IMG/VR virus record: IMGVR_UViG_3300006880_000002
Coordinates: 2,955-66,954 of that record
Strand: one strand, 5' to 3'
From: a virus
Length of the DNA stretch: 64,000 nucleotides
The notes under the pieces were generated by a model. It saw nothing but the letters and a program-made list of their open reading frames with translations, was not told the DNA's origin and did not search any database. The stretch's first letter is position 1. The number at the start of each line of letters is the position of its first letter. The position numbers were made by a program, and so were the translations under genes. Below are positions 1 through 64,000 of this stretch, one piece after another.

Positions 1-2
1 CG

Positions 3-200
3 ATTTCTCACTACCGAGAGCTCGAATTCGGTAAAGGCCCCGGCGAGCTTTGCAAAGCGCTCGAAAACTTGCTCGGCGTGTGCGAGGTGGAAGGACTCTT
101 CCCGCAGGGCGATGTTGTGCTCGGAAGCACACAGATCGAGGAAGACACGGCGAGTGTGTGGTTCTCGAAGGCCGCCAAGATCGTGAGGGCGTTTCGGTAA
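3..200 (+). CDS. 3' end of a hypothetical protein (truncated by window edge)
   Basis: Open frame ISHYRELEFG...AKIVRAFR ending in TAA at 198-200, just before the helicase. Confidence 0.6.
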   Translation: MSHYRELEFGKGPGELCKALENLLGVCEVEGLFPQGDVVLGSTQIEEDTASVWFSKAAKIVRAFR

Positions 201-211
201 CCACTTAAATC

Positions 212-1993
212 ATGTCCGACCCCCTCGACATCTCGAACGTCCTGGCCGCCGTTGCGGATGCGACGAACGGCGCGCGGAGAAACACCGCGCTTGGACGGAT
301 CCGAGAAGCCGAAGGCGTGAAACACACCCCCGAGCTCGACAGGATCTTAATGATCCCACGGCGCGTGCCTCTCACGCCCGATGAGGAGGCCGAGCAGATC
401 GACCTCCTCACGAATCACCTCCGAACCCCGGGCGGAACGATGCGCCTCCGCCCGGTGCAAGCTCAGGCTCTCTTCGAGGCTCACGACAACCGCGGCCTCT
501 TCGGACCGATCCGGGTCTCCGGCGGCAAGACGCTCATTTCGCTCCTCGCGCCGGTCGTCTTCGAAGCCAAGCGCCCGATGCTCCTTGTTCCGGCGGCGCT
601 CGTCGAGAAGACGCGGAACGAAGCTCGGAAGCTCGCTCAACATTGGAGACTTCCGCAATTCCTCCAGATCACGAGCTACCAGGCCCTTGGCCGCGTCTCG
701 GGCGCGGAGCTTTTGGAGCAGTACAACCCCGATCTCCTCATCTGCGATGAGGGACACAAGCTCAAGAACCCGAGAGCCGCCGTCACCCGGAGGTTCGCCC
801 GGTTCATGCAGGGGCATCCCGAAACCGTCGTCATCATCCTGACCGGCACGATCTCGAAGCGGAGCCTCCGAGACTTCGCGCACCTCCTCATGTGGACGCT
901 CAAGCTCCGGACCCCGCTACCTCGGTCGTATCACGAGCTCGAAGCGTGGTCGCTCGCGCTCGACGAGAAGCCGAACGCTATCGTTCCGCCGCTCCACCCG
1001 GGGGCGATTCTCAAGCTCGCGACGGATGAGGAAGGGAACCCGACCCAGCGTGCGCGCATCGCCGTCCGACGTCGCATCAACGACACGCCCGGGGTCGTGA
1101 CGGCCTCTGGCGAGGGGTGCGAAGTAAGCCTTCGCGTACAGGGGCACGTCGTGCCGCTCACGAGTAATGCGGAGCAGGCGTTTCAAACCCTTCGTACGAA
1201 GTGGACGACGCCCGATGGCTGGCCCGTGAGCGACGGCTTCGCGGTCTGGCGTCACGCTCGTGAACTCGCTTTAGGTTTCTACTACATGTGGTCCCCTCGA
1301 CCACCCGACGAATGGCTCGAAGCGAGGAAGAAGTGGTCGGCGTTCTGCCGGAAGGTGCTCAAGAACAATCACCGACACCTCGACTCTGAGATGCAGGTTG
1401 CCCGTGCGTGCATCGATCACCCGGAGTGGTACGGGGACGAAGAGTACAAGGCGTGGGCTGCGATCCGGGATTCGTTCAAACCGAATACCGTCGCCGTGCC
1501 GTTCGACGACTCCGTCATCGCGAGCTGTCAGCAGTGGATGGCGAAGCACGGGGGCCTCGTCTGGTGTGAACACATCGACTTCGCGCGACGTCTATCTGCA
1601 ATCACGGGTGTTCCGTACTTCGCGGGAGAAGGGCTCGATGCCGAAGGACGTTCGATTGAAGACTATGACGGCAAGACGGCCATCCTCTCGATCGAGGCGA
1701 ATCGAGAGGGGAGGAATCTCCAGAGGTATTCGCGGAATCTTGTCGTCTCGGCCATGCAGCAAGGTGATCGTTGGCAACAACTTCTCGCCCGCACGCACCG
1801 CGACGGTCAGGAAGCCGACGAAGTGCTCTGCGATGTCATCGTCACGTGCATCGAGCACGTCGAGGCCATGCGCATCGCCCTCAGCGACGCGCAGTACCAG
1901 GAAGACATCACAGGCGACCGTCAGAAACTCTTGATGGCCGACGTCATCATGCCGGAGACCACGAGCTTGAAAGGAGCGATTTGGAACAGGTGA
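212..1993 (+). CDS. SNF2/SF2-family helicase
   Basis: Motif I SGGKTL, Ia LLVPAAL, II ICDEGH, III LTGT, C-terminal EGRNLQ and QLLARTHRDGQ. Confidence 0.85.
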   Translation: MSDPLDISNVLAAVADATNGARRNTALGRIREAEGVKHTPELDRILMIPRRVPLTPDEEAEQIDLLTNHLRTPGGTMRLRPVQAQALFEAHDNRGLFGPIRVSGGKTLISLLAPVVFEAKRPMLLVPAALVEKTRNEARKLAQHWRLPQFLQITSYQALGRVSGAELLEQYNPDLLICDEGHKLKNPRAAVTRRFARFMQGHPETVVIILTGTISKRSLRDFAHLLMWTLKLRTPLPRSYHELEAWSLALDEKPNAIVPPLHPGAILKLATDEEGNPTQRARIAVRRRINDTPGVVTASGEGCEVSLRVQGHVVPLTSNAEQAFQTLRTKWTTPDGWPVSDGFAVWRHARELALGFYYMWSPRPPDEWLEARKKWSAFCRKVLKNNHRHLDSEMQVARACIDHPEWYGDEEYKAWAAIRDSFKPNTVAVPFDDSVIASCQQWMAKHGGLVWCEHIDFARRLSAITGVPYFAGEGLDAEGRSIEDYDGKTAILSIEANREGRNLQRYSRNLVVSAMQQGDRWQQLLARTHRDGQEADEVLCDVIVTCIEHVEAMRIALSDAQYQEDITGDRQKLLMADVIMPETTSLKGAIWNR

Positions 1994-2073
1994 ACTTAGT
2001 CGCGAGCTGCACCTGACTTCGGTCACGTCCAGCTCGCGGGAATCTTCCCGTTATTTCGAACGAGGTATCAAAA

Positions 2074-2841
2074 ATGATCGACTGGAATGGAATTGGAAGC
2101 GCACCGATTTTCGAACGAGGAACTTACTTCAACCCGGGAAGGTACAAGCTCAAGCTCCTTCGGTGCTTGAGTAAGGAAACGCAGAAATCAGGAACGGCGT
2201 TCATCGCAGAGTTCGAGGTCATGGAGAGCGACAATCCCGCTCACCAGATCGGAAGCAAAGCGACGTTCTTCGTGAAGATGGGAAGCGTTCAGGACAAGCA
2301 AGTCGGTTTCTCGAACATCCTGGAAATGATGGCGGCGATCCTCGGATTCGACGTCAAGAACGCTGCACACGTGAGCCAAATCGATCGGGAAGTGCGACCC
2401 ACGCTTGCCGCCATGATGACCGCTCTCGAAACGCAAGGTACGGGTGTTCTGCAAGGGCGAGAGTTCGTCTCGGTCGAGTGTCGGGTCACTCTCACGAGGC
2501 AGCAAAGGGAGTTCACGCTTCACACGTGGTCTCCCTGGAGGCCCACGCAGGACTGGCGGCCGACTCCGACGCCCGCCGTCGCGACGATGCCGCAGAGGTC
2601 AGCGCAGCCTCAGCAGCAAATGTCCGCGCCGCCCTTCGCGAGCGCTGCGTTGCCTCAGCAGGCTTACCCGCCCGCTCAGGCTCCTCAGCAGCCGGTGTAC
2701 CCACCACAGTACCCGCCTGCTCAGGCTCCGCAGCAGTACGCGCCGCCTCCGGCCCAGCCCCAGGCGTTCCCATCGCCTCAGCAGGCACCTGTCGCGGCTC
2801 CGGGACAGCAGCATCCGTATTGGATGAACCAGCAACGGTGA
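2074..2841 (+). CDS. Putative single-stranded DNA-binding protein with Pro/Gln-rich tail
   Basis: Beta-rich N-terminal domain (PGRYKLKL..FIAEFEV), low-complexity tail, lies between helicase and polymerase. Confidence 0.55.
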   Translation: MIDWNGIGSAPIFERGTYFNPGRYKLKLLRCLSKETQKSGTAFIAEFEVMESDNPAHQIGSKATFFVKMGSVQDKQVGFSNILEMMAAILGFDVKNAAHVSQIDREVRPTLAAMMTALETQGTGVLQGREFVSVECRVTLTRQQREFTLHTWSPWRPTQDWRPTPTPAVATMPQRSAQPQQQMSAPPFASAALPQQAYPPAQAPQQPVYPPQYPPAQAPQQYAPPPAQPQAFPSPQQAPVAAPGQQHPYWMNQQR

Positions 2842-2849
2842 AAGAGAGA

Positions 2850-2876
2850 CCCCACCCCGGTGATCCCGGGGTGGGG
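2850..2876. promoter_or_regulatory. Perfect 11-bp GC hairpin just upstream of the polymerase start
   Basis: CCCCACCCCGG-TGATC-CCGGGGTGGGG, 7 nt before ATG 2884. Confidence 0.6.
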
Positions 2877-2883
2877 ACCCCTA

Positions 2884-4752
2884 ATGCAAGCCTTCGACAC
2901 CGAGACGTTTCCGATTGAGGACGGCAACCTCGCGCCCGACCTCGTCTGCATTTCGTTCTCGGATCAGGAGTTCAACTCCCGGCTCTATCACGCGATCGAC
3001 GGCTCCGCGACGTTCGAGGCGATGGCGGACTGCGCGCTCGGGAACAACACGCCGATCGTCACGGCAAACGGCGCCTACGACATGGCCGTGATGCTCGCAC
3101 ACGATCCGGAGCGACTCAGCGATCGGATCTGGACGCTCTACGACCGTGGCCTCGTGCGCGACGTCATCATGCGCCAGAAGCTCATCGACATAGCTCACGG
3201 CTGCTACCGAGGTTTTCGTCGCGACGCGGACGGCAAGACGTACAAGATCGGGTACAGCCTCGCCGAGCTCACGAAGAGGCACCTGGGCGTAGAGCTCAGT
3301 AAGGGTGAAGACACCTGGCGCCTTCGGTACGGCGAGTTGTACGAGCTTCCGCTCTACCGATGGCCCGTGGAGGCACGTGAGTATGCTGAGAACGATTCGG
3401 TAGCGACGATGGGCGTCTATCAGGCTCAAGAACCTGAGGCGCAGCTTCTTCTCGACGAGCCTGCCCGGTGTCGAACGGCGTGGATGCTCCACCTCATGTC
3501 CTGTTACGGCCTGAAGACAGATCCAACGGCCGTCGCGGCTTTCGTGAAAACGACAGAGGAGAAGGCGGCAGCGATCAAAAAGATCCTCGTGAAGTACGGA
3601 CTCCTTCGAGAGAGTGGTTCGCGCGACACGAAGATGGCCAAGGCGCGCATGATTGCCGTGTGCAAGGATAAGAACATCCCGATCGCGGATACGGATAGCG
3701 GCGACGTCGCCCTCGACGACGCGACCTGCAAAGCGACCGGAGATCCGGTGCTCTGCGACTACGCCGACTATTCGAGCTTGGCCAAGGTTGTCTCGACGGA
3801 CATCCCGATTCTGCTCAAAGGTGTGAACAAGCCGATCCAGACCCGGTTCGAGCCTCTTGCCGAAACAGGGCGTACGACGTCGAGCGCCCCGAACGTTCAG
3901 AACATCAAACGGCTCGCCGGCATGCGCGAGTGCTTCCGACCTCGCCCGGGATTTCTCTTCGTGGACGCGGACTACGGTAAACTCGAGCTTTGCACGTGGT
4001 CGCAGACGTGTCTCTGGGCGCTCGGGCGTTCGCGAATGGCAGAAGTTCTGAACTCGGAGGATGAAAACGATCCTCATCTTGACTTCGCGGCTCAGATCCT
4101 TGGCATCACATACAAGGAAGCAAAGGCGCGAAGCAAGGCCGGCGATAAGGAAGTTGACCAACGGCGTCTCGTCGCGAAGGTCGGAAACTTCGGGTTCCCT
4201 GGAGGACTCGGAGCGGAGAGCTTCGTCTCCTACGCGGCGTCTTCGTACAAGGTGAACATCACCATCGACCAAGCCAGAGAGTTGAAACGAAATTGGTTAC
4301 GATCGTGGCCGGAAGCGAGGCCGTACTTCGATTGGGTCGACAGCAAAACTCAAGGACGGGGTGGTCGGATCTCGATGCAACGCTTCGTGACCGGGGCCTG
4401 GCGGTCCAACATGTCGTACACGGTCGCGTGCAACGATCCGTTCCAGAGTCTTGGAGCGACGGCAGCGACGTGGGCCGGGTACGACCTAGCACGAGCTTGC
4501 TACCACGACCGGAGCCACATTCTCTTCGGTTCTCGTCCGGTGAACTTCATCCACGACCAGTACCTTGTGGAAGTGCTCGATGACGAGCTTGCGCACGAAC
4601 GTGCGATGGCTGTAGCAGAGATCATGGTCGCGGCGGCAAAGCGTGCGATCCCTGACGTCACGCCGAAGGTCGAGCCGCTCCTTTGTCGGTACTGGAGTAA
4701 GGACGCGAAAGCGGTCTACAAGGACGGGAGACTCGTGCCGTGGCCCTCGTAG
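2884..4752 (+). CDS. polA: Family A DNA polymerase with 3'-5' exonuclease domain
   Basis: ExoI AFDTET, ExoII NGAYD, ExoIII YAEND, TGRTTSSAPNVQN, motif A DADYGKLE, motif B RLVAKVGNFGFPGG, motif C IHDQ. Confidence 0.92.
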   Translation: MQAFDTETFPIEDGNLAPDLVCISFSDQEFNSRLYHAIDGSATFEAMADCALGNNTPIVTANGAYDMAVMLAHDPERLSDRIWTLYDRGLVRDVIMRQKLIDIAHGCYRGFRRDADGKTYKIGYSLAELTKRHLGVELSKGEDTWRLRYGELYELPLYRWPVEAREYAENDSVATMGVYQAQEPEAQLLLDEPARCRTAWMLHLMSCYGLKTDPTAVAAFVKTTEEKAAAIKKILVKYGLLRESGSRDTKMAKARMIAVCKDKNIPIADTDSGDVALDDATCKATGDPVLCDYADYSSLAKVVSTDIPILLKGVNKPIQTRFEPLAETGRTTSSAPNVQNIKRLAGMRECFRPRPGFLFVDADYGKLELCTWSQTCLWALGRSRMAEVLNSEDENDPHLDFAAQILGITYKEAKARSKAGDKEVDQRRLVAKVGNFGFPGGLGAESFVSYAASSYKVNITIDQARELKRNWLRSWPEARPYFDWVDSKTQGRGGRISMQRFVTGAWRSNMSYTVACNDPFQSLGATAATWAGYDLARACYHDRSHILFGSRPVNFIHDQYLVEVLDDELAHERAMAVAEIMVAAAKRAIPDVTPKVEPLLCRYWSKDAKAVYKDGRLVPWPS

Positions 4753-5228
4753 CAATCGATCCAGGCAAGGTGACGGGCGTCGCAATATTCGACGGTAGTG
4801 ATCCCGACATCACTTTCACGGTTCACCGACTCAAGTTCGCTGGGGTTTGCGCAATCGAAGAGTGTCGAGGCTTCATCGAGAGCGCGGCGCCTCACAGACA
4901 CGATCTGTCGATTCATGGCGACTGCATCATCGAGGTTCCACAGATCTACCCAGGCCAGCAACAGAAGGGTGATCAGAACGACCTGATTGATCTGGCAGTC
5001 ACCGTCGGGAGGTACGCTGAGTGCGCCGCCTCGTACGGTTTTCGGGTCACGTTAGTCAAGCCCCGCGCGTGGAAAGGACAGCTCCCGAAGGACGTGTGCT
5101 GGCAGCGCGTGCGAGACACACTCACGGCTCACGAACGTTCTGTGCCGGAGCAAATCCCGAAGTCTAAGGCCCACAACATGCACGACGCGATCGGGCTCGG
5201 AACTTGGTTTCAAAAAAGGTGGAGATGA
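4740..5228 (+). CDS. RuvC-like Holliday junction resolvase
   Basis: AIDPG-x-TG, IIEVP, PRAWKG, HDAIGLG (RNase H-fold acidic residues). Confidence 0.75.
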   Translation: MALVAIDPGKVTGVAIFDGSDPDITFTVHRLKFAGVCAIEECRGFIESAAPHRHDLSIHGDCIIEVPQIYPGQQQKGDQNDLIDLAVTVGRYAECAASYGFRVTLVKPRAWKGQLPKDVCWQRVRDTLTAHERSVPEQIPKSKAHNMHDAIGLGTWFQKRWR

Positions 5229-5446
5229 TGACGTTACTCAAGTGGTTCGAAAAAACACAACCCGATGGTGTGTCGAGGACAGCCTACGCCGAACAGTTGG
5301 CGAAGAAGTCCCGAGGCAAGATCTCGATGTCCACCATTCTAGGCGCGCTCAGAGGACAGAAGGTCGCGAGCTACGCGAAGGGCAAAGTCCTGAGTGATCT
5401 CACTGGAGGGAAAGTCCCCGTGCTGGAGATCATTGCCCGTGAGTGA
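5225..5446 (+). CDS. Small Cro/HTH-like DNA-binding protein
   Basis: Short helical basic protein, ATGA coupling to resolvase, C-terminal LSDLTGGKV typical of Cro-like proteins. Confidence 0.5.
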   Translation: MMTLLKWFEKTQPDGVSRTAYAEQLAKKSRGKISMSTILGALRGQKVASYAKGKVLSDLTGGKVPVLEIIARE

Positions 5447-6014
5447 CAAGGAAGTTCAGGTTCGGCGTCCTCCAGATTTGGAGACTGCAGAGACACTCTC
5501 GGCGCTCTCGGCACACCTTCAAGATCTTCCGTGTAACGCCGACACATATCCGGGGATCTGTGAAGCACTCATCGACGTCAAGGCTCGAACGAAAGTTCTG
5601 TCGGACCAGCAGGAAACGATCCTCAAGCCTCTTCGTGAGGTCGAGCGTGCGGTTCGAGAGTGGTTCCGAGCTCCTCTCGACACCTACCGCATGATCGAGA
5701 ACGTCTTGAAGCAGCGGGTCGTCGACTATCAGAAAACGCTCCGTCAAGAGAAGCAGGCCGCTATCGAGGCAGCCGGACGGGAGCCCACGCCCACGGCGAT
5801 GGCGCAGCTTACGGCGCTCGCGGCCCCGCCCACGCCCACGGCGATCTCGTTTCGGAAGACGTGGGACTTCGAGATCGTCGATCCGAACTTGGTGCCTCGG
5901 GAGTACCTGCTCATTGACACAGTCGCGATCCGGAAGGTCGGCGTGGCGACGCAAGGGAAGGTTCAGATCCCTGGCGTGCGTTTCTTCCAGAAGGAAGGGG
6001 CGGCGGTTGGATGA
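5439..6014 (+). CDS. Coiled-coil phage protein (Gp157/Gam-like C-terminus)
   Basis: Coiled coil followed by RKTWDFEIVDPNLVPREYL..IPGVRFF. Confidence 0.55.
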   Translation: MSDKEVQVRRPPDLETAETLSALSAHLQDLPCNADTYPGICEALIDVKARTKVLSDQQETILKPLREVERAVREWFRAPLDTYRMIENVLKQRVVDYQKTLRQEKQAAIEAAGREPTPTAMAQLTALAAPPTPTAISFRKTWDFEIVDPNLVPREYLLIDTVAIRKVGVATQGKVQIPGVRFFQKEGAAVG

Positions 6015-6490
6015 CAACATGTAGCCGCTGCGGCGAGCAATACGACGACAATTCCAGCGAGGCGCACGAATGCGCCGACGAGGCTACGGAACGGCGACTC
6101 TCGGATCTTGAGGAGACCGTCGAAAAACTGCAACAGAAGATTGACTCGTTGGCTGGGTTGCAGGAAGGCATTACGCTCAAGCTCGAAGAAGGTGAGCGTC
6201 AGATGGTTCTGATGGCTCTCGCGCACCTGGCCGTCGAGCGTCCAGGATGGGATCACGCGTTGTCCGGTATTGCCACGCGCATCGACAATATTCAAGCGGG
6301 GCGCCCTGTTCTCTTCGACTCGTTCAAGGAAATGAAACCGAAAGGAATAGTCGTCGAGTCGCCTGTACAAGCCTGGGTCCGCGCCGCCACGCTCATGCGC
6401 TCGGCAATTCAAACGCACGGGAAGCTCGCCGACGACGACCCGGCGTGGGGGATCGACATTCCAGAGTACCGGCCGCCGGAGGGAGCGTAA
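6011..6490 (+). CDS. Hypothetical protein
   Basis: ATGA-coupled ORF, CxxC N-terminus and coiled coil. Confidence 0.6.
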   Translation: MTTCSRCGEQYDDNSSEAHECADEATERRLSDLEETVEKLQQKIDSLAGLQEGITLKLEEGERQMVLMALAHLAVERPGWDHALSGIATRIDNIQAGRPVLFDSFKEMKPKGIVVESPVQAWVRAATLMRSAIQTHGKLADDDPAWGIDIPEYRPPEGA

Positions 6491-6492
6491 CC

Positions 6493-6717
6493 GTGTTGCT
6501 CGTTCCTAAGTTCGAGCGTTGCGACAACGCCATCGTAGAGTTTCTCGACGATCTTTCGCAGCAAGGGTACTCATCGAACAGTATCCAGATGGCGCTGGGG
6601 CACATCGTCGGTTCTTGTGGGTTCGACAACAACTCCTCGTCTTTTGCTCTAGGTAAGCATCAAGGGGAGGTGGCAAGAGAAGCCCGTTTGACGAAGGAGT
6701 TGGAAGATCTACGATGA
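6493..6717 (+). CDS. Hypothetical protein
   Basis: GTG start after GGGAG, coupled to next gene. Confidence 0.5.
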   Translation: MLLVPKFERCDNAIVEFLDDLSQQGYSSNSIQMALGHIVGSCGFDNNSSSFALGKHQGEVAREARLTKELEDLR

Positions 6718-6965
6718 CCGAAACACTCATGCTCAGGATCGAAGGCTTCTGCGATCTGGAAGATCACGGCAAGAAAGAAGACGGCACCGACGACATTCGG
6801 ATCAACCGCGGCTACAAACTACAACTCGCGTTGAACCACCAGCTCATCGTCTACGAAGAGACGCTACCGCGAGATTCGGTGCCGGTTGATCCGACGGCGT
6901 ATCTCGTGAGGCGGATCTCCGAGGCGCTAACGAGAAGTCTGCCGCAGATCGATCCGCGGCTCTAA
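6714..6965 (+). CDS. Hypothetical protein
   Basis: ATGA-coupled last ORF of the replication operon. Confidence 0.55.
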   Translation: MTETLMLRIEGFCDLEDHGKKEDGTDDIRINRGYKLQLALNHQLIVYEETLPRDSVPVDPTAYLVRRISEALTRSLPQIDPRL

Positions 6966-7072
6966 CTCACTACGGGTACCCCGCTCGCCGCCGGTTGGGG
7001 AGTAAAGCAGATGGCGGCTTCATGATGGTCAAGCCGGAAGACCGCAAAATGGTAGCCGGTACCGCGCCCGTT

Positions 7073-7378
7073 TCAACTACACGCCAGGAACGTCTCACAG
7101 TCCTTTGCTTCGGTCACGCAATCGTGCGGGAGCGGCACCGAGCTCCGCGTCTCCTCGTCCTTGCAGTCCTGGAGGAGCGTATCGAGATGCATGCCGCACC
7201 CGCCGAGCTTCTTCACGTTCTCGACGGCGCTCTCGCACGTGCCGCCGTGCGGCTGAGGCTCGGGTGTGTGCACTATGGGCCCCGTCGTGACGGTGCAGCC
7301 TGAAACAAAGGCCGCAACAAAAGCGACAATGAGGAGCACGAATAGTGTAGCTAGTAATGGGTAAAAAATGATTTTCAT
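7073..7378 (-). CDS. Cys-rich lipoprotein
   Basis: MKIIF + hydrophobic stretch + lipobox VSGC; several Cys downstream. Confidence 0.65.
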   Translation of the reverse strand: MKIIFYPLLATLFVLLIVAFVAAFVSGCTVTTGPIVHTPEPQPHGGTCESAVENVKKLGGCGMHLDTLLQDCKDEETRSSVPLPHDCVTEAKDCETFLACS

Positions 7379-8157
7379 CCGACCTCGTGTACAACGAAAC
7401 CAGCGCGAGCTTCGGCGATTCGCGCTCGGGAGATGCGTGCGAGGTTCCCGGTACCCCACGGGATCCAAACCCCATTGATGAGACGCGGGCGCCAGTAGTT
7501 ACCGATCATCGCCTCGCCGTCGTGGAACTTGTGGCTCGTCATTGGTACGAGGTGGCCGCCGAGTGTCGGGCCCGACTGCGCTCCGATGATCCCGTTCCCG
7601 GTAAAGTCGGCGAAAGCGCGATCGACGTTGAGAGCGATTAGCGGGAAGTGCCCGCGATCTTGAGCCACAGCCAAGGTCGAGAAGATCTCGTCTCCGGTGC
7701 CGAGCACGATGCTCACTGTGAGGTTGTGGCGTTGGCTATCGACGCGAGCGCTCCACGGCGGGCGCTTACACGGATCGAACCCGGGCGTCTCCGGGTTCCA
7801 GAACTTGTACTCGCACGCGCCGCTGTTCTGGAACGAGTCGAGGATCTGTCCGAACGACATTCCCTCGTCTGGCAGAATGGCGTTGGGATCCGCGGCTTCG
7901 TACGGATACTTCGCGGCGAGCGCTGCATAGTGCCGAGGGTACGGAGATGTCTTTACACCTGTGAACGCGTACTCCGCGTAAGAGCCGCCGTGACTGCAAC
8001 ACGTGTTTTTGCGTTGGTAGAGATCAGTCCACGGCGCTTTACTCATCGAGCCATACGGTTGAGGTGTGTCGACGCCGAACAGATCCTCGTAGCCCGGCAG
8101 AGCACGCGGCTCGTCGGGCTTCCACCCCATGGGACGGTCGTCGAAGCTCACTTGCAT
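7375..8157 (-). CDS. Papain-like (C1-type) cysteine peptidase
   Basis: Q-RKNT-C-CSH (Gln/Cys), GGHLV (His), GNYW (Asn); start MQVSF at 8157. Confidence 0.7.
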   Translation of the reverse strand: MQVSFDDRPMGWKPDEPRALPGYEDLFGVDTPQPYGSMSKAPWTDLYQRKNTCCSHGGSYAEYAFTGVKTSPYPRHYAALAAKYPYEAADPNAILPDEGMSFGQILDSFQNSGACEYKFWNPETPGFDPCKRPPWSARVDSQRHNLTVSIVLGTGDEIFSTLAVAQDRGHFPLIALNVDRAFADFTGNGIIGAQSGPTLGGHLVPMTSHKFHDGEAMIGNYWRPRLINGVWIPWGTGNLARISRARIAEARAGFVVHEVG

Positions 8158-8504
8158 TCCTCCACCCACGAACCCGAGGCAGCATCGGCGATTGTCTGCG
8201 CAGTGATCGCGATGGCTACCATCCCGAGGCCGCCGACTGCGAGTCCTATCCTGATCTCCTTCTTGTCCTCCGGGATCGGGAGCGCCGCCAACCCCGAGCC
8301 GCCACCGACGAAGGCTGCCCCCTTGGCGACCCCGCCGTAGAACTGCCGGCGGTCGTCGAGCGTGATGCAACGCTCGGTGGGTGGGGGCGCCGCGCCGACG
8401 AGCTGCCCGCGGTCCTGCATGCCTGCGATCTTGGCCTCCTCGAAGGAGCCGGCGCAGCCGGTGGTTGTCAGGAGGGCGAGCAGAACGAGAATGTAGCGTG
8501 CCAT
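8148..8504 (-). CDS. Lipoprotein with additional hydrophobic helices
   Basis: MARYILVLLALLTTTGC lipobox-type signal; two Gly/Ala-rich hydrophobic segments. Confidence 0.65.
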   Translation of the reverse strand: MARYILVLLALLTTTGCAGSFEEAKIAGMQDRGQLVGAAPPPTERCITLDDRRQFYGGVAKGAAFVGGGSGLAALPIPEDKKEIRIGLAVGGLGMVAIAITAQTIADAASGSWVEECK

Positions 8505-8561
8505 CTAGGGCAGAATACCACAGCGTCCGGCCGCTCAGCCTGCTACTCTAAGTTGCAGGCT

Positions 8562-9989
8562 TCAGGTGAACGTGATCGTCGAGGACGTCACCGGCACCGC
8601 GAGCGCCAAGCTCAACGTCCGCGAGAAGAATCCAGAGAGGAACGTGGGTGTCGGCACCGTGTGTGGAGAGAGCGGCGGGTCATCCGGTGGTTGCGCAGTC
8701 ATCGTTTCTAGGAATTGCGCGAGCGGTCCGGCGAGCACGATGTCCGATGGTGGAAGCGCGGGGCTCGATGTGATCCGGAACGCGCCCGTCGGTTGCTCGA
8801 TGACCGGTCCGCCCTTCCCGCGCAGCTCAACTGTGTCGTACTTCCGAAGATCGAGGCCCGTGTACGTCTCGGTGAGGCCGATGATCTTCTTGGAGATCGA
8901 AGCAATCGTGTAGACCTTTCCAGGCTGCGAAGCGAAGAGTATCGTATTGCCGGCGGAGAGCGAGCCGGTCTGATCCTCTGCGGTACGAACGCTCTTGCTT
9001 CCGGTCGTGACGAGAAAGTCGCCTTCGAGTTGCGGGAACGAGCTCTGCTGCCCGGCGAGAGCGAAGTAGCTCGGTGGCAAGTAGACGAGGTGCCGATCGA
9101 TGAGGAGTTGAGCTTCGTCGACCAGTTCCGGGAACTCTTCCGGAGTCATGGTCGCCTCGATCGTCTGCACGTCTTCCGAAACTTCGGCGATGGTTATTTG
9201 ACCGACGCTGTTCCTGAACGCGCCGAACGTGTTGACCACCACGGCGGTGATAGACGCGACGTCTATGGTTCCGCCATCGAGCGTCACCATGTTCGGTCTG
9301 CGTCCGGTGAGGTATGCCGTCACGGTGGCAGTGTTGCCCGCGGAGTCACGGTAGGAGATGTTGATCGAGCGGCAGCCTGGTCCCGCTGTAATAATCGGCG
9401 TTGTCGCTGCGCCGTTCGTGTCCAAGTCAGATGACGAGTACACGGCGATCTTCACCGCAGGCGCTATGACCTCCTTGATTGCCGGAGTGTTCGTCGTGCG
9501 GCCGGTGAAGGCGGGCGTGATCGCGATCGTCGTGTCGGTGAGCCCCGTAACCGTGTAGTAGACGCCCGGCTGAGACTGGAACTCTACGGTGTCGTTCACG
9601 TTGAGCGACGGTTTCATCGTCGCCGTTGTCGCGACGGAGAGCGAGCCGTTCGTCACGAAGAATGATCCAGGAAGCGCTTTCTTCGTGCGCAGCGGATACG
9701 GAAGCACGGGAGGCGTTGAAGTACGCGGGTGACATGGAAACGGCGGCGGCGCTTTCGGCCCTGCGACGTTGGCGGTCATGTTGAGCGTCAGGGTGCGCTT
9801 CGCAGTGCTCGTCGTCGGCGTCGACATCACGTCACTCACGACGGTGAGACCGAAGAGCTGCCCGAGCACCGGATCGGTGGTCGCGTTCACGTACAAAGGA
9901 ACGGCTGCCATGGCAGCGGAGATGCCCGCCGACGCGTAAGGCGACCCAGTGGTGTCAACAGTCCACGCGAGGATGATTCGATCCGACAT
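8562..9989 (-). CDS. Thr/Val-rich beta protein, probable virion structural or spike protein
   Basis: 475 aa with two internal repeats (F-x-VT-x-GS-x-SV-x-T...F-x-SQPG-xx-YT). Confidence 0.6.
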   Translation of the reverse strand: MSDRIILAWTVDTTGSPYASAGISAAMAAVPLYVNATTDPVLGQLFGLTVVSDVMSTPTTSTAKRTLTLNMTANVAGPKAPPPFPCHPRTSTPPVLPYPLRTKKALPGSFFVTNGSLSVATTATMKPSLNVNDTVEFQSQPGVYYTVTGLTDTTIAITPAFTGRTTNTPAIKEVIAPAVKIAVYSSSDLDTNGAATTPIITAGPGCRSINISYRDSAGNTATVTAYLTGRRPNMVTLDGGTIDVASITAVVVNTFGAFRNSVGQITIAEVSEDVQTIEATMTPEEFPELVDEAQLLIDRHLVYLPPSYFALAGQQSSFPQLEGDFLVTTGSKSVRTAEDQTGSLSAGNTILFASQPGKVYTIASISKKIIGLTETYTGLDLRKYDTVELRGKGGPVIEQPTGAFRITSSPALPPSDIVLAGPLAQFLETMTAQPPDDPPLSPHTVPTPTFLSGFFSRTLSLALAVPVTSSTITFT

Positions 9990-10138
9990 TGGGGCAGGAT
10001 ACCATCCCCCCGGCCGTCTCCTGACAGAGGGGACGTGCTTTTCCGAGCCCCGTTCAGAAAACCGTCCCGTCGCCAGCTACGCCGCCGCTCGATGCGCCGT
10101 CGGAAAGGCCGCTACTGGCGAGGTTTTGCTGCGAGCGC

Positions 10139-10210
10139 GGGGCTGTGCGATTGAGAGTGCAGCAGGCTCTTGCGCAGTCTTCGGGGGCTGTGCGATAAGG
10201 TATGGTTATC
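10139..10210. promoter_or_regulatory. Putative recombinase binding/crossover site
   Basis: GATAA-GGTATGG-TTATC at 10194-10210; 13-bp direct repeat GGGGCTGTGCGAT at 10139 and 10184. Confidence 0.5.
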
Positions 10211-10219
10211 AGACAAGCC

Positions 10220-11296
10220 ATGGTCGACAAGCTCGTTTTACACTCTAGCGGTAAACCTCTTATTCGCCTGAGCGACGAGCTTGCAGTGCTCGATCGACAT
10301 GCAGATGAAGCGGCCGACGCAGCCGTCCCCGAGAACACGCGGATCGCCTACGAGCGGGAATTGGCCTGCTTCGCCTCCTGGGCGGCCCGTCACGGCTTGG
10401 AGGTCATGCCGGTCGCCCCAAAGGCCCTTCGTGCCTACCTCTTCGAACTGGCGGAGCGTGGACGCGATCCCGCCGATCTTGCGAGCGGCAGACGTCCGAA
10501 GGGGCCGCTCGGCTACAGCTCACTTATTCTGGCGCTCTCGGCTATCTGCCGCAGCCACCGGAAGTCAGGTCACCGAAGTCCTTGGGATGACCCACTTATT
10601 GTGGAAACGCGCAACACGTTTGCGCGCCTCAAGGGCACGGCCCCCAAAAAGCAAAAGCACGACCTCGGTGTAACAGGGGACGCGCTCCTTCTGAGCGTTT
10701 GCGACCTAATAAGTGACGACGTTCGAGGAGTTAGAGATCGCGCCATGCTTCTCATTGGATGGCAGGGAGGCGGGCGTCGTCGCAGTGAGATCGTTGCCGC
10801 ACGCGTGGAGCACTTCCGCGACGTCGAGGGGGGCATCGAATGGACAATTCCGAGGAGCAAGGCGGATCAGACGGGCAAGATGCTCCGGGTGGCCCTCACT
10901 CCCGCCTCTGACGCTCGCTACTGTCCCGTGCAGGCCCTTCGACGCTGGTTGGCCGTGTCGAAGATCGAGCGGGGTCCTGTGTTCCGTGGGGTCGAAATGG
11001 CGACTGGCGTCATCAGGCCGGAGGCGCTCGCCGCCGTCGGCGTCGCACGTCGCGTACAGCACTACGTACGAAAACTAGGGCTCGACCCGAAGGACTTCGG
11101 TGCGCACTCGCTGCGGAGCGGTTTCGTCACGAGCGCGTACAAGCTCGGACGGAAAATGCCCGACATCATGCAGGCGAGTGGGCATCACGGCATTGTAGAA
11201 GTCATGGGGTACATCAGACGTGCAGGGCTCGTGGATGAGTCGGCAGGACGCGGGCTGCTCGATGAAGCACTCGCGCGTCGGAAGGAGAAGACATGA
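10220..11296 (+). CDS. Cre-like tyrosine recombinase (Int1)
   Basis: RRSE, KADQTG, CPV, HSLRSGF, SGH, YIR catalytic motifs; SAM-like N-terminal domain. Confidence 0.92.
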   Translation: MVDKLVLHSSGKPLIRLSDELAVLDRHADEAADAAVPENTRIAYERELACFASWAARHGLEVMPVAPKALRAYLFELAERGRDPADLASGRRPKGPLGYSSLILALSAICRSHRKSGHRSPWDDPLIVETRNTFARLKGTAPKKQKHDLGVTGDALLLSVCDLISDDVRGVRDRAMLLIGWQGGGRRRSEIVAARVEHFRDVEGGIEWTIPRSKADQTGKMLRVALTPASDARYCPVQALRRWLAVSKIERGPVFRGVEMATGVIRPEALAAVGVARRVQHYVRKLGLDPKDFGAHSLRSGFVTSAYKLGRKMPDIMQASGHHGIVEVMGYIRRAGLVDESAGRGLLDEALARRKEKT

Positions 11297-11658
11297 TCGA
11301 TTTCGGTTACTGGTTAGAGCGCGGTCTCTCTCAGCCTCCGATTTGTTTGTCTCCGATCATTCCGTCTGCGGATGAGATGAATCGCGCTCGTAAACGAGAC
11401 GAAGGAATGCGTCAAAACGCAAAGGTCTACTTCGCCCGAAGACAATCAGACGGTGCGATCAAAATAGGAACCTCTACCTACGTACCAGGACGAATGTGCG
11501 CGATCACTCGACGGGATCCGGTAACACTACTCCTCGTGATCGATGGTGGGTTCCAGGTAGAAGCTCTTCTACATTGGTGTTTCGCTTCGGCACGTGTTCA
11601 TGGAGAATGGTTTCTTCCAATTCCGGAACTGCTTGCATACATTAAGGAAAGCCGGTGA
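11293..11658 (+). CDS. T5orf172/GIY-YIG-like protein
   Basis: VYFAR..IKIGTS..EALLH..GEWF. Confidence 0.8.
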   Translation: MIDFGYWLERGLSQPPICLSPIIPSADEMNRARKRDEGMRQNAKVYFARRQSDGAIKIGTSTYVPGRMCAITRRDPVTLLLVIDGGFQVEALLHWCFASARVHGEWFLPIPELLAYIKESR

Positions 11659-11915
11659 CCCCCACCTTCCTCTTCGGCACTTTCTTTGGTTTCGTGTTCG
11701 CGTACTTGCTGCGCATCGTGCTCGGCAGCATCGGCATCCATAGCATGCGCTCGCGAGGGTTCTGCACACAATGTGGACGTAGAGCTCCAGCGTTCGCTGA
11801 GTACACCGTTGATCTTGAATCAGGGAATCGGTGCGCCGCGGTGTTCTGCGAGCCGTGTTTCATGTATTCGGCTCAGGTCAGTCGAGAGAACCCGCCACCG
11901 TGGAGTAAGCGATGA
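11655..11915 (+). CDS. Membrane protein with Zn-finger-like Cys pairs
   Basis: N-terminal TM, CTQC and CEPC. Confidence 0.55.
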   Translation: MTPTFLFGTFFGFVFAYLLRIVLGSIGIHSMRSRGFCTQCGRRAPAFAEYTVDLESGNRCAAVFCEPCFMYSAQVSRENPPPWSKR

Positions 11916-12151
11916 TCTACTGGTACTTTTTCTTCGCTCTTCTGACCGCCGGGTACAACAGCAACGAGTTCTTCGCCAAAGAAACCCGAAAGACGCTCCA
12001 TGTGCAACTTGCTGAAACTGGAGTCGGTGAAGAGATTGTCTGGATTGGGCTCATGGCGATCCTCGCCATGATCTCACTCGCGTGGCCTGCCTACTGGACG
12101 CTTTGCGCAATCGGATGGGTTGTGCGGCGACGGATGCGTGGACCGAAGTAG
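11912..12151 (+). CDS. Small membrane protein
   Basis: ATGA coupling, hydrophobic segments, basic end. Confidence 0.55.
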   Translation: MIYWYFFFALLTAGYNSNEFFAKETRKTLHVQLAETGVGEEIVWIGLMAILAMISLAWPAYWTLCAIGWVVRRRMRGPK

Positions 12152-12155
12152 ATGC

Positions 12156-12362
12156 ATGGCCCGCCGCGACGGCGAGCCGATCTTCAGCACTGCTCGTTGC
12201 GGCGAGGAAGCGACGCACTACTCGCACGTCGGCCGGCGGTGCGCGCGGCACGCTGAAGAACTACGAGCCGCACTACGGAGCCCGAATACACTTGGGAGCA
12301 TCCTGCACGGCGGCGCGTACTCCGAAGAGGAGATCGCACGTATCGTGGTGCCGCTCGCTTAG
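12156..12362 (+). CDS. Hypothetical protein
   Basis: Last ORF of the Int1 operon. Confidence 0.45.
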   Translation: MARRDGEPIFSTARCGEEATHYSHVGRRCARHAEELRAALRSPNTLGSILHGGAYSEEEIARIVVPLA

Positions 12363-12508
12363 GCGCGCCGATAGCGGACCGCTTCCGGCCCTTTCTTTTC
12401 CAGAGCGTAAATTCCGACGGCTGCGGCGACGAGGATAGCCCCAGCGATCCACGTGGCGGAGTTGTCGGTCGGTTGCTGCGGGGTCGTGAGTGATTCTGCT
12501 TCGAGCAT
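12359..12508 (-). CDS. 49-aa single-TM protein (below ORF-track cutoff)
   Basis: MLEAESLTTPQQPTDNSATWIAGAILVAAAVGIYALEKKGPEAVRYRRA; TAATG overlap with upstream gene. Confidence 0.65.
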   Translation of the reverse strand: MLEAESLTTPQQPTDNSATWIAGAILVAAAVGIYALEKKGPEAVRYRRA

Positions 12509-14103
12509 TACGCCACCTGTAGCCAGTTACTGCCGTCCCAGTTCCATTGATGTACGGCACCGAAGTACCCTCGTCCCTGCGTGGCGTCGAGGTACGCCGC
12601 GCGCTCGGCGAGGGCCGCGTCGTCGGAGAGCCACCGGGGACCCTGCTGCGCTGTGAGTCGTCCGTCGGCGTAGACCGCGAACCAACGATAGGCGGGGCCC
12701 CCGGCGCCTACGCCAGCCACAACGCCCGCCTGCTTCGGGTAGGGCCCGTAGCGTCGGTCCTGGCCCGGAGGCGTCTTGGCAACCACCTGAGAGGCCGCCG
12801 GAGCCGCTTTCGGGGGCGCGGCCTTGATTGGGGAAGCGGCCGCGGGGGGCGCGGGCTTGGGTGGAGGTACTTTGAGAGGTACCGCTTTAATCGGGGAGGG
12901 TTTTCCGACGACGTTCGCGAGCCAAGGCTTCGTAGGCTCTTGAACTTTGACAGCGGCGTCGAAACCTTTCTGGAGCTCGGCGGTGAGACCACTTCGAACG
13001 GCCTGCAACGCTTTCTCGCTTATGTTCTTCTGGTTCACGAGACCAGAAGCGATCTTGAACCCCTGCTCGACCTCGGGACTTGCCTTGAGCGTCGCGAGTG
13101 CGTTCTTGAGCGTGGGGTTGTCCGTGACCATCTTCGCGCCTTCGGCTAGCACCTTCTGTATCTGATCGCTCGCCATGTTCGCGAGTCCGTGCGCGATTGC
13201 GGTCTGGATCTTCTCACCTGTCGCGACGGCGGTACCGATGTCGTACGCCTGACGTGCCGGGCCTTCGGGAATTGCGTTGCGCGCGGCTTCGATCATCGCC
13301 TTCGTGACATTTTGACCGGAGAGTACCTTCGTCGCCGTGTCGTACGCAGCGAGCGCGACTGCTCCTCCAGGGATAGCAGCACGGATAGCTGCTTTTGCGG
13401 CCTCATCGATGCTCTTACCTTCTGCGAGAGCAATGCCGCCAGCAATCGCCGCCGCGGCCGTCGTACCGATACCGGGCACGAACGCGATGACCGCTTGTGC
13501 GTACGGAGCCGCGTCCTTGATAATCTTCATCTGCGCTTTGGCAGCGTTGATGAAGACGTGATCGAGGCGTTCCCCGGAAGCGATGGCTTGAGCAATATCG
13601 AGCGGAGCTTTTGCCGCCTCACCGACGATGTTCGCCACGTCGACTACAATGTTTGCAGCTCCACTCGCAACGGCTTCAACGTCATCGAAGAACGTCTGCT
13701 TTTTTGGGACTGCGTTCACCGCGTTTTTGACGAGCGCTTCGGTCTCTGGTCCACCTCGCGGTGGTGCTGCGGGGGGACCGTTGTCCGGCCCTCGTGCTTT
13801 AATGAGGTAGAAGTTGATCAGCCCATGGGCTGTATTCCAATCCATTTCATCGGCGCGGGACGGTTTGCCTCCGACGATGTTTCCTCGTTTCAGGATGTCG
13901 TTCGCACGCTGAGCAAGGGCTCTCAGGATCGTGATTTCATTTGACGTAGGGGCACGACGCTGATCCTGGGTAAACTCGGCTACCAGTTCTCTTGCTGGCG
14001 TGTTCCAACCGGCGATTGTGTTTACCGTTGTTGAAGTCCCGACGCCGAACAGCACGCTCGTATGGCATTGAGAGCCAGAGAGAAAAAGCGACTCGGTCTG
14101 CAT
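12508..14103 (-). CDS. Ala-rich helical virion protein, candidate DNA-delivery/pilot protein
   Basis: Long amphipathic helices, hydrophobic FVPGIGTTAAAAIAGGIALA, Pro/Ala/Lys linker. Confidence 0.55.
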   Translation of the reverse strand: MQTESLFLSGSQCHTSVLFGVGTSTTVNTIAGWNTPARELVAEFTQDQRRAPTSNEITILRALAQRANDILKRGNIVGGKPSRADEMDWNTAHGLINFYLIKARGPDNGPPAAPPRGGPETEALVKNAVNAVPKKQTFFDDVEAVASGAANIVVDVANIVGEAAKAPLDIAQAIASGERLDHVFINAAKAQMKIIKDAAPYAQAVIAFVPGIGTTAAAAIAGGIALAEGKSIDEAAKAAIRAAIPGGAVALAAYDTATKVLSGQNVTKAMIEAARNAIPEGPARQAYDIGTAVATGEKIQTAIAHGLANMASDQIQKVLAEGAKMVTDNPTLKNALATLKASPEVEQGFKIASGLVNQKNISEKALQAVRSGLTAELQKGFDAAVKVQEPTKPWLANVVGKPSPIKAVPLKVPPPKPAPPAAASPIKAAPPKAAPAASQVVAKTPPGQDRRYGPYPKQAGVVAGVGAGGPAYRWFAVYADGRLTAQQGPRWLSDDAALAERAAYLDATQGRGYFGAVHQWNWDGSNWLQVA

Positions 14104-14150
14104 CAAAGGAGAGTACACCATGATAACCAATCTTTCAGATTATTTAACGA

Positions 14151-14918
14151 TTACGCACACCTACGAGCTGAGCGCGCTTCACCTTCGTACGACTCGCGAT
14201 GGTAGACAATCTCAGCGCTAGTCATGGCTATCTGTCCGAGTATCAAAGCCCGAAGATCTTCATCGACTGGGTTTGCTTCGTGCTGTGCGCCGATGAGCGG
14301 AAGCGGTTGGATGAGTCGGTTGTGGTCCAGATCCCACGGCTTTGGGGCACCACCCGGAGCCGTCGGGTCGAACGGGCCACAGCGGTACTGCCAGATGACT
14401 GGCTTGCGTCCGGCTGGTGATGCAGGCGTCTGATTCGGAGTGAAGTGCGCGATCCAGAGTGGATTCTCCAAAATCCACAGCGGAGATCCGAGGAGTCGAA
14501 AGTCAGCTTGCGTGATGTAGATCATGCACGCGCCCCACTCCTTCTTCACTCGGTCGACTAGCTCCTTGAGGTCGGGCTCCCAAGCGGTCGATACTGGAGT
14601 GCCAGGGTCGGGGATCGGATCGAGCTCGACATCGATTGCGGGGATAATGTCACCGTCCCCGATCTGTACGACGTCGGACACGAGCTTCAACATCTTGAAG
14701 TGGTCGTTCACCGGCTGCGACGGGCGATAGAACTGGTAGAGGCCGGTTTTGATACCGAGATCTCGGGCCTTCGAGACGTGCTCGATAGCTTTACGGTCGC
14801 GGAGGGCCCCGCCGTACGACGCGCGACAGATGACGAAGTCGCATGACGCCTTGATGCGTGCCCAAGGCGGGTTCGTGTTGTGGTGAGAGAGATCGACACC
14901 GAAACCTATCGAATCCAC
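14151..14918 (-). CDS. GH25 muramidase (endolysin)
   Basis: GVDLSHHN, YQFY, AIDVE (DxE), LWIAHF, IWQY, DLDHN. Confidence 0.9.
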   Translation of the reverse strand: MDSIGFGVDLSHHNTNPPWARIKASCDFVICRASYGGALRDRKAIEHVSKARDLGIKTGLYQFYRPSQPVNDHFKMLKLVSDVVQIGDGDIIPAIDVELDPIPDPGTPVSTAWEPDLKELVDRVKKEWGACMIYITQADFRLLGSPLWILENPLWIAHFTPNQTPASPAGRKPVIWQYRCGPFDPTAPGGAPKPWDLDHNRLIQPLPLIGAQHEANPVDEDLRALILGQIAMTSAEIVYHRESYEGEARSARRCA

Positions 14919-15553
14919 GCGAACCTTCCCTTCCGCGCGCTGTAGGCGCCGTAAGCAGCTCCAAGAGCGAGTGCGAACGCTCCAGCCCAGAGTGCGCCGT
15001 GTCCCGAGACGGTCGGAGCGCGGAACTCCGGGTGCTCGTGCAGGTAATAGGCGTCGTTCACTGCGGCCTGCACGACCTGGAGCTTCGAGAGATACCCGAG
15101 CACTCCAGCGATATCGCCGAGCGTGAAGTACCCTTTCTTGTTCGGATCGAAAACTTTCTGGTTCTGTTCGTATTCCGCACTCGGCGCTGAGAAGACGACG
15201 TCCCCCGGAGAATGAGCGCGCTTAAGGGCCGCTTGGCTGAGCTGCGCCACCATCAACTTAGCGGCGGAGTCGATGGTCCCGGATCGCGTGGCATCGCGCC
15301 AGTAGTTGAAGATGGGACCGGAGAGTTGCGCGCTTGCCGGCCAGGATTTGTACTCTTCGGGTGAGACGCCAACGTAGTTCGAGAAGGTGCTGCGGCAAAA
15401 TTGGTTCAGACCAACGCACCCGCTAGGGTTCGTCGCGGCTGGGTTGAACTTGCTCTCCAAATAGATGACGGCAAGAACCCACTCGGGACGGATGCCGAGT
15501 TGATTGTTGATCTTCCAGAGCGCGTCAGATGTCCCAGGCTGGTCAAGCGACAC
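14906..15553 (-). CDS. Lytic transglycosylase (SLT-like) with C-terminal TM anchor
   Basis: IYLESKFNPAATN..GLNQF; C-terminal hydrophobic helix + RKGR. Confidence 0.8.
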   Translation of the reverse strand: MSLDQPGTSDALWKINNQLGIRPEWVLAVIYLESKFNPAATNPSGCVGLNQFCRSTFSNYVGVSPEEYKSWPASAQLSGPIFNYWRDATRSGTIDSAAKLMVAQLSQAALKRAHSPGDVVFSAPSAEYEQNQKVFDPNKKGYFTLGDIAGVLGYLSKLQVVQAAVNDAYYLHEHPEFRAPTVSGHGALWAGAFALALGAAYGAYSARKGRFAWIR

Positions 15554-16079
15554 GGCGCGCCTCCTCAGAAGCGGCCCATGCCCAGTCTCGATACCCGTCC
15601 TGGGTCGGGTGGAGATGATCGCCTGCCATCGGGAGGAACTGCGCAGTCACGACAGGTACCCCGAGTGAGGCTATCATGTCGTGAGCCGGCGTGTTCACGG
15701 TTGCAGGCGGCTGGATCCACACGACCTTCGCGCCCATCGCCTGGAGAGTTTGGACGATGCGCTGCGCGTTTGCGGCGCTCGGCGCGTTTCCGTCGTTCAC
15801 CCCGAGAGACACCAGTACTACCTCAGGGGCGAACGTCGACAACCAAGACGGGATCTTCGCCTGATAGGTGTTCAGACCGACGATGCCGGAGCCTTTGAAC
15901 GCCGAGAAGCCGGGACCCATGAACGGCGTGAGCCCAACGGCGTACGAGTCTCCGAAGAGCGCGACGCGCGGTGTCTTCACCTTCTCGTGAGCCTTCTTAC
16001 TAAGAACCAGATGCGTCGTTACGACCGCAACGGCGGCCCCTCCTACAGTGAGAGACTTCCAGTGATCACGCCAAGCCAC
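15543..16079 (-). CDS. SGNH/GDSL hydrolase with N-terminal TM
   Basis: FGDSY, SLGVND, DHLHP. Confidence 0.88.
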   Translation of the reverse strand: MAWRDHWKSLTVGGAAVAVVTTHLVLSKKAHEKVKTPRVALFGDSYAVGLTPFMGPGFSAFKGSGIVGLNTYQAKIPSWLSTFAPEVVLVSLGVNDGNAPSAANAQRIVQTLQAMGAKVVWIQPPATVNTPAHDMIASLGVPVVTAQFLPMAGDHLHPTQDGYRDWAWAASEEARRVA

Positions 16080-16083
16080 GTGG

Positions 16084-16611
16084 TCACCGACCCAAGATCC
16101 CGATCACGGCAACCCAGGACCCTACGAAGTGATCGTTGTCTGGCAAGTAGGTCCCGATCTTGTGGCCCTCACGAGCGTACACGGTGAATCGGATCTGAGT
16201 GACTCCGGTCGTGCTGCACAGCACGCGAAAGACGCAACCTTGCGTGACTGGGATACCTCCGAAACACTGCATCCCGAAAGGAGGTGTCGTCTGAGAGACG
16301 CCGTTTACGACCAACTGGATTTGCGGGTAGTCGCTGCTTCCATTGTTGCTCATCGTTCCGAGGAACGTGATGTCAACATACGTGCCGGCTTCTTGTTGCG
16401 GAATGTCGAAACCCAGCGCCGCGCCGCCGTCCTGTACAAGAAACGGGATCGGGTCGGGAATGTCTGGGTTGAGGTTGACCGGCACTTCGAATTTGCCGGT
16501 CGAATGTGATTCGAACGATAGCGGCAGCACCGAAGGGATCACCGGGGAGAACTTCGCCTCCGGGTACGTCTCCCGGGAGCGTTGTCCTGGTCTCCCGATG
16601 AGTGATCCCAT
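16084..16611 (-). CDS. Beta-rich virion protein with RETYP N-terminal motif
   Basis: MGSLIGRPGQRSRETYPE followed by beta-sandwich-like sequence. Confidence 0.65.
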   Translation of the reverse strand: MGSLIGRPGQRSRETYPEAKFSPVIPSVLPLSFESHSTGKFEVPVNLNPDIPDPIPFLVQDGGAALGFDIPQQEAGTYVDITFLGTMSNNGSSDYPQIQLVVNGVSQTTPPFGMQCFGGIPVTQGCVFRVLCSTTGVTQIRFTVYAREGHKIGTYLPDNDHFVGSWVAVIGILGR

Positions 16612-16617
16612 GGGGCC

Positions 16618-17244
16618 TTAGTACGCGACGAGTGTAGCGGGCCCTACCTGTGGAACGGCTGCCGCGAGAAGCTCCGAGGCGGCCAGCGTGATCGCAGGTA
16701 GGTTACTACCGAAACTCGCGGTGCCTCCTACGAAGAACCCGACTGCGGACGTGTACGCGAGCTGCACCGTCGCTGATGTGGCACCGCCTGGTATCGTGAC
16801 CGCTGCGTAGCAACGGAACGGGGTGCGGAGGTAGAAGTCACCTTCGACAATAGAGAGAACGTTGTTACTTTCTTGGAGCGCGTTCTCGATCCAAAAGAAC
16901 CCGTTACCGGAGGCGTAGTTCGTGGCGCCGTTGAAGCTCACGACGGGGAGCATCCGTTGCAGCCCCTTATCTCCCTCTGGAAACCCGGAGGTTAGTCCTG
17001 ATGCGTCGACCACGAGAATATTCCCGGGGGTGACCCCAGGAAGAACCACTTGAAGAGGTGCTGGCACCATTGCCGCATCACGCTTGATGGTGTCAGCAAA
17101 AGCGACGCTTGGATCTTGGGTGATCGACACCGTAGGCATGTCGAAACCTGTCTTCACGAGCGCGCTTCCGGAGATGACGGTCATCGTTCGAGGTTGTGGG
17201 TACGCTTCACGAGACTTTCCGCCTCTTGGTCCAGTGATGTGCAT
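16618..17244 (-). CDS. Beta-rich virion protein with REAYP N-terminal motif
   Basis: MHITGPRGGKSREAYPQ followed by beta-rich domain. Confidence 0.65.
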   Translation of the reverse strand: MHITGPRGGKSREAYPQPRTMTVISGSALVKTGFDMPTVSITQDPSVAFADTIKRDAAMVPAPLQVVLPGVTPGNILVVDASGLTSGFPEGDKGLQRMLPVVSFNGATNYASGNGFFWIENALQESNNVLSIVEGDFYLRTPFRCYAAVTIPGGATSATVQLAYTSAVGFFVGGTASFGSNLPAITLAASELLAAAVPQVGPATLVAY

Positions 17245-17259
17245 CGGTCTACCTTTCGA

Positions 17260-17490
17260 TCAATCGGAGATCGGGTTGATGAACCGGAGCGAGACAGCCG
17301 AATCCTTCGGTCGTGACGCGTGTGAAAATCCAGAGTAATCCGAGTCGTAGTGCGGATTGTCCCCTGTGTTCGTGTGTACGTTTCTGTTGTTCCGCTTCTC
17401 GTTGTAGAAAGCGAAATCGATGAGCGACCGGGGGGCTCCGTTCTGCGAATGACCACCCTTTGCTTTGAGTGTCTTGAGTTTCTTTCTCAT
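17260..17490 (-). CDS. Small basic hypothetical protein
   Basis: ATGA-coupled, Lys-rich N-terminus. Confidence 0.5.
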   Translation of the reverse strand: MRKKLKTLKAKGGHSQNGAPRSLIDFAFYNEKRNNRNVHTNTGDNPHYDSDYSGFSHASRPKDSAVSLRFINPISD

Positions 17491-17768
17491 GATTCTTCTC
17501 CGTCTTCTTCCTTCAAACCGCCTAGCAGCAGTAACAGAGCCGCATCGACGGAGAGAGCCAAAACACTAATCGCGAAACCTCCGAGGAGGATATCGAGCGC
17601 TCTGCCGTGCCCGAAAATGATGAGCTGGAACGTTCCTGCCCAAGCCCCGACCCAGAATCCCGTGCATTGGCTGCATTCAAGGAGTCCTGGCCAGAGTCGC
17701 CTTCCCTGCTCGAAGATCGTTCCGCGAACGATGATGAGGGTCAGGCCGATGAGGGCGATCCAGATCAC
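17487..17768 (-). CDS. DUF1360-like membrane protein
   Basis: TM helices and LLECSQCTGFW (CxxC-x-x-x-W). Confidence 0.65.
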   Translation of the reverse strand: MIWIALIGLTLIIVRGTIFEQGRRLWPGLLECSQCTGFWVGAWAGTFQLIIFGHGRALDILLGGFAISVLALSVDAALLLLLGGLKEEDGEES

Positions 17769-19021
17769 GTCCCGAGCGAACCTCCTCGGTCGAAGACCCA
17801 GTCGTTGGGCCCGGTCAAGAACCGAGCGACCACGAAGCCTTGCTGCCCCGACGCGATCGTCGCGATGATGTTACCGGCGTTGTCTTTGACGTCGTATTTC
17901 TGAGCAGCGAAGTCTCTCTTCGTGATGCAGATTGTGTCGCCGTTTTTCTCACCGCCGCCGAGCTTCAAGGTTGCGGATCCGTCGCCTGTCTGTCCATCGA
18001 CGGAGTAGTGATTACCGGAGAATGCTCCGCGGTACCCCACGGTTGCCCCGGTTCCGTTGAGTGACACGTCGGTGTTTCCGGTTCCAAGCAAATCGGCCCC
18101 CGGAACAGACCCGCCATCGAACCCGCCGATAACGATGACAGCGGCACCTGTATCACCACCTGGACGAGATCCGCCTGCTTCACTGAACGACTGCCACGAA
18201 ACTCCGTCGAACAGCACCGGTAGCGTACCGTTCGATAGAGTCAGCACTGGGGCGCTAGACTCGCCGAACAACGTGTCTAAGAAGGCTGCTGTAATGCGAG
18301 CCGAGATAGCCGAGACGGAAATAATAGAGTCGAAGGACTGTATCGACCTTCCTGAGAGCGTGTTCCCTGACAAGATGCAGTTCACGATCGAGACGTTCGC
18401 GTTGTCTGCGCCAGTTCCGGCCGTAATTCCGTTTGGGAAGATCGTATTGAGACAGGCGATGTTCGCCAGTTTTTGTGTCGTTGTCGCGTCGACCAGACCT
18501 GTTACGGCGATGTTCGAGTCGCCTATCTCGTCAGCGCTGATGATAAATAATGACGATGGCGCGCTCGCGTCGTCAGTGAGCGTGATCGTTCCTATGACTC
18601 CGATATTGTGCAGACCAGAAACGGCGAGAGAGCCTGCGAAAGCGCCTGCGATGTTGGCCCAAGTCACGTTTCCGGTAATTCCAGTACCCGGACCGAATCC
18701 TTGCGAGTCCGCTCGGAGTTGGGTCGACGCGTACGCTGGAAATGCGACGTTCTCCGTATAGCCTCCAGTGATCGAAGGTGTTACCCATCCCACGTAATTC
18801 GCGGACGCATCGTTGGCGGACACGTTCGTGCGTGACGCCATGAACTGCGCGATCGTCTTGAACGGCGAAGAGCTCGCGCCGTTAAGACCAGTTTGAGTCG
18901 TATCTCCGTCGATGAACCTCTGCCTGGAAAGGGGCGGGAGTGCCGCGAGAATGCCGACTGCTGGGGATTGCGGGTACGACTCGGGCGATCGACCGCCCCT
19001 TCTGTGTCCTGCTAGATGCAT
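17765..19021 (-). CDS. Fibre/spike-like protein (beta-helix-like) with PESYP N-terminal motif
   Basis: MHLAGHRRGGRSPESYPQ; FID..G..G.SSSPFKTI motif typical of beta-helix starts; Gly/Thr/Asn-rich. Confidence 0.65.
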   Translation of the reverse strand: MHLAGHRRGGRSPESYPQSPAVGILAALPPLSRQRFIDGDTTQTGLNGASSSPFKTIAQFMASRTNVSANDASANYVGWVTPSITGGYTENVAFPAYASTQLRADSQGFGPGTGITGNVTWANIAGAFAGSLAVSGLHNIGVIGTITLTDDASAPSSLFIISADEIGDSNIAVTGLVDATTTQKLANIACLNTIFPNGITAGTGADNANVSIVNCILSGNTLSGRSIQSFDSIISVSAISARITAAFLDTLFGESSAPVLTLSNGTLPVLFDGVSWQSFSEAGGSRPGGDTGAAVIVIGGFDGGSVPGADLLGTGNTDVSLNGTGATVGYRGAFSGNHYSVDGQTGDGSATLKLGGGEKNGDTICITKRDFAAQKYDVKDNAGNIIATIASGQQGFVVARFLTGPNDWVFDRGGSLGT

Positions 19022-19033
19022 GTTGAGCTCCTA

Positions 19034-19525
19034 TCAGCCTGGTTCCGCGACTTCGACTAATGTGAGCACCGAGTTGGCCGTGACGATGTTGACTAGGGCG
19101 TCACCGATCACTTTCACGGTTACGTTCGACAGAACCCCAACGACGAAGGAGAGTCCGGTTACGTATGAAAGAACGTCGTTGGTTCCAGCTGGAATGTTGA
19201 TCGTCATGGCTGCCGGAAGTTGCGCTACTCCGTTCACCAGAATTTGAACGGTCACATCGTGGGCCGAAGCGTCGGCGTTGAAGAGTCCAACAGAGATCGA
19301 GGCTATGGCCAAACGGCTTGACTTCGCCGTAAATGGAACGTTCGTTCCAGGGGCCAAAGTGCTTAGTACAGCGATCCACGGAATGATGGTTCCGCCAGGC
19401 GCTGCTTGTGTATCAGGCCCAGGCCCAACAGCTCCGTTCGTTGCGAACGGACCGAGTTTGGAAGCGAATCGCGGACGCTCGGGGTAAGTCTCCCGAGCAA
19501 AATTCCTACCCATTCTGTGAGCCAT
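19034..19525 (-). CDS. Beta-rich virion protein with RETYP N-terminal motif
   Basis: MAHRMGRNFARETYPE followed by C1q/BclA-like beta strands. Confidence 0.65.
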   Translation of the reverse strand: MAHRMGRNFARETYPERPRFASKLGPFATNGAVGPGPDTQAAPGGTIIPWIAVLSTLAPGTNVPFTAKSSRLAIASISVGLFNADASAHDVTVQILVNGVAQLPAAMTINIPAGTNDVLSYVTGLSFVVGVLSNVTVKVIGDALVNIVTANSVLTLVEVAEPG

Positions 19526-19527
19526 GT

Positions 19528-19710
19528 TCAGCGTTCCTTTTTGGCGATTTCGACGAGACGCGCGACCTGCTCCGCGCTGAGCTTGATGTGTCCCACCGAT
19601 CCGTTCTCCGTATCGTCATCGGAGATCGTCATCGATCCGTCCTCGAACTTCGCTACGGTCGGGCAGCAACGTTTTCCGTAGCAGAGCATCTCTTCGTGGA
19701 TCTTCATCAC
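19528..19710 (-). CDS. Small hypothetical protein
   Basis: Coupled ORF, CYGKRCCP motif. Confidence 0.55.
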   Translation of the reverse strand: MMKIHEEMLCYGKRCCPTVAKFEDGSMTISDDDTENGSVGHIKLSAEQVARLVEIAKKER

Positions 19711-20909
19711 TTCCTCCGCTTGTGCGACTTCTTTCGACGCACCGGGCCGCGCTGACCGCGCTTGCCGCGAGCGCCGCGTGCGCCTTTTTTGCTGAGTGCG
19801 ACCGCGGTTACGCCGATGACGGCGACGACGCCGAGAGCGCCGACCACCATCGCTCCAGTCGAGAGGCCCTTCTTCTCCGCAGGGGCCGGGGCGACCACGA
19901 CGGGCGCAGTCGATCCGGAGGAGCTCGGCGGGGTTGCCGGGGTACCCGGTGGAGTGTAGGAAGGCGCCGGGATCTGATTCGCTGGACCACGACTCTCAGG
20001 GGTACTGCCAGGAATGACGGGAGTCGTCGTTGGTACCGGTGGAAGTTTTGTCGGAACGACCACAGCGGTCGGTGCGGGCGGCGTCGCAGCTCCGGGGACG
20101 ATCGGATTCACGACACCGACCGGGGCCCACCACGTGGGGCGCGGGCTACAAGCCGCCGGAGCGCTCGGGAGGATGCGCCGGGCCGCCGCGGCGGTGTCCG
20201 TGCCGTACTTGCCGTCCTGGGCGACCCCGAGGGCCTTCTGGGCGGCGTAGACGATGGCGACGTTCGTCTGGAGGCAAGGATTGACGGACGCGAGCGCGGC
20301 GACAGCAGCGGGCACCGCGACTGAGGCGGTCGCCGGCACCGGAACTGGCGCCGACACAGGTGGAAGTACCGTGGAACCGCAATTCGACGACCCGACCGGA
20401 GCCCACCATGAGGGGCGGGGGGAGCATGCGGGCGGCGCGCCGGCAAAAACCCGTCGAGCGGCGGTTGCCGTGTCGGTTCCGTACTTGCCGTCGACCGAGA
20501 CTCCGAGCGCTTTCTGCGCGGCGCACACGATTCCGACGTTCGCTTGCTGGCAGGGGTCGATCGCGCCGAGCGCGATGACTGCCGCGGGGGCGAGCGCCGG
20601 GGTGACCGTCGGCGAGACGGCCGTCGGGATCGTGGCTGCCGACGGAACGATGGGGCACGAACTCTGACCGACGGGAGCCCACCACGTCGGGCGAGGGGAG
20701 CATCCCGCGGGAGCGTTCGGCATGCGCGATCGAGCGGCCGTTGAAGTGTCCGTTCCCCACTTCCCGTCGACCTTGACACCGAGCGCGGCCTGTGCGGCGC
20801 AAACGAGCATCACGTTCGCTTGGAGGCACGGTCCACCGGCTGCGATGACCGCGAGAATGGCATCCTGAGCTGCGTCACCGAGGCCGAGAGGGTAGGGCAT
20901 GTTGCGCAT
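19707..20909 (-). CDS. Membrane-anchored protein with three peptidoglycan-binding-like repeats
   Basis: 3x PC-x-Q-x-NV..AAQ-x-ALGV-xx-DGK-x-GTDT..CSPRP-x-WWAPVG; C-terminal GLSTGA-TM-basic tail. Confidence 0.75.
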   Translation of the reverse strand: MRNMPYPLGLGDAAQDAILAVIAAGGPCLQANVMLVCAAQAALGVKVDGKWGTDTSTAARSRMPNAPAGCSPRPTWWAPVGQSSCPIVPSAATIPTAVSPTVTPALAPAAVIALGAIDPCQQANVGIVCAAQKALGVSVDGKYGTDTATAARRVFAGAPPACSPRPSWWAPVGSSNCGSTVLPPVSAPVPVPATASVAVPAAVAALASVNPCLQTNVAIVYAAQKALGVAQDGKYGTDTAAAARRILPSAPAACSPRPTWWAPVGVVNPIVPGAATPPAPTAVVVPTKLPPVPTTTPVIPGSTPESRGPANQIPAPSYTPPGTPATPPSSSGSTAPVVVAPAPAEKKGLSTGAMVVGALGVVAVIGVTAVALSKKGARGARGKRGQRGPVRRKKSHKRRK

Positions 20910-20942
20910 TTTGGGGGGTTCCTTACGAGACGAGGTGAGTTT

Positions 20943-21596
20943 TTACCGACGTCGTTTCTTACGAGTCGCGAGATACACACCACCGCCGACGACGGCGACG
21001 CCGCCTGCGATGATTCCGACCTTCATTCCGGTCGAGAGACCTGAGAATCCCTTACCCGCCTGGCACCACTTGCTCTCAGGGTCAGGGAAACCTGTGGGGA
21101 AATTCGTCGGGTCGAGCGCGGCCGTCATCACGAGCGCGCAGAGCGAGTCGTCGTCGAACACGCCGTCGGTTCGGAGCTTTCGTGCCGACGAGTTGATCGG
21201 CACAACGTTCGCGTTGTACCAGTTCTGAAAGCACCCACCGGCCGCGGCGATCGACGGACCCCACGTCTTACAGCTAGTGCCCGTGTTCTTCACGATGAGA
21301 TCGTTCAGTTTCGTGAGCGTGTTCATCACCCACGCCTGCTGATCGCGGTTGAGCTTCACCCACACATCGCCACTGGCGCCGAGTCCGAGCTCGAAACCAG
21401 CAAGGCCAGTACCGCCGAGAGAAATTTGTTCGTTCATGAGGGTTCCTGTGCAGCCCGGACCACCCGGGAGGGTTTGGGCGTAGTTGCACGCCGCCTGACG
21501 CATACCCGGATCGGTCGGCCCCTGAACAGGGACGTCCTTCACGAAATTGTTCTGTCCGGAGACGCGTGCGGTAGCTTGGGCAGGGGTCATAGCCAT
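20943..21596 (-). CDS. Membrane-anchored virion protein
   Basis: Cys-rich ectodomain, LRTDGVFD PG-binding-like motif, GLSTG-TM-RKKRRR. Confidence 0.7.
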   Translation of the reverse strand: MAMTPAQATARVSGQNNFVKDVPVQGPTDPGMRQAACNYAQTLPGGPGCTGTLMNEQISLGGTGLAGFELGLGASGDVWVKLNRDQQAWVMNTLTKLNDLIVKNTGTSCKTWGPSIAAAGGCFQNWYNANVVPINSSARKLRTDGVFDDDSLCALVMTAALDPTNFPTGFPDPESKWCQAGKGFSGLSTGMKVGIIAGGVAVVGGGVYLATRKKRRR

Positions 21597-21823
21597 CGAG
21601 GTTCTCCGAGTCCGTGGACCGTTCCGGTATCCAGCGCGCGTTGATCTTCACGCGCGGCGACATAGATACCGGTCATGACGGCGTTGAGCGCGCCGACGAC
21701 GAACGCCGCTTTGAGCACCGGGTGAGAACGAGACGAATCAGCGACAGCGCCACCGATGGCGCCAACGACTGCGCCACCGATGGCGCTACCGATCATTGCT
21801 CCTACGACGTTGCTCACAACCAC
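21587..21823 (-). CDS. Small glycine-zipper membrane protein
   Basis: GxxxG-rich helices; ends TGTVHGLGEPRWL. Confidence 0.7.
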   Translation of the reverse strand: MVVSNVVGAMIGSAIGGAVVGAIGGAVADSSRSHPVLKAAFVVGALNAVMTGIYVAAREDQRALDTGTVHGLGEPRWL

Positions 21824-22065
21824 CTCGGTTCTCCGAGGCCGTGAACGGTCCCGGTCTGAACGACAATCTCTTCTTTCGTTGGAGCGGCTCCAAGGGCAGC
21901 TCCGGTAGCGGCGCCCACCAAAGCGCCAACAATGGCGCCATCCGTTGCCGAACTAGAGCTGAAATATCCGGGGCCTCTAACGTACTCTTGACCGACGTGC
22001 TCACCGAAGATCGCACCGATCCCTCCGCCGATCACGGCTCCGAGCCCTGCCGCCAAACGACTCAC
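21814..22065 (-). CDS. Small glycine-zipper membrane protein
   Basis: GxxxG-rich helices; ends TGTVHGLGEPRWL. Confidence 0.7.
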   Translation of the reverse strand: MSRLAAGLGAVIGGGIGAIFGEHVGQEYVRGPGYFSSSSATDGAIVGALVGAATGAALGAAPTKEEIVVQTGTVHGLGEPRWL

Positions 22066-22964
22066 GGGACGTCCTCCCCGATGTTCTGGTCGAACACGAG
22101 CGCTCCGGCAATGACGCCATACTTCGCGAACGTCGGGAACGCCGCGACGAATTGATCCTCGGGAGAGAGGGAGTAAAACACCTGTGTGAGCGTGTCAGTG
22201 GTCGAGAGCGTCACGTTGAGCGACGTGTCGGGCTGCCGGACGCTCGCGTAGAGCTCGACGATGCACGGAGCGGGGATCGGGATATCGAGCGCGTACTCCG
22301 GCTGGTTCGAGCGCCACGGGTAACGAAGCTCGTGAATGGTGCCGAGAGACGCGCCAATCGGCGTTCCCCACGGACGCCCGCCGTTCGGAGGCACGTAGGC
22401 GCCGGCCGCCGTCTGATTGTAGAGGAGCGCCGGAGAATCACTCTGCTGGTAGATGAACCCCGGAGCGTTCAGAGGATTTCGGTGGTCACGATACCCCTGA
22501 GGGCGAACCATGACGTGCCAGGAGATATTGCCGTCCTGCGGGTGCCAGAGAGGGCTAGTGATCTCCTTCCGGAACGTGACGGTCGAGCCAGCCGCCGGAC
22601 CTGATCCGGATGCGAGCGGAGGAGAAGTACGACCAGGGATGCGCGCGATGAGCTCGGCGTACTGCCGGATCCCGACGAGACGCGCGCCTTGATTGAGCGC
22701 GTTGTTCTCGGCGTTCGTGAAAGCGGCGCGAGCAAGGAGGAACAGGTACCGAGCTCCTCCGATTGACGCGCTCGCCGCGTCCGGCACGACTAGACCGGTG
22801 TACGAGTTCGTCTTGTACGGATCGGAGCCCGCGAAATCGAATTCTGGGTTCGGGCCGTTCGTGACGACTTCGAAGCGCCCGTTCTCCAGCGGCATACGGA
22901 TCCCCGCCGCAGGGCTACCGGGGTAGCGCTGAAGCGGGATCACGTTGTTCTGGAGAGTCCTCAT
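22062..22964 (-). CDS. Beta-rich structural protein (penton/vertex candidate)
   Basis: Alternating beta strands; downstream of the capsid candidates. Confidence 0.5.
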   Translation of the reverse strand: MRTLQNNVIPLQRYPGSPAAGIRMPLENGRFEVVTNGPNPEFDFAGSDPYKTNSYTGLVVPDAASASIGGARYLFLLARAAFTNAENNALNQGARLVGIRQYAELIARIPGRTSPPLASGSGPAAGSTVTFRKEITSPLWHPQDGNISWHVMVRPQGYRDHRNPLNAPGFIYQQSDSPALLYNQTAAGAYVPPNGGRPWGTPIGASLGTIHELRYPWRSNQPEYALDIPIPAPCIVELYASVRQPDTSLNVTLSTTDTLTQVFYSLSPEDQFVAAFPTFAKYGVIAGALVFDQNIGEDVP

Positions 22965-22967
22965 TGA

Positions 22968-23576
22968 TTATCTGTGCGCGATCTTGCTGAGATCCGGGAT
23001 GTCCCACGAGGGGAACAGAACACGAAGAAGCGAGCGAGCTTCCTCGTTGCTCATGTCGTCGATCTCCTTGGCAAGGAACTGCCACCCGTTGAACGTGATC
23101 GACACGTCGTACGGGACGGACACCGGGGTGTCCTGGAGGATCGCGGTCACCTTCACGTTGCTCTGCTTGTCGAGCGGCCAGCCTTGCGGCCACGTGACGG
23201 CGAACACGTCGGCGATGTTGCCGAGATCGGTGAACTGGTCGTTCACGTTGTACTTGGGGCCGCCGAAGACGGCGAGCTGGACCCCGACGCCCGTGCGACC
23301 ACTCTGCTTCATCTGGTTTTCCCAGAGGCTTTGGAGCGGCGAACCGGGGAAGCTGTTCTGTTGCTTCAGGTTGAACGAGACGCGCTCGATGAGCGTGTCC
23401 TGCGTCAGGTTGTTCGAGAAGCTCTGCACGATCGGCGGCGCGTTCACCGTCGATGAGGAGAACTGGAGGTTGATGTCGCCGACGAACGGGACCCGAGGGA
23501 CCCCGATCACCATGGCGTACGCGAACTTCGGCGCGTAGAGCGCGAGATTCTTCAGGTCGTGGTCTCTGGGCTGCAT
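22968..23576 (-). CDS. Candidate small (single jelly-roll) capsid protein
   Basis: 202 aa, about eight beta strands, terminal strand YDVSITFNGWQF; strong SD AAGGAG; strongly G/C-ending codons. Confidence 0.5.
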   Translation of the reverse strand: MQPRDHDLKNLALYAPKFAYAMVIGVPRVPFVGDINLQFSSSTVNAPPIVQSFSNNLTQDTLIERVSFNLKQQNSFPGSPLQSLWENQMKQSGRTGVGVQLAVFGGPKYNVNDQFTDLGNIADVFAVTWPQGWPLDKQSNVKVTAILQDTPVSVPYDVSITFNGWQFLAKEIDDMSNEEARSLLRVLFPSWDIPDLSKIAHR

Positions 23577-23603
23577 TGGACTCTCCTTGGGGGTTGAAAA
23601 CGC

Positions 23604-23644
23604 TACGGGCGGCCACGGCGCTGTTGGCTGCCGCGCCGCCCGTA
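23604..23644 (-). terminator. Stem-loop directly after the major capsid candidate
   Basis: TACGGGCGGC...GCCGCCCGTA followed on the minus strand by GCGTTTT. Confidence 0.55.
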
Positions 23645-23662
23645 ACTGTTCTCACGCTTGGA

Positions 23663-24976
23663 TCAGGCGCTCTTCGGGAGCATGCCGCTTCCCTGACAGA
23701 AGTCCTTCCAGCCTCCGGGCATTTCCCATCCCTTGATCTTGATGCCGATCTTCAGGATGCCGCCCTTGAAGAGCTCGCGGCAGACGTTGACCTGCTGCGG
23801 CTGGTTGATGGGGTCGGCGTCGAGGGTCTGTTCGAGCATGACGCCCGTGCCGGTGCTCGTCGTGCAGGTGAGGTTCTCGTCGATCGAGATGTTCGTGCCG
23901 AGCGCGCCGTTGTTCATCGTGAGCGCTTCGATCATCGCGGCCTGGTGAACCGCGTCCTGCGCCTGGAAGAGCATCCCGATCGGAATGCCGCGCTCCAGGA
24001 AGCAGGGGCTTTCGACCGGGCGGTACATCTGACCGCGGCAGCCGTATCCCTGCCACCGGAGCCCGCCCCAGGTCACCGGAGAGAGATCGTAGTCGCGAGT
24101 CGCGTGGAACACGCCGAAGTTGTTCGCCGCGGCAGCGCCACCGACCTGCACGCTTCCGACACGGCGGAAGTTGACGGGCAGGAAGATGGTGTTCGAGCCC
24201 TTCGCGCGGTACGTCGCGTTGACGATCGCCACGAACTCGATGATGGCCACCTCGCTCGTACCGGCCGCTTCCGCGTCCGCGAACGAACCGAAGTAGCTCA
24301 CGTCTGCGGCCAGCTCGTTGAGGACGAGCTCGCGCTGCGACGTACGCCACTGGAACTGGTAGGCGTTGATGAAGTTCCAACCTGCGCGCCACACGTCGGC
24401 GCCCCAGGTGAAATCGGCCGGACTGAACGTCTCGTCGTCTGCATCGTCGCCGAGCGCGCCGTTGGTGAGATCGTTCAACGTGAAGACGTCCGGGCTCGGA
24501 GGCGGAGCCGCGTCCTGGCTCGGAGCCACGAACGCGTTGCCGATCGTCGAGAACGACATCGGCTCGTGGAAGACGTGGACGCCCACGCCTTGGGCGAGGA
24601 TGTCGGTCTGGAGAATGCCGTTGATGAGGAACGTCGAGTCGATCGACGCCACACCAGCCGCGCTCGAACCGCCCGAGAGCAGGTTCACCACGTCGCCGAA
24701 GGTCGAAAGAGCCTCGGTCGCCGTGAGGGGGAGCGGGATCGTCCACACGACCTCTTCGATGACCGGCACGTTGCCGAAGCTGCACCGAATGCACTTCTCG
24801 GCGAGTCCGACGGCTCCGCGCTCCATGCCGGCGAGACCCGCGCTCTTCGCGGCTTCGGCCGTCTCCGGCGTCATGCCGTAGCCGAAGGGAATGCGCTTGG
24901 TGCGGTCGCGATTGTCGGCGTACCGCTTAGTGATCTTGCCCGTGATCTTCTGTCCGTTGAACTCTTTTGCAGCCAT
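23663..24976 (-). CDS. Candidate major capsid protein (jelly-roll-like)
   Basis: 437 aa, beta-rich, SD AGGAG, strongly G/C-ending codons, downstream hairpin, terminal strand ILKIGIKIKGWE. Confidence 0.55.
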   Translation of the reverse strand: MAAKEFNGQKITGKITKRYADNRDRTKRIPFGYGMTPETAEAAKSAGLAGMERGAVGLAEKCIRCSFGNVPVIEEVVWTIPLPLTATEALSTFGDVVNLLSGGSSAAGVASIDSTFLINGILQTDILAQGVGVHVFHEPMSFSTIGNAFVAPSQDAAPPPSPDVFTLNDLTNGALGDDADDETFSPADFTWGADVWRAGWNFINAYQFQWRTSQRELVLNELAADVSYFGSFADAEAAGTSEVAIIEFVAIVNATYRAKGSNTIFLPVNFRRVGSVQVGGAAAANNFGVFHATRDYDLSPVTWGGLRWQGYGCRGQMYRPVESPCFLERGIPIGMLFQAQDAVHQAAMIEALTMNNGALGTNISIDENLTCTTSTGTGVMLEQTLDADPINQPQQVNVCRELFKGGILKIGIKIKGWEMPGGWKDFCQGSGMLPKSA

Positions 24977-25085
24977 GATTTTCTCCTGGGTTCCCTGCCG
25001 TTTCGTAGGTCAGCCGCAGGGGTTTTCTGACACCTCAACCCCGGGGCTCGAAGCCTACCGGGGCGGAGGTGAAGCGAGGGTTCGC

Positions 25086-26414
25086 TTACTCGGCGGCCGC
25101 TTCTCCAGAGAGAAACGCGCTGTACCGAATGCCGGGGGTCGGCGCGTCGGCGCAACCGCACGACGCGTCGTTCGGTTGTGGACCGGGGCCTGGGCCGGGC
25201 GGGGGACCCGGCTGCCAACCTTCGCCCGTGCCGGCCATCGCCTGTGCCGCTGTCGGCATGTCGCGAAGACCGGTTCGGAGGGCGTCCTGCGCGGTCGGCA
25301 TCTCTGCCGTGCCGGCCATCGCCTGAGCCGCCGTCGGGCGCTGACGATCGTCGGCGCCCGAGAGAGCACCAGCGCCGGACGCGGAGAGCGCCTGCATCTT
25401 CTGCTCGATGTTGATTCGAGCGGAGATTTCGGCCGGGTAGAGCCGAGCAAGCTTGCTCGACTGAAGCGCCGACGCCGACGTGTCCTTCGGTTTGAGGAGC
25501 CGTCCAATGACGAGGGTCGTGAAGAGCATCTTCAGGGTCGAGATACCGGCGCCGAGTGCGAGCCCTTCGAGGGCCACCTTCGCCGTCTTGTTCTTCACAA
25601 ATGCCGCGCCGACAGCCGGCACGACGGGAGCCGCGACGCCCACCGCGATACGCTTCCAGTTCGGAGTCGCCGCGATGTTCATCGTATTCGCGAGCATTCC
25701 GGTGCCGGAGCTCGTGAACTTGTCCTTCGGCGCCTCGGTCCCCGCGGGGTTGTAGGTCGCCATGAAGCGGTCGAGAGCATCCGCGGCGAGGAAGCCGACG
25801 GTGCCGGTGAAGGCCGCCATCGCCAGGTTGCCGGCGCTCATGCCGCCGCTCGACGCGTACATGCGGCGGCTACGGCGAGGAGCCGAGACGGACGACCGAC
25901 GGCGGTTCGCGCGGACCGCGCGCCGACGCCGACGTGGGGACGCCACGGCCGTCTCGTGCATCTTCTTACGGCGCCTCTTGGCCCAACCCTTCTTCGCCGC
26001 CCGGCGGTGCGCCTTCTTGTGGCCATGCCACGCGCTCACACGTGCCCGACGACGCCGCGGGGTCGCGACGGTTGCCGAAGCACGCGCCCGGCGAGCCCGA
26101 CGACGAGCTGGAGCCGCAGCCACCGCAACCTTCCGTCGCCGACGCCGACGAGGAGTGGCGACCGCTGCCGCGTGTACCTTCCGACGCCGATGAGAGCGAC
26201 GGGGACGGGAACGACGGGCGCGCTTGGACGCCTTCTTCTTGTGGCTGCGCTTGCGACGGGATTTTGCCATGGGCTTGTCTTTCTTCACCTTCGAGGACTT
26301 GGCGCTCTTCGTGCGCTTGCCGGATGCTTCAGGTTCAATACGACGCAATCGCCTCGCAGCGACCCTTGATCGGGATTCGCTGAGAGCTGCGAGTCTGTCG
26401 TCGTAGAGACCCAT
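25086..26414 (-). CDS. Protamine-like Arg-rich protein with hydrophobic segments (candidate core/nucleoprotein)
   Basis: Long R/K/A/S tract with repeated (T/S)PRRRR, then hydrophobic helices and PTAAQAMAGT repeats. Confidence 0.75.
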   Translation of the reverse strand: MGLYDDRLAALSESRSRVAARRLRRIEPEASGKRTKSAKSSKVKKDKPMAKSRRKRSHKKKASKRARRSRPRRSHRRRKVHAAAVATPRRRRRRKVAVAAAPARRRARRARASATVATPRRRRARVSAWHGHKKAHRRAAKKGWAKRRRKKMHETAVASPRRRRRAVRANRRRSSVSAPRRSRRMYASSGGMSAGNLAMAAFTGTVGFLAADALDRFMATYNPAGTEAPKDKFTSSGTGMLANTMNIAATPNWKRIAVGVAAPVVPAVGAAFVKNKTAKVALEGLALGAGISTLKMLFTTLVIGRLLKPKDTSASALQSSKLARLYPAEISARINIEQKMQALSASGAGALSGADDRQRPTAAQAMAGTAEMPTAQDALRTGLRDMPTAAQAMAGTGEGWQPGPPPGPGPGPQPNDASCGCADAPTPGIRYSAFLSGEAAAE

Positions 26415-26681
26415 TTCACGGCGGTGTCCCCAAAGAATCCGAGATCGCAGAAAGACTGGTCAACACATTGCGCGCTCTCGACAAGATCGAGAGCGTGATT
26501 ACGTTCGCCGATCGACCCGTCTTGAGTCGTGGGTGTGATTCGACAATCAAGCAGAAAATCTGCCGCGCCGCGTACACCTACACCGCGTGCGTATTACAGA
26601 CGGAAAAGGCTCTGAAATTTTTTGCTCAGAGATCGCGCCCTGTAGATCACACGAAGATCGTCCGTATAGCGCAGCGATCAC

Positions 26682-27395
26682 TCAAGTGAGCGTTGGATAC
26701 CGGTAATCGATCCAGGATCGTGGCGGAGACGGCTTCTTCGGAGCTCCGTCTCCCACTCCGAACGCGCCAGCGAGCCCCGCGGCACGGAGTGCGTGAAGAT
26801 CGGCCATGCCGAGAAAGTCTCCGTGGCCTTTTTCTTTCGCTTCTGCGCCGGGCTCAATCCACCACTCTTTGAGATGCGACGCGATCTGACCAACAGGATA
26901 GTCAGTCGTGCCGTCGAGCTTCACCCACTTACCGAGATCATCCTTGAACGCACCGAACACGTGCGTCGGAACGTCGGCTGGAGCGCGACTGGAGCTCAAG
27001 ATCACCATTGTCTCGATCCCGATCGACATGAGCGCCGCGAGAATCGTGATCGTCGCGTCGTCGCAATCGCCAGCGAGAAGACAGAGACCGCCCGCGTCGT
27101 CGAGACAGAGCGTCTGGTGAGGCGTCGCCATCGTCTCTCCCATGACGGGGTCTTTGACGTAGGCGACGGTCGCTCGAAACTCGTCGAGAATTGCTTGCGC
27201 CTGTTGGCGCTTCGTACCGGTAGCGACGTTGTGTTTTCGGATCGCCTTGATCGCCCACTCGCGTACGCGTGGGCTCATGCGGTGCTTCCACGCACGCTCC
27301 GCTACTTCCTTGCCTGAGAGCTTCGCGCCGTCTGCACCAGCAGGATGTGGCCTGGCTTCCGTCTTCACACCGGCAACGGCTTTATCGGTAACCAT
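26682..27395 (-). CDS. Transglutaminase-like (Cys-His-Asp) protein
   Basis: YVKDP, GDCDD, THVF, LDGT; start MVTDK at 27395. Confidence 0.8.
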   Translation of the reverse strand: MVTDKAVAGVKTEARPHPAGADGAKLSGKEVAERAWKHRMSPRVREWAIKAIRKHNVATGTKRQQAQAILDEFRATVAYVKDPVMGETMATPHQTLCLDDAGGLCLLAGDCDDATITILAALMSIGIETMVILSSSRAPADVPTHVFGAFKDDLGKWVKLDGTTDYPVGQIASHLKEWWIEPGAEAKEKGHGDFLGMADLHALRAAGLAGAFGVGDGAPKKPSPPRSWIDYRYPTLT

Positions 27396-28224
27396 GTTCG
27401 TACACTCGCCTGACTCGGGGACGTTTCTTCCAGTAGTAAATCCCGCCCCCGACGACGGCGATTGCCGCGGCCCAACCGAACATGGCGCCGGCAGAGATCC
27501 CGCCTTTTTGCGTAGAAGCCACCGGCTGCGGCGGAACAACCACCTCTACAGGTTGCTGAGGAGGAAGTGTCGGGAGCGGCCCCGCTCCTCCGTAGTACGA
27601 CTGGAGAGCAAGACGCGCGCTCCCGAGCGCCGTCGCGAGAGATTGACGAATGTCAGAGCGAGCCGAAGCGACCTCGGGTTGGTTACCGACGTTGATCGCA
27701 GCGTTCATGTCGGCCGTTCGCTGCCGCGCGTACGCGAGCGCAGTGCGCGCGTCGGTCGCGAACTTCACCGAGGCCGCCATACCGGTGCGTCCGACCTCGT
27801 TCATCGCGAAGTCGACGGCATCGATCACCGTGCCAGCGGTCGCGGCGAACTCACGGTCGCCCATCGTGTCGAGAAGGCTCACTGCAGTCGTCGCCGCGTC
27901 GAGCGTCGGGAAGTCCCCGAGGGTGCCAGCGAGCCCGACGCCAGCGGTGCCGACCGGTGTCACACCATCGTAATGAGGAAGGAGCTCGAAATACGACTTC
28001 GGGAGCCGGTCGAGCGTCCCGTCGAACCAACGATCGGGGAGATTCAGAACCTCACCGACACGAAGAGGGTCCCGGAACGTGATGAAACCGTTCGGCATTC
28101 GCACCGCGGCGCGATGTGAGTTGACACTCACGAGATCCCGAGCGCACTTCGGGCAACCAGCGTGAGAATCTTGGGCGGCGATCGACGCCGGGGAATCTCC
28201 TACCTGAACGGTGTACTGGCGCAC
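27382..28224 (-). CDS. LysM-domain membrane-anchored protein
   Basis: YTVQVGDSPASIA...LRVGEVLNLP; C-terminal GISAGA-TM-KKRPR. Confidence 0.8.
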   Translation of the reverse strand: MRQYTVQVGDSPASIAAQDSHAGCPKCARDLVSVNSHRAAVRMPNGFITFRDPLRVGEVLNLPDRWFDGTLDRLPKSYFELLPHYDGVTPVGTAGVGLAGTLGDFPTLDAATTAVSLLDTMGDREFAATAGTVIDAVDFAMNEVGRTGMAASVKFATDARTALAYARQRTADMNAAINVGNQPEVASARSDIRQSLATALGSARLALQSYYGGAGPLPTLPPQQPVEVVVPPQPVASTQKGGISAGAMFGWAAAIAVVGGGIYYWKKRPRVRRVYEHGYR

Positions 28225-28263
28225 GCGATCAGTCTAAGCGGGACGGACAGGATCCGTCCAGGC

Positions 28264-28449
28264 TCAAGGCGCGATGTACGGCTGATGAACTACCGGACGT
28301 CCGTCGTCAGCTAGCTGAATTCCTTCACTTTCAACCGCCATACGCACCATGGGGTTCTTGAGGAGCGATTCGAACTTCAAGGCGTTCTCGTACGCCTGTC
28401 TGTCGTCACGGGCGTCGATCTCGATACTCATGAGGACGCGGTACCTCAT
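28264..28449 (-). CDS. Small hypothetical protein
   Basis: ATGA-coupled 61-aa ORF. Confidence 0.55.
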   Translation of the reverse strand: MRYRVLMSIEIDARDDRQAYENALKFESLLKNPMVRMAVESEGIQLADDGRPVVHQPYIAP

Positions 28450-28748
28450 GCCGCACTCCTAGAATAACGGTACGCGCTACTCACACCTTGCTCCTCTTCG
28501 GCCACACGCTCCCACGGGTCGCGTGTGAAATGCCAAACTCGGCGTCCGTCGCAGAGCCACTCCAGATATTTCGAAGAAATACGAAACGACAACGGTCCTC
28601 CAACCGCGAATGTCGGACGAGGTTGTACCGCATCTGGTTCGACATGGCAGCGAGCTACCGTGTGATCCGGTTTACGCACTCGAACCGTGACCGTTCTCGA
28701 CGGTCTGCTGACCCAAGATTCAGCTTTGATTCGGAAAGCTGCGTCCAT
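28446..28748 (-). CDS. Hypothetical protein
   Basis: ORF in operon context. Confidence 0.5.
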   Translation of the reverse strand: MDAAFRIKAESWVSRPSRTVTVRVRKPDHTVARCHVEPDAVQPRPTFAVGGPLSFRISSKYLEWLCDGRRVWHFTRDPWERVAEEEQGVSSAYRYSRSAA

Positions 28749-28751
28749 TTC

Positions 28752-30344
28752 TCAACCGCCTTGCTCCCACGCACGCTGGCCCGGGGGAGGCGCCTCCGTC
28801 TCTTGGATGGTGGGAGGTACAGCTTGAGGAGGGGGCGGGAGACCTTGCTGCGGCGCCGGAGCGGGCGTCACGACGGCCTGCGGCTGTGGCGGTGGTTGCT
28901 GGTCTTCATAGACGAACCTGTAACCCTCGGGGGGTTGATCGCCGGATCGCACGTTCACCTGCTGTCCTACGTACGGTTGTTGCTTCGGGGGCTGCGTCGG
29001 CGCTTGCTCCGTTTCACGACGATTCTTCTCCTCTACCTTGTCCAACATGTCGCCGAGCCACTTGAGCGCCTTCGGAGCGCCGACCATGAGGGTCGGGGCC
29101 CACTGGATCTTGCCATCCTCGTCGTGGATGACGTCCATGTCCCCGATCTTCTTGGTGCGAAGACCGCTGTCGTCTTCTTGTGACGTCGTCTCTGGTTCGT
29201 CGGGCTCGGGAACACTTCCGCCGCCGCCAAACACGCTCTGCACCTCGGACGCGAAGCTCCGCATCTGACGCATCTGCGTGAGCCCGTCACGCCACGCGTC
29301 CATTTGTGAGCGCTGTGGTTGCTGCGGCTCTTGTGGAGGAGGTCTTTGCTGCGGACGGTACGGAGGCTGCTGTCGTTCGTACCCACCTCCGAGATCACGT
29401 CGCTGTATCGGCTGAATCGTCCAACCTGTGTCCGTGCGGAACACGAGCTCGTGGCCCGGAGGAGGCGTCACAGCCGGAGGTTGTGGAACCGCCGCCGCGG
29501 CAGGTTGCTGCGGCACGAATTGCTGCTGGGGCACCGGAGCCGGCGCTGGCTGTTGGGGCTGTTGACCAGGAGGACGCCACCCCATGCTCTCGAACCACTG
29601 CGCCATCTCGCGCATTTTGGCCATGTCCGTTCCAGGCGGCGGGGGTTGAGGCACCGGAGCTTGCTGTTGTCCAGGCGGCTGAAAACCAAGTCCTATGAAG
29701 TAATCTCGCCACGCGTTCAACTCGGCGAACTGATCTTTTGCTGGCGGAGGCGCAGCGGCGGGCTGCGGCACAGGTTGAGGAGGCACACCGTACGGGGGCT
29801 GCTGTGGCGGATATCCCATGGGTTGATCTCGCAAGTGAGCCGGACGTGTGTCCGGGAGAACGATGCGGCCTGTCCCTTTGAATTGGCCGTCGGGAGTGAC
29901 GAACTGGATCTTGTACTCAGCCTCCGCGCTCGGTCCGTGGTAGCGCATGAGCGTTTCGTACATGTCATCGGCGTTGCGAGGACGGTTCTTGATGACGTAC
30001 GACACCTGATCCCCGGTGAGCCGCTTCATACGGATGGTGAGCGCGCTCGCTCCGTACGCTTTCACCAGACCGTCGTAAGACGTCATAATGTCGTCGCTGT
30101 TGAACGAGACGTGTCTCTCGCCCGACTTCTTGCGTTTCACCGCGTCTCGACGTCTACGATTTTCGAGCACGCTCTCGGCATCGGCCGCACCGACACGGCG
30201 AATGTTTTCCGTAGATGTGACGAGATCCCCGTTCTCGTCTTCTGTCGCTCGTGCCTGTTGGATGACGTCTTCCTCGTCATCTGCGAATGGCGTGACAGGG
30301 TCACGCTCGCGCGGCCGTCGTGTGCTTGCCATGCCGTTGTTCAA
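28752..30344 (-). CDS. Pro/Gln-rich largely disordered protein
   Basis: Folded N-terminal part then long PQ tracts with two G-(F/W)-x-PPGQQ repeats. Confidence 0.7.
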   Translation of the reverse strand: MNNGMASTRRPRERDPVTPFADDEEDVIQQARATEDENGDLVTSTENIRRVGAADAESVLENRRRRDAVKRKKSGERHVSFNSDDIMTSYDGLVKAYGASALTIRMKRLTGDQVSYVIKNRPRNADDMYETLMRYHGPSAEAEYKIQFVTPDGQFKGTGRIVLPDTRPAHLRDQPMGYPPQQPPYGVPPQPVPQPAAAPPPAKDQFAELNAWRDYFIGLGFQPPGQQQAPVPQPPPPGTDMAKMREMAQWFESMGWRPPGQQPQQPAPAPVPQQQFVPQQPAAAAVPQPPAVTPPPGHELVFRTDTGWTIQPIQRRDLGGGYERQQPPYRPQQRPPPQEPQQPQRSQMDAWRDGLTQMRQMRSFASEVQSVFGGGGSVPEPDEPETTSQEDDSGLRTKKIGDMDVIHDEDGKIQWAPTLMVGAPKALKWLGDMLDKVEEKNRRETEQAPTQPPKQQPYVGQQVNVRSGDQPPEGYRFVYEDQQPPPQPQAVVTPAPAPQQGLPPPPQAVPPTIQETEAPPPGQRAWEQGG

Positions 30345-30766
30345 GAGACTACTGTCGGCTGTCCGTTCGCCGGAGGCGGCGGTTTCTCGTCTGGGTCGTC
30401 ATCATCGTCGAGCTTGTTCTCCTCCGCGATGGTCATTTCCGTGATGAAGACCTCGGGGGTCATTTCCTCGTCGATGAGCCGCACGAGCTTGTACGGAAGG
30501 AGGTGTCGGCGTCCCTCGACACCATTCTCCTTCTTGATCAAGTAGTAGATGCTCACGCCCATGTCCTCGACGTACATGTTGAGGATCGTCGCGTTTTTGA
30601 TGAACGGGTGGTTCGCGCTGACCACCCAATTGAGTGGCGCGGGCCACACTACTTCCACGGCGTCGTCGGGGCGTTGGTCCCTCGGATAGATCGGATCGGT
30701 GACCAGGCGCACCACGCGAGGGAAGATCACCTCAGGCAGTTGAAGTGTTCGTGTCTGCTGGGTCAT
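30341..30766 (-). CDS. Hypothetical protein with acidic tail
   Basis: Coupled ORF. Confidence 0.6.
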   Translation of the reverse strand: MTQQTRTLQLPEVIFPRVVRLVTDPIYPRDQRPDDAVEVVWPAPLNWVVSANHPFIKNATILNMYVEDMGVSIYYLIKKENGVEGRRHLLPYKLVRLIDEEMTPEVFITEMTIAEENKLDDDDDPDEKPPPPANGQPTVVS

Positions 30767-31026
30767 GAAGGCTCCTCTGAAAAATTGAGGCGAGCGAACT
30801 CGCCGAAGTGTTTGCGTGCAGCTGAGTCGTAGGCGCGGGCGGCTTCCTCTTCAGTGACGAAACGGCCGATGTAAATCAGTTGACGATCGACCCGAACGCG
30901 AGCGAGCCATGGTGCGGCTCCGGGAGCAAACGGACCTGAGCATCCTCGACCGATTCGAGAATTTTCTCGACCACGTTCTCGCTGGAACTCCGTACCGCAC
31001 CGGAGACACGTCAGATCGACTTTCAC
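30763..31026 (-). CDS. AP2-domain protein lacking HNH
   Basis: WLARVRVD..IYIGRF-x-TEEEAARAYD-x-AARKHFGEFARLNF; N-terminal CLRC. Confidence 0.75.
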   Translation of the reverse strand: MKVDLTCLRCGTEFQRERGRENSRIGRGCSGPFAPGAAPWLARVRVDRQLIYIGRFVTEEEAARAYDSAARKHFGEFARLNFSEEPS

Positions 31027-31682
31027 AGGCGTCCGTCCTCCAGGAAGCTGTAGAAACTCGGATCTTTCACACTGCCCCCGGCGATTATATGGTCCAAGAG
31101 ACAAATCTCCAGGCCACTCTCGTTGAGCGTGTCAAATACCTCGACGAAAGCTTCCGTCGTTTCGATGTCAGCTTCACTAGGCTGCGCTTCGACCCCAGAT
31201 GGATGGCAGTGGAACAAAATAATCGCGTGAGCCCCATCAATGAGCGCCGCTTGAAGTGTGGGAACCATCGGTGCCATGACGCTCGTTGGTTCGCCGCGCC
31301 CCGTCTCGAAAACGCTCTTCATACGCATGTGTAGATCGAGCGATACCCCACCGAAGACCTCGTTCACTTCATCACCGATGGCCTCCATGATGAGCTGAGC
31401 CGCCTTCTTCGGCGTGTCGAGGGGCCCGATCTCGTCGGCGAGCGCGTTGCACGCCGCGAACCTCTCAGCGTCCTTCTGAACAACGAGGAACGGGCGACAC
31501 TTTGAGCCTGGTCCTCCGGCGAGCACGATGGGGTCGATGCCTTCCGGAGTTTTGGGTCGCACCTTCTCGGCAACCTCACGAGCGCGGAGCTTCGCTTGCT
31601 TCGGCAGGTGGCACTCGCAGGGCTTCTTGCTCTGTACAGCACGCACCATGCGAGGCGCTACGATGTAGGGACGGGCGCTCAC
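31023..31682 (-). CDS. RadC-like JAB-domain protein
   Basis: E, HCHPSG, PSEAD, LLDHII; GTG start coupled to upstream stop. Confidence 0.85.
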   Translation of the reverse strand: MSARPYIVAPRMVRAVQSKKPCECHLPKQAKLRAREVAEKVRPKTPEGIDPIVLAGGPGSKCRPFLVVQKDAERFAACNALADEIGPLDTPKKAAQLIMEAIGDEVNEVFGGVSLDLHMRMKSVFETGRGEPTSVMAPMVPTLQAALIDGAHAIILFHCHPSGVEAQPSEADIETTEAFVEVFDTLNESGLEICLLDHIIAGGSVKDPSFYSFLEDGRL

Positions 31683-32101
31683 GCTGGTGCGCCTTCGACG
31701 GCTTCCGAAGTAACCCGTACCTTCTCGACGGTCTCCACACCGTTCGAACCTTCGAGCACGATCTTGTCGGCCGACTCCTCGCCCGGAAGAACGATGAAGT
31801 CTTCGAGGGAGAACTCCGAACAGCGCGCGATGATGTTGTTGTCCCACACGCCGGCAACGGGGTTCTTCGTCGGAACGATTACCCGGTGACCGCGGTGGAA
31901 GTGCATCTCGAAGCACATCTTCGCCACGATCAGATCGCCGGGTTTGTAGCCTTCCTTCGCGGCCTCCTCCCCGACGAGCTCGATCAGATAGTGCCGCGTG
32001 ACGTTCTTGGACGTCTGACCCGTCGTGAGCACGATCTGGCTCTTCACCTTCGGCACAAGGGCGCGACAGATCATGTAGTAGGCTTCGGCTTTGTATTTCA
32101 C
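31679..32101 (-). CDS. GroES-like co-chaperonin candidate
   Basis: SQIVL (mobile-loop-like), LVG, YKPGDLIV, NNIIA follow GroES motif order. Confidence 0.45.
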   Translation of the reverse strand: MKYKAEAYYMICRALVPKVKSQIVLTTGQTSKNVTRHYLIELVGEEAAKEGYKPGDLIVAKMCFEMHFHRGHRVIVPTKNPVAGVWDNNIIARCSEFSLEDFIVLPGEESADKIVLEGSNGVETVEKVRVTSEAVEGAPA

Positions 32102-32766
32102 TGGATCTCCTCGGAGGTTTCTTCGGTCTCAGGTGGCGGTCGGTCGAACTCTGCCATGAGGGCCAGCGGGTTGAGTTTCTCTCGTTCCGCGGGCCCCGCG
32201 GGCGTCTCGTTCGGGGGAGGTTGAAGGGGAGGCTTTCCACTCGCGGTGTGCCGCAGACGCAGCCCTTCGAGCTCTTCTTGATCGGCGGCCCACGCCGAAA
32301 GCACTTCAGAGTAGAGCTCTCGACTCGGAGCAAAGTAGGTCGTGTTCACGAGCCGTCGAGCCTCGACGGGGGCAAACTGCCTCGCTGCGTTGAGTATTAC
32401 GAGAAGACTCATCCGGATTTCTCGATCGGGACACGCCGCGAGGCACGGAGCCGTTTCGTCATGTTCACCAGGACAGTCGGTCGCATGACGGCAGCGCGGA
32501 AGCATTTCGTCGATTTGTCGCCAAGCAATTTCCCACGACGTGCGGCTACGCCAGAGGGCGAGCGTGAGTGAGCTCCAGTCGCGTTTCGAGACGGAGATCT
32601 TGTCGTCGCCTGGGTTCGCAAAGCCCATCATGCGCTTCTGCGCTGGGTTCGCCTTCGGCTTCGGTGCAGCGATCAAAGGCTTCTGTTTCTTGCCTACCGT
32701 TCCGCGCCAAGCAAGCCACACCATGAAGAGGATTGCGACGACGTAGAGCAAATCCAAAAAATTCAT
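32098..32766 (-). CDS. N-terminally anchored membrane protein
   Basis: N-terminal TM, Cys cluster, acidic tail. Confidence 0.6.
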   Translation of the reverse strand: MNFLDLLYVVAILFMVWLAWRGTVGKKQKPLIAAPKPKANPAQKRMMGFANPGDDKISVSKRDWSSLTLALWRSRTSWEIAWRQIDEMLPRCRHATDCPGEHDETAPCLAACPDREIRMSLLVILNAARQFAPVEARRLVNTTYFAPSRELYSEVLSAWAADQEELEGLRLRHTASGKPPLQPPPNETPAGPAEREKLNPLALMAEFDRPPPETEETSEEIQ

Positions 32767-32960
32767 CCTAATGACCCTTCTGGTTCACGCACGGGAACAA
32801 TCCCAGGCGCACCATTTTTCTTGGCTACCTGAAGGATCACCGCCCTCATCCAAGGTCCCATTCTCACCCCACAACGCTCGGCGCGCTGTTCGATCATCTT
32901 GAACTGCTCGGGGGTAAGCCGAACGTAAATACCCTTGTTTTTCAAGGGAGGAGCTTTCAT
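32763..32960 (-). CDS. Ribbon-helix-helix DNA-binding protein
   Basis: IYVRLTPEQ..IEQRAE..G..MGPWMR; first gene after a divergent promoter. Confidence 0.7.
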   Translation of the reverse strand: MKAPPLKNKGIYVRLTPEQFKMIEQRAERCGVRMGPWMRAVILQVAKKNGAPGIVPVREPEGSLG

Positions 32961-33057
32961 TTCATGATCTTCGCGCGTATAGCGTTCGATCTCCCGCGAG
33001 GATACTGCCCACGCATACTCGACCTGTCAAGACACTACGTGTAGACTTCCGCGGGAG

Positions 33058-33495
33058 ATGGTGAAGTTCGGCGCCGGACCAGACTTCGCGGCGCAGTGTC
33101 CGCAGACGGCGCCGCTCGATGGTTATCGCGCGTGGATCGAAGCCGACGGCCCAGTTCCAGACGAGCTCGCGAAGCGCGCCGCTGCGCTCGGGGCCGACAC
33201 GACGCTCCCCATCGGAGCGACCGAGAGTTATCCGATCCCCGGCGTCACGGCGCTAATGCGAGTGGAAACGCACGCTTGGGGACGAGATGACAAGGGAAAT
33301 CTCGTGCAAGGGTGCTTCCGAGCCGTCGGGATCTACGTACCGGAGCTCGTGGCCGCGGGCGCCGGACTCAACGTACCCTCGTCGAGCCGCCTCGAAACGA
33401 CCATCCAAGTTCTCACCGCAGCGAGCCTCATCATCGGGATCGGAGCGTCTGTAGTCGCCTGGCGCTGCAAGCAAAAACGGAAGAAGGCCGCGTGA
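33058..33495 (+). CDS. Membrane-anchored protein
   Basis: C-terminal TM + KQKRKK. Confidence 0.65.
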   Translation: MVKFGAGPDFAAQCPQTAPLDGYRAWIEADGPVPDELAKRAAALGADTTLPIGATESYPIPGVTALMRVETHAWGRDDKGNLVQGCFRAVGIYVPELVAAGAGLNVPSSSRLETTIQVLTAASLIIGIGASVVAWRCKQKRKKAA

Positions 33496-33719
33496 CTCCG
33501 TGTGATGCGATGCGAGCCGCACGTAACGCCTCAGGTTGCGAAACGGTTTTTCTCGGCGACGGCCCTGTCGTCGGCTTCGGAAACCCAGCGCTAGCTGTTC
33601 CGGCTGCAACCCCCTGGGCCGAGATCATCGTGACGAGCGTCGTTTCCGCCGCCGCGGGATGGGCGCTCGACGAAGCAGCGACCCGGTTCAGTGGTAGGAA
33701 GCGGAAGAAGCGCCGATGA
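33492..33719 (+). CDS. Small membrane protein ending RKRKKRR
   Basis: GTGA-coupled, TM + basic tail. Confidence 0.6.
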   Translation: MTPCDAMRAARNASGCETVFLGDGPVVGFGNPALAVPAATPWAEIIVTSVVSAAAGWALDEAATRFSGRKRKKRR

Positions 33720-33853
33720 ACGAAGAGCTAAACACCCCTGCCGAAGATTACGCTACGGCCGCCGCTATCTGGACAGTGATCGGTGTCGGCGTTGTCAGCG
33801 CATTTATTTATGACGCGGTCAAGAAAGACAGGAAGCGGAAGAAGCGCCGATGA
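33696..33853 (+). repeat. 24-bp exact direct repeat at two consecutive gene junctions
   Basis: AGGAAGCGGAAGAAGCGCCGATGA at 33696-33719 and 33830-33853. Confidence 0.9.
33716..33853 (+). CDS. 45-aa single-TM protein ending RKRKKRR (below ORF-track cutoff)
   Basis: MNEELNTPAEDYATAAAIWTVIGVGVVSAFIYDAVKKDRKRKKRR; ATGA-coupled at both ends. Confidence 0.65.
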   Translation: MNEELNTPAEDYATAAAIWTVIGVGVVSAFIYDAVKKDRKRKKRR

Positions 33854-34653
33854 CGAACGAACAACTCTTCCTCGGTGAGTGTCCCCTCATCAATCGAGAA
33901 GGGATCTATTTCGAGGGACGCAAGGTCATCTTGTTCGGGATGTCCGGGACGGGAGTGGGGGACGTCGGAGACCTCCTCGCCTACCGCCGACTTTGGCAGC
34001 CGTTCATCATGGCACACCTCGCGCTCTGGCAGCACCTGAACGACCTCTTCGAAGGTGCGGACGAGTCCAAACGTTGCCCGGCGGGGATCTTCTCCGTCGA
34101 CAAGATCGATCCGTCACTCCCGTCAGCCACGAAATCATTCTGTGCGGGTCTCTCGATCACGCGCATGCACGTGAGTGAAACAGATCCGCGTGGCATCAAG
34201 GCCATGTGGAACGCGTGGGCCGGCAAATCTAGCGCCGACATTCTTGCGGGCGCGGATGCGATGCTCAAGTGGCACCAGCAAGTCGTGATGACGGTTGGCG
34301 GTTCGTACAAGCAAGAGCTCGTCGACCTTGCTAAGCAGTGGAAGCTCGACATCACACTCCCGGATGTGCCTCCGTTCGCTCAGCAGCAGGACGTCATCGA
34401 ACAAATCGAATCCGCTTACATCACCGTGAAGGGCGTGCTTCAGCTCATCGGGTACGGACCGGCGGCGACGCTAGAGACCGCGGCTGATGCAGCGCAAGCG
34501 ACGGCCGAGGGGTTGAAGGAAGCGGCACGGAAGGCCGGCGAGGCGATCAGCAGCCCACTCACCTGGATAGGTGTGACGGCGGTATTGGCTGTCGTCGGTG
34601 GTGTGCTCCTCGTCTACTACCGACCCAGCAAAGCTCGCGCCGCGCACGCCTGA
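33850..34653 (+). CDS. Membrane-anchored helical virion protein
   Basis: GTGVGD near N-terminus, C-terminal TM. Confidence 0.65.
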   Translation: MTNEQLFLGECPLINREGIYFEGRKVILFGMSGTGVGDVGDLLAYRRLWQPFIMAHLALWQHLNDLFEGADESKRCPAGIFSVDKIDPSLPSATKSFCAGLSITRMHVSETDPRGIKAMWNAWAGKSSADILAGADAMLKWHQQVVMTVGGSYKQELVDLAKQWKLDITLPDVPPFAQQQDVIEQIESAYITVKGVLQLIGYGPAATLETAADAAQATAEGLKEAARKAGEAISSPLTWIGVTAVLAVVGGVLLVYYRPSKARAAHA

Positions 34654-34711
34654 CCTGCAACATCAGGTTGCAGCGCTGGCGGAAACCGGTCGTGTGGTAG
34701 GCTTCCAAGTT

Positions 34712-35032
34712 GTGGATGTCGTGACGACTGCCGCAAGCTCATCGGAAAAACTCGCCGAGCACGGGGTGCTGGGGCTCGTCTGCCTGTTCCTCATCTCCGC
34801 GGTCGTGTGGCTGTACCGGGCGCGTGACGCCGATGCGAAAAACTACAACGCGGAGTTGCAGAAGGCGACGGACGGTAGGCTTGCCGACGCAAAGGCGTAT
34901 ACTGACAAGGTGCTAACAATCCAAAGCACCGTCCTCGAAGCAGTGAAAGCTCTTCAAGAGCTCTACGAAATGGAGCAGAACCGCAACCAGCCGCGTCAAC
35001 GCGGACGTTTTCCGTCGAGCGGAGGCACATGA
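34712..35032 (+). CDS. Holin-like single-TM coiled-coil protein
   Basis: LAEHGVLGLVCLFLISAVVWLY followed by coiled coil. Confidence 0.5.
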   Translation: MDVVTTAASSSEKLAEHGVLGLVCLFLISAVVWLYRARDADAKNYNAELQKATDGRLADAKAYTDKVLTIQSTVLEAVKALQELYEMEQNRNQPRQRGRFPSSGGT

Positions 35033-35262
35033 TCCCGAAGCCTCGCGTACGCTCGCCGACGCCGACTCCAGAGCAGACACAAGTGCTCGTGGACTACCAG
35101 AAGGCACTCGATGGACTCGCGGAGAGCGAAAAGTGTGTGAGGGAACTCGGGGCTCGGGCTTGCGCTGAAGTGGTCAAGCGCAAATCGATGCCGAAGATGC
35201 ACGCGCTCTCGACGGCTGAGATCGCGGCGGGCATCGCGCCGCGTCCTAACGGGCGACGGTGA
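35029..35262 (+). CDS. Hypothetical protein
   Basis: ATGA-coupled. Confidence 0.5.
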   Translation: MIPKPRVRSPTPTPEQTQVLVDYQKALDGLAESEKCVRELGARACAEVVKRKSMPKMHALSTAEIAAGIAPRPNGRR

Positions 35263-35476
35263 TCGGGAGCTGAGGCGGGGGTTCCTCGCCGGCTACTGAT
35301 GCGCCGATGAACGCACCGAGCGTCGAGCCTGCGGCACCGCCGACTACCATCGCGTCCTCTACGTTTCCGCCACGACGCGGGCGGTACTTCTGAGCGTAGA
35401 AGCCAGCAGCAGCCCCGAGCACGCCTCCAACGAGAGCACCGGCAGCGGCGGCAAGCCCTGTCTTGTAGTTGCTCAT
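35246..35476 (-). CDS. Glycine-zipper membrane protein, resembles 21814-22065
   Basis: Two GxxxG helices with the same layout. Confidence 0.65.
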   Translation of the reverse strand: MSNYKTGLAAAAGALVGGVLGAAAGFYAQKYRPRRGGNVEDAMVVGGAAGSTLGAFIGASVAGEEPPPQLPITVAR

Positions 35477-35493
35477 ACCCAGGAGGCTATCAC

Positions 35494-35529
35494 AAAAAGA
35501 GAAACGGCCCGGAGTTACCGAGCCGTTTC
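35494..35529 (-). terminator. Rho-independent terminator
   Basis: GAAACGGCTCGG-TAACT-CCGGGCCGTTTC then TCTTTTT on the minus strand. Confidence 0.75.
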
Positions 35530-35605
35530 CAGCCTTCTTCGCACACTTCAGAAAGGAGCAAACACTGACGGGACCAGGGAACGATACGCTCGTTCGGTCC
35601 CTAAG

Positions 35606-37879
35606 TCAATTCACGGCACCGACGGCTCTACGGATCGCGTAAACCACGCAAGCCGCGGGCATTTCCTTCTCCCCGCGAAGAATGATGACCCACATCGCGT
35701 CCTCCTCTGCCGGGAGCCGTTCGGCTTCGTGCGCCGACATCTGTTCGAGCCCGGAGATGAGACGGGGGGCCCCGGGACGCGCGAGACGCTGCATGCGCTC
35801 GATGACGACCGATCGAGGCTCGATTTGAAACCGTGAGGGGTCTAGCGCGTTGATCGCGATCACGAGATCGCCGGTACCGAGCGCTTCGCGTGACGAACGG
35901 TATGCATCGAGGAGGCTTGCGGGGTTGCACATCCTGTTGAGTAGGTGCTGCATCTGAGGCGGGGTGCCGCGTCCGTACGCAAGTTCCGTCGTGAGTTTCA
36001 TCGCTGTCATTGTCAGGTTCCTTTTCTTGGGTGGTTTGAATGCTTAATGGGTCATGTGCGGAAGCGGCGGCGGTTCCCGGTATCGGTTGAGCTTGAGCGG
36101 TTCGCCGGCCTCCGTACAACTGCGACCGTCCAAGCACCGTTCGTACCAAACGAACATCTTGTCGGAGTCGTCGCTTTCGAGCTTCAGCGCGGCCTCCAGT
36201 TCTTGTTTCTGATCCGCGAGCAACCGGAGCGACGGCGCTGCTTCGTCGATCGCTGCTCGTCGTCCTTGTTTGTAAGCGAATAACCCGGCGAACGTGCCCG
36301 CGATCAAGGCGATGATCAGATAGTGCAGAAGCGCCGACGCAAAATGCTTCACGGTTGCCACCCATGGGCTGCGGACTGCTGTTTCACGGTTGCCCCTTGA
36401 TCTTTTCAGTGATCGCGCCACCTTCCGCGCGTTCGCACTCCAAGGCGAGCGCGGCGATGTAGGCCCGACACTCTTTCGCGGTTAGTGTCGTTCTCATCCC
36501 CCGACGATACGGCCCGTACCAAGTAAGTGTGACCGCAGGCCCTGTGAGTTTCCCGCGGACGCCATTGGGATGACCGTATGCATCGAGAGTGTACTCTCCG
36601 GCACGCACGCCACTGGGTGGAGGACTCAACTCGCGCGTGCTCGACTCCGTCTGGTCTGCCGTTTCGTGCTGCTTCACGGCGCGCCGCGAGCATACTAGCG
36701 AGTGGTGCGGCAGGCGTTTGCCGCACTCCTGGCAGAATCGTTTGGGAGTCAGAGACATCACCCACCCCCGTGGTCGTGAGAGGGGGCGAGGGCTCCGGAG
36801 CAGGGGCCTTCCGGCATGCTGAACGCGGTCATGGTTTCCCCGCAGAGTAAGCACCAGTCGTTACCTACGCCGTCCGGTTCCCACGCATGGCCATTGTTCA
36901 GAATGACGCCGGCAGAACCGGGGATGGCGGCACGTTCCGAGTAGCGCCGCAGCGCTTCATCTACTGGCCATGTAACGGCGCTCCCTAACGCTTTCCGCAA
37001 CCTTTCATTTTCCTCCGCCATCGCCCGCAGCGCGGCGTCGCGGTCACGGAGGGCGGCTTCTACTACGTCCAGCGCATCCCACACGAAATGCTCCTCGTGA
37101 GGCGCCATTGCCTGAACGAAGCCAGTTACTTCTGCCAGCGCGGCGATGGGGTCGGGGGCGGTCATCGCCATTCCCGGAGAATGCGATGCGCTCGCATGAT
37201 GCATCTGAAGCCGAGTTCGTTCTGTTTGATGTTGTATAGCAATTGCCCCAAGTGCACGAGCACACGGATCCGGAGCAGCGTGACCACGTGAAACCAATAT
37301 CTTCGTTCCATCACCGTCCCCCCTTCCCCGTCGCGGGGTGCTCATCCGTTGCCGTCCCGAACCACTCGGCGCGACGCTCAATGATCTTCTCCTCCCACAG
37401 AGCGGCCGCTTCTCGGGATTGCGCGGCCAATCCTCGGTCTCCCTGGCGTTCGTAGCGAGCCGCATCTTCCTCGAAGCGCTGCACAATCCGGCCCATATGC
37501 GACAAAATGTGGGCTCGCCGTATCTCGATCTCCGACGCGCGTTCGCAGGCGTTGAGCGCACGTTCATCAGGTAGCGTCATCGCTGCCCCTTCCCCGTCGC
37601 GGGGCGTTGGTGGTTGGAATGCTTCACGGCGCGCGAGTGGTCTTTCATAAGCGCGCTCATTCAATTCTGCTCTAGCTTGCGTTCGCGCTCTTCTAGGACG
37701 TTGAGCACGTGATCGCGAAAACGCTCTAGGTCATACACGGTAAAGCCGCCTTCCGGTGCCTGGAACGACCATAGGACTTCCCCTGTATCCTGATCGACCC
37801 AATCGAACCAGCGATCGGCTCTGGGTCTGAGAACCATGTGTCTGGATTGCTTCACGGGTGTACTCCAATCCTTGCTCAC
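35606..37879 (-). other. Run of small coupled hypothetical genes (35606-36010, 36044-36352, 36384-36758, 36758-37165, 37162-37311, 37311-37580, 37577-37660, 37661-37879)
   Basis: Stop/start overlaps; no recognisable family. Confidence 0.55.
37320..37604 (-). repeat. 19-bp exact direct repeat at consecutive gene ends
   Basis: CCCCTTCCCCGTCGCGGGG at 37320-37338 and 37586-37604. Confidence 0.85.
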
Positions 37880-38496
37880 CTGAGACCCCAGCCGCGATGG
37901 GCCTGCGTGCTGAGAGCCCAGAGTCCTCGCGAGTTCCGCGCGCCGTTCACGGCGGCGATGACCTGCTCGTAGTTGTACGCCCCGCCGCTGACGATGGTGA
38001 GCGGCTGCAAGTACCGATGAAAGAACGTCGTGGTGGTCTCCAACTCGGCGAGGATCTGCCAAAGACGATCTTCGGACCAGTCGGGATGAACGACGAGTTT
38101 CAGTGTGTGCCCCGATCTCTGAACGAAGCCCGTCGGGGTCAGCACCTTCGGGCTTACGGTGAGCCAGTCTATCGGATAACCCTCAACCGACCGAACCCCG
38201 CTGGTCTCCAGATGTACGCGATGCCCAGCATCTTTGAGCGCCGAGATCAGTGGCACCAGATCGTGGTCGGTCGGCTCGCCACCTGTGATGCAGACGACCG
38301 CTCGCCCCGCCACCAGAGAAAGTATCTCCGGGACCCCGAGTGAACTGGTCGCCTTCCACGGAGCTTCATCGCAGTCCCGACGGATCGCGCAATCGAGCAC
38401 CGAACACCCAGCAAGACGCACGAACGCCATCGGATAGCCGACGAAATGGCCTTCGCCCTGGAGTGAGTGAAAAATCTCAGCGATGGGATACTTCAC
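37876..38496 (-). CDS. queE: 7-carboxy-7-deazaguanine synthase (radical SAM)
   Basis: [38 protein letters not shown]. Confidence 0.88.
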
Positions 38497-39227
38497 AGCG
38501 TCACCTTGAGGTAATGCCCCTCGGGCAAGTCCTCGTCTTCCGAAGGACCGCAATACTGCGTCGGATCGGGCACGCCTGCTTCCGCAAACCCCTTCGAGCG
38601 CAGAAAACAGGAATCGCACCTTCCGCACGCCCCGGACGGACGAGGGTCGTAACACGAGCACGTCATTCCGTAGTCGATTCCGAGAGCGACTCCCTTTTGG
38701 ATAATCTGGGCCTTCGTCAGAGCGATGAGCGGCGCGTGAATCGTGAGAGCCTTGCCCTCGACACCTGCCCTCGTCGCCAGGTTCGCCATCCGTTCGTACG
38801 CTTCGATGTACTCCGGACGACAATCCGGGTAACCGCTATAATCCAGTGCGTTGACGCCGATGAAAATGTCCGAGGCGCCGAGAACCTCTGCCCACGCGAG
38901 AGCGAAGGAGAGAAACACAGTGTTACGCGCGGGGACGTAAGTCACGGGGATTCCGTGCGACATCTCATTGAACGGCCTGTCCTTCGGCACGGCGATGTCG
39001 CTCGTGAGCGCTGAGCCCCCGAACACGCGCAGATTGATCGTCGCGATGACGTGCTCGGAGACTCCGATCTTCCCGGATACCCGAGCCGCCGCGTGAAGTT
39101 CGGCCTCATGCCGCTGGCCGTAATGAAAACTCAGGGCGAAGACGGAATACCCCAAGTTCTTCGCGATGGCCAAGACGGTGGTCGAATCGACTCCGCCGGA
39201 CAAGAGCACGACGGCTTTAGGCTGCAT
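38493..39227 (-). CDS. queC: 7-cyano-7-deazaguanine synthase
   Basis: LSGGVDS, YGQRH, VPARN, GYPDCR, SCY..CGRCDSC-x-LR. Confidence 0.95.
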
Positions 39228-40038
39228 TTCGGTCCTCCAGATCGTTCAGTAGTTCTCGGCGCCACTGAAGCGCCCACACGGGGCAGTTGGCGCAGTTAAT
39301 GTGGCCCCTCTTCCGTCTATCTCCGGGCTTGTCGTGCCCAGGCAGGAGCACGGGGTTCTGGCGGGCCGTGTCACTCCAGGCCGTCGAGTCCGCACTCGCT
39401 AGTAGTTGGTGACAGTTCTTCAGCCCCAGTTTCTTGAAGCCGAAGCCGTGTAACCGAAGGCCGGAGCCGGCGAGCGTCGTCATGATCGTCGTCGCTTCGG
39501 CGGTGTTCTGTCGCCGACAGACGGTCCCGACGCCCACGACGCGCTCGTCTTGCAACCGAATCCCCGCCTTCTCGTAGAGTTCCTGGCACCGCCAATAGTC
39601 GGTTAGCTTCCACCCTTGGAGGACCGGAATGACTCGCTCGCCGAGCAACTTTCGCAGGTCGAGAAAGTTCTTCACCGTCCGACGCTGATGTTCCAGCACG
39701 CTTAGGCCGGTACCCGCGAACACGACGCCTCGCGCAGCTGCGCCACCGGCCAACACTATCGGCTCGCACATCCAATCCTGCGGCGCAGCCCACCGCAGAC
39801 GCTTGCCGTAGAACCGGATGTACTTTTTGACCTCGTCGGCAAAGTCGTTCGTGGAAATCGTCCAGCGGCCGAACATCTGAAGCTCAGTGAAGCCGCCCGA
39901 GTCGAGCGCGAAGGATGTCTCTGCGGGCGGCAACTTGGCATAGGTCGCTAGCCGTCGTCGGGAGATGAACAGATCGACGCCGATGAAAGCCTCGTCACGA
40001 AGCCAATGCGGCTGGTGCGTTCCGAGGAAGAACCTCAC
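39217..40038 (-). CDS. dpdA: DpdA/TGT-like deazaguanine DNA transglycosylase
   Basis: [42 protein letters not shown]; adjacent to queC and queE. Confidence 0.8.
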
Positions 40039-40979
40039 AGGCCCATGTCCTCTGTGGCGTTCTTCTTGTCGAGATTCGCGATGCGGATGTACCGCTGCAC
40101 GATCTTGGTGTTGCTGTGCCCCGAGTGCCGCATGATTTCGCTCTCGGTGTGCCCGTTGAGCGCGGCCTGGGTGATGAACCCGGCGCGGAGCGAGTGCGCG
40201 CCGTAGCCCTTGTGGTCGATGCCCGCGTTCGTCATGAGGCGCTTCACGACCTTCTCGACGTACTGCGGCCAGAGGCGTTGCTGCTCGCCGTATTGGACGA
40301 CGCGCCCCCAACGGTTCACCGGGCGGAAGATGGGGCCTTCGGCGATGCGAGAAACCGCGAGCCAGCGCTTCAAGATGCGAACGGGGCAGGTCGCCTCGTT
40401 CTTCCCGAACAGGACCATCTTCTCGAAGCCATTGCCTTCCTGGTCCTCTTTCGCGCGCTCGATGAGCACTGTGAAGCCCTTGTCGTGGAAGGTGACATGC
40501 TCGACGTGCGTGTCCACGATCTCGTGCCGCCGCATCGCGCAAGCCCACCCGAATGCAACGATCGCTCGATCCCGAGCGTTGAGCATCGAGATGTCCGGCG
40601 TGGCCGCGAGCATCTTCTTGATGTGGTCGGCGAGGAGTGGCTTCATACCGACGGCACGGACTTTCTTCGTCCGCCGGATGCCTCGCCAGACTTGCTGCAC
40701 GGCAGGATGGAACCGCGGCGAGAGGTGCCCCTCGGCCTCGTGAGCCTCTCCGATGGCGGAAAGGAACTGGTTCACGGTCGAGACGCTCAAGCCATCCTCC
40801 GCGAGCTTGGCGAGGTACAGGCGGACCGTTTCGGGGTCGGCAGGCACCGCCTTGACGCCGCGCTCCGTGCAGAACGCTCGGAACGGAACCATCTTCTGGA
40901 GATACGAGGCGCGCGTGCCCGGAGCGCGAGAGTGTTGGGCGTAGGAATGACAAGCGTCTTCAAGACTGCGATTCGACAT
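40035..40979 (-). CDS. Cre-like tyrosine recombinase (Int2)
   Basis: MRRHE, KEDQEG, CPV, HSLRAGF, SGH, YIR. Confidence 0.92.
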   Translation of the reverse strand: MSNRSLEDACHSYAQHSRAPGTRASYLQKMVPFRAFCTERGVKAVPADPETVRLYLAKLAEDGLSVSTVNQFLSAIGEAHEAEGHLSPRFHPAVQQVWRGIRRTKKVRAVGMKPLLADHIKKMLAATPDISMLNARDRAIVAFGWACAMRRHEIVDTHVEHVTFHDKGFTVLIERAKEDQEGNGFEKMVLFGKNEATCPVRILKRWLAVSRIAEGPIFRPVNRWGRVVQYGEQQRLWPQYVEKVVKRLMTNAGIDHKGYGAHSLRAGFITQAALNGHTESEIMRHSGHSNTKIVQRYIRIANLDKKNATEDMGL

Positions 40980-40999
40980 ACCAGTTGGACAGAACTGGT
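40980..40999. promoter_or_regulatory. Palindrome abutting the Int2 start
   Basis: ACCAGTT-GGACAG-AACTGGT (7-6-7). Confidence 0.55.
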
Positions 41000-41041
41000 C
41001 GGCGAGATATTCACGCGGCAACCCTGCTTCATCCTACGACC

Positions 41042-41695
41042 CTAGTTCCAGGTTCCTACCACTGCGCCAGCGTTGGGACTGGGGTTGTACACGATGCGAA
41101 ACACGTTACCGGTGTTCGTTCCGTAGTATCCCCAGGCAGTCACAATCGATCCGTTCGAGGTTGGTTCTTGCTCTGCGATGTACGTTCCGCTGGACAGCGA
41201 GAGCTGCGTGCAACTTCCTGTGCATCCGCTCGCCGCGCACCATGTCTCGCAAGCCTTTGCGGCCTCGGTCGCGTCATGCGTTCCGACGGTCGTGCAGTCC
41301 TCCCACGTCTGACCGAGGCCGGTCGAATGCGTGACGAGACAAGACGACGCGCCGCCGGTCGCAAGTGAACCTCCGGTTGCCGGCGAGCCTCCGGTCGCTA
41401 CCGCCGTCGTTCCCCCCGTCGATGTGGTCGCCGCATCTCCCGTCGCTTGGGTGCCCCCGGTTTCTTCTCCCGAGCCACCCGTGCTTCCTCCTCCAAGGCC
41501 TCCGTCGTCCGCTGCATGAGCTCCCCCGCTGCCGCCTTCGACCGAAACTCCAATCCCTCCGGTGGAGGTTTCTTCGCCGCCTGTACTCGTCTGTGTTTCG
41601 CCGCCATTTCCGTATCCTCCTTGTGCAAACAGTTGTGGTGTGAAATCCGACCCGCCGCATCCAACGACGAGAACTGATAAAAGTAAGTACTTCAT
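41042..41695 (-). CDS. Lipoprotein with Thr/Gly-rich linker and Cys-rich C-terminal domain
   Basis: MKYLLLSVLVVGC lipobox, repeated TGG, Cys-rich end. Confidence 0.75.
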   Translation of the reverse strand: MKYLLLSVLVVGCGGSDFTPQLFAQGGYGNGGETQTSTGGEETSTGGIGVSVEGGSGGAHAADDGGLGGGSTGGSGEETGGTQATGDAATTSTGGTTAVATGGSPATGGSLATGGASSCLVTHSTGLGQTWEDCTTVGTHDATEAAKACETWCAASGCTGSCTQLSLSSGTYIAEQEPTSNGSIVTAWGYYGTNTGNVFRIVYNPSPNAGAVVGTWN

Positions 41696-41915
41696 TTTGC
41701 CTGCTCCTTCGTTTCCAGTGGCATGCACAGAAACTCCGACGGCTTCGCTTGTTCGACCGTCTCGGTTCTCGGCGGCGTGAGTCCACATGGAGGATCCTTC
41801 CACCCGAGCTTCTTGTCAGAACACGCCTTGCAGCGTTTCCAGCCCGGAAGAGAAGGCGCCCCGCACAAGTTGCACGGTTTGGTTGCCGCCGGCTTCTTGG
41901 TTTTGTCGACGCCGC

Positions 41916-42197
41916 TCATTTTGATGCCACCTCCAGAATACGCCGCCAGTGCTTCGGATCTTCCGGCACGAGACGTCCATTTTCGAGGGCCGAAAGTTCC
42001 ACGGCCCGAAACCCGAGCCGGCTGGCCATGTCACGGAGGGCTATGTTTCGACCACGGCGGATCTCAATGAGACGTTCTGCCTCAGGCCCTATTTTGTACA
42101 CTGGAGTGAGAATTTCCTCGGACGTGCAGCCACGGGCGCGAGTGACGAACGCCTGACCGCGACGGTGCTCGACGGGAGTGGCGGAGCGGAGTTTCAC
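41916..42197 (-). CDS. XRE-family HTH protein
   Basis: IALRDMASRLG..ELSALENGR. Confidence 0.75.
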   Translation of the reverse strand: MKLRSATPVEHRRGQAFVTRARGCTSEEILTPVYKIGPEAERLIEIRRGRNIALRDMASRLGFRAVELSALENGRLVPEDPKHWRRILEVASK

Positions 42198-43257
42198 GGC
42201 TTAGGCCACACTTGCTCGAACCTAGACCCGTACTTCTCAACGTACTCGTTGCCGCACTGCCGACACCGAAGCACGTAACCGCGATCGGTCACCGTCGTCT
42301 CCAGCGTGTTCTTTTGGGGACTGCACAAGCATCGCGCCTTGCGCCAACGCCACCACGTCCACGCTGTTTGCCACAAGGCTCCGAATATGTCTTTCACGCG
42401 TACACCTCCCGCTCGTCCTGGAGCGACCGCATCGCGGCCTCGAAGATGTCGTTCTCCGAGTATCCGTGCTCTCGTAGGAGCTCATTCACCTCGACCTCGG
42501 TGGCGCCGTCAAGGAGAGCGATTCTCACGATGTTGATGAGTACACTCCTCTCCTTCATGCCGTGCGGAGCCGGGCACGGCTTGTCCGTGTACCAGTCATG
42601 CTCCGCGCAGTGATGCGGAAGAAGCTCGTGCGGACGATTCGAGAACTGCACCTCAACGTCGTCGAGCACGTTGGTGCGCCAGAAGTAGCCTGCCTCCTGG
42701 TCGGAAACGAAGGGGTCCTTCACGCCGGCACCCACGAGCTCGGGTACTTCTGGAGCCACTCTTGATCGACGCGGATGTCCCAAGCGCGCTGCACGACGCG
42801 GGGGGTTTCACCTAATTTCGGATCGCCGTACTCGACGACATTCGACTCCTTGCGCGCGACGCTTGCGACGTAGGTGCCGTCGCCCTGCTTCCAGAGAATC
42901 ATGCCGGCGACGTTGATCTTGCGAATTTCTGTAGTGTTCATTTGGGTGGGCTACTCCTCCACGGTGGAAACTTCGGGTCCTCGACCCACATCGCCTTGAC
43001 GCACACAACCGTCGTACCGAAGCCGACGGCTGCGGTGCCGCCTTGTTTTTCGCAGCGCTCGATCGAGGCGGACTTCCGTTCCGAAGCTTGCGCGTAGGCG
43101 CGTTCTTCTTCCGACCGATCGATCTTTGGTGGCTCGGGAGCAACCGTGGTTACCGGAGCAGGAATAGAGGGCGCGGCCTCTTTGACGTGAAAAAGCCACG
43201 GGACAAACACAGATGTCGCTCCGATCAACAACCCCAGAACGATCCAATCCACTATCT

Positions 43258-43512
43258 TCATCTGGCTCTCCCGAGCATCTTCCGGATCCCCGCCCGCTCC
43301 CTGTCGAACAAGTCAGCGACCTCGGACACGCTCTTGCCTTCTCTGATGAGCCACGAGTACACCTCACGCCTGGCCGCAACGACCGAGGCCGTGTGCCGAC
43401 CTTCGTAGAGATCCTGAAGCGACACATGGTGGTTCAAGGTTCGTGACTCGACGCGACCGAAGAGGCCGGTCGTGCGGAGACGTTCCTGGAATTTCGAGAA
43501 CGAGCGGGTCAT
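43258..43512 (-). CDS. DnaA C-terminal-like HTH protein
   Basis: RHTASVVAARR..KSVSEVADLFDRE. Confidence 0.6.
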   Translation of the reverse strand: MTRSFSKFQERLRTTGLFGRVESRTLNHHVSLQDLYEGRHTASVVAARREVYSWLIREGKSVSEVADLFDRERAGIRKMLGRAR

Positions 43513-44111
43513 CGGTATCTACGCGGCTGCCCCGGGATCTTCGGATCCGGAGAGCGCATCCCCGCCACGATCCCGAGCATTTTCAAAGCTGGATACTTGT
43601 CACTTTGGAAGGCCTCCTCGAACTTGCGCCGCTGTCGTTGTAGTCGTCGTCTTCGGTGTCTCATGCTGCTTTTCCTTCTTTCTTCGGGAGCTCACCCTGG
43701 CCGCAGAGCCATCGCGCGACATCCTTGAACGCCTCCCGCGTCGTCTGCGCGTCGGCCTCGAACGCGACGTCGTAGAGACGCTCGGCTTCGAGACAATCGT
43801 CCATGCTCGGCCAGCTACCGTCGTACGGGCGGTAGAGCCGCTCGGCGTCCTTCTGAGCGACGAGCGCGACCATGGCGTGGGCGTGGAGGTTCACGGGCAT
43901 CGACACACGGCGACGGGGGATCCTTCGTGCCACTCGATCTTGTGGTGAACGTTCTCGCACTCTTGTCCGCCGCCGTAGTCTTTGGCTATCACCGCCTCGG
44001 TGCAGAACGTTGGGCGCATCCACAACCAATCGACGGTCATCATGATACCCACGCCGACGATCGTCACCAGCAAGATGAGTGCGGTCACTCTGTAGATGAT
44101 TCGAAGCTCGT

Positions 44112-44384
44112 TCATGGTGTGCCTCCTTCTCGCAGCCGCCGCGCGACACGGAGCAGAATCAGATACCCGAGGAGGTCGAGCACGACGTCCTCGTCCTCTT
44201 TCGGGTCGCTCGTCCGGAGCCGCGAGAGTTTGTCGTCGATGCGGACGAGAATCTGTTCCTCGGGGCTCGCCTTGCTGAAGATGCGGGCGGGTTCGAGCGC
44301 CGAGTTCCCGTACTTCCGATTTTTTTCGAGAAGCATCTCACGGAGGGCGTCGCATTCCTGAGTGATGTGTTCGGCGGGGGTCAT
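44112..44384 (-). CDS. Nucleotide-modification-associated domain 1 (DUF1599-like) protein
   Basis: KNRKYGNS, VRIDDKLSRL, DLLGYLIL. Confidence 0.8.
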   Translation of the reverse strand: MTPAEHITQECDALREMLLEKNRKYGNSALEPARIFSKASPEEQILVRIDDKLSRLRTSDPKEDEDVVLDLLGYLILLRVARRLREGGTP

Positions 44385-44969
44385 CTAATCTCCTTGAGAC
44401 ATGAGATAGCGACGGTGTCACCACGGGAAGATGAGTACCCAGTGCCTTGCATGAAACCTTTCGCGACGTAACAGACGATACCGTTGGACGTGTCTCGAAT
44501 TCGACGAACGTGTACGTCGTCAAGACGAACGTCTTGCTCTGCGTAGAGACCAACTCCGTCTGCGTGAGCGACCGACGCCGCGGTGGCTATCATCACGACG
44601 ATCAGTAGTGTCTTCACGACACCGCCTCCAGTACCGACCTGGGCGCTACGAGCCCCCAGAGTCTCTCCCGGTCTCCCCATTCGAGCACGAACGGGATGAG
44701 CTCCCGAGCGATCCACCGCGTCGAGTCTTGCATCTCCGTGAGCACGGAGCAGGCTGCGTCGAGCGGTTCCTTGTTCCCGGTGTACGCGTAGAGCTGGAGG
44801 CACGCGACGAAGGCGTTGAGCACCTTGGCGTCGGTGCCGGTGAGGGCTCCGAGGCAGCCTTTGCTGAGTTTCGAGCGCGGATTCTGCTCTTTGATGACCG
44901 CGCGAGCCCATTGTTGCCAGGTTTGTTCCTTCATGCCTGCAAATCTCCGAAGAACGACGTGAGTACCTT

Positions 44970-45035
44970 GTGTATACCCTACGTTTACTTTCGTCAAGTT
45001 CTTCCCTTGACGGGCGAGGCAGGTTCCCGGACATT
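44970..45035. promoter_or_regulatory. Divergent promoter pair
   Basis: CGTCAAG-N7-CTTGACG gives TTGACG -35 boxes on both strands between divergent operons. Confidence 0.55.
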
Positions 45036-45075
45036 GGGAAGGAAGATCCGGACCCTATCCGACGAAGGAAACATC

Positions 45076-45894
45076 ATGCGCTTCCCGAAAATTGACGACG
45101 TCGCAGCCGAACTGCGCAGAATCAATAAAATGGACACCGACGAGGACGACATCGACGTGCGCCTCCAGGTCTACTCAGACGGAGACTGGGCCGTGCGGTG
45201 GGGACTGTCGGACTACGACCAGGATCATCGCGGGTATTGGGGCTCTTCCGGCGTCCCAGGCGGCAACCGCCGGTTCGACTCAAAGGCCGTCGCTCGTGAC
45301 CTGATCGATCAGGCGAAGGAAGCGAAGGCGATGGGCGGGGACGATGAGGGGTTGGATGAGGCGCCAGCGGCCAAAGTCGGCGAAGGACACACCACGGAAA
45401 TCGTCATCCCTGAAATGGACTGGACCCAGATCAGCGGAGACATGGATCCGGGTCAGTACGGTGCCATCATCGCGACAGGTGATGGCTCAGCGTTGGAGCT
45501 CATCGAAATCCAGCCGGTTCGTGAATACGTCGGTAACAAGGATGCGGCCGACGTCGGTTTTCCGTTCTGGTCGAAGGAAGCATACTACACGCTCGAAGAT
45601 CTCGATCCAGAAGACGAGGATGTGCAAAAAGCTCTCGAATCGATGGATCTGGACATCAGTAACATGGCACCGCCGCAACGCGCGATCATCATCGCGGAAG
45701 CGCTCATGCGCTACGGCGTCGGAAGCGACGAAGGTCCCGCAGGATGGTCACAAGACGTACTCGGGGACCGAAAAGTGAAGTGGTGGACAGGCGCGGTCGC
45801 CGGAGCTGAGTACATCGCCGACGAGGATGAGGAGTTCCGACGAGAGATACTCGGTGAAGAAGACGAAGAGACCGAAGAAGACGAGGAAGAATAA
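45076..45894 (+). CDS. Very acidic two-domain protein
   Basis: ATG after AAGGA; D/E-rich throughout, poly-E tail. Confidence 0.7.
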   Translation: MRFPKIDDVAAELRRINKMDTDEDDIDVRLQVYSDGDWAVRWGLSDYDQDHRGYWGSSGVPGGNRRFDSKAVARDLIDQAKEAKAMGGDDEGLDEAPAAKVGEGHTTEIVIPEMDWTQISGDMDPGQYGAIIATGDGSALELIEIQPVREYVGNKDAADVGFPFWSKEAYYTLEDLDPEDEDVQKALESMDLDISNMAPPQRAIIIAEALMRYGVGSDEGPAGWSQDVLGDRKVKWWTGAVAGAEYIADEDEEFRREILGEEDEETEEDEEE

Positions 45895-45896
45895 CC

Positions 45897-47171
45897 ATGG
45901 CCACCCGCAAATCTAAACCTAGGAAGCCTCCGACCCCACACCGTGCCCCCGCGGATCAAGACGCGGCGACGGAGCTCGTACTCTACATCGAAAACACCTC
46001 CGATCTGTCTCCCGACGGTCCGAGCGGTCAGGGCCGGAGCGTGCTTCTGAACGCGCTCCGGAAGTGGCGGAGGGGCACGTACGACCCGACGATGGCGGTG
46101 CGCCTGTTCGAGTACCTTACTGAATCCGGAGCGAAACGGTACGCGAAGGAGATGGGCTCCTCCGAGAAGGAGTGGAGCACGATGTTCACCCCAGCCACGC
46201 GGCACGAAGCGGCGAAGCAACTCGAAGCGAGCTTCCGTCACGCGGTCGAGCACGGAGAGTACGATCACGTCGATACGAAGATCGGGGTGCGGGAGGGGGT
46301 CGAAGCACATCGGCCGGAACGATCCATGACGTATCCACCGTCACCGTCGGGACAGTACGTTCTGAGCCGAGACGGCAAAGAGGTCATGCGGGGTACGGAG
46401 CAAGAGATCTGGCAGTGGATGCACCGGAACCACAGTTACAGCATCGACCACGCTCTTCGTTACGAGGGGTACTCGATCACGCCAGCCGAAGGAGCGCAAC
46501 GTGGTGAGAGTTTCACGCCGGCATTGTCCGGTCAGTACGTAGGACGTCGCGTCGAGATTCTTCACGCTCCGGGAAGCGTATATTTCAAGCCCGGTCAGTT
46601 CGGATACGTCGTAGGTCAAAATCAAACCGGAGGCATGCATTTTATTGACGTCAAGCGCACCAGCAGACCCGGAGAGGTAGCGCTACTAATCTCCAAGACA
46701 CGTGAAATGCGCGGCGGCGCGCTCTGGTTCTCTCTCGAAGGGGTTCGATTCACCGGGCGTGACACGAGAGGGCACGAGGCGCGTGAATCAGTCTCCGAGC
46801 GTCGCGACAGATACTCGATGACGTACGGTCAGCTTCCGGAATTCAAAAATTTCGAGCACGACGTTCATACACGAATCAATCCCGAGACAGACGAGCCGTA
46901 CTGGCCCGAAGGCACAACCTATCCCATGGAACTCGTCTCGCCACGTGAGATCGAACTCGCACGTGAGTTCGGTGGCCTCGATGACTTCCGCACCGAGCGC
47001 CACCGAACCGGCCGTCACACTGGTGCAATCGGCTTCCGTGGTAACGAGAAGCAGATCTACGACTTCCTCACGTTCCTCGTGGACCAAGAAGATGCATTCT
47101 CCGGCGAGGAAGACAGCGCCGGTAGTCTCGCGTCGTCGATCATGTACACGCTCGGGTACGAGTGGGTCTGA
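45897..47171 (+). CDS. Multi-domain (polyvalent-type) protein with basic leader
   Basis: Basic leader then about four compact domains joined by charged linkers. Confidence 0.7.
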   Translation: MATRKSKPRKPPTPHRAPADQDAATELVLYIENTSDLSPDGPSGQGRSVLLNALRKWRRGTYDPTMAVRLFEYLTESGAKRYAKEMGSSEKEWSTMFTPATRHEAAKQLEASFRHAVEHGEYDHVDTKIGVREGVEAHRPERSMTYPPSPSGQYVLSRDGKEVMRGTEQEIWQWMHRNHSYSIDHALRYEGYSITPAEGAQRGESFTPALSGQYVGRRVEILHAPGSVYFKPGQFGYVVGQNQTGGMHFIDVKRTSRPGEVALLISKTREMRGGALWFSLEGVRFTGRDTRGHEARESVSERRDRYSMTYGQLPEFKNFEHDVHTRINPETDEPYWPEGTTYPMELVSPREIELAREFGGLDDFRTERHRTGRHTGAIGFRGNEKQIYDFLTFLVDQEDAFSGEEDSAGSLASSIMYTLGYEWV

Positions 47172-47180
47172 GGTAGCACC

Positions 47181-47648
47181 ATGAACAAATCAGAAAGAAG
47201 GCTCGGTTTTGTCGGAGTGAGCCGCCGACCATCTTCCCCACGCGCCAATACATCCCGAAAGCGTCGAGAAGCGCCCGCTGACCCGCGTGCCGTCGAGTTC
47301 TTCAAGAAGCACGCCGGTTCTTCGTACGACCCGAAAAAAGAAACCCCCGCACAAGGGCGTCTCCGTGGGGCCAAGGCGCTAGCTCGCGCCGAGGCCGAAG
47401 CGACGGCTCGCGGTTGGACCGTCGAATGGGATCACGATCAGAATCCGGATACGTCGTGGATGGACGACGAACAGCTCGCCGATTACGAATCAGGTCGCAT
47501 CGAAATTTTGGATGCCGTCCTGAAAGATGAAAGCGGCGAGGTACTCGAATCACTAGGTGGCGTGGCACTCAATGCTCGCGGCCCGAGAGATCCATACGGT
47601 CGTGTCGTCGAGGCGGAGCTTGCTCTCAAAGCTCTCGGCGAGGAATGA
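47181..47648 (+). CDS. Phage protein with basic leader
   Basis: Arg/Ser leader then FFKKHAG..LARAE..SLGG..PYGRVVEAELA domain. Confidence 0.7.
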   Translation: MNKSERRLGFVGVSRRPSSPRANTSRKRREAPADPRAVEFFKKHAGSSYDPKKETPAQGRLRGAKALARAEAEATARGWTVEWDHDQNPDTSWMDDEQLADYESGRIEILDAVLKDESGEVLESLGGVALNARGPRDPYGRVVEAELALKALGEE

Positions 47649-48007
47649 CGATGAAGCGACAATTCGGACCGTTGTCATCTCGTAGGGTACGCGAATCTCC
47701 CCGCGTCGCCGACTTCAACTCCCTCGACGACCTCATCGCCCACGCCCATCACGAACTCGGTGCGACCCACGTCGTCGTGGCCGGTGCTCACACGCAGATC
47801 TTCTTCCCGCGCGGCGGTCAGTATCCGTACGAGGCCGCCAAGGTGTGGCGGAAGGGCGGGTACTGGCACGCGGAGGGCCCCGGAGCCCGGATGGGCGTGA
47901 AGACGCTACCCAAAGACGCACAACCGATCGAGGTCGAGGGAGGCGGGCGGAGGGCGGCGGAAGCGCGCCCAAAAGCCTCAGGGCGACGCCCACTACGTCG
48001 CCAGTAA
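47645..48007 (+). CDS. Phage protein with basic leader; short product of a frameshifted gene
   Basis: ATGA-coupled; slippery heptamer at 47968. Confidence 0.7.
   Translation: MTMKRQFGPLSSRRVRESPRVADFNSLDDLIAHAHHELGATHVVVAGAHTQIFFPRGGQYPYEAAKVWRKGGYWHAEGPGARMGVKTLPKDAQPIEVEGGGRRAAEARPKASGRRPLRRQ
47949..48002 (+). promoter_or_regulatory. Programmed -1 ribosomal frameshift signal
   Basis: GGAGG (47949), in-frame C CCA AAA (47968-47974), 7-nt spacer, stem GGCGACG/CGTCGCC. Confidence 0.7.
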
Positions 48008-48267
48008 TCTCGGACGAGGCGATCCTTAAAACGATCCACGACGTCGGCGACAGTGACTACGCCGCGGGGTTCGGTCGTATGAGCACCGAAGATCTCGCAG
48101 CGCACTTCGGGATCGATACGACGTACATGCTCAAGCGGATGCAACGTCTCGCTCGGGCAGGCAAAGTGAAGAAGGTCCGCGACATCGTGAGCCGTAAGAG
48201 CGGTCGAGTCGTCGGCTGGCAGAAGTGGGAAATGTACTGGGATCCCGAGAACGACCCTTACGTCTAG
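47974..48267 (+). CDS. Winged-HTH domain reached by -1 frameshift
   Basis: -1 frame PKSLRATPTTSPVISDEAILK..MSTEDLAAHFGID..KRMQRLARAGKV; no start codon at the domain boundary. Confidence 0.6.
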   Translation, partial: SLRATPTTSPVISDEAILKTIHDVGDSDYAAGFGRMSTEDLAAHFGIDTTYMLKRMQRLARAGKVKKVRDIVSRKSGRVVGWQKWEMYWDPENDPYV

Positions 48268-48641
48268 TACCGCCCATCCCCAGGCTTCTTCTTCCCCGAG
48301 GCGAGTTCGGTAGCGTTCGCGAACGCCTCCTGGGCGTCGTGAGCGGCTTGCATGTCCGTCCGCGACGGGGGCCGGATGGGCGTGAGATCCTGGTCGAATT
48401 CCCGAAGGCGTCGCTCAAGCGCCGCGAGCTCGATCCGGAGCCCGTTCACCTCCTGACACGCGTCCACGGTCTGTGAGATCACATCCAGGACGTCTTTGCC
48501 GACGTTCCCGGCCAGCTTGACCTCCAGCGCGCGGAGCTTCGTACGGAGCTCGCCGACGCTTGTGCAGACCTCGGTCCCTCGCTTCACTTCTTTCAAGAGC
48601 GATTGGAACTCGTGCTTCGGGATCGTAATGTACTGAGGCAC
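48264..48641 (-). CDS. Coiled-coil hypothetical protein
   Basis: GTG start 7 nt after TAGAAT. Confidence 0.55.
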   Translation of the reverse strand: MPQYITIPKHEFQSLLKEVKRGTEVCTSVGELRTKLRALEVKLAGNVGKDVLDVISQTVDACQEVNGLRIELAALERRLREFDQDLTPIRPPSRTDMQAAHDAQEAFANATELASGKKKPGDGRY

Positions 48642-48697
48642 GATCCCGATTCTACCTGATCCGGCTACCTCGGGTGTCGACGCAACATTTTGATGCA

Positions 48698-49270
48698 CTA
48701 TCCCTTGGACTTGATCGAGAGGTTCAATTTTTCCGGCCACTTCCGGGCGACGAGCGCCTTCCACTTCCGCTCGCGCTGCTTGAACACCTCCTCGTACCGA
48801 GACTCGTGCGCGACGCACGTTTTGCCTGTCCCATAGAGCACGAACGCCTCCGTGTAACCGGCCTTCGAGTTGAGCTTGTTGCAGTAGTGCCAGGCGCGCT
48901 TCAGACCTAGCGCCGTCTGCTCGGCGCAGCGGGTGGTTGCTTCAAGATCTTGTCCGGCAAGGGCCTTCCACTCCGAGCGCGTGCGCCAGAGCTGGTGGTG
49001 CTGACCGAAACAAATTGCGAGGCCGCCGTCCCCGAGACGTTCTCCACTGTGGAGCTCGGGGTTGAACCGCGTCTCGCCCCAGAACACTACAACCTCCGCC
49101 ATCGCCATCTGCATCCGGTGGGCGCCTCGCACTTTCTGAAGGCTTGCTTCGACCGCGCGAGCGGTCACTTCCATTCGCGCTTCGTAGTGTTCCTTGGTCT
49201 CGTTCCACTTGGGAGACGGAGACGGCATGAGCGAGTAGATCGCTGAGAGGATGTAGGGAAAGAGGTTCAT
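48698..49270 (-). CDS. Lysozyme/transglycosylase-like protein
   Basis: Hydrophobic N-terminus; ETRF...DGG-x-A-x-C-x-GQ...YG-x-G resembles SLT-fold motifs. Confidence 0.5.
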   Translation of the reverse strand: MNLFPYILSAIYSLMPSPSPKWNETKEHYEARMEVTARAVEASLQKVRGAHRMQMAMAEVVVFWGETRFNPELHSGERLGDGGLAICFGQHHQLWRTRSEWKALAGQDLEATTRCAEQTALGLKRAWHYCNKLNSKAGYTEAFVLYGTGKTCVAHESRYEEVFKQRERKWKALVARKWPEKLNLSIKSKG

Positions 49271-49392
49271 CGTTCAAACGTAGCGACGGGACGAGGGGGT
49301 AGTCAACCCGTCAAAGGCGCCCCGATGTCTCCACCGCTCGGGGCCACACGGCTGCACGCGCTAGCCGGGGATCGACTCCCGGAATACCAGAC

Positions 49393-51359
49393 CTAACCGT
49401 GCGGGAGTTTTTGAAACGCCCATGGTTTCTTTCGTTGAGCACCGAGCTTGAGTTCTTCTCTGCGCATCGAACGGCACACGTCGCATTCTGAGCGTCGGCT
49501 GCGACCGTTCTTGTGGAATGCAGACAACGGAGTCGGCGTGCGACATATGGAACACCGTTTCCATTTCACTTTGGAAACCGATTGGCCACACCCGAGATCT
49601 CGTCGTTCACACTGGAAGCTCCGCAATTACATCCCTCTGGGTACCGACATCCAAGCGAATGCTCGGCAGGTTTGACGAGTTCCCAGGCTTCCTTCGCCCA
49701 CTGCACCAACCGTTCGATCCGTTGGTCACGGAAGGCTAGCTCGGCAGCGATGTCGCTCTTCGAGACGAGCCTCTCCGACGTCATCGCGGCAACGTGCGCT
49801 GAGTAGTGCGGTTCGAGCGCGACGACGTCTCTGTATTCGTAGTGTTTCATTCCCGCCCACTCTCCGCGGCATCATCCGCCCGCGCTTGAGCCGCGATCTC
49901 ATCAAGCGCCGTCGTGAGTACCGCTCGAAGGAACGCCGTCTCGTCGAGGAGCTTCACAGCGTCGCGCGACGGCGGCGAGTTGTAGGGCGCCGATTCAAGG
50001 ATCTTGATGACGAGTTCCAGCGCCTTGTGCGCGTTCCAGAACGTGTGCTCGGAGTTGCCGCCCGGGTACTCCAGGCGTTTATTGGTCTGCTGGAGAAGTT
50101 CTTTGACGCGGCTCATGTGAGTAACCTTGCTCCGTGGTGGTTGCCGGAGAGCATGAACCGGTCGTTGATCTGAACCATCTCGCCGCTCTTTACGAGCTGC
50201 CGGATCACGCGCCGGACCGACGAGACGTTCCGGCCGATGCTATCGGCGATCTCGCCGGGCGTGCTCGGTATATTGCGCATCTCCTTCATGTGCTCGATGA
50301 CGGCGGCGCGGACGGTGAGGACGGGGGCGCAGCGAAGCTCCAGAGAGATGGTCATCCGGTCCACCTGGCGAAAGCGAAGTCTCTCGTACGTAACGCCTCG
50401 CGAGCGAGATCGGCAGCGTCCGGCGCTCCATTGGCAATGGTGCGTAGCACGTCCCTCCAAAGATCATCTTCCTTGCCGTGCGCGCTCGCGTCGTCGTCAA
50501 CACCAATGCGCCCGATCTCGGCGACTCGTTTCTCGACTTCTTGTAAGGTCACTTTTTCTCCCTCGCCCACACGACGACCACATGTGACGGCTTGCCGTCG
50601 TGGAAGAGCCCCGAAGCGTGTCCAGCAAGCGCCGCCACGGAAACGATCGTCCAGGGACCTACAAGAGGTTGGCTGTAGCCTGGGTGAACATAGCGAGAGG
50701 TCGGCGGCTTAAGCTCACGGTCGCTCGCTGGGTAGATCTCTTGCCAGAACTCGTGGGTGTCCGTGTTCAAAATTTACTCCTCGTTCGTATCGCTCGTTAT
50801 GTCGATTCCGTTAAAAAAGTAATGCCCACATTCGAAGCACCAGATTACATAGTTCGCGTTTCGAAGGTGCCCGTGGCTGCTGTTGCAGTTCCAACAAGAA
50901 CGCATGGCAAACGCGTTCTTGTTGTCGCGCATCCACTGATCGGCTTTTGCTCGCGCCTCCTCCTTCGTCACCGCTTCTCCTTCCGCGCCTCCGGGAGCCG
51001 CTCCAGCACCCGCTTCACGACCGCGTCGGCCTCGTCGCCGTAGTGGCGCACCATGACCTTCGCGATGGCCTGAGCGTCGTTTTCGTAGCTCGGCTCCGCG
51101 ACCTTCTTCAGGGCGCGGTCGACGGCGGAGATGACGCGGACGACGAAGCCTTCGGATTGGGGGGCGGGGGTCACGGTTCCCTCTGTTGGCAGCAACGACG
51201 CAAACACGTGGTCGGATGCCCCGGATGAGTCGGGTCAACGTCGGCACGATGAACTTGCTGAACCCTCGAAGCCCACTCATGGATCGTGGCTTCTTCGGCC
51301 CACTTGGGGCGGCTCTCGTACGAGTCCCAGATCCACTCGGGGTAGTTCTTGGTTGCCAT
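49393..51359 (-). other. Run of small coupled accessory genes including a wHTH (50113-50355) and Zn-finger proteins
   Basis: Overlapping stops/starts; TPGEIADSIG..VRRVIRQLVKSG. Confidence 0.55.
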
Positions 51360-51453
51360 GCCCTGTCCTACGCCTGTACCCCCAACGTTCTTCCTTGTCA
51401 ACCAAAGTTTGACAGGGAAGATACGACGCGGTACAAGCGTCTACTAGAGCATG
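51357..51453. promoter_or_regulatory. Mirror-image divergent sigma70-type promoters
   Basis: TTGACA-N17-TACA(A/G)G on both strands, each at the same distance from an ATG. Confidence 0.75.
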
Positions 51454-52002
51454 ACCCGACCCGCTTACGGCGTCCCTGTAACCCTCTTCCTGGCCGGGGT
51501 AATTCTGGCCGTCTACGCCGCCGAGCTTGCGGGTGCCGTCGACACCATCGCCGCAGGTTTCATCCCGGCCTCGCCGACGTTCCGGGGTGCCTTCCTGAGC
51601 GTCTTTCTCCACGACCCGGACAACATCGCTCACGTCGCCGGAAACCTCGTCTTCTTGGTCCTCTTCGGGACCGTCCTCGAGCCGGTCATCGGGAGCCTCA
51701 GGTTTCTGATCTTCTACGGCTCCGCCGGCTCCGCCGGCATCGCCCTCCACTGGTGCGTCGACCCGACCTCGACGCACACCCTCGTGGGTGCCTCAGGCGC
51801 CATCTTCGGTGTCATGGCCGTGGCGGCCGTGATCCAGCCGCGTCTGCTCGGGTTCGCGATCGGGTTCATGATTCTCAACATCTGGTATGCATTCCACGGA
51901 AATGAGGGGATTTCATTCGGGTGTCACGTCGGCGGGTTCGTGGCCGGAGTTCTGGAAGCGGCGAGTTTGAAACTTCAGGGCGAGTTGACGGAGGAAGCGT
52001 GA
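51451..52002 (+). CDS. Rhomboid intramembrane serine protease
   Basis: FLH..HVAGN..FG..LE, GASG (Ser), HVGG (His), multiple TMs. Confidence 0.9.
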   Translation: MTRPAYGVPVTLFLAGVILAVYAAELAGAVDTIAAGFIPASPTFRGAFLSVFLHDPDNIAHVAGNLVFLVLFGTVLEPVIGSLRFLIFYGSAGSAGIALHWCVDPTSTHTLVGASGAIFGVMAVAAVIQPRLLGFAIGFMILNIWYAFHGNEGISFGCHVGGFVAGVLEAASLKLQGELTEEA

Positions 52003-52470
52003 CCCGCAAAGTCAAACAGTACAACATGGCCGGGCGCGCCGGCTGCCTCCAACTCCGCAAAGCGCAAAGCACCGGGACGCTCGTCGGGATCTACAACTCC
52101 GATCAGGCTGGCTTAAACACAGAAAGCGGTACCTGGTCCGTGGTGTGCGAGGAGCACGGGGCCATCCTCGGGTGTGAAAAACAGGGCGACGCGCGGGCTC
52201 AGGCTGCGGACCCGCAAGGCTGGTGCGAAGGATGCCGACAATGATGAACATCACTCCCGAACAAGCCAAGGCCGCCGCCCGCATCTTCGAGCTCTTCAAC
52301 GATTGGCTCGCCCCTGGTCGCACATACTGCATCGAAATGACGCCCTCCGGACGGGTCGTCGTGCGACTCACACGCCCCGATGGGGTCTGTCTGATCTTCA
52401 ACGGCGCCGACGTGCAAGACGCATGCGCGCAGGCCGCTCAAACACTTTGGTGTAACGAAGGAGAGGAACC

Positions 52471-52737
52471 ATGAAATACACGATCATTCTCACTTGCTTG
52501 ATGTTGCTCACCGGATGCGCCGATCACGTGAGCTTCGTCGTTGCAACCCCGCGCGAACTCGTCGGGTTCTGGTACGGCCTCTGGCACGGGATGTTGCTCC
52601 CGTTCTCGTGGATCGTCTCACTCTTCGACGATAGCGTCGCGGTCTACGCGATCTACAACAACGGTGGCTGGTACGACTTCGGTTTCGTACTGGGTATCGG
52701 CACATTGGGTGGCGGTAGCCGGAGCACGCGACGATGA
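52471..52737 (+). CDS. Small lipoprotein/membrane protein
   Basis: LTGC lipobox, GFWYGLWHG..YNNGGWYDFGF. Confidence 0.7.
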   Translation: MKYTIILTCLMLLTGCADHVSFVVATPRELVGFWYGLWHGMLLPFSWIVSLFDDSVAVYAIYNNGGWYDFGFVLGIGTLGGGSRSTRR

Positions 52738-52994
52738 AAAAACCACCCGCTCTCACCACCCACCGCGGCGACGAGATCGAACGCGTGTCGCTTCAGCGCC
52801 AGATCCAAGAACACCTCCACGAGGTCGAGATCGCCAACGCCGAAGGGCGACGCGACGACGTGAGCGATCACCTGGAGGCCGCCTTCGAGGCGAACGGGTA
52901 CATCGTCCGGCTCGATCGAGCCGTCATGATCGCCGCGCTCACCCGGCTCCGAGAGGCCGGCTTTCACACAACCCCAGGCGGAAGGGCCTGACCG

Positions 52995-53177
52995 ATGGCG
53001 ACCGAAAAGACAATCCAAACCGCGTTTCGACTCCCCGAATCGCTCATCAAGGAACTCGACGAGCTCGCCGCAGAGATGTCGACCCGAGAGATGACCTACA
53101 CACGGGCCGACGTGCTTCGCATGGCGGCCTCCAGAGGGCTCGAAGAGATCAAGTCCAACCGGAGGAAGAAGCGATGA
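52995..53177 (+). CDS. Ribbon-helix-helix protein
   Basis: TAFRLPESL..LDELA..TRADVLR. Confidence 0.7.
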   Translation: MATEKTIQTAFRLPESLIKELDELAAEMSTREMTYTRADVLRMAASRGLEEIKSNRRKKR

Positions 53178-54155
53178 GCCTAGATCTAGAGGTCACGTTG
53201 AACCGGTTCGGTTTTCAACGTGTCGCCGAAAACAAGCTGCAACTCGCATGTTTTCGAGTCGCTTGGTGGCGCGTACCAGGAAAGCACTCAATCGGCATCG
53301 AGATGAATTGGAGGACGTCTTGAGCGACCACCTACGCGCCGAATTCCAGGCCATCCGAGAGTCGCTCTCTCGCTCGATGGCCCGGGGCCGCGTCGTGTCC
53401 GAGAGAGACATCGACGAGGCCGTCTTGACGCTGGAGGAGATCAAGGAAGCGCTCACCGTGCTCCCAACACTCGCCAAGGCGGAAGCCGTCGCGTCGAGCA
53501 AGCTCCTCCAGACGGCGCTCACCGACATCGTGTGGCGGCTCAAGAATCGGAGGCGGCTATGAACGAGATATTCAAGGCTCTAGAAGAACTCGCGACGCTA
53601 CGAGTGTTCATCAGGCGTCTCAGGAAAGTTCTCGGTGGAACCACCGCTTCACTAGATGAGATCATCGAGATAGTTGAAGAACTTCGAGTCGAAGGAGTCC
53701 CATGACCCGCAAACGGGAACTCCGATGACACCCACCGTCATTCCCCTTGACGCACACAAGTACGCGCCCGTGCTTCAGCTCATGATCGAGATCATCGGCA
53801 AGGAACAGAACACGACCTTCGAAGACGCGATGAACCGCGCAGCGCGCGAACTCAAGCTCGAAGTGCCGGCGCACATGCAAGACAACATCCTCCGGGCCGC
53901 GTACCGCATCATCGCGACCGGAGGGATCCCTGGAGCACCCGAAGCATGACCGCAAAAAGAATCTGGATCGTGATCCGCCCCTCCGGGGAACGCTTCCATG
54001 TCGACAAGGAGCCCGACGGCGGCATCGTCGAGTGGGCGAAGGGGCTCGACGTCACCGTCGAGGAGTACGAATTTAAGGGGCACGTGAAGAAGGTGGCGGC
54101 AAAGCCGACGCTCCGAAAAACGTCCGTACCCACGCCCACACGACCTTGAGACGGC

Positions 54156-56160
54156 TCATTCGAGGATCTTCCAGGTGTGCCCTCGATCACGAGCTTCGGC
54201 GGCGACGTCCGGCCATCGCTCCCCGATGATCTTCCACGGTTTAGCGCGCTCGTCGGCGCTGTACGTGCAGACCGCCACACGCCCGGCGATGACGAGGATC
54301 CGGTACGTGTACTCTTCTGCTCGCGCCTCGACCCAGAACGCGGTCATACCCGCCAACGTCCTCTCATCCATAGCCGCACGCGCATCTTCGTTTTCTTGAT
54401 TCGTTCTACGGCGCGCTTTGCTTGAACCTCAGTTGCGAACTCGAACTCCAAATCGCGCATGCCGGTAACGAGGGACATGCCGGAGCCGACTGAACGCGTC
54501 CTTGCGGCTTTCTCTATGGCGCGATCCCTGTCGATGTCGAAACCTCGATAGGAACATTCCACCGCCCAAGGGCGCGCTCGGGGCGGGAACGAGAAAACGT
54601 ATTTGCTCTTTTTCTTCACCGCCTACTCTCCGCTCGCGCCTTCTTGATGAGATCGGAGATGACGCTACCAGCGGCCTTCACGCTCGGGTTATTGACCGTG
54701 TCGTAGATCGTTTTTGCCGCCTGGACGACCGGAGAGCCCGCCAGAGCATCGATCGGGCTATCGAGGAGGTCGTACCGCTTGATGAGCTTGCAAGCCCGAA
54801 GGGCGGCCGTGGTGGCCTCGTTCGGAGGCGTCTTCGAGTGCGCGGCGAGCTTCACGAGCTTTCGGACCTTGGCGGTGGCCTGCTCGCGGGTGAGAGCGGT
54901 CATTCGTCGTCATCCTCGTCGTCGTCATCGTCGTCATCGTCCGGGTCCGGCGTCGACTCGGGCGGGGGCTCCGAGTCTTTCTTCTTCTGCTTCGGAACGC
55001 CGCAGAAGCGCTCCAAAAACGCGTCCGATAGCTCGTCGGCAACCGCGCCGACGTACTCCGTCACGTCCTCGACGTCTGTGTCAGGCTTGCAGCGCAGCCC
55101 TTCGAGGGCCGAGCGTGCGAAGCCAACCCACAGTTCGCGTTCCTCTTTCTCCGTGATCATTTTCTTTGCGGCCATTGTTGCTCCTTCATGAAGGTCGTGA
55201 GACGTGTGTCGATTCCTCGGTGATGCGAAGCTCCGCGTCTTCCGGTAGGTACTCTTTGAGCACTGTCAACGCGATTTCGACGCCGCGCTCGACGGTGCAG
55301 CATTTGTTCAACTCTTCAGAGAAACCGCCAGGCTTTCCATTGCCCGTACCATCGTAGAAGATTGGCTTGTCGCCACAGTCGAGGCGTTCAGAGCCATCAA
55401 ATTTGGATGGTGGTGGAGGCGTTCCGTACTGCACGAAGCGCCCCGTGAGTGGGTTCTGGATGATGACGAAGCACCGAAGCTCGCGCGGCGACTCGGCGAG
55501 CCGTTGGAGCGCCGCGTGGATCGGTTCTCGGGCGTCGGAGAGCTTCACGGTGCCCAGATCCACGCTGGAGTCAGCACCGTCGCCCCGTTCGGACGATAGA
55601 CGACGGACCCATGTTTGACGGTCACTGTCGAAAGCGGACCGACGGTATAGATCGGGTACATGATCTCCGTGCTCGCTCCGGGGCGATTCACGACGGTATT
55701 TCCTCGCAGGTACAAGGATCATGCTCGACACACCCTTCGAGCCACGTCTTGGCGTACTCCTCTGCCTTGGCGAATGCCTCCGCGACCGTGCCGAACTTAC
55801 CGAGATTCTTGTGGGCGTGATCCTGAAAGACACTCTCGGGTGAGTCAGCTGTTTTGTGGAATTCGAGCGCCATGACCGCCCATCCAATGAGTTCGTGGGT
55901 TTGGACGATTACACCGAGACGACGATCACCGCTCGTGACCGACGCCATGAACGACGATGAGCTCGTCCACCGCAACATTAGGCTGCGGCCTTGCGGAAGA
56001 GCTTCGGATTATTCTTCCGGAGAGCTTGGGCAAGGAGCGCTCGGATCACGACGCTCATTTTCACTTCTTCCCCCATCGCCCGACTCATCCGTTTCTGTTC
56101 GCGCTTGAGCGCGGCGCGGTACTCGTTCGGCACCCGAAAAGCAACGGTGTCGTTTTTCAC
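54156..56160 (-). other. Run of small accessory genes, led by an RHH protein (55978-56160)
   Basis: Coupled ORFs; VAFRVP..MSVVIRALL. Confidence 0.55.
54616..54903 (-). CDS. DUF2786-like protein
   Basis: KVRKLVKLA..EATTAA-xx-A-x-KLI-xx-YDL. Confidence 0.7.
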   Translation of the reverse strand: MTALTREQATAKVRKLVKLAAHSKTPPNEATTAALRACKLIKRYDLLDSPIDALAGSPVVQAAKTIYDTVNNPSVKAAGSVISDLIKKARAESRR

Positions 56161-56222
56161 TTGGGTAGGAGTACCCAAGGTTTGCAATGTTTGCAAGCGC
56201 CATTTTTTCTCACTAGGGGATC

Positions 56223-56251
56223 TTGACCCGCCACCCCGCGTAGGTCTACGC
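56223..56251 (+). promoter_or_regulatory. Sigma70-type promoter
   Basis: TTGACC-N17-TACGCT. Confidence 0.5.
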
Positions 56252-56316
56252 TGACCCTTCCAACCGTCGATTGAAAGGTAGCTGGACATGCTCCGAGCGA
56301 ACCGGGAGACTTTTCT

Positions 56317-58798
56317 TTGAACTACCGAGGGATGCAGGCCGAGATCGTCGAGATCTTCGCGGAGGCAGCTCTCCTGGGGCCGAAGAGGCCCGAGTTCTAC
56401 GTGATTCGAGGCACTAGAGCGCCGAAACTGAAAGCGACTAAGAAGCCACGTCCGCTCCGCCGCGTCGGTCGCGACGTCATGGCGCACTTCGGGCGACGCT
56501 GCGTGAACTGCGGAGCTGACTCCCCAACGCACCGATGCCCGGTGGTGGTGGCGGCGGAATGAGCCGTCAAATCCACATCAACGGCCGGGGCGTCAAAGTG
56601 ACGCGAAGGCGACACTTCGCCGCGAACTGGGACGGCTCCTACGGTTACGGAGCAGGCAGAGCGCATCCGTGCGTCGAACACGTAGCGTGCGACTACTGCG
56701 GTGCTCGTAAGGGGAAGCTCTGCATCGGAGCACACGGAGTTCATTTCGATACTCACGTTAGTAGACGTGACGCGTTCACGAGACTGAAGAGGGTTCAATG
56801 AGCCGGAGGAAACGTTCCCGGAAGATCCGTTCGGCGCATCGACGTGAGCGGCGGATCGAGCGCTGCGAACAATTCGAAAAGAACAAGGCCATAGTCGACG
56901 ATCTGATGATGCGCGAGCGTGTACGTCGCACGATCAACTCGTCGGATTTGCCAGACAGCGTGAAACGAGCGATCGGTTTCATGGTCTCACCAGCTGGACA
57001 GTTGAACGAGGAGATGCGGCGCATCGTGGAGGAGAAGAAATATGGCTCATGAAGCAGTATGCAAATCGTGTGGTTCAACGGCGGGGTACACCTACCAAAC
57101 ACGGTGTGACGGATGCGGGGTCGTTTTTGAAGAAGAGCGCGGAACAGCATCGTGCGCGCCGCTCGTTCTTCCAGATCGAGCCAATTCATCAACCCTTTGC
57201 CCTAACTGCAAAAAGCAGGTGCTGTCAGCCGTCGAGGAACTCCTCCTGAAGTGCGCCCGCTGCGGGCACCTCAGAAGCGAACACAACGCCTCGTGTTTGC
57301 GTCTCGGAAAAGAGATTGAACCGGGTATCCGCGAGGCTTGTGACTGCAAAGGGTGGGTGGCGCCGTGAAGATCAGACTAGGTAACGCGCAAGGAACATTC
57401 ATCGAGACTTCGAACGAGGTGACCCTCTTCGACGTCTTCTCTGGCGTCGGGATCCAGACTGATGCGGGCCTCTTCGGTATCGCTCAGCGGGATGGCGGCA
57501 TCGAGGTCATGCTCGAAGGGAAAACTCTGGCGACGTTCGTCAGCAACGAGAGTTTGGGCGGAGAAGTCTGGAAAGCGGCGAAAGAACAAGCCGACGCTCT
57601 CGTTGGTGTCGACACACCGGAAGCCGCGTTCCGTCGTGGGCAAGAGGCAGCACGGGCTTCTGTCATCAACATGATCGAAGACCCAGGCAGATGGCGCGCA
57701 GGGGCGTTGTCTTCCTCGTTGATCGCCTCGGTCTTTGAGGTTGCCACGAAGTCTGGATACTACCCACCGCCTCAGGCTGAGCCTCATCTCTCGATCGAGG
57801 AGTGTAAGCAAGAGATCCGAAAGTTGAAGCATTCTCTGGAAACGGTCTGCGAACAACGAGACGTGCTCATCGAAAAATTTATACCGGAACACCATCAAGC
57901 GAACGCGCGCGAGCTGGTTAACCACATCCACACCGAACGGAAGAAGTTGTGAAAACACGCTGCAACCATTGGTCTGGTTGGTTCACTATTCAATCTGCGC
58001 ATCACAGTGAAGTGTTACTTGGCTCTTTTCAGGCACCAAAAATGCAGTGGTGCCGCGAATGTGGTTCCGTTCAGGTCAACGGCGAGTGGATTCCGCCCGA
58101 CTGCGCAACGGTTATTGGCGAAGATGAAGCCAGCCCCGATTTCGAAAAAATCGTGTCTGCTATCGAAGAAGCGTTCAACGACACGACTGAAGAATATCTC
58201 AACAAACATCCCGACGACGCTTACATCCAATTCGCCACACGGCTCGCCCTGCGGCTTGCAGAACGAAGCATGGCGATCAAGAGGACATCATGAAGACTCG
58301 CTTCAAGATCGGCCCCTGCCTCGGTAACGGTAGGCACGCAGCTCTCGTCGAGAAGGACGGGCAAGAGCACGAGACGACGATCAAGATCGCTTCCGAAGGA
58401 ACGACGGTCGCGCCGGGTGAGTCTCTCATACAACTCGCAGCCCCGGACAACGAAGGCTGGCACGACGGGACCGTGCTCTTTCACAACGGGCCGGCGCAGG
58501 TTGCGACGCCTGCGTATCGAGAGGGTTACGATCGGATTTTTGGGAAGAAGACGGAAGTGGGGATCGCATGAAGGACAAGGAACTGATCGGGGCCACGGTC
58601 GAACTTCTTCAAGACATCCGTACTATAGGCGGAGACGTTTTCAAGAAGGGCGACCACATGAAGATCTACGGCGCATGGCGCGGTCGTTTTCAACTCCACG
58701 CGCTTACGCCTACAGGTCGTGTTCGCGTTCGACGGGGCTGCGCTCCCGGAGTCAGACAAGTCGATCGCCGAAAGTTCATCGTGATCAGATCGGGATAG
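56317..58798 (+). other. Run of small coupled accessory genes (several Cys-rich)
   Basis: ATGA/GTGA overlaps. Confidence 0.55.
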
Positions 58799-58808
58799 GA
58801 GCAGACAA

Positions 58809-59177
58809 ATGGAAGTCGACATCAGAAAGCATCAACCGGTCCGTGAGGACGTGCGCGTAGGGATCGCGGCGCTCCGCGTGCAGGGGCGGCAGATTTGGGG
58901 GAGCACGCGCCACGAGCTGCCCGACATCGTGCTTCGGCTCATGGTCGGCGTCGGTGACCTGGCGCGAATTCAACGAGATTACCCGTTCTTTCGTACCGGG
59001 AAGGTCTCCGAAAAATCAGTCACGAGCGAAGAGACACGCGAACTCAAGAAGGAGCTCGGCAACCTCATCCTCTCGTCGATCCGCTGGATCGACGATCTCG
59101 GACTCGACCTGCTCGAATGTCTCGATCTCGCTGTCGAGGCGCAAGAGAAGTTCGCGAAGAGCGGGAGGCCACGATGA
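58809..59177 (+). CDS. MazG-like protein (degenerate)
   Basis: VGDLAR..KKELGNLI; first EE motif absent. Confidence 0.45.
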   Translation: MEVDIRKHQPVREDVRVGIAALRVQGRQIWGSTRHELPDIVLRLMVGVGDLARIQRDYPFFRTGKVSEKSVTSEETRELKKELGNLILSSIRWIDDLGLDLLECLDLAVEAQEKFAKSGRPR

Positions 59178-59584
59178 GCGACTTCACCCCCTCCGCCGCC
59201 GACCTCGTCAACGGCAAGAACCAAGCGCGCGTCGCCGCCTGGATCCTCGAAACGTTCGGCATCGAGTTCCTCCGGAACGGTCACGAGCGGACGCTGCGTG
59301 CCGTCGAGGAGGTCGTCGAACTGGCGCAGGCCGCGGGCGTCCCTAAAGAAGTCGTTCACCGCGTCGTCGACTACGTGTTCTCTCGCCCCGCCGGAGACGT
59401 CGAGCAAGAGATCGCCGGCAGTCTCGTCACGATCTACGGAGCCGCGACGGCGCTCGGGGTCGACGCGCAGGGGGAGCTCGACAAGGAACTGGCGCGTATC
59501 AACACGCCGGAGGTCAAGGAGCGGTGCCGCAGGCGCCAGGCTGAGAAGCGTGCGGCGCTCATTACGGGGGACTCGTTCAAATGA
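59174..59584 (+). CDS. MazG-like nucleotide pyrophosphohydrolase
   Basis: R-xx-EE-xx-EL-x-QA..EQEIAG. Confidence 0.65.
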   Translation: MSDFTPSAADLVNGKNQARVAAWILETFGIEFLRNGHERTLRAVEEVVELAQAAGVPKEVVHRVVDYVFSRPAGDVEQEIAGSLVTIYGAATALGVDAQGELDKELARINTPEVKERCRRRQAEKRAALITGDSFK

Positions 59585-60231
59585 GCGACATCATCGACGC
59601 TGCCCAAAAGGCCATCGGGATCGAATACGGGCAGCCCATACCTTTGCTAAAAATGGCACCCCCGGCAATCTGGGCCCGGGAAACGTTCGGACACGGTATC
59701 CCTGACGAAGCGCTCGACACGATCGACACCATTCTCGCCGCCTCCGAAGAACTACACGAAGACAAGGTCCGCACACTGTTGCGCAAGATCGCGTCGACAC
59801 GTCGCACCCGCCACATCCCCCGCGACGACGGCAAGCCGTACATGACTCGGTACGACATCCACGGGTGGATGCCGGAGGACGGCGAGGACAAGAAGTACCC
59901 GCTCTCGATCTACCTGCACCGGTTCCACACACCAGATTACGACGAGGCGCCGCACAGTCACCCGTGGGCGTGGGCGAGGTCGCTGGTGCTCACGGGCGGG
60001 TACACCGAACGGCGAATGTCCGAAGGTGTTCTCGTCGAGTCCCGTGTGAAAGCCGGCGACCTCAACCGCCTCGAACCCGACGACTACCACATCATCACCG
60101 AGCTACACGGCGAGACGTGGACTCTGTTCTCCGTGGGCCCGAGGCTCGGCACGTGGGGCTTCTGGGTCGACGGAAAGCTCGTGCCGTGGCGCGAGCGCAT
60201 GCGGCAGCGGGGGCTCAAGCCGGAGTACTGA
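59581..60231 (+). CDS. Cupin-fold protein
   Basis: YLHRF..D..PHSHPW..GGYTE..YHII..WGF. Confidence 0.7.
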   Translation: MSDIIDAAQKAIGIEYGQPIPLLKMAPPAIWARETFGHGIPDEALDTIDTILAASEELHEDKVRTLLRKIASTRRTRHIPRDDGKPYMTRYDIHGWMPEDGEDKKYPLSIYLHRFHTPDYDEAPHSHPWAWARSLVLTGGYTERRMSEGVLVESRVKAGDLNRLEPDDYHIITELHGETWTLFSVGPRLGTWGFWVDGKLVPWRERMRQRGLKPEY

Positions 60232-60278
60232 TTGGTCATGCGTGCTATGCTCATCTTCCACGAACGCCTCGCGCGTTA

Positions 60279-60330
60279 CCCCCACGGCTCCCGACGGTTG
60301 GAATTGTCGGAGCCGTGGGGTTTTCTTTTT
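60279..60330 (+). terminator. Rho-independent terminator or attenuator before the primase
   Basis: CCCCACGGCTCC...GGAGCCGTGGGG then TTTTCTTTTT. Confidence 0.75.
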
Positions 60331-60352
60331 GAGTGAGGGGCCATTGATCACG

Positions 60353-62719
60353 ATGCTTGACGTCGCGCTCGTTTACATCGAGCACCGCTTGGCGACCGTT
60401 CCGATCCCATACATGCAGAAAGGGCCGGTGATCCCAAACTGGTCTGATCTTCAGATCACTCGCGAGACGGCGCCGCACTACTACAACGGCATCCCACAGA
60501 ACATCGGCGTCGTCCTTGGATCGAAGTCCGGAGACCTCGTGGACGTGGACATCGACTGCCGGGAGGCTCTTCAGCTCGCTCCGTACATGCTTCCGGATAC
60601 GTGTCGGTTCGGTCGCGACAGTAAACGCGCGTCACACTGGCTCTATTACTCTCCGATCCTGAAGCACACGAAGTTCGAAGACCCGAACATCAAAGGCGAA
60701 GGTCAGACGATCATCGAGCTCCGCGCGGACGGCGTACAGACCGTGTTCCCCGGGAGCACGCACCCGAGCGGGGAGTTCATCGACTTCGAAGAAGATTGGG
60801 GACTAGAAAAGACCGCCCAGGTCGAGCGCGAAAAACTTGAAACTGTCGTCGGCAAACTCGCCGCCGCGGCCCTCCTCGCCCGGTACTTCCCGGCGAAGGG
60901 GCGCCATGACTTCTGTCTAGCCCTCGGCGGGGGCCTTCTCCGGGACGGGTGGACCGTCGAAGAAGCCGAGCCGTTCGTTGCCCTCGTGGCCTGGGTGGGC
61001 GGCTCTGACAGCCCCAGGCAGCGCGCCTCGACGGTCCACGGTACGGCGGAGAAAATCAAGGCAGGAGAGCCCGTCACCGGGTGGAAGCGCGTCTCTGAGC
61101 TCATCGCGGACCGTCCTCTCGGCGGGGGCGTCGGGGGGAGGAAGTTAGTTGGACGCGCACGGAAGTGGCTGCCGGCGACCAAGAACGAGATTGACAACAC
61201 GAACAAGATCCAAATCACCGTCGGCTTCGACGAGCTCGAAATCGCCGACCACATGATTTCCGCGCTCGGGACGCTCCCGAACGTCTACAACCGAGGGTAC
61301 AAGCTCGTGCAGATCCTTCGAGATTCTGTTGAGACGAAAGAGGAGGAAATCACCCGGGAACCAAACGCTCCACGGATCACCGAAATGCCGAAGGTACGGG
61401 TACGAGAACTTGTTTCCCACTTGTGTAACTTCGTGCGTTGGAAGACTGGTCAAGACGGCGAGCCTGCACTCATTCAAGTTCCTGTCCCGGATGAACCAGT
61501 GGCAGCCCTTCACGCTCGGGGCGAGTGGCCCAAGATCAAACCTCTCGGTGGCATCGCAGAGTGCCCTGTGTTTCGTCCCAACAAAACCATTCTCGACGTT
61601 CCTGGATACGACGAGGCAACCGGGATCTTCTACGAACCGAACGCTGACTTTCCGTCCATCCCCACTGAGCCGACCCTCGACGACGTACAGAATGCCATCG
61701 CAGAAATCTACGACGTCGTGCAGGACTTCCCGTTCGAGAACGACGCTCATCTCTCGGCGTGGTTCGCGCTCCTCCTCACACCGTTCGCGCGACCTACGAT
61801 CAACGGCAGCGTCCCGATCGGGCTCTTGAACAAGAACAACCATGGCGTCGGAGGAACGATGCTGGCGGAGATCATCGGAGAGATCTTCAGCGGAAGATCT
61901 CTCCCGTGCATGCCGCTCGCGAACGAAGACGAAATGCGGAAGCGTCTTCTCGCCCTCGCGGTCGCGGGCGATCCGATCGTCCTTCTGGACAACGTGAAAG
62001 GGACGCTCGACTCCCAAGTTCTCGCGCTCACAATCACGAGCCAAACGGTTCAGGACCGGCGCCTCGGGATCTCTCAAATGGTCCCGATGCCGATGCGCGC
62101 TCTCTGGCTCGTGAGCGCGCAAAATCTCGTCCTCAGTAACGAGCTTGTTCGTCGCGCCCTTCACGTCCGTCTCGAAACGACTCTAGAGAAGCCTGAGGAG
62201 CGTTCGGACTTCAAGTACGACCCACTCATCCCGCACATCCGAAACGTGCGTCCGAAGCTCGTGAGCGCAGCGTTGACCGTTCTCCGCGGGTACTTCGCCG
62301 CGGGCAGCCCTCCTCAAAAACTTCCGGCTTGGGGTTCCTTCGAGCAGTGGTCGAACGTCGTGCGTGGAGCGCTCGTATGGGCGGGCATGAAGGACCCTCT
62401 CGGCGGTCGAGAAGATCTCACCGAGACGAGCGATTCGGAGACGAGCGCTCTCGAACGAGCCCTCATCGCGTGGGAGGGACTCGGGCGTCCGATGCTCATC
62501 TCGGAGGTCTTGCACGAGATCCAGATGGGGTCTTTCGCCCACACAGAACTCAGAGAAGCGCTCGCAGAGCTGTGCGATCACCCCGCGGACAGGCTCACAG
62601 CCTCGATTATTGGGGTCCAACTCAAGAAATATCGTCGAAAAAACGTCGGTGGACGCCGTTTCGACACGAAACCCAAACAAAAACACGGAGTTCCTTGGTT
62701 TGTCAGCCGAATCGGGTGA
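60353..62719 (+). CDS. Prim-pol primase fused to a helicase-like domain
   Basis: NIGV..DVDID, HWLY, IELR, FPGS-x-HPSG; C-terminal HGVGGT, LLDNV, RRAL. Confidence 0.85.
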   Translation: MLDVALVYIEHRLATVPIPYMQKGPVIPNWSDLQITRETAPHYYNGIPQNIGVVLGSKSGDLVDVDIDCREALQLAPYMLPDTCRFGRDSKRASHWLYYSPILKHTKFEDPNIKGEGQTIIELRADGVQTVFPGSTHPSGEFIDFEEDWGLEKTAQVEREKLETVVGKLAAAALLARYFPAKGRHDFCLALGGGLLRDGWTVEEAEPFVALVAWVGGSDSPRQRASTVHGTAEKIKAGEPVTGWKRVSELIADRPLGGGVGGRKLVGRARKWLPATKNEIDNTNKIQITVGFDELEIADHMISALGTLPNVYNRGYKLVQILRDSVETKEEEITREPNAPRITEMPKVRVRELVSHLCNFVRWKTGQDGEPALIQVPVPDEPVAALHARGEWPKIKPLGGIAECPVFRPNKTILDVPGYDEATGIFYEPNADFPSIPTEPTLDDVQNAIAEIYDVVQDFPFENDAHLSAWFALLLTPFARPTINGSVPIGLLNKNNHGVGGTMLAEIIGEIFSGRSLPCMPLANEDEMRKRLLALAVAGDPIVLLDNVKGTLDSQVLALTITSQTVQDRRLGISQMVPMPMRALWLVSAQNLVLSNELVRRALHVRLETTLEKPEERSDFKYDPLIPHIRNVRPKLVSAALTVLRGYFAAGSPPQKLPAWGSFEQWSNVVRGALVWAGMKDPLGGREDLTETSDSETSALERALIAWEGLGRPMLISEVLHEIQMGSFAHTELREALAELCDHPADRLTASIIGVQLKKYRRKNVGGRRFDTKPKQKHGVPWFVSRIG

Positions 62720-62929
62720 CGCAGGTGACGGAGCGATGGTGCTGTTTTGGGTGACGCAGTCGACGCAGGTGACGCAGTTTCAGAGGCGTTGGCGGAAACG
62801 GTCGGTCCGGGTGACGCAGGTGACGCACCCCCAATCCCGGTTTGTAGAAAATTTCCTGATCAGACGACCAGGGCGACCGAAATCTCCAACGGCCTCTGAA
62901 ACTGCGTCACCTGCGTCGACTGCGTCACC
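62715..62929. repeat. Iteron array with 38-bp inverted repeat, probable replication origin
   Basis: Seven forward and three reverse GGTGACGCA-like 9-mers; arms 62750-62787 and 62892-62929. Confidence 0.8.
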
Positions 62930-63116
62930 TGGGCGACCTCTTTGGACGGGACGCTTCGAGAGCACTGCCACCACTCGAAGGAGCCGTTGTCCACACAGGG
63001 CGACCCGCAACCTTCGCATCGGTGACGTCGCGAATCTGCCCACGCGACGAGGAGCACGGGCGCGCAGATGATGAGAGCGAGAACGACGACCGCCAGGACG
63101 CTCAAGAGGAAGGTCA

Positions 63117-63374
63117 TCATCGGCGTACACCTTTCGCTTTCACGATACTCGTACGTTTCTGCCACGGCGTGCGCATCCCGAGGAGGGCGTTGATCTGACG
63201 ACACTGGCACCCAGAGCTGTCGATGCAGCGCATCGCGCGGTATGAACCCCACGGTTTCAGATCATGATCGAAACCACAGAGAATGCACGCGTCCGATGGC
63301 AACTGGATACCGTCGGACTTCGTCGCAGCGACCGCCGCTCCAATGGCGGTGAAGAATCCACGACGGCTCACCAC
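63117..63374 (-). CDS. Small Cys-rich protein with Tat-like motif
   Basis: SRRGFF + hydrophobic stretch; coupled to helicase stop. Confidence 0.5.
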   Translation of the reverse strand: MVSRRGFFTAIGAAVAATKSDGIQLPSDACILCGFDHDLKPWGSYRAMRCIDSSGCQCRQINALLGMRTPWQKRTSIVKAKGVRR

Positions 63375-64000
63375 CGGAGCACCGTCAAACGCTTCGAACT
63401 TCTCGTGCAAGCTGTATATAACCATTTGCGCCAGCTCGCATCGTCGACAGGTCCAGGGCGTTCGGCACACACGAGAAGATCATCGAACGCCGAGCCTTGC
63501 ATCTTGTGGACGGTCATCGCGTAACCGAAATCGAAGAGCGTGCCCATCTGATACCAGGCGTAGATCCCTGCCTCCTTGTTCAACTCTTCGAGGCTCCCGA
63601 ACGTCTTGTCACGGCCGAATTGGGCCATGAGCATTGAGTACGGGCGAGCTCGGATCTCGTCCTCAGGGAACTCGATCTCTCCTTTGATATGGGTCCGGCT
63701 CTCGGGCTGCGTGTTCGTCGTGAGGACTCCGCGCATTCCGTTCGAGACGGGCTCTCCTCCGGGGTTCTTCATGTTGCGGAGACACACGAGGTGCTCTCCG
63801 GCCGCTGGGAAGTCGGTCCGTGAGAACCCGCGCACCTGCCGCACGAGGTCGTTCAGACCCACGCGCTTTCGGTTTGTGTAGACGGCGAGGCTCATTTCGA
63901 GAAGACGTTCCGGCGAGGCGCCTGCGTAGCGCGATTCGATGAACCGGCCAGCGTCGCGAAGGCTCCCGAACTGCACCGCATCCCCGGGCATCTCGCGTGG
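63368..64000 (-). CDS. RecD/Dda-like SF1 helicase, C-terminal part (truncated)
   Basis: CLRN, NGMRG, GYAMTVHKMQGS, LYTACTRS. Confidence 0.88.
   Translation of the reverse strand, partial: PREMPGDAVQFGSLRDAGRFIESRYAGASPERLLEMSLAVYTNRKRVGLNDLVRQVRGFSRTDFPAAGEHLVCLRNMKNPGGEPVSNGMRGVLTTNTQPESRTHIKGEIEFPEDEIRARPYSMLMAQFGRDKTFGSLEELNKEAGIYAWYQMGTLFDFGYAMTVHKMQGSAFDDLLVCAERPGPVDDASWRKWLYTACTRSSKRLTVLRW

What the first reader, a model, noticed from the sequence alone, without database searches (positions are those of the whole stretch)
12359..35476. Probable large tailless, internal-membrane virus with a PolA replisome
Seen: the virion module is bounded on both sides, yet I recognise no terminase, portal, HK97 capsid, tape measure or baseplate. 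It has three adjacent beta-rich proteins, more than ten TM-anchored proteins, a protamine-like protein, a transglutaminase-fold enzyme and membrane-anchored SLT, LysM and SGNH proteins. Known: this inventory resembles internal-membrane jelly-roll viruses (PRD1, P23-77, SH1), whose genomes are much smaller and lack PolA. Inference: a possibly undescribed lineage over 64 kb that joins a tailed-phage-like replication and DNA-modification kit to a lipid-containing virion.
Basis: partly seen in the sequence, partly recalled or inferred. Interest (0 to 1): 0.9.

Follow-up and report, generated by a model that had tools for sequence, protein, structure and literature searches.

The report
Large tailless-type jelly-roll bacterial virus
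This stretch is the particle-building block of a complete 67-kb uncultured soil bacterial virus that has no tailed-phage head, portal, terminase or tail genes and seems to build a jelly-roll shell, probably over a membrane, without a recognisable DNA-packaging motor.

Summary
The record is a complete 66,954-bp virus genome with 100-bp identical ends; only 2,954 bases lay outside the window.

No terminase, portal, HK97 capsid or tail family was found. I scanned 110 ORF products against PHROGs and searched six frames of up to 10 related records.

Six genes are shared with all 4 whole relatives compared: the 530-aa protein, a Cys-His-Asp protease-like gene, the 437-, 202- and 300-aa genes, and a RadC-like gene. 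The Arg-rich membrane protein is shared with 3 of 4. No P-loop ATPase family is common to the five genomes. PolA is not universal in the lineage.

Tail-lessness, the internal membrane and motor-less packaging are inferences. The folds of the 202- and 300-aa proteins were not tested.

Five literature searches found no description of this lineage. This scan has noted the same lineage on other DNA in at least 33 genomes.

The parts
23663..24976 (-). Major capsid protein candidate, 437 aa, jelly-roll core with long insertions
22968..23576 (-). Second capsid candidate, 202 aa (small capsid protein or penton); fold not tested
   Evidence: GC3 0.89. 527 homologues. A complete ORF follows the 437-aa homologue in 36 of 37 loci. 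Present in 4 of 4 whole relatives. No Pfam, PHROG or PDB-sequence hit.
22062..22964 (-). Third conserved protein of the capsid trio, 300 aa; role unknown (penton or cement candidate)
   Evidence: Present in 36 of 37 loci and 4 of 4 whole relatives. The only PDB-sequence hit is marginal: picornavirus VP1 5osn_A, E 0.011.
25086..26414 (-). Arg-rich (protamine-like) protein with two hydrophobic segments; candidate DNA condenser tied to a membrane
   Evidence: 98 K/R of 442 residues and segments at 256-274 and 285-303. All 25 of 25 homologous ORFs upstream of the capsid gene have 42 or more K/R in some 100-aa window. Present in 3 of 4 whole relatives by tblastn.
26682..27395 (-). Transglutaminase/papain-like cysteine protease candidate (maturation protease or wall amidase)
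   Evidence: Transglut_core E 0.0018-0.0028, under the cut-off. Cys159, His193 and Asp209 are invariant in 26 of 26, 31 of 31 and 31 of 31 non-gap rows of 33. Present in 4 of 4 whole relatives.
28752..30344 (-). Conserved 530-aa protein: N-domain (about residues 18-169), Q/P-rich linker, C-region; scaffold or core candidate
   Evidence: No family hit. The N-domain is conserved in 4 of 4 whole relatives.
31023..31649 (-). RadC-like JAB-domain protein, part of the lineage core
   Evidence: Pfam RadC E 2e-18. Present in 4 of 4 whole relatives. The long ORF 31023-32333 is over-extended: a separate gene, 31679-32101, lies in another frame.
27382..28224 (-). 280-aa protein ending in an ISAG motif, a Gly/Ala-rich hydrophobic segment and a basic tail
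   Evidence: Translation. Present in 23 of 29 loci. No LysM family by Pfam.
20943..21596 (-). 217-aa conserved protein ending in LSTG, a transmembrane segment and a YLATRKKRRR tail
   Evidence: Present in 29 of 29 loci. Segment at 193-211. Translation.
21587..22065 (-). Two small glycine-zipper membrane proteins ending in the same 13-residue peptide
   Evidence: Gly-zipper_Omp matched by 2 members, best E 1.5e-9. Translations.
19707..20909 (-). 400-aa protein with three peptidoglycan-binding repeats, a Pro-rich stalk, LSTG, a transmembrane segment and a basic tail
   Evidence: PG_binding_1 E 2.2e-7 and PG_binding_3 E 3e-6. Segment at 354-372.
16084..19525 (-). Four spike or fibre candidates (16084-16611, 16618-17244, 17765-19021, 19034-19525) that share an N-terminal R-E-T-Y-P-E-type peptide. 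Two small conserved genes lie between them (17260-17490; 17487-17768, with two transmembrane segments).
   Evidence: The motif occurs 4 times in six frames, each time within about the first 20 residues of one of these ORFs. 200 shuffles gave a mean of 0.1 and a maximum of 2. The same N-terminal peptide is found in L012, L020, L026 and L027.
14151..16079 (-). Wall-degrading set: GH25 muramidase (14151-14918), SLT transglycosylase with a hydrophobic C-end (14906-15553) and an SGNH-like esterase with a hydrophobic N-end (15543-16079)
   Evidence: Hydrophobic ends were seen by eye.
12508..14130 (-). 540-aa Ala/Pro-rich protein of unknown role at the left end of the block
   Evidence: No family hit. 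Partial matches in the two close relatives only.
2860..4752 (+). Family A DNA polymerase of this genome's replication module (outside the finding's coordinates)
   Evidence: DNA_pol_A E 3e-18; phrog_17 E 1.2e-50. PF00476 was found in 2 of 5 related records.

Best explanation
The block 12.4-35.5 kb is the virion and lysis module of a complete, circularly assembled 66.9-kb virus of a peptidoglycan-walled bacterium from rhizosphere soil. The virus belongs to a widespread uncultured lineage with records of about 54-128 kb.

SHOWN
- The genome is complete.
- It has no detectable tailed-phage morphogenesis genes.
- Its most conserved and most codon-biased protein (437 aa) has a jelly-roll fold.
- The lineage is defined by a conserved block: 530-aa protein, Cys-His-Asp protease-like protein, Arg-rich membrane protein, then the 437-, 202- and 300-aa proteins, with a RadC-like gene nearby.
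- No P-loop ATPase belongs to that block.

INFERRED
- The 437-aa protein, with the 202- and 300-aa proteins, forms a tailless icosahedral shell.
- The many small membrane proteins and tail-anchored wall-binding proteins sit in a lipid layer under that shell.
- The Arg-rich protein condenses the DNA against that membrane, and the shell assembles around this core, as in SPV1, rather than being filled by a motor.
- The protease-like protein matures the particle.
- Interchangeable spikes dock at the vertices through a shared N-terminal peptide.
- The membrane-anchored SLT and SGNH enzymes open the wall at entry, and the soluble GH25 enzyme lyses the cell.
For: - Completeness: 100-bp identical ends. 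IMG/VR classes the ends as direct terminal repeats and CheckV gives 100%.
- No hallmarks: PHROGs on 110 ORF products. PF03237 matched 0 of 10 records. PF03354, PF04860, PF05065, PF01580 and PF04665 each matched 0 of 5.
- Walker A (GK[ST]) occurs in real genes only in the SNF2-like and Dda-like helicases.
- Core: shared with 4 of 4 whole relatives are the 300-, 202-, 437-aa, protease-like, 530-aa and RadC-like genes; the basic protein is shared with 3 of 4. The same order holds in the 7 distant loci.
- No P-loop family is common to the five genomes.
- Basic tract in 25 of 25 homologues. Cys/His/Asp invariant.
- Membrane segments in 15 of 36 module proteins.
- Docking motif 4 observed against 0.1 expected.
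- Habitat: two rhizosphere runs hold 0.95-0.99 of the sampled words; one may be the source.
Against: - The PRD1 P3 alignments have rmsd above 7 A.
- The 202- and 300-aa folds are untested.
- Profile comparison finds no kinship among the three proteins (E 0.17, 0.29, 0.61).
- Lack of HMM hits cannot exclude a very divergent terminase, portal or ATPase. Only one portal Pfam family and one HK97 Pfam family were searched in six frames.
- One weak terminase-small-subunit row (phrog_800, E 0.0013) among the 19 replication-side ORFs was not traced to its ORF.
- A shared N-terminal adaptor on variable spikes is also usual in tailed phages (recalled).
- No lipid, particle or expression data exist.
- The host is unknown. 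The capsid gene was found in 1 of 185,579 species genomes by pattern scan and in 1 of 401 genomes of that MAG's phylum.
Confidence: 0.65

Rival explanations
1. It is a member of the PRD1-type or sphaerolipovirus-type viruses in the strict sense. The packaging ATPase and the capsid kinship have diverged beyond sequence detection, and DNA is pumped into a preformed, membrane-lined procapsid.
Against: FtsK_SpoIIIE and Pox_A32 matched 0 of 5 records. No Walker A protein lies in the module. No P-loop family is shared by the five genomes, although this ATPase is the best-conserved gene of those viruses (PMC8328091, abstract seen in a search listing). Only the first barrel of P3 (chain residues 14-255) aligns to the whole model, at rmsd above 7 A.
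Confidence: 0.13
2. It is a very divergent tailed phage. The HK97-fold capsid protein, portal and terminase hide among the unannotated ORFs, and the 437/202/300-aa proteins are decoration, fibre or baseplate parts.
Against: No TerL family among 110 ORF products. 0 of 10 records matched PF03237 and 0 of 5 matched PF03354. No Walker A candidate for a TerL. The only genes shared with 4 of 4 whole relatives are the jelly-roll block, the protease-like, 530-aa and RadC-like genes, so nothing else could be a conserved head, portal or terminase set. Receptor-binding proteins are usually the least conserved genes, whereas the 437-aa protein is the most conserved (about 70% identity over 120 listed homologues).
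Confidence: 0.08
3. It is not a particle-forming virus but an integrative plasmid-like element. Its conserved jelly-roll and membrane proteins build a cell-surface or vesicle structure used for transfer.
For: Two tyrosine recombinases. Many membrane and wall-binding proteins. No packaging motor found.
Against: No conjugation ATPase is possible without a Walker A protein. The wall-degrading set (GH25, SLT, SGNH) and the strong codon bias and conservation of three adjacent non-membrane proteins fit a capsid. IMG/VR holds 36 related records as viral, with terminal repeats. It is almost absent from cellular genomes.
Confidence: 0.08

Closest known systems
Portogloboviridae (Sulfolobus polyhedral virus 1, PDB 6oj0)
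   Different: SPV1 is 20 kb, archaeal, hyperthermophilic and non-lytic, and encodes no polymerase. This genome is 67 kb (related records 54-128 kb), it targets peptidoglycan, and it carries its own replication, DNA-modification and lysis genes. There is no sequence similarity: the profile of the 437-aa family found no capsid chain in PDB sequences even at E up to 10. The basic protein here is Arg-repeat plus membrane segments; its likeness to VP1 was not tested.
Sphaerolipovirus-type viruses (HCIV-1, HHIV-2, SH1; Thermus phage P23-77)
   Different: Those viruses share a packaging ATPase (PMC8328091, abstract in a search listing). None was found here. Their genomes are several times smaller (recalled). 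No kinship was detected between the 437- and 202-aa families. The 202-aa fold is untested.
PRD1-type double jelly-roll viruses (Tectiviridae and kin)
   Different: Only one barrel of P3 aligns, at rmsd above 7 A. No FtsK/A32-type ATPase was found. PRD1's genome is several times smaller, with protein-primed PolB replication (recalled), whereas this genome has PolA and a primase-polymerase.
[quoted passage not shown]
   Same: It is a tailless, membrane-containing bacterial virus with PRD1-type architecture, two capsid protein types and a genome almost without database relatives (PMC6356626, passages read).
   Different: No phage record among 50,697 matches the 437-aa protein by tblastn. I did not check that SSIP-1 is in that collection. 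It is halophilic, not from soil. Its own gene content was not examined here.

Membership tests
Caudoviricetes (tailed phages) | Terminase large subunit (ATPase plus nuclease) | tested here: not met
   No TerL PHROG among 110 ORF products. PF03237 matched 0 of 10 records and PF03354 0 of 5; control genomes matched. No free Walker A protein.
Caudoviricetes (tailed phages) | HK97-fold major capsid protein | tested here: inconclusive
   The best capsid candidate is a jelly-roll. PF05065 matched 0 of 5. There is no capsid PHROG. Other ORFs were not folded.
Caudoviricetes (tailed phages) | Portal protein and tail genes | tested here: inconclusive
   PF04860 matched 0 of 5. No portal or tail PHROG was found apart from the SLT-domain rows. 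Only one portal Pfam family was searched in six frames.
PRD1-type double jelly-roll viruses (Bamfordvirae) | Double jelly-roll capsid protein (two barrels in one chain) | tested here: inconclusive
PRD1-type and sphaerolipovirus-type viruses | FtsK/HerA-type (A32-like) packaging ATPase | tested here: not met
   PF01580 and PF04665 each matched 0 of 5. No Walker A protein in the module. No P-loop family common to the five genomes.
Sphaerolipovirus-type viruses (Helvetiavirae) | Two single jelly-roll capsid proteins from adjacent genes | tested here: inconclusive
   Adjacent 437- and 202-aa genes are conserved in 36 of 37 loci. The first has a jelly-roll core.
Portogloboviridae | Sequence kinship with SPV1 capsid proteins VP4 and VP10 | tested here: not met
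   The profile of 83 homologues against all PDB chain sequences found no viral capsid chain at E up to 10. The profiles of the 202- and 300-aa families found no SPV1 chain.
Portogloboviridae | Single jelly-roll shell, with no packaging ATPase | tested here: inconclusive
All internal-membrane icosahedral viruses | Lipid layer under the protein shell | not testable with these tools
   The only evidence is indirect: 15 of 36 module proteins have hydrophobic segments.

The most novel reading that the evidence does not exclude
These genomes represent a deep, so far unnamed lineage of bacterial viruses of family to realm rank. They enclose 54-128 kb of DNA in a jelly-roll shell and membrane without any packaging motor. 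A membrane-tethered protamine-like protein condenses the genome and the shell assembles around it. This strategy is known among prokaryotic viruses only from the 20-kb archaeal SPV1. The capsid block travels between unrelated replication modules.
Probability: 0.35. Interest if true: 0.9.

Novelty: new variant of a known kind. Interest (0 to 1): 0.8.

Why it matters
Tailless, membrane-lined jelly-roll viruses of bacteria are known with small genomes, and most use an FtsK-type motor.

A common soil lineage of the same general build, with genomes three to six times larger and no recognisable motor, would widen what such capsids are thought able to carry. It would give a bacterial example of assembly around a condensed nucleoprotein core. 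It would also show that a large share of 'unclassified' viral contigs in soil metagenomes are not tailed phages.

The conserved 437-, 202- and 300-aa genes could serve as marker genes to count this group in viromes.

Tried and rejected
- First AF2 run on 36 close homologues (about 70% identity): pLDDT 41.6, unusable. A second run with 83 diverse homologues worked.
- Complex prediction of the 437- and 202-aa proteins: no verdict (score 0.00, controls not run). This is not evidence either way.
- The look-up of sequencing runs: no RNA holder listed. This says nothing about expression.
- Kinship among the three capsid-block families by hhalign: E 0.17, 0.29 and 0.61. The shared R-(I/V)-P-F and G-W-(E/Q) peptides noted by readers are therefore unproven as homology.
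- PDB-sequence profile searches: the 437-aa family gave only chance rows (antibodies, PCSK9); the 202-aa family gave none; the 300-aa family gave one marginal picornavirus VP1 row, E 0.011.
- ESM Atlas for the 202-aa protein: only unnamed viral clusters, and no stored model for either protein.
- Host search: 1 hit in 185,579 species genomes by pattern scan, a 5.8-kb contig of a Binatia MAG. Only that same MAG matched among 401 genomes of its phylum. No tRNA gene. The host stays unknown.
- Single distant homologues as queries for IMG/VR found nothing.
- The weak phrog_800 (small terminase, E 0.0013) row was not traced: it was not among the 10 ORFs rescanned.
- A 243-aa P-loop protein beside the capsid block of relative G002 was considered as a packaging ATPase. 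I rejected it: it has a homologue only in G406, none in the window, and its motifs look like a dNMP kinase by recall.
- Supplements of papers were not consulted.
- I did not examine the frameshift, hairpin and 'GLG cleavage' ideas of the other first-reader notes.

Full report
WHAT THE RECORD IS

The window is bases 2955-66954 of a single 66,954-base contig. The first and last 100 bases of that contig are identical. The genome tool calls it a virus record with direct terminal repeats and a CheckV completeness of 100%. They hold the N-terminal part of a Dda/RecD-like helicase that runs across the contig junction (AAA_30 E 6.6e-14; its C-part at 63368-63991 matches UvrD_C_2 at E 3.8e-10) and the start of a PD-(D/E)XK nuclease. 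G+C is about 0.6 throughout. Two rhizosphere metagenome runs hold 0.95-0.99 of the sampled words of the capsid region; one of them may be the source.

CHECK OF THE OBSERVATION

I called 101 genes with a codon-usage score, added alternates, and scanned 110 ORF products against PHROGs (40 of the module, 51 of the right arm, 19 of the left arm).

- No terminase large subunit, portal, capsid, tail tube, sheath, tape-measure or baseplate family appeared.
- The four 'tail' or 'lytic tail' rows of the module all fall on the SLT domain of 14906-15553.
- One weak small-terminase row (phrog_800, E 0.0013) among the left-arm ORFs was not traced.
- Pfam confirms GH25 (14151-14918), SLT (14906-15553), three PG-binding repeats (19707-20909), a RadC-like JAB domain and two glycine-zipper proteins.
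- Pfam gives only sub-threshold support for SGNH (15543-16079) and the transglutaminase core (26682-27395), and no support for LysM.
- Hydrophobic segments of transmembrane strength occur in 15 of 36 module proteins. Three more proteins have Gly/Ala-rich hydrophobic ends that I saw by eye.
- The protein 25086-26414 has 98 Lys/Arg in 442 residues, followed by two hydrophobic segments.

THE CAPSID CANDIDATE

The 437-aa and 202-aa genes have the strongest codon bias of the genome (GC3 0.87 and 0.89). Neither they nor the 300-aa gene match any Pfam or PHROG family.

The 437-aa protein has at least 426 homologues, and the 120 listed are 66-80% identical. It also has 188 representatives among 50%-identity clusters, 68 of them at E of 1e-30 or better, nearly all 400-480 residues long. 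The 202-aa protein has 527 homologues.

A first model from 36 close homologues failed (pLDDT 41.6). A model from 83 diverse homologues reached pLDDT 87.7 and pTM 0.86 and is rich in beta strands. The fold searches gave these results:

- Foldseek against the PDB found nothing at E of 0.001 or better. Of the 21 rows shown, 20 are papillomavirus L1 and one is birnavirus VP2.
- Against BFVD the best rows are capsid proteins of CRESS-DNA viruses.
- In all of these the matched jelly-roll spans model residues from about 45-70 to 417-437, and only the first barrel of P3 is used.

I read this as one jelly-roll core with long insertions, not a collinear double jelly-roll. That reading is an inference, because I could not inspect coordinates.

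No row that I could recognise as an HK97-fold capsid protein appeared. The tailed-phage rows are fibres, receptor-binding or baseplate parts, and a 140-residue chain of the Pam1 capsid entry whose identity I could not check.

The capsid role itself rests on the fold together with conservation, codon bias and gene context, since non-viral jelly-rolls score alike.

MISSING MOTORS AND HALLMARKS IN THE LINEAGE

Six-frame family searches of this genome and four distant relatives gave 0 of 5 for each of Terminase_6N, TerL_ATPase, Phage_portal, Phage_capsid, FtsK_SpoIIIE and Pox_A32. The relatives were 105.5, 79.6, 55.2 and 60.0 kb; three have terminal repeats. Control genomes matched each time. Terminase_6N also gave 0 of 5 in five closer relatives.

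In this genome a GK[ST] Walker A motif inside a plausible gene occurs only in the SNF2-like helicase and the Dda-like helicase. Among P-loop ORFs of five whole genomes, no family is common to all. A 243-aa P-loop protein beside the capsid block of one relative has a homologue in one other genome only. It has none in the window and looks like a dNMP kinase by recall.

WHAT DEFINES THE LINEAGE

IMG/VR holds 36 related loci on records of 4-128 kb. Of these, 29 carry a capsid protein 63-74% identical and 7 carry one 42-46% identical.

- Within 10 kb of the capsid gene, the close set keeps most of the module. The 437-, 202-, 300- and 217-aa genes are present in 29 of 29, the basic protein in 27, the protease-like gene in 24 and the 530-aa gene in 21. 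Many loci are cut short.
- The distant set keeps the order 530-aa, protease-like, basic protein, 437, 202, 300. The capsid trio and the protease-like gene are present in 7 of 7, the 530-aa gene in 5 and the basic protein in 4.
- I fetched four whole relatives and compared 107 window ORF products with them. Only six are shared with all four: the 300-, 202-, 437-aa, protease-like, 530-aa and RadC-like (31023-31649) genes. The basic protein matches three.
- The replication genes of the window (PolA, SNF2, nuclease, primase-polymerase) match the two close relatives only.
- The PolA family was found in 2 of 5 related records and not in the two complete distant ones.

The capsid block is therefore the constant part and the replication module is exchangeable. 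PolA describes this genome, not the group.

OTHER PARTS OF THE MODULE

- Basic protein: every one of 25 homologous ORFs upstream of the capsid gene has a window of 42 or more Lys/Arg per 100 residues.
- Protease-like protein: a Cys, a His and an Asp are invariant in all rows that cover them (26 of 26, 31 of 31 and 31 of 31, out of 33 rows).
- Spikes: four minus-strand ORFs (16084-16611, 16618-17244, 17765-19021, 19034-19525) begin with the same R-E-(T/A/S)-Y-P-(E/Q)-type peptide and then diverge. The motif occurs 4 times in six frames against 0.1 expected (maximum 2 in 200 shuffles). It heads ORFs in four related loci as well.
- Tail-anchored proteins: three proteins (19707-20909, 20943-21596, 27382-28224) end in LSTG or ISAG, a Gly/Ala-rich transmembrane segment and a basic tail.

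HOW IT MOST LIKELY WORKS

Shown: the gene inventory, the jelly-roll fold of the 437-aa protein, the conserved block, and the absence of detectable motors.

Inferred, in falling order of confidence:

1. The 437-aa protein is the main shell protein, and the 202- and 300-aa proteins are co-shell or vertex proteins.
2. The particle has no tail, and spikes with a common N-terminal plug sit at the vertices.
3. A lipid layer carrying the small membrane proteins and the tail-anchored wall-binding and wall-cutting proteins lies under the shell. The SLT and SGNH enzymes act at entry, and the soluble GH25 enzyme acts at lysis.
4. The Arg-rich protein condenses the genome on that membrane and the shell assembles around it without a motor, as described for SPV1.
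5. The Cys-His-Asp protein, and perhaps the JAB protein, process particle proteins.

COMPARISON WITH WHAT IS KNOWN

The nearest described builds are SPV1, the sphaerolipovirus-type viruses with P23-77, PRD1-type viruses and SSIP-1.

- SPV1 has a single jelly-roll shell, an inner lipid layer, a nucleoprotein core, a 20-kb circular genome, no ATPase among its assigned functions, and an archaeal host (ICTV profile PMC8459092, passages read).
- Sphaerolipovirus-type viruses and P23-77 have two jelly-roll capsid proteins.
- SSIP-1 is a membrane-containing phage with two capsid protein types (review PMC6356626, passages read).

Membership of any of these fails or stays open. There is no sequence kinship, there is no packaging ATPase, and the structural scores are too low to choose between them.

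NOVELTY

Five full-text searches found no description of a 50-130-kb bacterial virus lineage with jelly-roll capsid genes and no packaging ATPase. For those papers I saw listings and abstracts only, apart from the two read in passages. The supplements were closed.

Notes of this same scan describe the same or sister lineages in at least 33 other genomes, with the same reading. They are not independent evidence. One of them reports jelly-roll folds for at least two proteins of a homologous trio, which I could not test here.

CAVEATS

- Every structural match is weak.
- Two of the three capsid-block proteins are unfolded.
- HMM silence cannot exclude very divergent motors.
- There are no particle, lipid, host or expression data.

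Noticed in passing
window 51451-52002 (+): A rhomboid intramembrane protease gene (Pfam Rhomboid E 3.4e-18; six-frame match at genome 54543-54914). It was found in this genome and not in four distant relatives; tblastn shows homologues in the two close relatives. Three module proteins end in LSTG or ISAG, a transmembrane segment and a basic tail, and could be its substrates, as earlier notes on other genomes suggested.
   Followed up: partly
window 16084-19525 (-); L012, L020, L026, L027: A lineage-wide N-terminal peptide (G-R-G-R-Y-A-R-E-T-Y-P-E type) heads otherwise unrelated spike-like proteins. There are 4 copies here against 0.1 expected by shuffling.
   Followed up: yes
window 21587-21823 and 21814-22065 (-): Two neighbouring glycine-zipper membrane proteins end in the same 13-residue peptide, although the rest of the two proteins differs.
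   Followed up: no
window 31023-32333 (-): The long ORF is a composite. The RadC-like JAB domain fills only the last 208 codons (31023-31649). A separate, well-biased 140-codon gene (31679-32101) lies upstream in another frame. The RadC-like gene is one of only six genes shared with all four whole relatives.
   Followed up: partly
window 39217-41021 (-): ORF 40035-41021 matches the integrase loci of the relatives, so it is a second tyrosine recombinase. The DpdA domain lies in the C-terminal part of the overlapping ORF 39217-40953. QueC (38493-39227) and a QueE-like gene follow.
   Followed up: partly
whole relatives G002, G004 (L042-L048): The distant complete relatives share none of the window's replication genes and have no family A polymerase. 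The capsid block therefore moves between different replication modules.
   Followed up: partly
window 8562-9989 (-): A 475-aa Thr/Ser-rich protein without any family hit lies next to the integrase and outside the module. It is 47-51% identical in the two close relatives only and lacks the N-terminal docking peptide.
   Followed up: no
window 23663-24976 and 22968-23576 (-): The 437- and 202-aa proteins both carry an N-proximal R-(I/V)-P-F peptide and end their folded part in a hydrophobic strand followed by G-W-(E/Q). hhalign aligns exactly these last strands, but at E 0.17.
   Followed up: partly
G002 about 36741-37469 (L043); G406 about 17415-18152 (L049): A 243-246-aa P-loop protein that looks like a dNMP kinase (by recall) lies beside the capsid block in one distant relative and elsewhere in a close one. 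The window has no homologue.
   Followed up: partly

Follow-up and report, generated by a model that had tools for sequence, protein, structure and literature searches.

The cassette of motif genes and its surroundings

The window, by which we mean the whole 64,000-nt stretch that was analysed, belongs to an uncultivated phage record of 66,954 bp (~67 kb) and contains four open reading frames whose products share a basic N-terminal peptide ending in (E)(T/A/S)YP (Table 1). These frames and their N-termini are exactly those quoted in a preliminary description of the locus, and the shared N-terminal (R/P)E(T/A/S)YP which it reported was confirmed. A six-frame search of the window for [RP]E[TAS]YP[EQ] gives four matches, one per motif ORF at approximately residues 11-18, while 50 simple base shuffles, which do not preserve dinucleotides, yielded no match. 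The complete 66,954-bp record held no copies beyond these four. As a stop codon occurs 14-16 codons 5' of the motif in three of the four ORFs, its N-terminal position is forced in those cases.

Past residue 25, no significant similarity was found among the four bodies (blastp, four-sequence database, best E 0.03), in keeping with the earlier view that the proteins are unrelated beyond the motif and, by sequence, not full-length paralogues. Among 29 related IMG/VR loci, the body of motif ORF 2 recurs in eight and that of motif ORF 1 has weak homologues in five, while those of motif ORFs 3 and 4 have none; the cassette is hypervariable in this respect, the neighbouring core genes being present in 29/29. 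In relatives, the 418-aa body of motif ORF 2 also forms the C-terminus of collagen-repeat proteins of 944 aa and >1,850 aa. Of the folds guessed previously (three small beta-sandwiches and one long beta-helix), the last finds some backing in the ESM Atlas, whose own model of the 418-aa protein is similar to right-handed beta-helices (TM 0.58-0.61), though this is a lead only. The window's peptide copies are the most degenerate of the family, scoring 16-19 bits where other members reach as much as 31, and its four proteins carry neither linkers nor collagen repeats; the case for these four as fibres therefore draws on their relatives and on the one Atlas lead.

Table 1. Features of the cassette and neighbouring genes (window coordinates)
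Feature	Position	Strand	Details
Motif ORF 1, 163 aa	19034..19525	-	Putative anchor peptide: residues 1-16, nt 19478-19525
Motif ORF 2, 418 aa	17765..19021	-	Putative anchor peptide: residues 1-18, nt 18968-19021
Motif ORF 3, 208 aa	16618..17244	-	Putative anchor peptide: residues 1-17, nt 17194-17244
Motif ORF 4, 175 aa	16084..16611	-	Putative anchor peptide: residues 1-18, nt 16558-16611
Two small conserved ORFs within the cassette, 93 aa (two hydrophobic segments) and 76 aa	17260..17768	-	Homologues in 18/29 and 14/29 loci
60-aa Cys-containing ORF immediately upstream of the cassette	19528..19710	-	Conserved in 20/29 loci
Genes for GH25 muramidase, SLT transglycosylase and SGNH hydrolase, adjoining the cassette on its downstream side	14151..16079	-	
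217-aa protein, C-terminal hydrophobic anchor and basic tail	20943..21596	-	29/29 close loci
300-aa core protein, possible docking partner according to the preliminary description	22062..22964	-	29/29 loci and distant clade
202-aa core protein, candidate penton or second capsid protein	22968..23576	-	Possible docking target; 29/29 loci and distant clade
437-aa major-capsid-protein candidate	23663..24976	-	Possible docking target; the module's most conserved gene
RadC-like JAB-domain protein, same gene block	31023-32333		Pfam RadC 1.1e-17; 18/29 loci

Across loci, the 60-aa ORF, the 93-aa ORF and a gene for a PG-binding protein for the most part occur where the motif does. The pattern is broken by L003, a 37%-complete record in which the cassette-flanking genes are present and no motif ORF was found within 10 kb. 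In relatives, further motif genes likewise adjoin SGNH/SLT genes.

A conserved N-terminal peptide in related phages

The motif is strictly N-terminal, occurs lineage-wide and is under selection at the protein level. A profile HMM of the peptide was run against 30 related loci and the window, translated in six frames as 5,606 fragments, and gave 49 matches at or above 7.4 bits (best non-member 6.9). These represent 43 distinct ORFs, 30 of which had served to train the model and 13 of which were new finds, spread over 18 of the 29 related loci and the window. The motif is thus conserved in relatives, as the preliminary description presupposed. The family consensus is MSHIIGRGRYARETYP, of which the window versions are looser, ending R/P-E-T/A/S-Y-P. 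Tyrosine is invariant (43/43), proline occurs in 40 of the 43, and an ATG lies 0-8 codons before the peptide in 38. All 43 ORFs are on the strand of the capsid-candidate gene, and a later sample of further copies fell on both strands. Each conserved residue is encoded by two to six synonymous codons, which places selection on the peptide rather than on a repeat in the DNA. With its R-G-R-x-x-R, the peptide is very basic; such a stretch would also suit binding to DNA or membranes, which counts against a virion dock.

Searches at the DNA level extend this distribution. A frame-correct degenerate pattern found three to four copies in each of three complete close genomes and matched three of five second-clade records, reversed-pattern controls giving none; the canonical pattern was found in 11 IMG/VR contigs, 10 of which carry the capsid-candidate gene. 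One 65%-complete contig possesses motif genes and no detectable capsid-candidate gene, and no strict-pattern match was found in one complete second-clade genome (G006). The notion that the second clade lacks the motif and employs another peptide instead was ruled out by the three records above, in which the motif lies 20-40 kb from the capsid gene. Five more distant relatives retain the trio of capsid candidate, 202-aa protein and 300-aa protein with the motif in 0/5, so the core particle does not need it. Motif genes number four in the window phage and at least six in one relative.

Distal bodies, candidate partners and particle type

By blastp past residue 25, the 43 proteins, which range in length from 77 to >1,850 aa, form 26 clusters, of which 22 have a single member. 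At least four consecutive G-X-Y triplets occur in 13 of the proteins (up to 347 triplets), and the Pfam Collagen family matches nine, all from relatives and none from the window; Ice_binding, Pect-lyase_RHGA_epim and Beta_helix were matched once each. A scan of the 43 against NCBIfam returned nine families, made up of collagen-like adhesin models, ice-binding and beta-helix families and a few weaker matches; no exosporium-leader family was among them. PHROG 'tail fiber' families match nine proteins in a manner driven by collagen repeats. The same body is found with and without a collagen stalk, and the succession of N-terminal peptide, collagen-like region and C-terminal head was seen in relatives only. 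The collagen repeats, together with the beta-helix and pectate-lyase-like domains, support the assignment of many of the peptide-headed proteins as fibres or spikes.

Which protein would receive the peptide is a matter of several candidates. The 300-aa protein proposed earlier as a possible common partner was not singled out by our tests: its Atlas lead, a ConA-like lectin (score 0.85), falls below the tool's trust level, and neither it nor the 202-aa protein matched Pfam, PHROG or PDB profiles. PDB profile searches with the three core proteins gave nothing meaningful from shallow or deep alignments, and profile-profile comparison among the three indicated no relationship (probabilities 0.1-0.3). 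A complex prediction which combined the capsid candidate, the 300-aa and 202-aa proteins and residues 1-45 of the 163-aa motif protein scored 0.00 in both runs, which counts neither for nor against an interaction; the set of four chains, monomers only, was also unlike the tool's calibration. The 217-aa protein may offer an alternative docking candidate, on a weak lead; it was not detected in the five distant motif-less loci, where it may be too diverged to detect. A further idea, that the fibre peptide mimics the N-terminal arm of the capsid protein, was abandoned: the likeness is superficial, the peptide HMM scored capsid N-termini at noise, and no core-protein or capsid-module frame reached 7.4 bits. 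Up to six or more motif genes per genome would fit the decoration of many capsid sites as well as that of 12 vertices.

The 437-aa capsid candidate reached a pLDDT of only 39.5 when folded from a 25-sequence alignment, and gave a confident beta-sandwich model (pLDDT 88.3) from 99 sequences. In a second look, the top nine matches of this model were capsid proteins of PRD1, PR772, STIV, SGIV and SPV1, at Z 5.5-6.5 over 140-169 aligned residues, a range which the tool calls common and which lies below its trust level of 8; Foldseek returned no match at E <= 1e-3. The virion may only tentatively be regarded as of a tailless jelly-roll type. Six-frame searches, with 50 ORFs compared to Pfam and 20 to PHROGs, detected no terminase (PF03237), HK97 capsid (PF05065), portal or tail family, extreme divergence being a possible cause of these negatives. 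Profile searches found no recognised prohead protease, PF01580 (the FtsK/HerA-type packaging ATPase) was unmatched in the six frames of the complete genome, and the sole Walker-A ORF of the genome is a UvrD/RecD-like helicase. The module also encodes a number of small membrane proteins, as well as a core-like protein rich in Arg.

The lineage, with genomes of 55-128 kb, is apparently undescribed. A search of 50,697 GenBank phage records gave no match to it, and neither lineage nor motif was found described in a limited full-text keyword search of the literature. Among 185,579 species genomes no prophage copies were found, and the one true match lay on a 5.8-kb contig of a Binatia MAG. The 300-aa core protein nonetheless gave 456 matches at E <= 0.001, and the capsid candidate 188 representative clusters. 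A bolder picture, which we advance as a speculation somewhat against the odds, is of abundant, undescribed, tailless, membrane-containing jelly-roll phages of this 55-128 kb size without a recognisable packaging ATPase, which would possess a protamine-like Arg-rich core protein and up to half a dozen or more collagen-like fibres or enzymatic spikes on one 16-residue N-terminal plug. If true, bacterial viruses would have their own equivalent of adenovirus fibre docking and of the 'hair' of giant viruses and exosporia, and with it a natural plug-and-play display system.

A putative plug-in anchor: alternatives and known systems

We consider it probable, if far from settled, that the N-terminal peptide of some 16 residues is a plug-in virion anchor for interchangeable fibres and spikes. 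Behind the peptide, and often separated from it by a Gly/Ser/Pro linker or a triple-helix stalk of collagen-like type, come distal domains which are unrelated to each other: spikes of beta-helix or pectate-lyase-like form, a solenoid like that of ice-binding proteins, and small heads rich in beta structure. One conserved site on the particle, provided perhaps by the 437-aa capsid candidate, by the 202-aa or 300-aa core protein or by the membrane-anchored 217-aa protein, would accept the peptide of every fibre or spike, and free swapping of the distal domains would change host recognition. Binding of the peptide to the virion, an external location of the proteins and the identity of the receiver are what we infer; of the plug-in system suggested in the preliminary description, the element borne out is a conserved N-terminal module placed on unrelated, interchangeable bodies, many of them of fibre or spike type.

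Several other explanations compete with such an anchor. The phage could be a highly divergent tailed one, in which a baseplate or adaptor, and not a capsid vertex, receives the peptide, and the proteins mounted there are tail fibres or tailspikes. The beta-helix depolymerase-like bodies among the motif proteins are of a kind typical of tailspikes, the genome sizes of the lineage are likewise typical of tailed phages, and nine of the 43 proteins, all collagen-repeat members, match PHROG 'tail fiber' through those repeats. To our knowledge, however, tail anchors are folded domains of 50-150 aa and not peptides of 16, and the searches for terminase, HK97 capsid, portal and tail families were negative. 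The model of the most conserved structural protein, moreover, is a beta-sandwich whose top matches are the capsid proteins of PRD1, STIV and iridoviruses, and small membrane proteins accompany an Arg-rich core-like protein in the module. Even though N-terminal attachment modules are described as standard in tailed-phage receptor-binding proteins (PMC8262889), we deem this explanation unlikely. Quite unlikely, in our estimation, is a signal that is removed, either a capsid-targeting sequence or a propeptide for a virion protease. The internal proteins of T4 offer a precedent, being loaded by a capsid-targeting sequence which is later cut off. An extreme N-terminal position, unrelated cargo and a flexible linker following the peptide would all suit this role, and the RadC-like JAB protein could in principle be a peptidase. 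The cargo, however, resembles external fibres and spikes: its collagen stalks run to as many as 347 triplets, and it includes beta-helices of depolymerase-like type. Searches for a prohead protease gave nothing recognisable, and the invariant Y-P is not an obvious cleavage motif.

There is a slim chance that the peptide serves a chaperone or a modifying enzyme as a handle, or helps to register trimers, instead of being a virion dock. Collagen-like and beta-helix fibres often require aids to folding or registration, and in 20 of 29 loci the cassette follows the conserved Cys-containing ORF of 60 aa; yet L003 has this ORF with no motif genes nearby, small repeat-free proteins are also headed by the peptide, and collagen-like proteins usually rely on folded domains for their registration. 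Finally, the stretch may act mainly as a DNA-level recombination handle or as a translational or regulatory element, the peptide itself being functionless. It does stand at the 5' edge of genes that are hypervariable, and a sequence shared at such a place would make the exchange of modules easier. The window's four copies, however, share only 17 of 128 columns in their DNA alignment, which together with the variation in synonymous codons places conservation at the amino-acid level; this last explanation is exceedingly improbable and largely refuted by the codon data.

Should the peptide prove a sufficient attachment tag, it would explain how host-recognition modules are swapped, the cassette being hypervariable while plug and particle stay constant. 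The fibre and spike genes of these genomes, which otherwise defy annotation, could then all be located by one simple sequence rule, and the peptide could serve as a small natural tag with which foreign domains are displayed on phage particles. The lineage which carries it has no recognisable hallmark genes, and its particle and packaging could add a new branch of bacterial viruses.

The modular logic is familiar from tailed phages. Klebsiella phage depolymerases combine a conserved N-terminal attachment module with an exchangeable C-terminal specificity module, several such proteins occurring per phage (PMC8262889); there the anchors are folded domains on tails, whereas here a peptide is found and no tail genes are detectable. 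The closest analogues would be the adenovirus fibre tail on the penton base, PRD1 P5, and BclA on BxpB. Adenovirus fibre tails bind a cleft between two penton-base monomers (PMC8156859), and there a short, conserved, extreme-N-terminal peptide common to different trimeric fibres attaches them to a capsid protein. The earlier comparison with adenovirus holds as a functional analogy and less so in sequence, FNPVYPY and MSHIIGRGRYARETYP having only Y-P in common. Unlike the adenovirus tail, the phage peptide is strongly basic, its stalks are collagen-like or missing where adenovirus has a beta-spiral, and each genome has four to six or more fibre genes; the penton base has no identifiable homologue in the phage, and attachment at a vertex is hypothetical.

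PRD1 and PR772 are bacterial, membrane-containing jelly-roll viruses, as the present phage may be, and their P5 is a trimeric host-recognition spike that contains a collagen-like motif and attaches to the capsid by its N-terminal part (PMC6750898). P5 is described as attaching through a P31-homologous jelly-roll domain of ~124 residues which becomes part of the penton, whereas the phage element spans ~16 residues and leads directly into linker or collagen with no P5-type domain of ~120 aa; a P5-like collagen stalk is present in nine of the 43 proteins, all from relatives and none among the window's four. Residues 20-38 of BclA bind trimeric BxpB, and a 19-residue peptide suffices for stable binding (PMC10470788). 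This is a cellular (spore) system with an unrelated peptide sequence, and no BxpB-like partner was identified in the phage. BclA, which is described as forming a 'nap' on a proteinaceous shell, nevertheless consists of an N-terminal peptide, a collagen-like stalk and a trimeric beta-sandwich head, a layout that matches many of the phage relatives. The docking-peptide principle is already known, and the phage peptide appears to be a new version of it in an apparently undescribed lineage.

The shared N-terminal peptide and the proteins behind it

A basic peptide of about 16 residues, ending in (E)(T/A/S)YP, opens four open reading frames (ORFs), which lie within a minus-strand gene block bounded at about 32.8 kb and 12.5 kb. 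Across the six frames of the window there are four instances of [RP]E[TAS]YP[EQ], one per ORF at residues ~11-18; it is absent from 50 base shuffles of the window, and the remainder of the source IMG/VR record, a complete genome of 66,954 bp with a 100-bp direct terminal repeat, holds no extra copy. The window covers bases 2955-66954 of this record. A stop codon lies 14-16 codons upstream of the motif in three of the four ORFs, where the motif is thus necessarily N-terminal, and each ATG is preceded by a purine-rich, Shine-Dalgarno-like stretch (read by eye from the DNA alignment). Beyond residue 25 no mutual relationship is detected by blastp, and none of the four proteins matches a family in Pfam or PHROGs. 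The preliminary description was therefore accurate as to the coordinates and N-termini of these ORFs and their divergence after the peptide, and the conservation on which its interpretation depended is also found in relatives.

Coordinates of the features discussed (positions in the window unless a related IMG/VR locus is named)
Feature	Position	Strand	Length (aa)
Motif ORF	16084-16611	-	175
Motif ORF	16618-17244	-	208
Motif ORF	17765-19021	-	418
Motif ORF	19034-19525	-	163
Glycine-zipper membrane protein	21587-21823	-	78
Glycine-zipper membrane protein	21814-22065	-	83
300-aa protein	22062-22964	-	300
202-aa protein	22968-23576	-	202
Capsid candidate	23663-24976	-	437
h-G-L-G element, capsid-candidate arm	24875-24889	-	
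442-aa protein	25086-26414	-	442
530-aa ORF	28752-30344	-	530
RadC-like JAB-domain protein	31023-32333	-	436
Weak radical-SAM match	37876-38823	-	
DpdA-family protein	39217-40953	-	
Tandem 202-aa paralogues and 160-aa motif ORF	L020:11296-13109		
ORF inserted between 202-aa and 300-aa genes	L019:12049-13260		360-400
ORF inserted between 202-aa and 300-aa genes	L018:11977-13065		360-400

Using the neighbouring 437-aa protein as the query, we gathered 29 related IMG/VR loci (62-74% identity). A profile of the peptide, searched against 5,606 six-frame fragments from 30 loci and the window, gave 49 matches at or above the threshold of 7.4 bits. They represent 43 distinct proteins, spread over the window and 18 of the 29 loci; 30 of these proteins had been used to build the profile and 13 were independent finds. 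All matches share the strand of the gene for the 437-aa protein, an ATG stands 0-8 codons before the peptide in 38 of the 43, and the highest-scoring fragment below threshold (6.9 bits) is Arg-rich and off-frame. In the family consensus, MSHIIGRGRYARETYP, the Tyr is invariant (43/43), the Pro nearly so (40/43), and Gly-x-Gly and Glu are strongly conserved. Rarer variants of the peptide, such as STYE or ETYD, also occur. The window copies are the loosest of the family, scoring 16-19 bits against up to 31 elsewhere.

The bodies that follow vary widely. Once residues 1-25 are trimmed off, blastp sorts the 43 proteins into 26 clusters, of which 22 are singletons; full lengths range from 77 to >1,850 aa. 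Among the four window bodies, two lack homologues throughout the 29 loci, the 163-aa protein has weak homologues in five and the 418-aa protein has homologues in eight; the core genes flanking the motif cassette are present in all 29. A Gly/Ser/Pro linker commonly succeeds the peptide, and 13 of the 43 proteins continue with a run of at least four G-X-Y triplets (maximum 347). Pfam Collagen matches nine (best E 2e-135), and Ice_binding, Pect-lyase_RHGA_epim and Beta_helix one each; NCBIfam places collagen-like adhesin models on the same nine, besides ice-binding and beta-helix models. The 418-aa body recurs as the C-terminus of collagen-repeat proteins of 944 and >1,850 aa. As leads only, its Atlas model resembles right-handed beta-helices (TM 0.58-0.61) and its Atlas feature score to a pectate-lyase-like phage cluster is 0.90. 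Motif genes of the window adjoin SGNH/SLT genes, as do the extra motif genes, mostly collagen-like, found elsewhere in relatives' genomes. To judge from these sequences, motif proteins have the typical features of trimeric fibres and of spikes with enzymatic activity, with modules apparently swapped behind a constant N-terminal element.

Distribution of the peptide within the lineage

Eleven of the 29 loci lack a profile match. Two of these are short fragments (no more than 5 kb), one (L045) has a canonical copy ~90 kb away on the same contig, one carries sub-threshold variants ending TYE, one (L003) retains the flanking genes with no motif ORF within 10 kb, and six form a second clade. With a degenerate DNA pattern, three complete close genomes yielded 3, 4 and 4 matches, and so did three of five second-clade records; copies in the latter are canonical, at a distance of 20-40 kb from the gene for the 437-aa protein. 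Five more distant relatives, in which that protein is only 42-46% identical, yielded none, and reversed-pattern controls gave none in any close, second-clade or distant record scanned. Over all of IMG/VR the canonical pattern occurs at 17 places on 11 contigs, ten of which had already been recovered by the 437-aa search; on the eleventh, a 65%-complete fragment, the 437-aa gene was not found. On this distribution of pattern and profile matches, the motif is specific to, and widespread in, this phage lineage and absent from its more distant branch.

The particle and candidate docking partners

For the 437-aa protein, a search of 1.84 billion clusters gave 188 representative relatives (E <= 0.001); the 99 of them compared with Pfam had no match, and the PDB contained no sequence match. 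Its fold, predicted from a 99-sequence alignment, is confident (pLDDT 88.3, pTM 0.85) and mostly beta. Foldseek returned nothing at E <= 1e-3; in an exhaustive structural alignment Z rose no higher than 6.0, and jelly-roll capsid proteins were interspersed with carbohydrate-binding sandwiches. When Foldseek's 1,000 best were re-aligned, the nine top rows were capsid proteins of PRD1, PR772, STIV, an iridovirus and SPV1 (Z 6.5-5.5, 140-169 residues aligned). Because all these matches fall under the tool's advised Z of 8, we call the protein a probable, not a demonstrated, vertical jelly-roll capsid protein. Its N-terminal arm carries an h-G-L-G element (RVPFGLG or RxIGLG) conserved in all clades (loci L017, L018, L020, L021, L023, L024, L033-L037). 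Several small second-clade ORFs start with a similar SRGGRPVxGFGLG, a resemblance that is unconfirmed, a loose regular expression being noisy, with 48 N-terminal matches on the same strand and 28 on the opposite one.

Other products of the structural module are small glycine-rich membrane proteins and proteins that combine a membrane anchor with a basic tail. The 442-aa protein, encoded immediately upstream of the capsid candidate, is extremely Arg/Lys-rich and protamine-like over its first ~190 residues, about the first half, and continues with hydrophobic segments and a Pro/Gly-rich tail; homologues of 447 to 1,047 aa occur in 26 of the 29 loci, and its role may be to condense DNA in the core. 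Taken together, the jelly-roll candidate, the membrane proteins and the protamine-like protein incline us towards a tailless, membrane-containing particle. Heading the structural block, a RadC-like JAB-domain protein (18/29 loci) could be a metallopeptidase in particle maturation or may have no connection to the particle. Where one might expect a terminase, the window has a Pro/Gln-rich 530-aa ORF, conserved in 20 of the 29 loci, with no Walker A motif and no family match. Recognised genes otherwise include replication and DNA-modification functions (family A DNA polymerase, SNF2 and UvrD-like helicases, primase-polymerase, DpdA, integrase) and cell-wall enzymes (GH25, SLT, SGNH, PG-binding repeats). 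The DpdA-family protein (Pfam E 1.2e-66) stands next to the weak radical-SAM match, and the phage DNA is probably modified with a 7-deazaguanine derivative.

No docking partner of the peptide was found. The 202-aa and 300-aa proteins occur alongside the capsid candidate in every one of the 29 close loci and in five distant ones, have no known relatives that we could find and, by profile comparison, are unrelated to it and to each other. In one relative (L020) two tandem 202-aa paralogues and a 160-aa motif-bearing ORF precede the 300-aa gene, placing a motif gene between the two kinds of core gene; some others, such as L018 and L019, hold there an inserted ORF whose N-terminus, we presume, resembles a GIY-YIG homing endonuclease. 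In the L027 record motif genes number at least six, and threefold capsomers would fit such numbers of trimeric fibres as well as fivefold vertices. The preliminary description had the peptide docking interchangeable heads on a common vertex protein, possibly the 300-aa protein. This interpretation is partly supported: that the peptide heads interchangeable fibres stands; the vertex partner is unproven, and the 300-aa protein is not singled out. The two adjacent glycine-zipper proteins end in an identical 13-residue C-terminal peptide (TGTVHGLGEPRWL), a second shared terminal peptide of the module and perhaps another docking element.

Explanations of the peptide and known systems

A plug-in anchor is the best-supported reading of the peptide: one short N-terminal peptide would plug into one receiving site, and distal domains would be freely exchanged behind it. 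The peptide might instead anchor tail fibres in a cryptic tailed phage. PHROG 'tail fiber' matches do occur among motif proteins, and stem from repeats; terminase, portal, HK97 capsid, tail and protease families are absent among the 50 ORFs scanned with Pfam and the 20 scanned with PHROGs, Terminase_6N, Phage_capsid and FtsK_SpoIIIE had no match in the six frames, and the sole Walker-A ORF is a helicase running across the record's ends. A packaging ATPase was likewise not found in the genome. A cleaved targeting signal or a handle for a chaperone are further rivals to the plug-in anchor. A handle acting at the level of DNA is largely disposed of by the codon data: conserved residues are written with many synonymous codons, six at one Arg column, and 17 of 128 columns are invariant in the DNA alignment of the window copies. 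Such varied codons imply constraint on the peptide, which is the target of selection, rather than on a DNA repeat.

Limited keyword searching found no published description of this phage lineage, and no cultured or GenBank relative was found. Hints at a host among the Acidobacteriota or Binatia are leads only. By sequence the peptide belongs with none of the known anchors, namely the adenovirus fibre tail, BclA, PRD1/PR772 P5 and those of tailed phages. In published accounts, the adenovirus fibre tail occupies a cleft between penton-base monomers (PMC8156859), and a 19-residue N-terminal peptide of BclA locks collagen-like trimers on trimeric BxpB (PMC10470788); the proposed plug would work as these two do. 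It would differ from P5 of PRD1/PR772, described as attached by a domain of 124 residues that shares homology with the penton protein (PMC6750898), and from the folded modules described as anchors in the receptor-binding proteins of tailed phages (PMC8262889), in being a short peptide.

Follow-up and report, generated by a model that had tools for sequence, protein, structure and literature searches.

The closest described counterparts of the gene analyzed here are Escherichia coli dnaX and IS3/IS911, in which, according to the available text of two publications (PMC5009743 and PMC4066793), a lysine codon occupies the A site of an in-frame X XXY YYZ heptamer, a stem-loop follows a few nucleotides downstream, and a Shine-Dalgarno (SD)-like sequence lies 10 to 14 nt upstream; at IS3-type sites, slipped ribosomes lengthen the protein by reading on into a second open reading frame (ORF) that lacks a start codon. 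A further set of precedents, treated in the available text of PMC5009743, comprises phage lambda G/GT and T7 10A/10B, where, in a double-stranded DNA phage, ribosomes that slip by -1 shortly before the end of a short ORF produce a minor, C-terminally extended isoform next to the major short one. By the counts in the available text of PMC10885494, tail chaperones account for 2,397 of the 2,476 joined frameshift genes annotated in SEA-PHAGES and hypotheticals for 79, which indicates that nonstructural frameshift genes are rarely annotated. Our literature search found no account of frameshifting used by a phage to add a winged helix, with the one related match concerning an archaeal virus, and the terms "winged" and "DNA-binding domain" are absent from 300,000 characters of text of the review PMC5009743.

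The present gene has small accessory genes as neighbors and lies between the replication modules of a 67-kb uncultured soil phage, in a stretch of 64,000 nt that was analyzed as a whole (the window) and that also encodes a helicase, a DNA polymerase, a primase, and a queuine tRNA-ribosyltransferase-like gene. It shares with dnaX and IS3/IS911 the in-frame heptamer with its lysine codon. A predicted stem-loop downstream and an SD-like sequence upstream are candidate counterparts of theirs, and the proposed continuation into a second frame devoid of a start codon is as in the IS3 type (Table 1). The gene differs from them in the heptamer itself, which is C CCA AAA rather than A AAA AAG, in the proteins concerned, which are unrelated, in its predicted simple 7-bp hairpin, where IS3 has a pseudoknot and dnaX a long stem, and in being a prediction from sequence; moreover, the dnaX shift shortens its product, whereas the shift proposed here would lengthen it. 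With its candidate slip site close to the end of a short ORF, the gene recalls lambda G/GT and T7 10A/10B, but it lies outside the tail/head module and the appended part is a winged helix. We consider it probable that programmed -1 frameshifting at C CCA AAA yields two proteins from this gene, the longer of which would carry the winged helix. A tail assembly chaperone of the lambda G/GT type was considered and rejected, with neither part of the gene matching chaperone families in PHROGs or Pfam and only weak matches of the winged-helix or regulator type being recovered.

Table 1. Positions, in the window, of the elements of the candidate frameshift gene
Feature	Position	Strand	Description
Frame-0 ORF	47645..48007	+	120 aa, or 118 aa if the start is ATG 47651; stop TAA 48005-07
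N domain			Conserved core at about residues 20-95 of the frame-0 ORF, followed by a disordered basic tail
GGAGG, SD-like	47949..47953	+	14 nt 5' of the heptamer; possible 5' stimulator
Stretch of about 298 nt	47965..48262	+	Missing in 92%-identical relatives L002-L004; holds exactly the heptamer, hairpin, and winged-helix domain
Slippery heptamer C CCA AAA	47968..47974	+	In-frame X XXY YYZ
-1 frame segment	47974..48267	+	97 codons and TAG 48265-67; linker of about 12 residues, then the winged-helix domain
Spacer	47975..47981	+	7 nt, heptamer to stem
Hairpin, candidate 3' stimulator	47982..48002	+	Perfect 7-bp stem, 7-nt loop
ATC, -1 frame	48007..48009	+	Overlaps the frame-0 stop (TAATC); sole near-cognate start near the domain boundary
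Winged-helix (wHTH) domain	48013..48264	+	Order H1-strand-H2-H3-wing
ATG	48079..48081	+	First canonical start after the heptamer; gene caller's start for a 62-aa ORF (P0001)

The layout described in the first-pass annotation was borne out in each of its particulars: the translation of the ORF places the heptamer in frame, the GGAGG and the perfect stem lie where it had located them, the zero frame and the -1 frame terminate at the two stop codons that it had given, and its proposed junction peptide occurs uninterrupted in the -1 translation. It had also described the boundary ahead of the winged helix as lacking a start codon, and the -1 frame, which is open from 47686, indeed contains no ATG, GTG, or TTG in the interval between GTG 47845 and ATG 48079. 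The heptamer consists of codons 109 (CCA, 47969-71) and 110 (AAA, 47972-74) together with the last C of the preceding CGC, and the shifted product would accordingly measure 110 + 97 = 207 aa. A roughly compiled set of 67 high-GC3 ORFs (13,176 codons) contained 30 in-frame X XXY YYZ heptamers, 11 of which have A or T in the second triplet, with CCCAAAA being found at this site only; from these counts, the chance of encountering a shift-prone heptamer within the last 13 codons, at the frame change, comes to about 1 to 3%. As regards its slipperiness in E. coli, the available text of PMC4066793 lists C_CC.A_AA.A among the motifs with >0.10% frameshifting without a stimulator and C_CC.A_AA.G as the best of all motifs, and it describes X XXA AAA motifs as much weaker than X XXA AAG, an order that may differ in the phage host, depending on its tRNA-Lys set. 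Transcriptional slippage was discarded as an alternative, the runs here being only C3 and A4 as against about 9 in the slippage cases reviewed in the available text of PMC5009743.

The two candidate stimulators carry less weight. The GGAGG upstream of the heptamer is weak evidence for frameshifting, because SD-like motifs are common in G-rich sequence, with a core SD motif being present in 12.7% of the 14-nt windows upstream of internal codons. A stimulatory RNA structure is expected 5 to 9 nt downstream of a -1 slip site, and in the window a predicted stem begins after 7 nt, its arms being GGCGACG (47982-88) and CGTCGCC (47996-48002). Folded as a 36-nt segment, it reaches -12.6 kcal/mol (z = -2.9), a stability equaled by 2 of 200 shuffled sequences; among random 36-nt pieces of the GC-rich window (n = 3,000), 9.2% fold as well, or 2.1% if the stem is required to start 4 to 9 nt in, and longer folds of 121 and 71 nt favor pairings other than the 7-bp hairpin. 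The window's own hairpin is thus only modestly unusual and, taken alone, is weak evidence. The candidate recoding cassette as a whole is short, spanning about 65 nt.

A change of coding frame at this point is apparent from codon composition. Over 47721-47900, GC3 is 0.83 to 0.90 in frame 0 and 0.37 to 0.60 in frame -1, and from 47946 on the relationship is reversed, with values of 0.73 to 0.83 in frame -1 and 0.50 to 0.67 in frame 0; the coding frame therefore moves from 0 to -1 at about 47950-47990. Comparison with a relative from a different IMG/VR record (L005), the only relative for which both DNA and the winged-helix module are available, gave a dN/dS of 0.21 for residues 15 to 99 of the -1 frame, and dN exceeded dS in both other frames over the domain. 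The same value of 0.21 was obtained for the 23 codons 5' of ATG 48079 taken separately. By these estimates, the -1 frame is under purifying selection, including the part upstream of that ATG.

The downstream part had been described in the first-pass annotation as a wHTH-like domain, and structure modeling agrees with this. The AlphaFold2 model of the domain (pLDDT 81) has helices at residues 16-26, 40-47, and 51-63 and strands at 68-71 and 86-90, which form, in the order H1-E-H2-H3-E-E, a three-helix bundle with a beta-hairpin wing. Among the best PDB matches listed by Foldseek, almost all are winged helices (ArsR and MarR type, Z-alpha, and eS25; specific examples include AntR [6uvu], MarR proteins, Z-alpha, and further winged helices), the top ones having probabilities of 0.96 to 1.0 with E values of at least 3.8e-3, none being <=1e-3. 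In Pfam, the domain of the window falls below every gathering score (best, HTH_24, 18.8 versus 21.9 bits, E = 1.2e-3), and a distant relative (P0006) passes TrmB with 31.0 versus 25.6 bits. The model thus confirms a winged-helix fold for the product of this region, and the fold in turn suggests that it binds nucleic acid, probably DNA. The predicted order H1-S-H2-H3-wing is that of the MarR, TrmB, and ArsR winged helices; unlike those dimeric repressors, however, the domain is a shuffled module of phage multidomain proteins, and its family has a specific wing motif, G-W-Q-x-W-E. The upstream part, the N domain, is a small alpha/beta domain with an AlphaFold2 core pLDDT of about 90. It has seven relatives in viral contigs, which are 49 to 92% identical, and it matched no PDB fold (best E = 0.22), no Pfam or PHROGs family, and nothing usable in Atlas.

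An exhaustive profile search for the winged-helix domain recovered 31 proteins at E <= 1e-3, in which it is shown by sequence to be normally a fused module. In the three closest longer matches (P0002, P0003, and P0004), it forms the C terminus of a single ORF, preceded in P0004 by a GNAT domain, and a 592-aa protein (P0017, available as protein sequence) combines it with the N domain in one polypeptide. It is absent from six of the seven N-domain loci. In the three 92%-identical relatives, it is missing together with the heptamer and the hairpin (Table 1), and a soil relative (run X4) ceases to resemble the window past 47964. The block of about 298 nt is present or absent as one unit, with a breakpoint 3 to 4 nt 5' of the heptamer. 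Scans for further loci yielded little: a pattern scan built on the window protein alone proposed 13 stretches of viral contigs, none of which was confirmed; with an alignment of two sequences, one of 75 stretches in viral contigs (the record of L005 again) and none of 207 in metagenome contigs held up; with an alignment of five sequences, one of 131 stretches in viral contigs did (L005 once more), but none of 308 in metagenome contigs and none of 117 in genome contigs; and a scan for the distant subfamily left two of 112 stretches in viral contigs, namely, the record of L005 and a distant stand-alone relative (L011). GenBank phages gave no blastn match to 45000-50000, tblastn with either part of the gene matched nothing in 50,697 phage records, a word-index protein search returned only the window's own calls and two N-domain relatives, and among the runs searched, no RNA run holds the stretch.

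Further evidence comes from L005, which is 60% identical to the window in the winged-helix domain and 56% identical in the N domain. Its upstream ORF encodes a 506-aa multidomain protein that terminates with the same in-frame C CCA AAA (2460-2466), embedded in a 12-nt block identical to that of the window between diverged flanks, and its winged-helix domain follows in the -1 frame. The spacer is likewise 7 nt (2467-2473), and the hairpin beyond it has a different sequence, with 9 to 11 bp, a folding energy of -19.8 kcal/mol, and a z score of -3.55, a stability reached by 0 of 200 shuffled sequences; fewer than 1% of random pieces of the window fold as strongly. A GAGG lies 10 nt 5' of the heptamer. 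A stop codon at 2436-38, 24 nt before the heptamer, closes the -1 frame of L005, and frame 0 stops at 2497-99, so that the change of frame is confined to 58 nt; the heptamer falls within this interval, which is free of ATG, GTG, and TTG. Conservation in relatives, which the first-pass annotation had suggested as a check, thus turned out in its favor, with the single DNA relative that has the winged helix behind an N-containing ORF (1 of 1) keeping the heptamer, the frame, and the spacing as well as a hairpin. The arrangement is present in only two genomes, whose modules share ancestry, and the conservation of the heptamer amounts to one observation, not two. Furthermore, the heptamer encodes R-P-K within an E-A-R-R-P-like linker motif that recurs at the domain junctions of the protein set, so part of the 12-nt identity could reflect constraint at the protein level. 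Together with the GC3 switch and the dN/dS ratio, these similarities support, as a prediction from sequence, the -1 frameshift originally proposed.

The strongest competing explanation, which we nevertheless regard as unlikely, is termination-coupled reinitiation, in which a separate winged-helix protein of about 86 aa would start from the near-cognate ATC 48007 (CTG 2496 in L005), with the hairpin masking the site until upstream translation opens it. The geometry is suggestive, as the two codons align with each other and each overlaps the frame-0 stop (CTGA in L005), the CTG is covered by the 3' arm of the L005 hairpin, and both codons fall one residue from the Met of stand-alone proteins (P0006 and P0010), the ATC lying one residue past the position aligned with that Met. 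The domain also exists in stand-alone forms (L011, P0010, P0012, P0013, and P0016). However, ATC and CTG are very poor initiation codons in bacteria, and both lineages have retained them even though they are one substitution away from ATG or GTG, whereas L011, the one stand-alone relative with available DNA, uses a normal ATG 6 nt past the upstream stop. Neither genome has an SD-like motif 4 to 17 nt upstream of the codon, a weak point given that only 34 of the 67 ORFs have one and L011 has none. The closest homologs are C-terminal fusions rather than separate proteins, and reinitiation leaves the exactly conserved in-frame heptamer and 7-nt spacer unexplained.

Far less probable is a broken gene, that is, a former in-frame fusion of N domain, linker, and winged helix that either fixed a 1-nt indel or was misassembled and whose downstream part would no longer be made. 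Such in-frame fusions are known, both in P0017 and in a protein sequence (P0020) that is the in-frame counterpart of the L005 junction, and the frame-0 tail past the heptamer is short and poorly conserved (linker dN/dS, 0.6). Against this, the same frame arrangement occurs in two diverged genomes, and the -1 frame has been under purifying selection at a dS of about 1.2 since the lineages split. In addition, contigs of three runs have identical letters across the heptamer with no indel, so an assembly error is not the explanation (two of these runs, X1 and X2, possibly represent the source sample, and the third, X3, provides a separate 151-nt contig). An ancient indel upstream of a domain that is still selected would imply that the domain is translated, which leads back to frameshifting. 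Slimmer still are the prospects of an independent start at ATG 48079, which the first-pass annotation had itself named as the competing origin of the downstream product and which would leave a 62-aa protein behind a noncoding stretch of the -1 frame. This ATG is the first canonical start past the heptamer and was chosen in the public gene call, but it aligns with GCG in L005, whose -1 frame has its first start only at 2616, deeper in the domain; the 23 codons upstream of it evolve as coding sequence by their dN/dS; and starting there would remove helix 1 together with the invariant family residues D30, F35, and R37. The least credible option, a long overlapping gene of 140 aa in the -1 frame from GTG 47845, has in its favor only that codon and an open frame, and it is contradicted by a GC3 of 0.37 to 0.60 over 47721-47945 against 0.8 to 0.9 in frame 0, by the L005 stop shortly ahead of the heptamer, and by an upstream -1 translation that is Arg/Gly rich, off-frame in character, and without relatives.

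Under programmed frameshifting, most ribosomes would translate frame 0 to its TAA and produce the 120-aa protein, consisting of the N domain and its basic tail. A fraction would slip by -1 on C CCA AAA, with tRNA-Pro moving from CCA to CCC and tRNA-Lys from AAA to AAA, probably aided by the hairpin 7 nt downstream and perhaps assisted by pairing of the GGAGG with 16S rRNA. The slipped ribosomes would then continue in the -1 frame through the short linker into the winged helix, and the resulting protein of about 207 aa would have a nucleic-acid-binding module tethered to its N domain. Both the slip and its efficiency are what we infer from the arrangement of these elements. The most likely role for two such isoforms would be to keep free and DNA-targeted N domain at a fixed ratio.

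A broader proposal, to which we give limited credence, is that a C CCA AAR slip adding a winged helix represents a recurrent, independently evolved phage design, with the heptamer, hairpin, and winged helix constituting a portable recoding cassette. If so, this unit would have been hung on the 3' ends of differing ORFs, such as that of the N domain here and that of the 506-aa protein in L005, each time setting free and DNA-tethered effector at a fixed ratio. Shuffling of the module may proceed through the shared E-A-R-R-P linker motif.

Most likely, the gene is a new and well-supported case of a recoding trick already known. Genes of this kind are mis-annotated by gene callers, which report a 62-aa ORF here and a 45-aa ORF (P0005) in L005 and leave half a domain hidden. 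If the proposed frameshift is real, it would represent a rarely documented form of phage recoding, one that controls the isoforms of a regulator or effector and not those of a structural protein.

A programmed -1 frameshift at C CCA AAA, as the first-pass annotation had claimed, is the probable means by which the winged-helix segment is joined to the N domain, and this interpretation is supported by a switch in third-position G+C (GC3), by the heptamer and spacer of a related locus (L005, from another IMG/VR record), and by selection on the -1 frame. All of the listed features (heptamer, GGAGG, stem, frame-0 stop, and open -1 frame) are present in the sequence (see the table). Since the ORF reads CGC CCA AAA, C CCA AAA is an in-frame X XXY YYZ heptamer, and no ATG, GTG, or TTG occurs in the -1 frame between GTG 47845 and ATG 48079. 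Over positions 47721 to 47900, GC3 is 0.83 to 0.90 in frame 0 and 0.37 to 0.60 in the -1 frame, and from 47946 on it is 0.73 to 0.83 in the -1 frame and 0.50 to 0.67 in frame 0; thus, the coding frame truly switches at the heptamer. A crude set of 67 ORFs (13,176 codons) contains 30 in-frame X XXY YYZ heptamers, of which 11 have an A or T second triplet and 1 is CCCAAAA. The hairpin (-12.6 kcal/mol; z = -2.9) is on its own weak evidence for frameshifting: a fold at least as stable is reached by 9.2% of 36-nt segments drawn at random from the window (2.1% with the right spacing too), and 71-nt and 121-nt folds prefer pairings other than the 7-bp stem. At the gene borders, the first ATG of the N gene overlaps the stop of a 155-aa upstream ORF (ATGA, 47645 to 47648); the second, ATG 47651, lies 6 nt downstream of GAGGA and is a candidate for the true start. 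The terminal TAG and the stop of a convergent ORF (48264 to 48818, minus strand) overlap on the palindrome CTAG, which is retained in the relative L002, whose N ORF reads on across it instead.

Features of the candidate shift site
Feature	Position	Strand	Remarks
Frame-0 ORF (N gene)	47645-48007	+	120 aa; stop TAA 48005-48007
GGAGG (SD-like)	47949-47953	+	14 nt 5' of heptamer
Slippery heptamer C CCA AAA	47968-47974	+	codons CGC CCA AAA at 47966-47974
Perfect 7-bp stem	47982-47988 with 47996-48002	+	7-nt loop; 7-nt spacer after heptamer
-1 frame	open to TAG 48265-48267	+	read after the proposed slip

The downstream segment recovered only subthreshold winged-helix matches in Pfam and PHROGs (HTH_24, E = 1.2e-3; phrog_2440, transcriptional regulator, E = 3.4e-3). 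An AlphaFold2 model from 26 sequences (pLDDT 81) shows the order H1-strand-H2-H3-wing, and the Foldseek matches listed against the PDB, all weak (best E = 3.8e-3), are almost all winged helices (AntR, MarR proteins, Z-alpha, and eS25); the predicted winged-helix-like nature of the segment is upheld by this topology, with weak E values. Searched exhaustively with a profile, 1.84 billion representatives yielded 31 proteins at E <= 1e-3. The domain is C-terminal in single ORFs in the three closest longer matches, P0002 (176 aa), P0003 (204 aa), and P0004 (331 aa; behind a GNAT domain, E = 6e-10), and internal or C-terminal in P0015, P0018, P0019, and P0030. In P0020 it stands in frame directly after the same domain that closes the L005 ORF, and a single polypeptide, P0017 (592 aa), combines that end domain with both the winged helix and the N domain. 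It is N-terminal with its own Met in P0006 (above the Pfam TrmB threshold), P0007, P0010, P0012, P0013, and P0016, and the only stand-alone relative with available DNA, locus L011, has an ATG start 6 nt beyond the upstream stop. Together, the fusions and the ATG of L011 indicate that the domain is a shuffled module, normally within a larger polypeptide, with a normal start codon when it stands alone.

The N part has relatives at seven viral-contig loci, and tblastn found the downstream part in just one of these, L005. In L002 to L004, the N domain is 92% identical and lacks the module; aligned with L002, the window has about 298 extra nt (47965 to 48262), which are exactly the heptamer, hairpin, and winged helix, and a soil relative (run X4) likewise diverges behind 47964. 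In L005, the N domain (56% identical) lies inside a 506-aa ORF (979 to 2499), followed by about 180 more residues and, at the end, an in-frame CGC CCA AAA (2458 to 2466); the winged helix, which shares 60% identity over 98 residues, is then encoded in the -1 frame as far as 2765. Stops in the -1 frame (2436 to 2438) and frame 0 (2497 to 2499) restrict the frame change to 58 nt, which include the heptamer but lack any canonical start; in that frame the earliest is ATG 2616, deep within the domain. Twelve nucleotides at the heptamer are identical, and the linker beyond has diverged. The conservation that the first-pass annotation proposed as a check is borne out: L005 keeps the in-frame heptamer, the 7-nt spacer, and a hairpin of other sequence that is stronger (-19.8 kcal/mol; z = -3.55; 0 of 200 shuffles as good), a strength that <1% of segments drawn at random from the window or L005 attain; GAGG lies 10 nt 5' of its heptamer. 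A second shift-prone element of L005, an in-frame AAA AAG (A_AAG tetramer; 2488 to 2494) in the hairpin loop and within the 58 nt, has no counterpart in the window.

The serious alternative is coupled restart at a near-cognate codon overlapping the frame-0 stop, ATC 48007 (TAATC) in the window and CTG 2496 (CTGA) in L005. The two codons occupy aligned positions and adjoin the Met position of the stand-alone relatives; however, poor start codons would have been kept in both lineages, while the stand-alone L011 uses ATG, and the conserved in-frame heptamer and its spacing would be left unexplained. A comparison of SD motifs does not discriminate between restart and frameshifting.

Under Nei-Gojobori counts, dN/dS between the window and L005 is 0.25/1.20 = 0.21 for residues 15 to 99 and 0.17/0.81 = 0.21 for the 23 codons preceding ATG 48079; in the other two frames of the alignment, dN exceeds dS. 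Because, in addition, ATG 48079 is replaced by GCG in L005 and D30, F35, and R37, invariant or nearly so in 13 to 26 family members, lie upstream of it, the -1 frame before this ATG appears to be translated. Hence, the 62-aa P0001, called from ATG 48079, and the 45-aa P0005, from L005, would be truncated gene calls, and an independent start at this ATG is contradicted by the GCG and the constraint upstream. An overlapping gene from GTG 47845 conflicts with the low -1 GC3 over 47721 to 47900 and the L005 -1 stop, and a dead gene conflicts with the dN/dS of the -1 frame. Assembly error is contradicted by L005, an independent genome with the same frame arrangement, and by contigs of three runs: those of X1 and X2, possibly the source sample, match the whole 701 nt with 0 differences, and positions 47930 to 48080 are spanned, with 0 differences and 0 indels, by a separate X3 contig of 151 nt.

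In the proposed frameshift, tRNA-Pro would slip from CCA to CCC and tRNA-Lys from AAA to AAA in tandem, stimulated by the downstream hairpin and possibly by the upstream SD-like sequence, to give a 207-aa protein with the winged helix (110 + 97 residues) beside the 120-aa frame-0 protein. As reported for E. coli, which may not be the host of this phage, C_CC.A_AA.A is one of the motifs that shift at >0.10% when no stimulator is present, and shifting of 54% is given for C_CC.A_AA.G combined with a pseudoknot (PMC4066793). Both dnaX and many IS elements are described as having SD-like and stem-loop stimulators (PMC5009743). With its in-frame heptamer, followed by a candidate stimulatory stem and preceded by a possibly stimulatory GGAGG, the site would fit the dnaX/IS3-type architecture originally assigned to it and would work like those -1 sites. 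It would resemble lambda G/GT in the making of a minor extended isoform but differs in that the gene is no tail chaperone by Pfam, PHROGs, or gene neighborhood. We found no described frameshifted gene related to it by sequence and, in the literature searched, no report of a phage frameshift appending a winged helix. The analysis supports a further example of a known mechanism.

The IMG/VR virus record (66,954 bp, of which the window is bases 2955 to 66954) has direct terminal repeats and is rated complete; the window has 61% G+C, and the runs containing it are rhizosphere or soil metagenomes. The window carries genes for helicase, DNA polymerase, primase-polymerase, and queuine tRNA-ribosyltransferase-like proteins. 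The studied region matched none of 50,697 GenBank phage records at the DNA or protein level (blastn of 45000 to 50000; tblastn of both parts). The C-terminal half of a 578-aa ORF (39220 to 40953, minus strand) matches phrog_1279, queuine tRNA-ribosyltransferase (E = 6.3e-72), which suggests a DpdA-like 7-deazaguanine DNA modification system. An in-frame A AAA AAC heptamer is also present (62638 to 62644, plus strand), 27 codons from the 3' end of the 825-aa primase-polymerase ORF (60242 to 62719); as its -1 ORF closes at 62754, just 35 nt beyond the frame-0 stop, a meaningful extension is unlikely.

The N domain is predicted to be a small alpha/beta unit (core pLDDT about 90), with no family (Pfam, PHROGs), fold (PDB), or Atlas match. 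Upstream of its gene, a 424-aa ORF (45897 to 47171, plus strand) matches phrog_38200 at residues 145 to 199 (E = 3.4e-5), which are 75% identical to residues 354 to 408 of P0024, a protein that also carries the winged helix; the N-terminal 120 residues of the 424-aa ORF are found again in loci L006 and L008. A short linker motif of the type E-A/T-R-R-(R)-P is found repeatedly where domains join in the multidomain relatives (P0006, P0017, P0018, and P0024), as well as in the tail of the N domain (window, 47950 to 47975) and that of the L005 ORF (2440 to 2470), with the heptamer coding for its R-P-K portion. From protein to protein, the order changes among one small set of domains, namely N, the L005-ORF end domain, the winged helix, a "VRDY" repeat, and part of the 424-aa ORF, and this variation suggests domain shuffling at the linkers; the motif may mark a hot spot of recombination or serve as a processing site.
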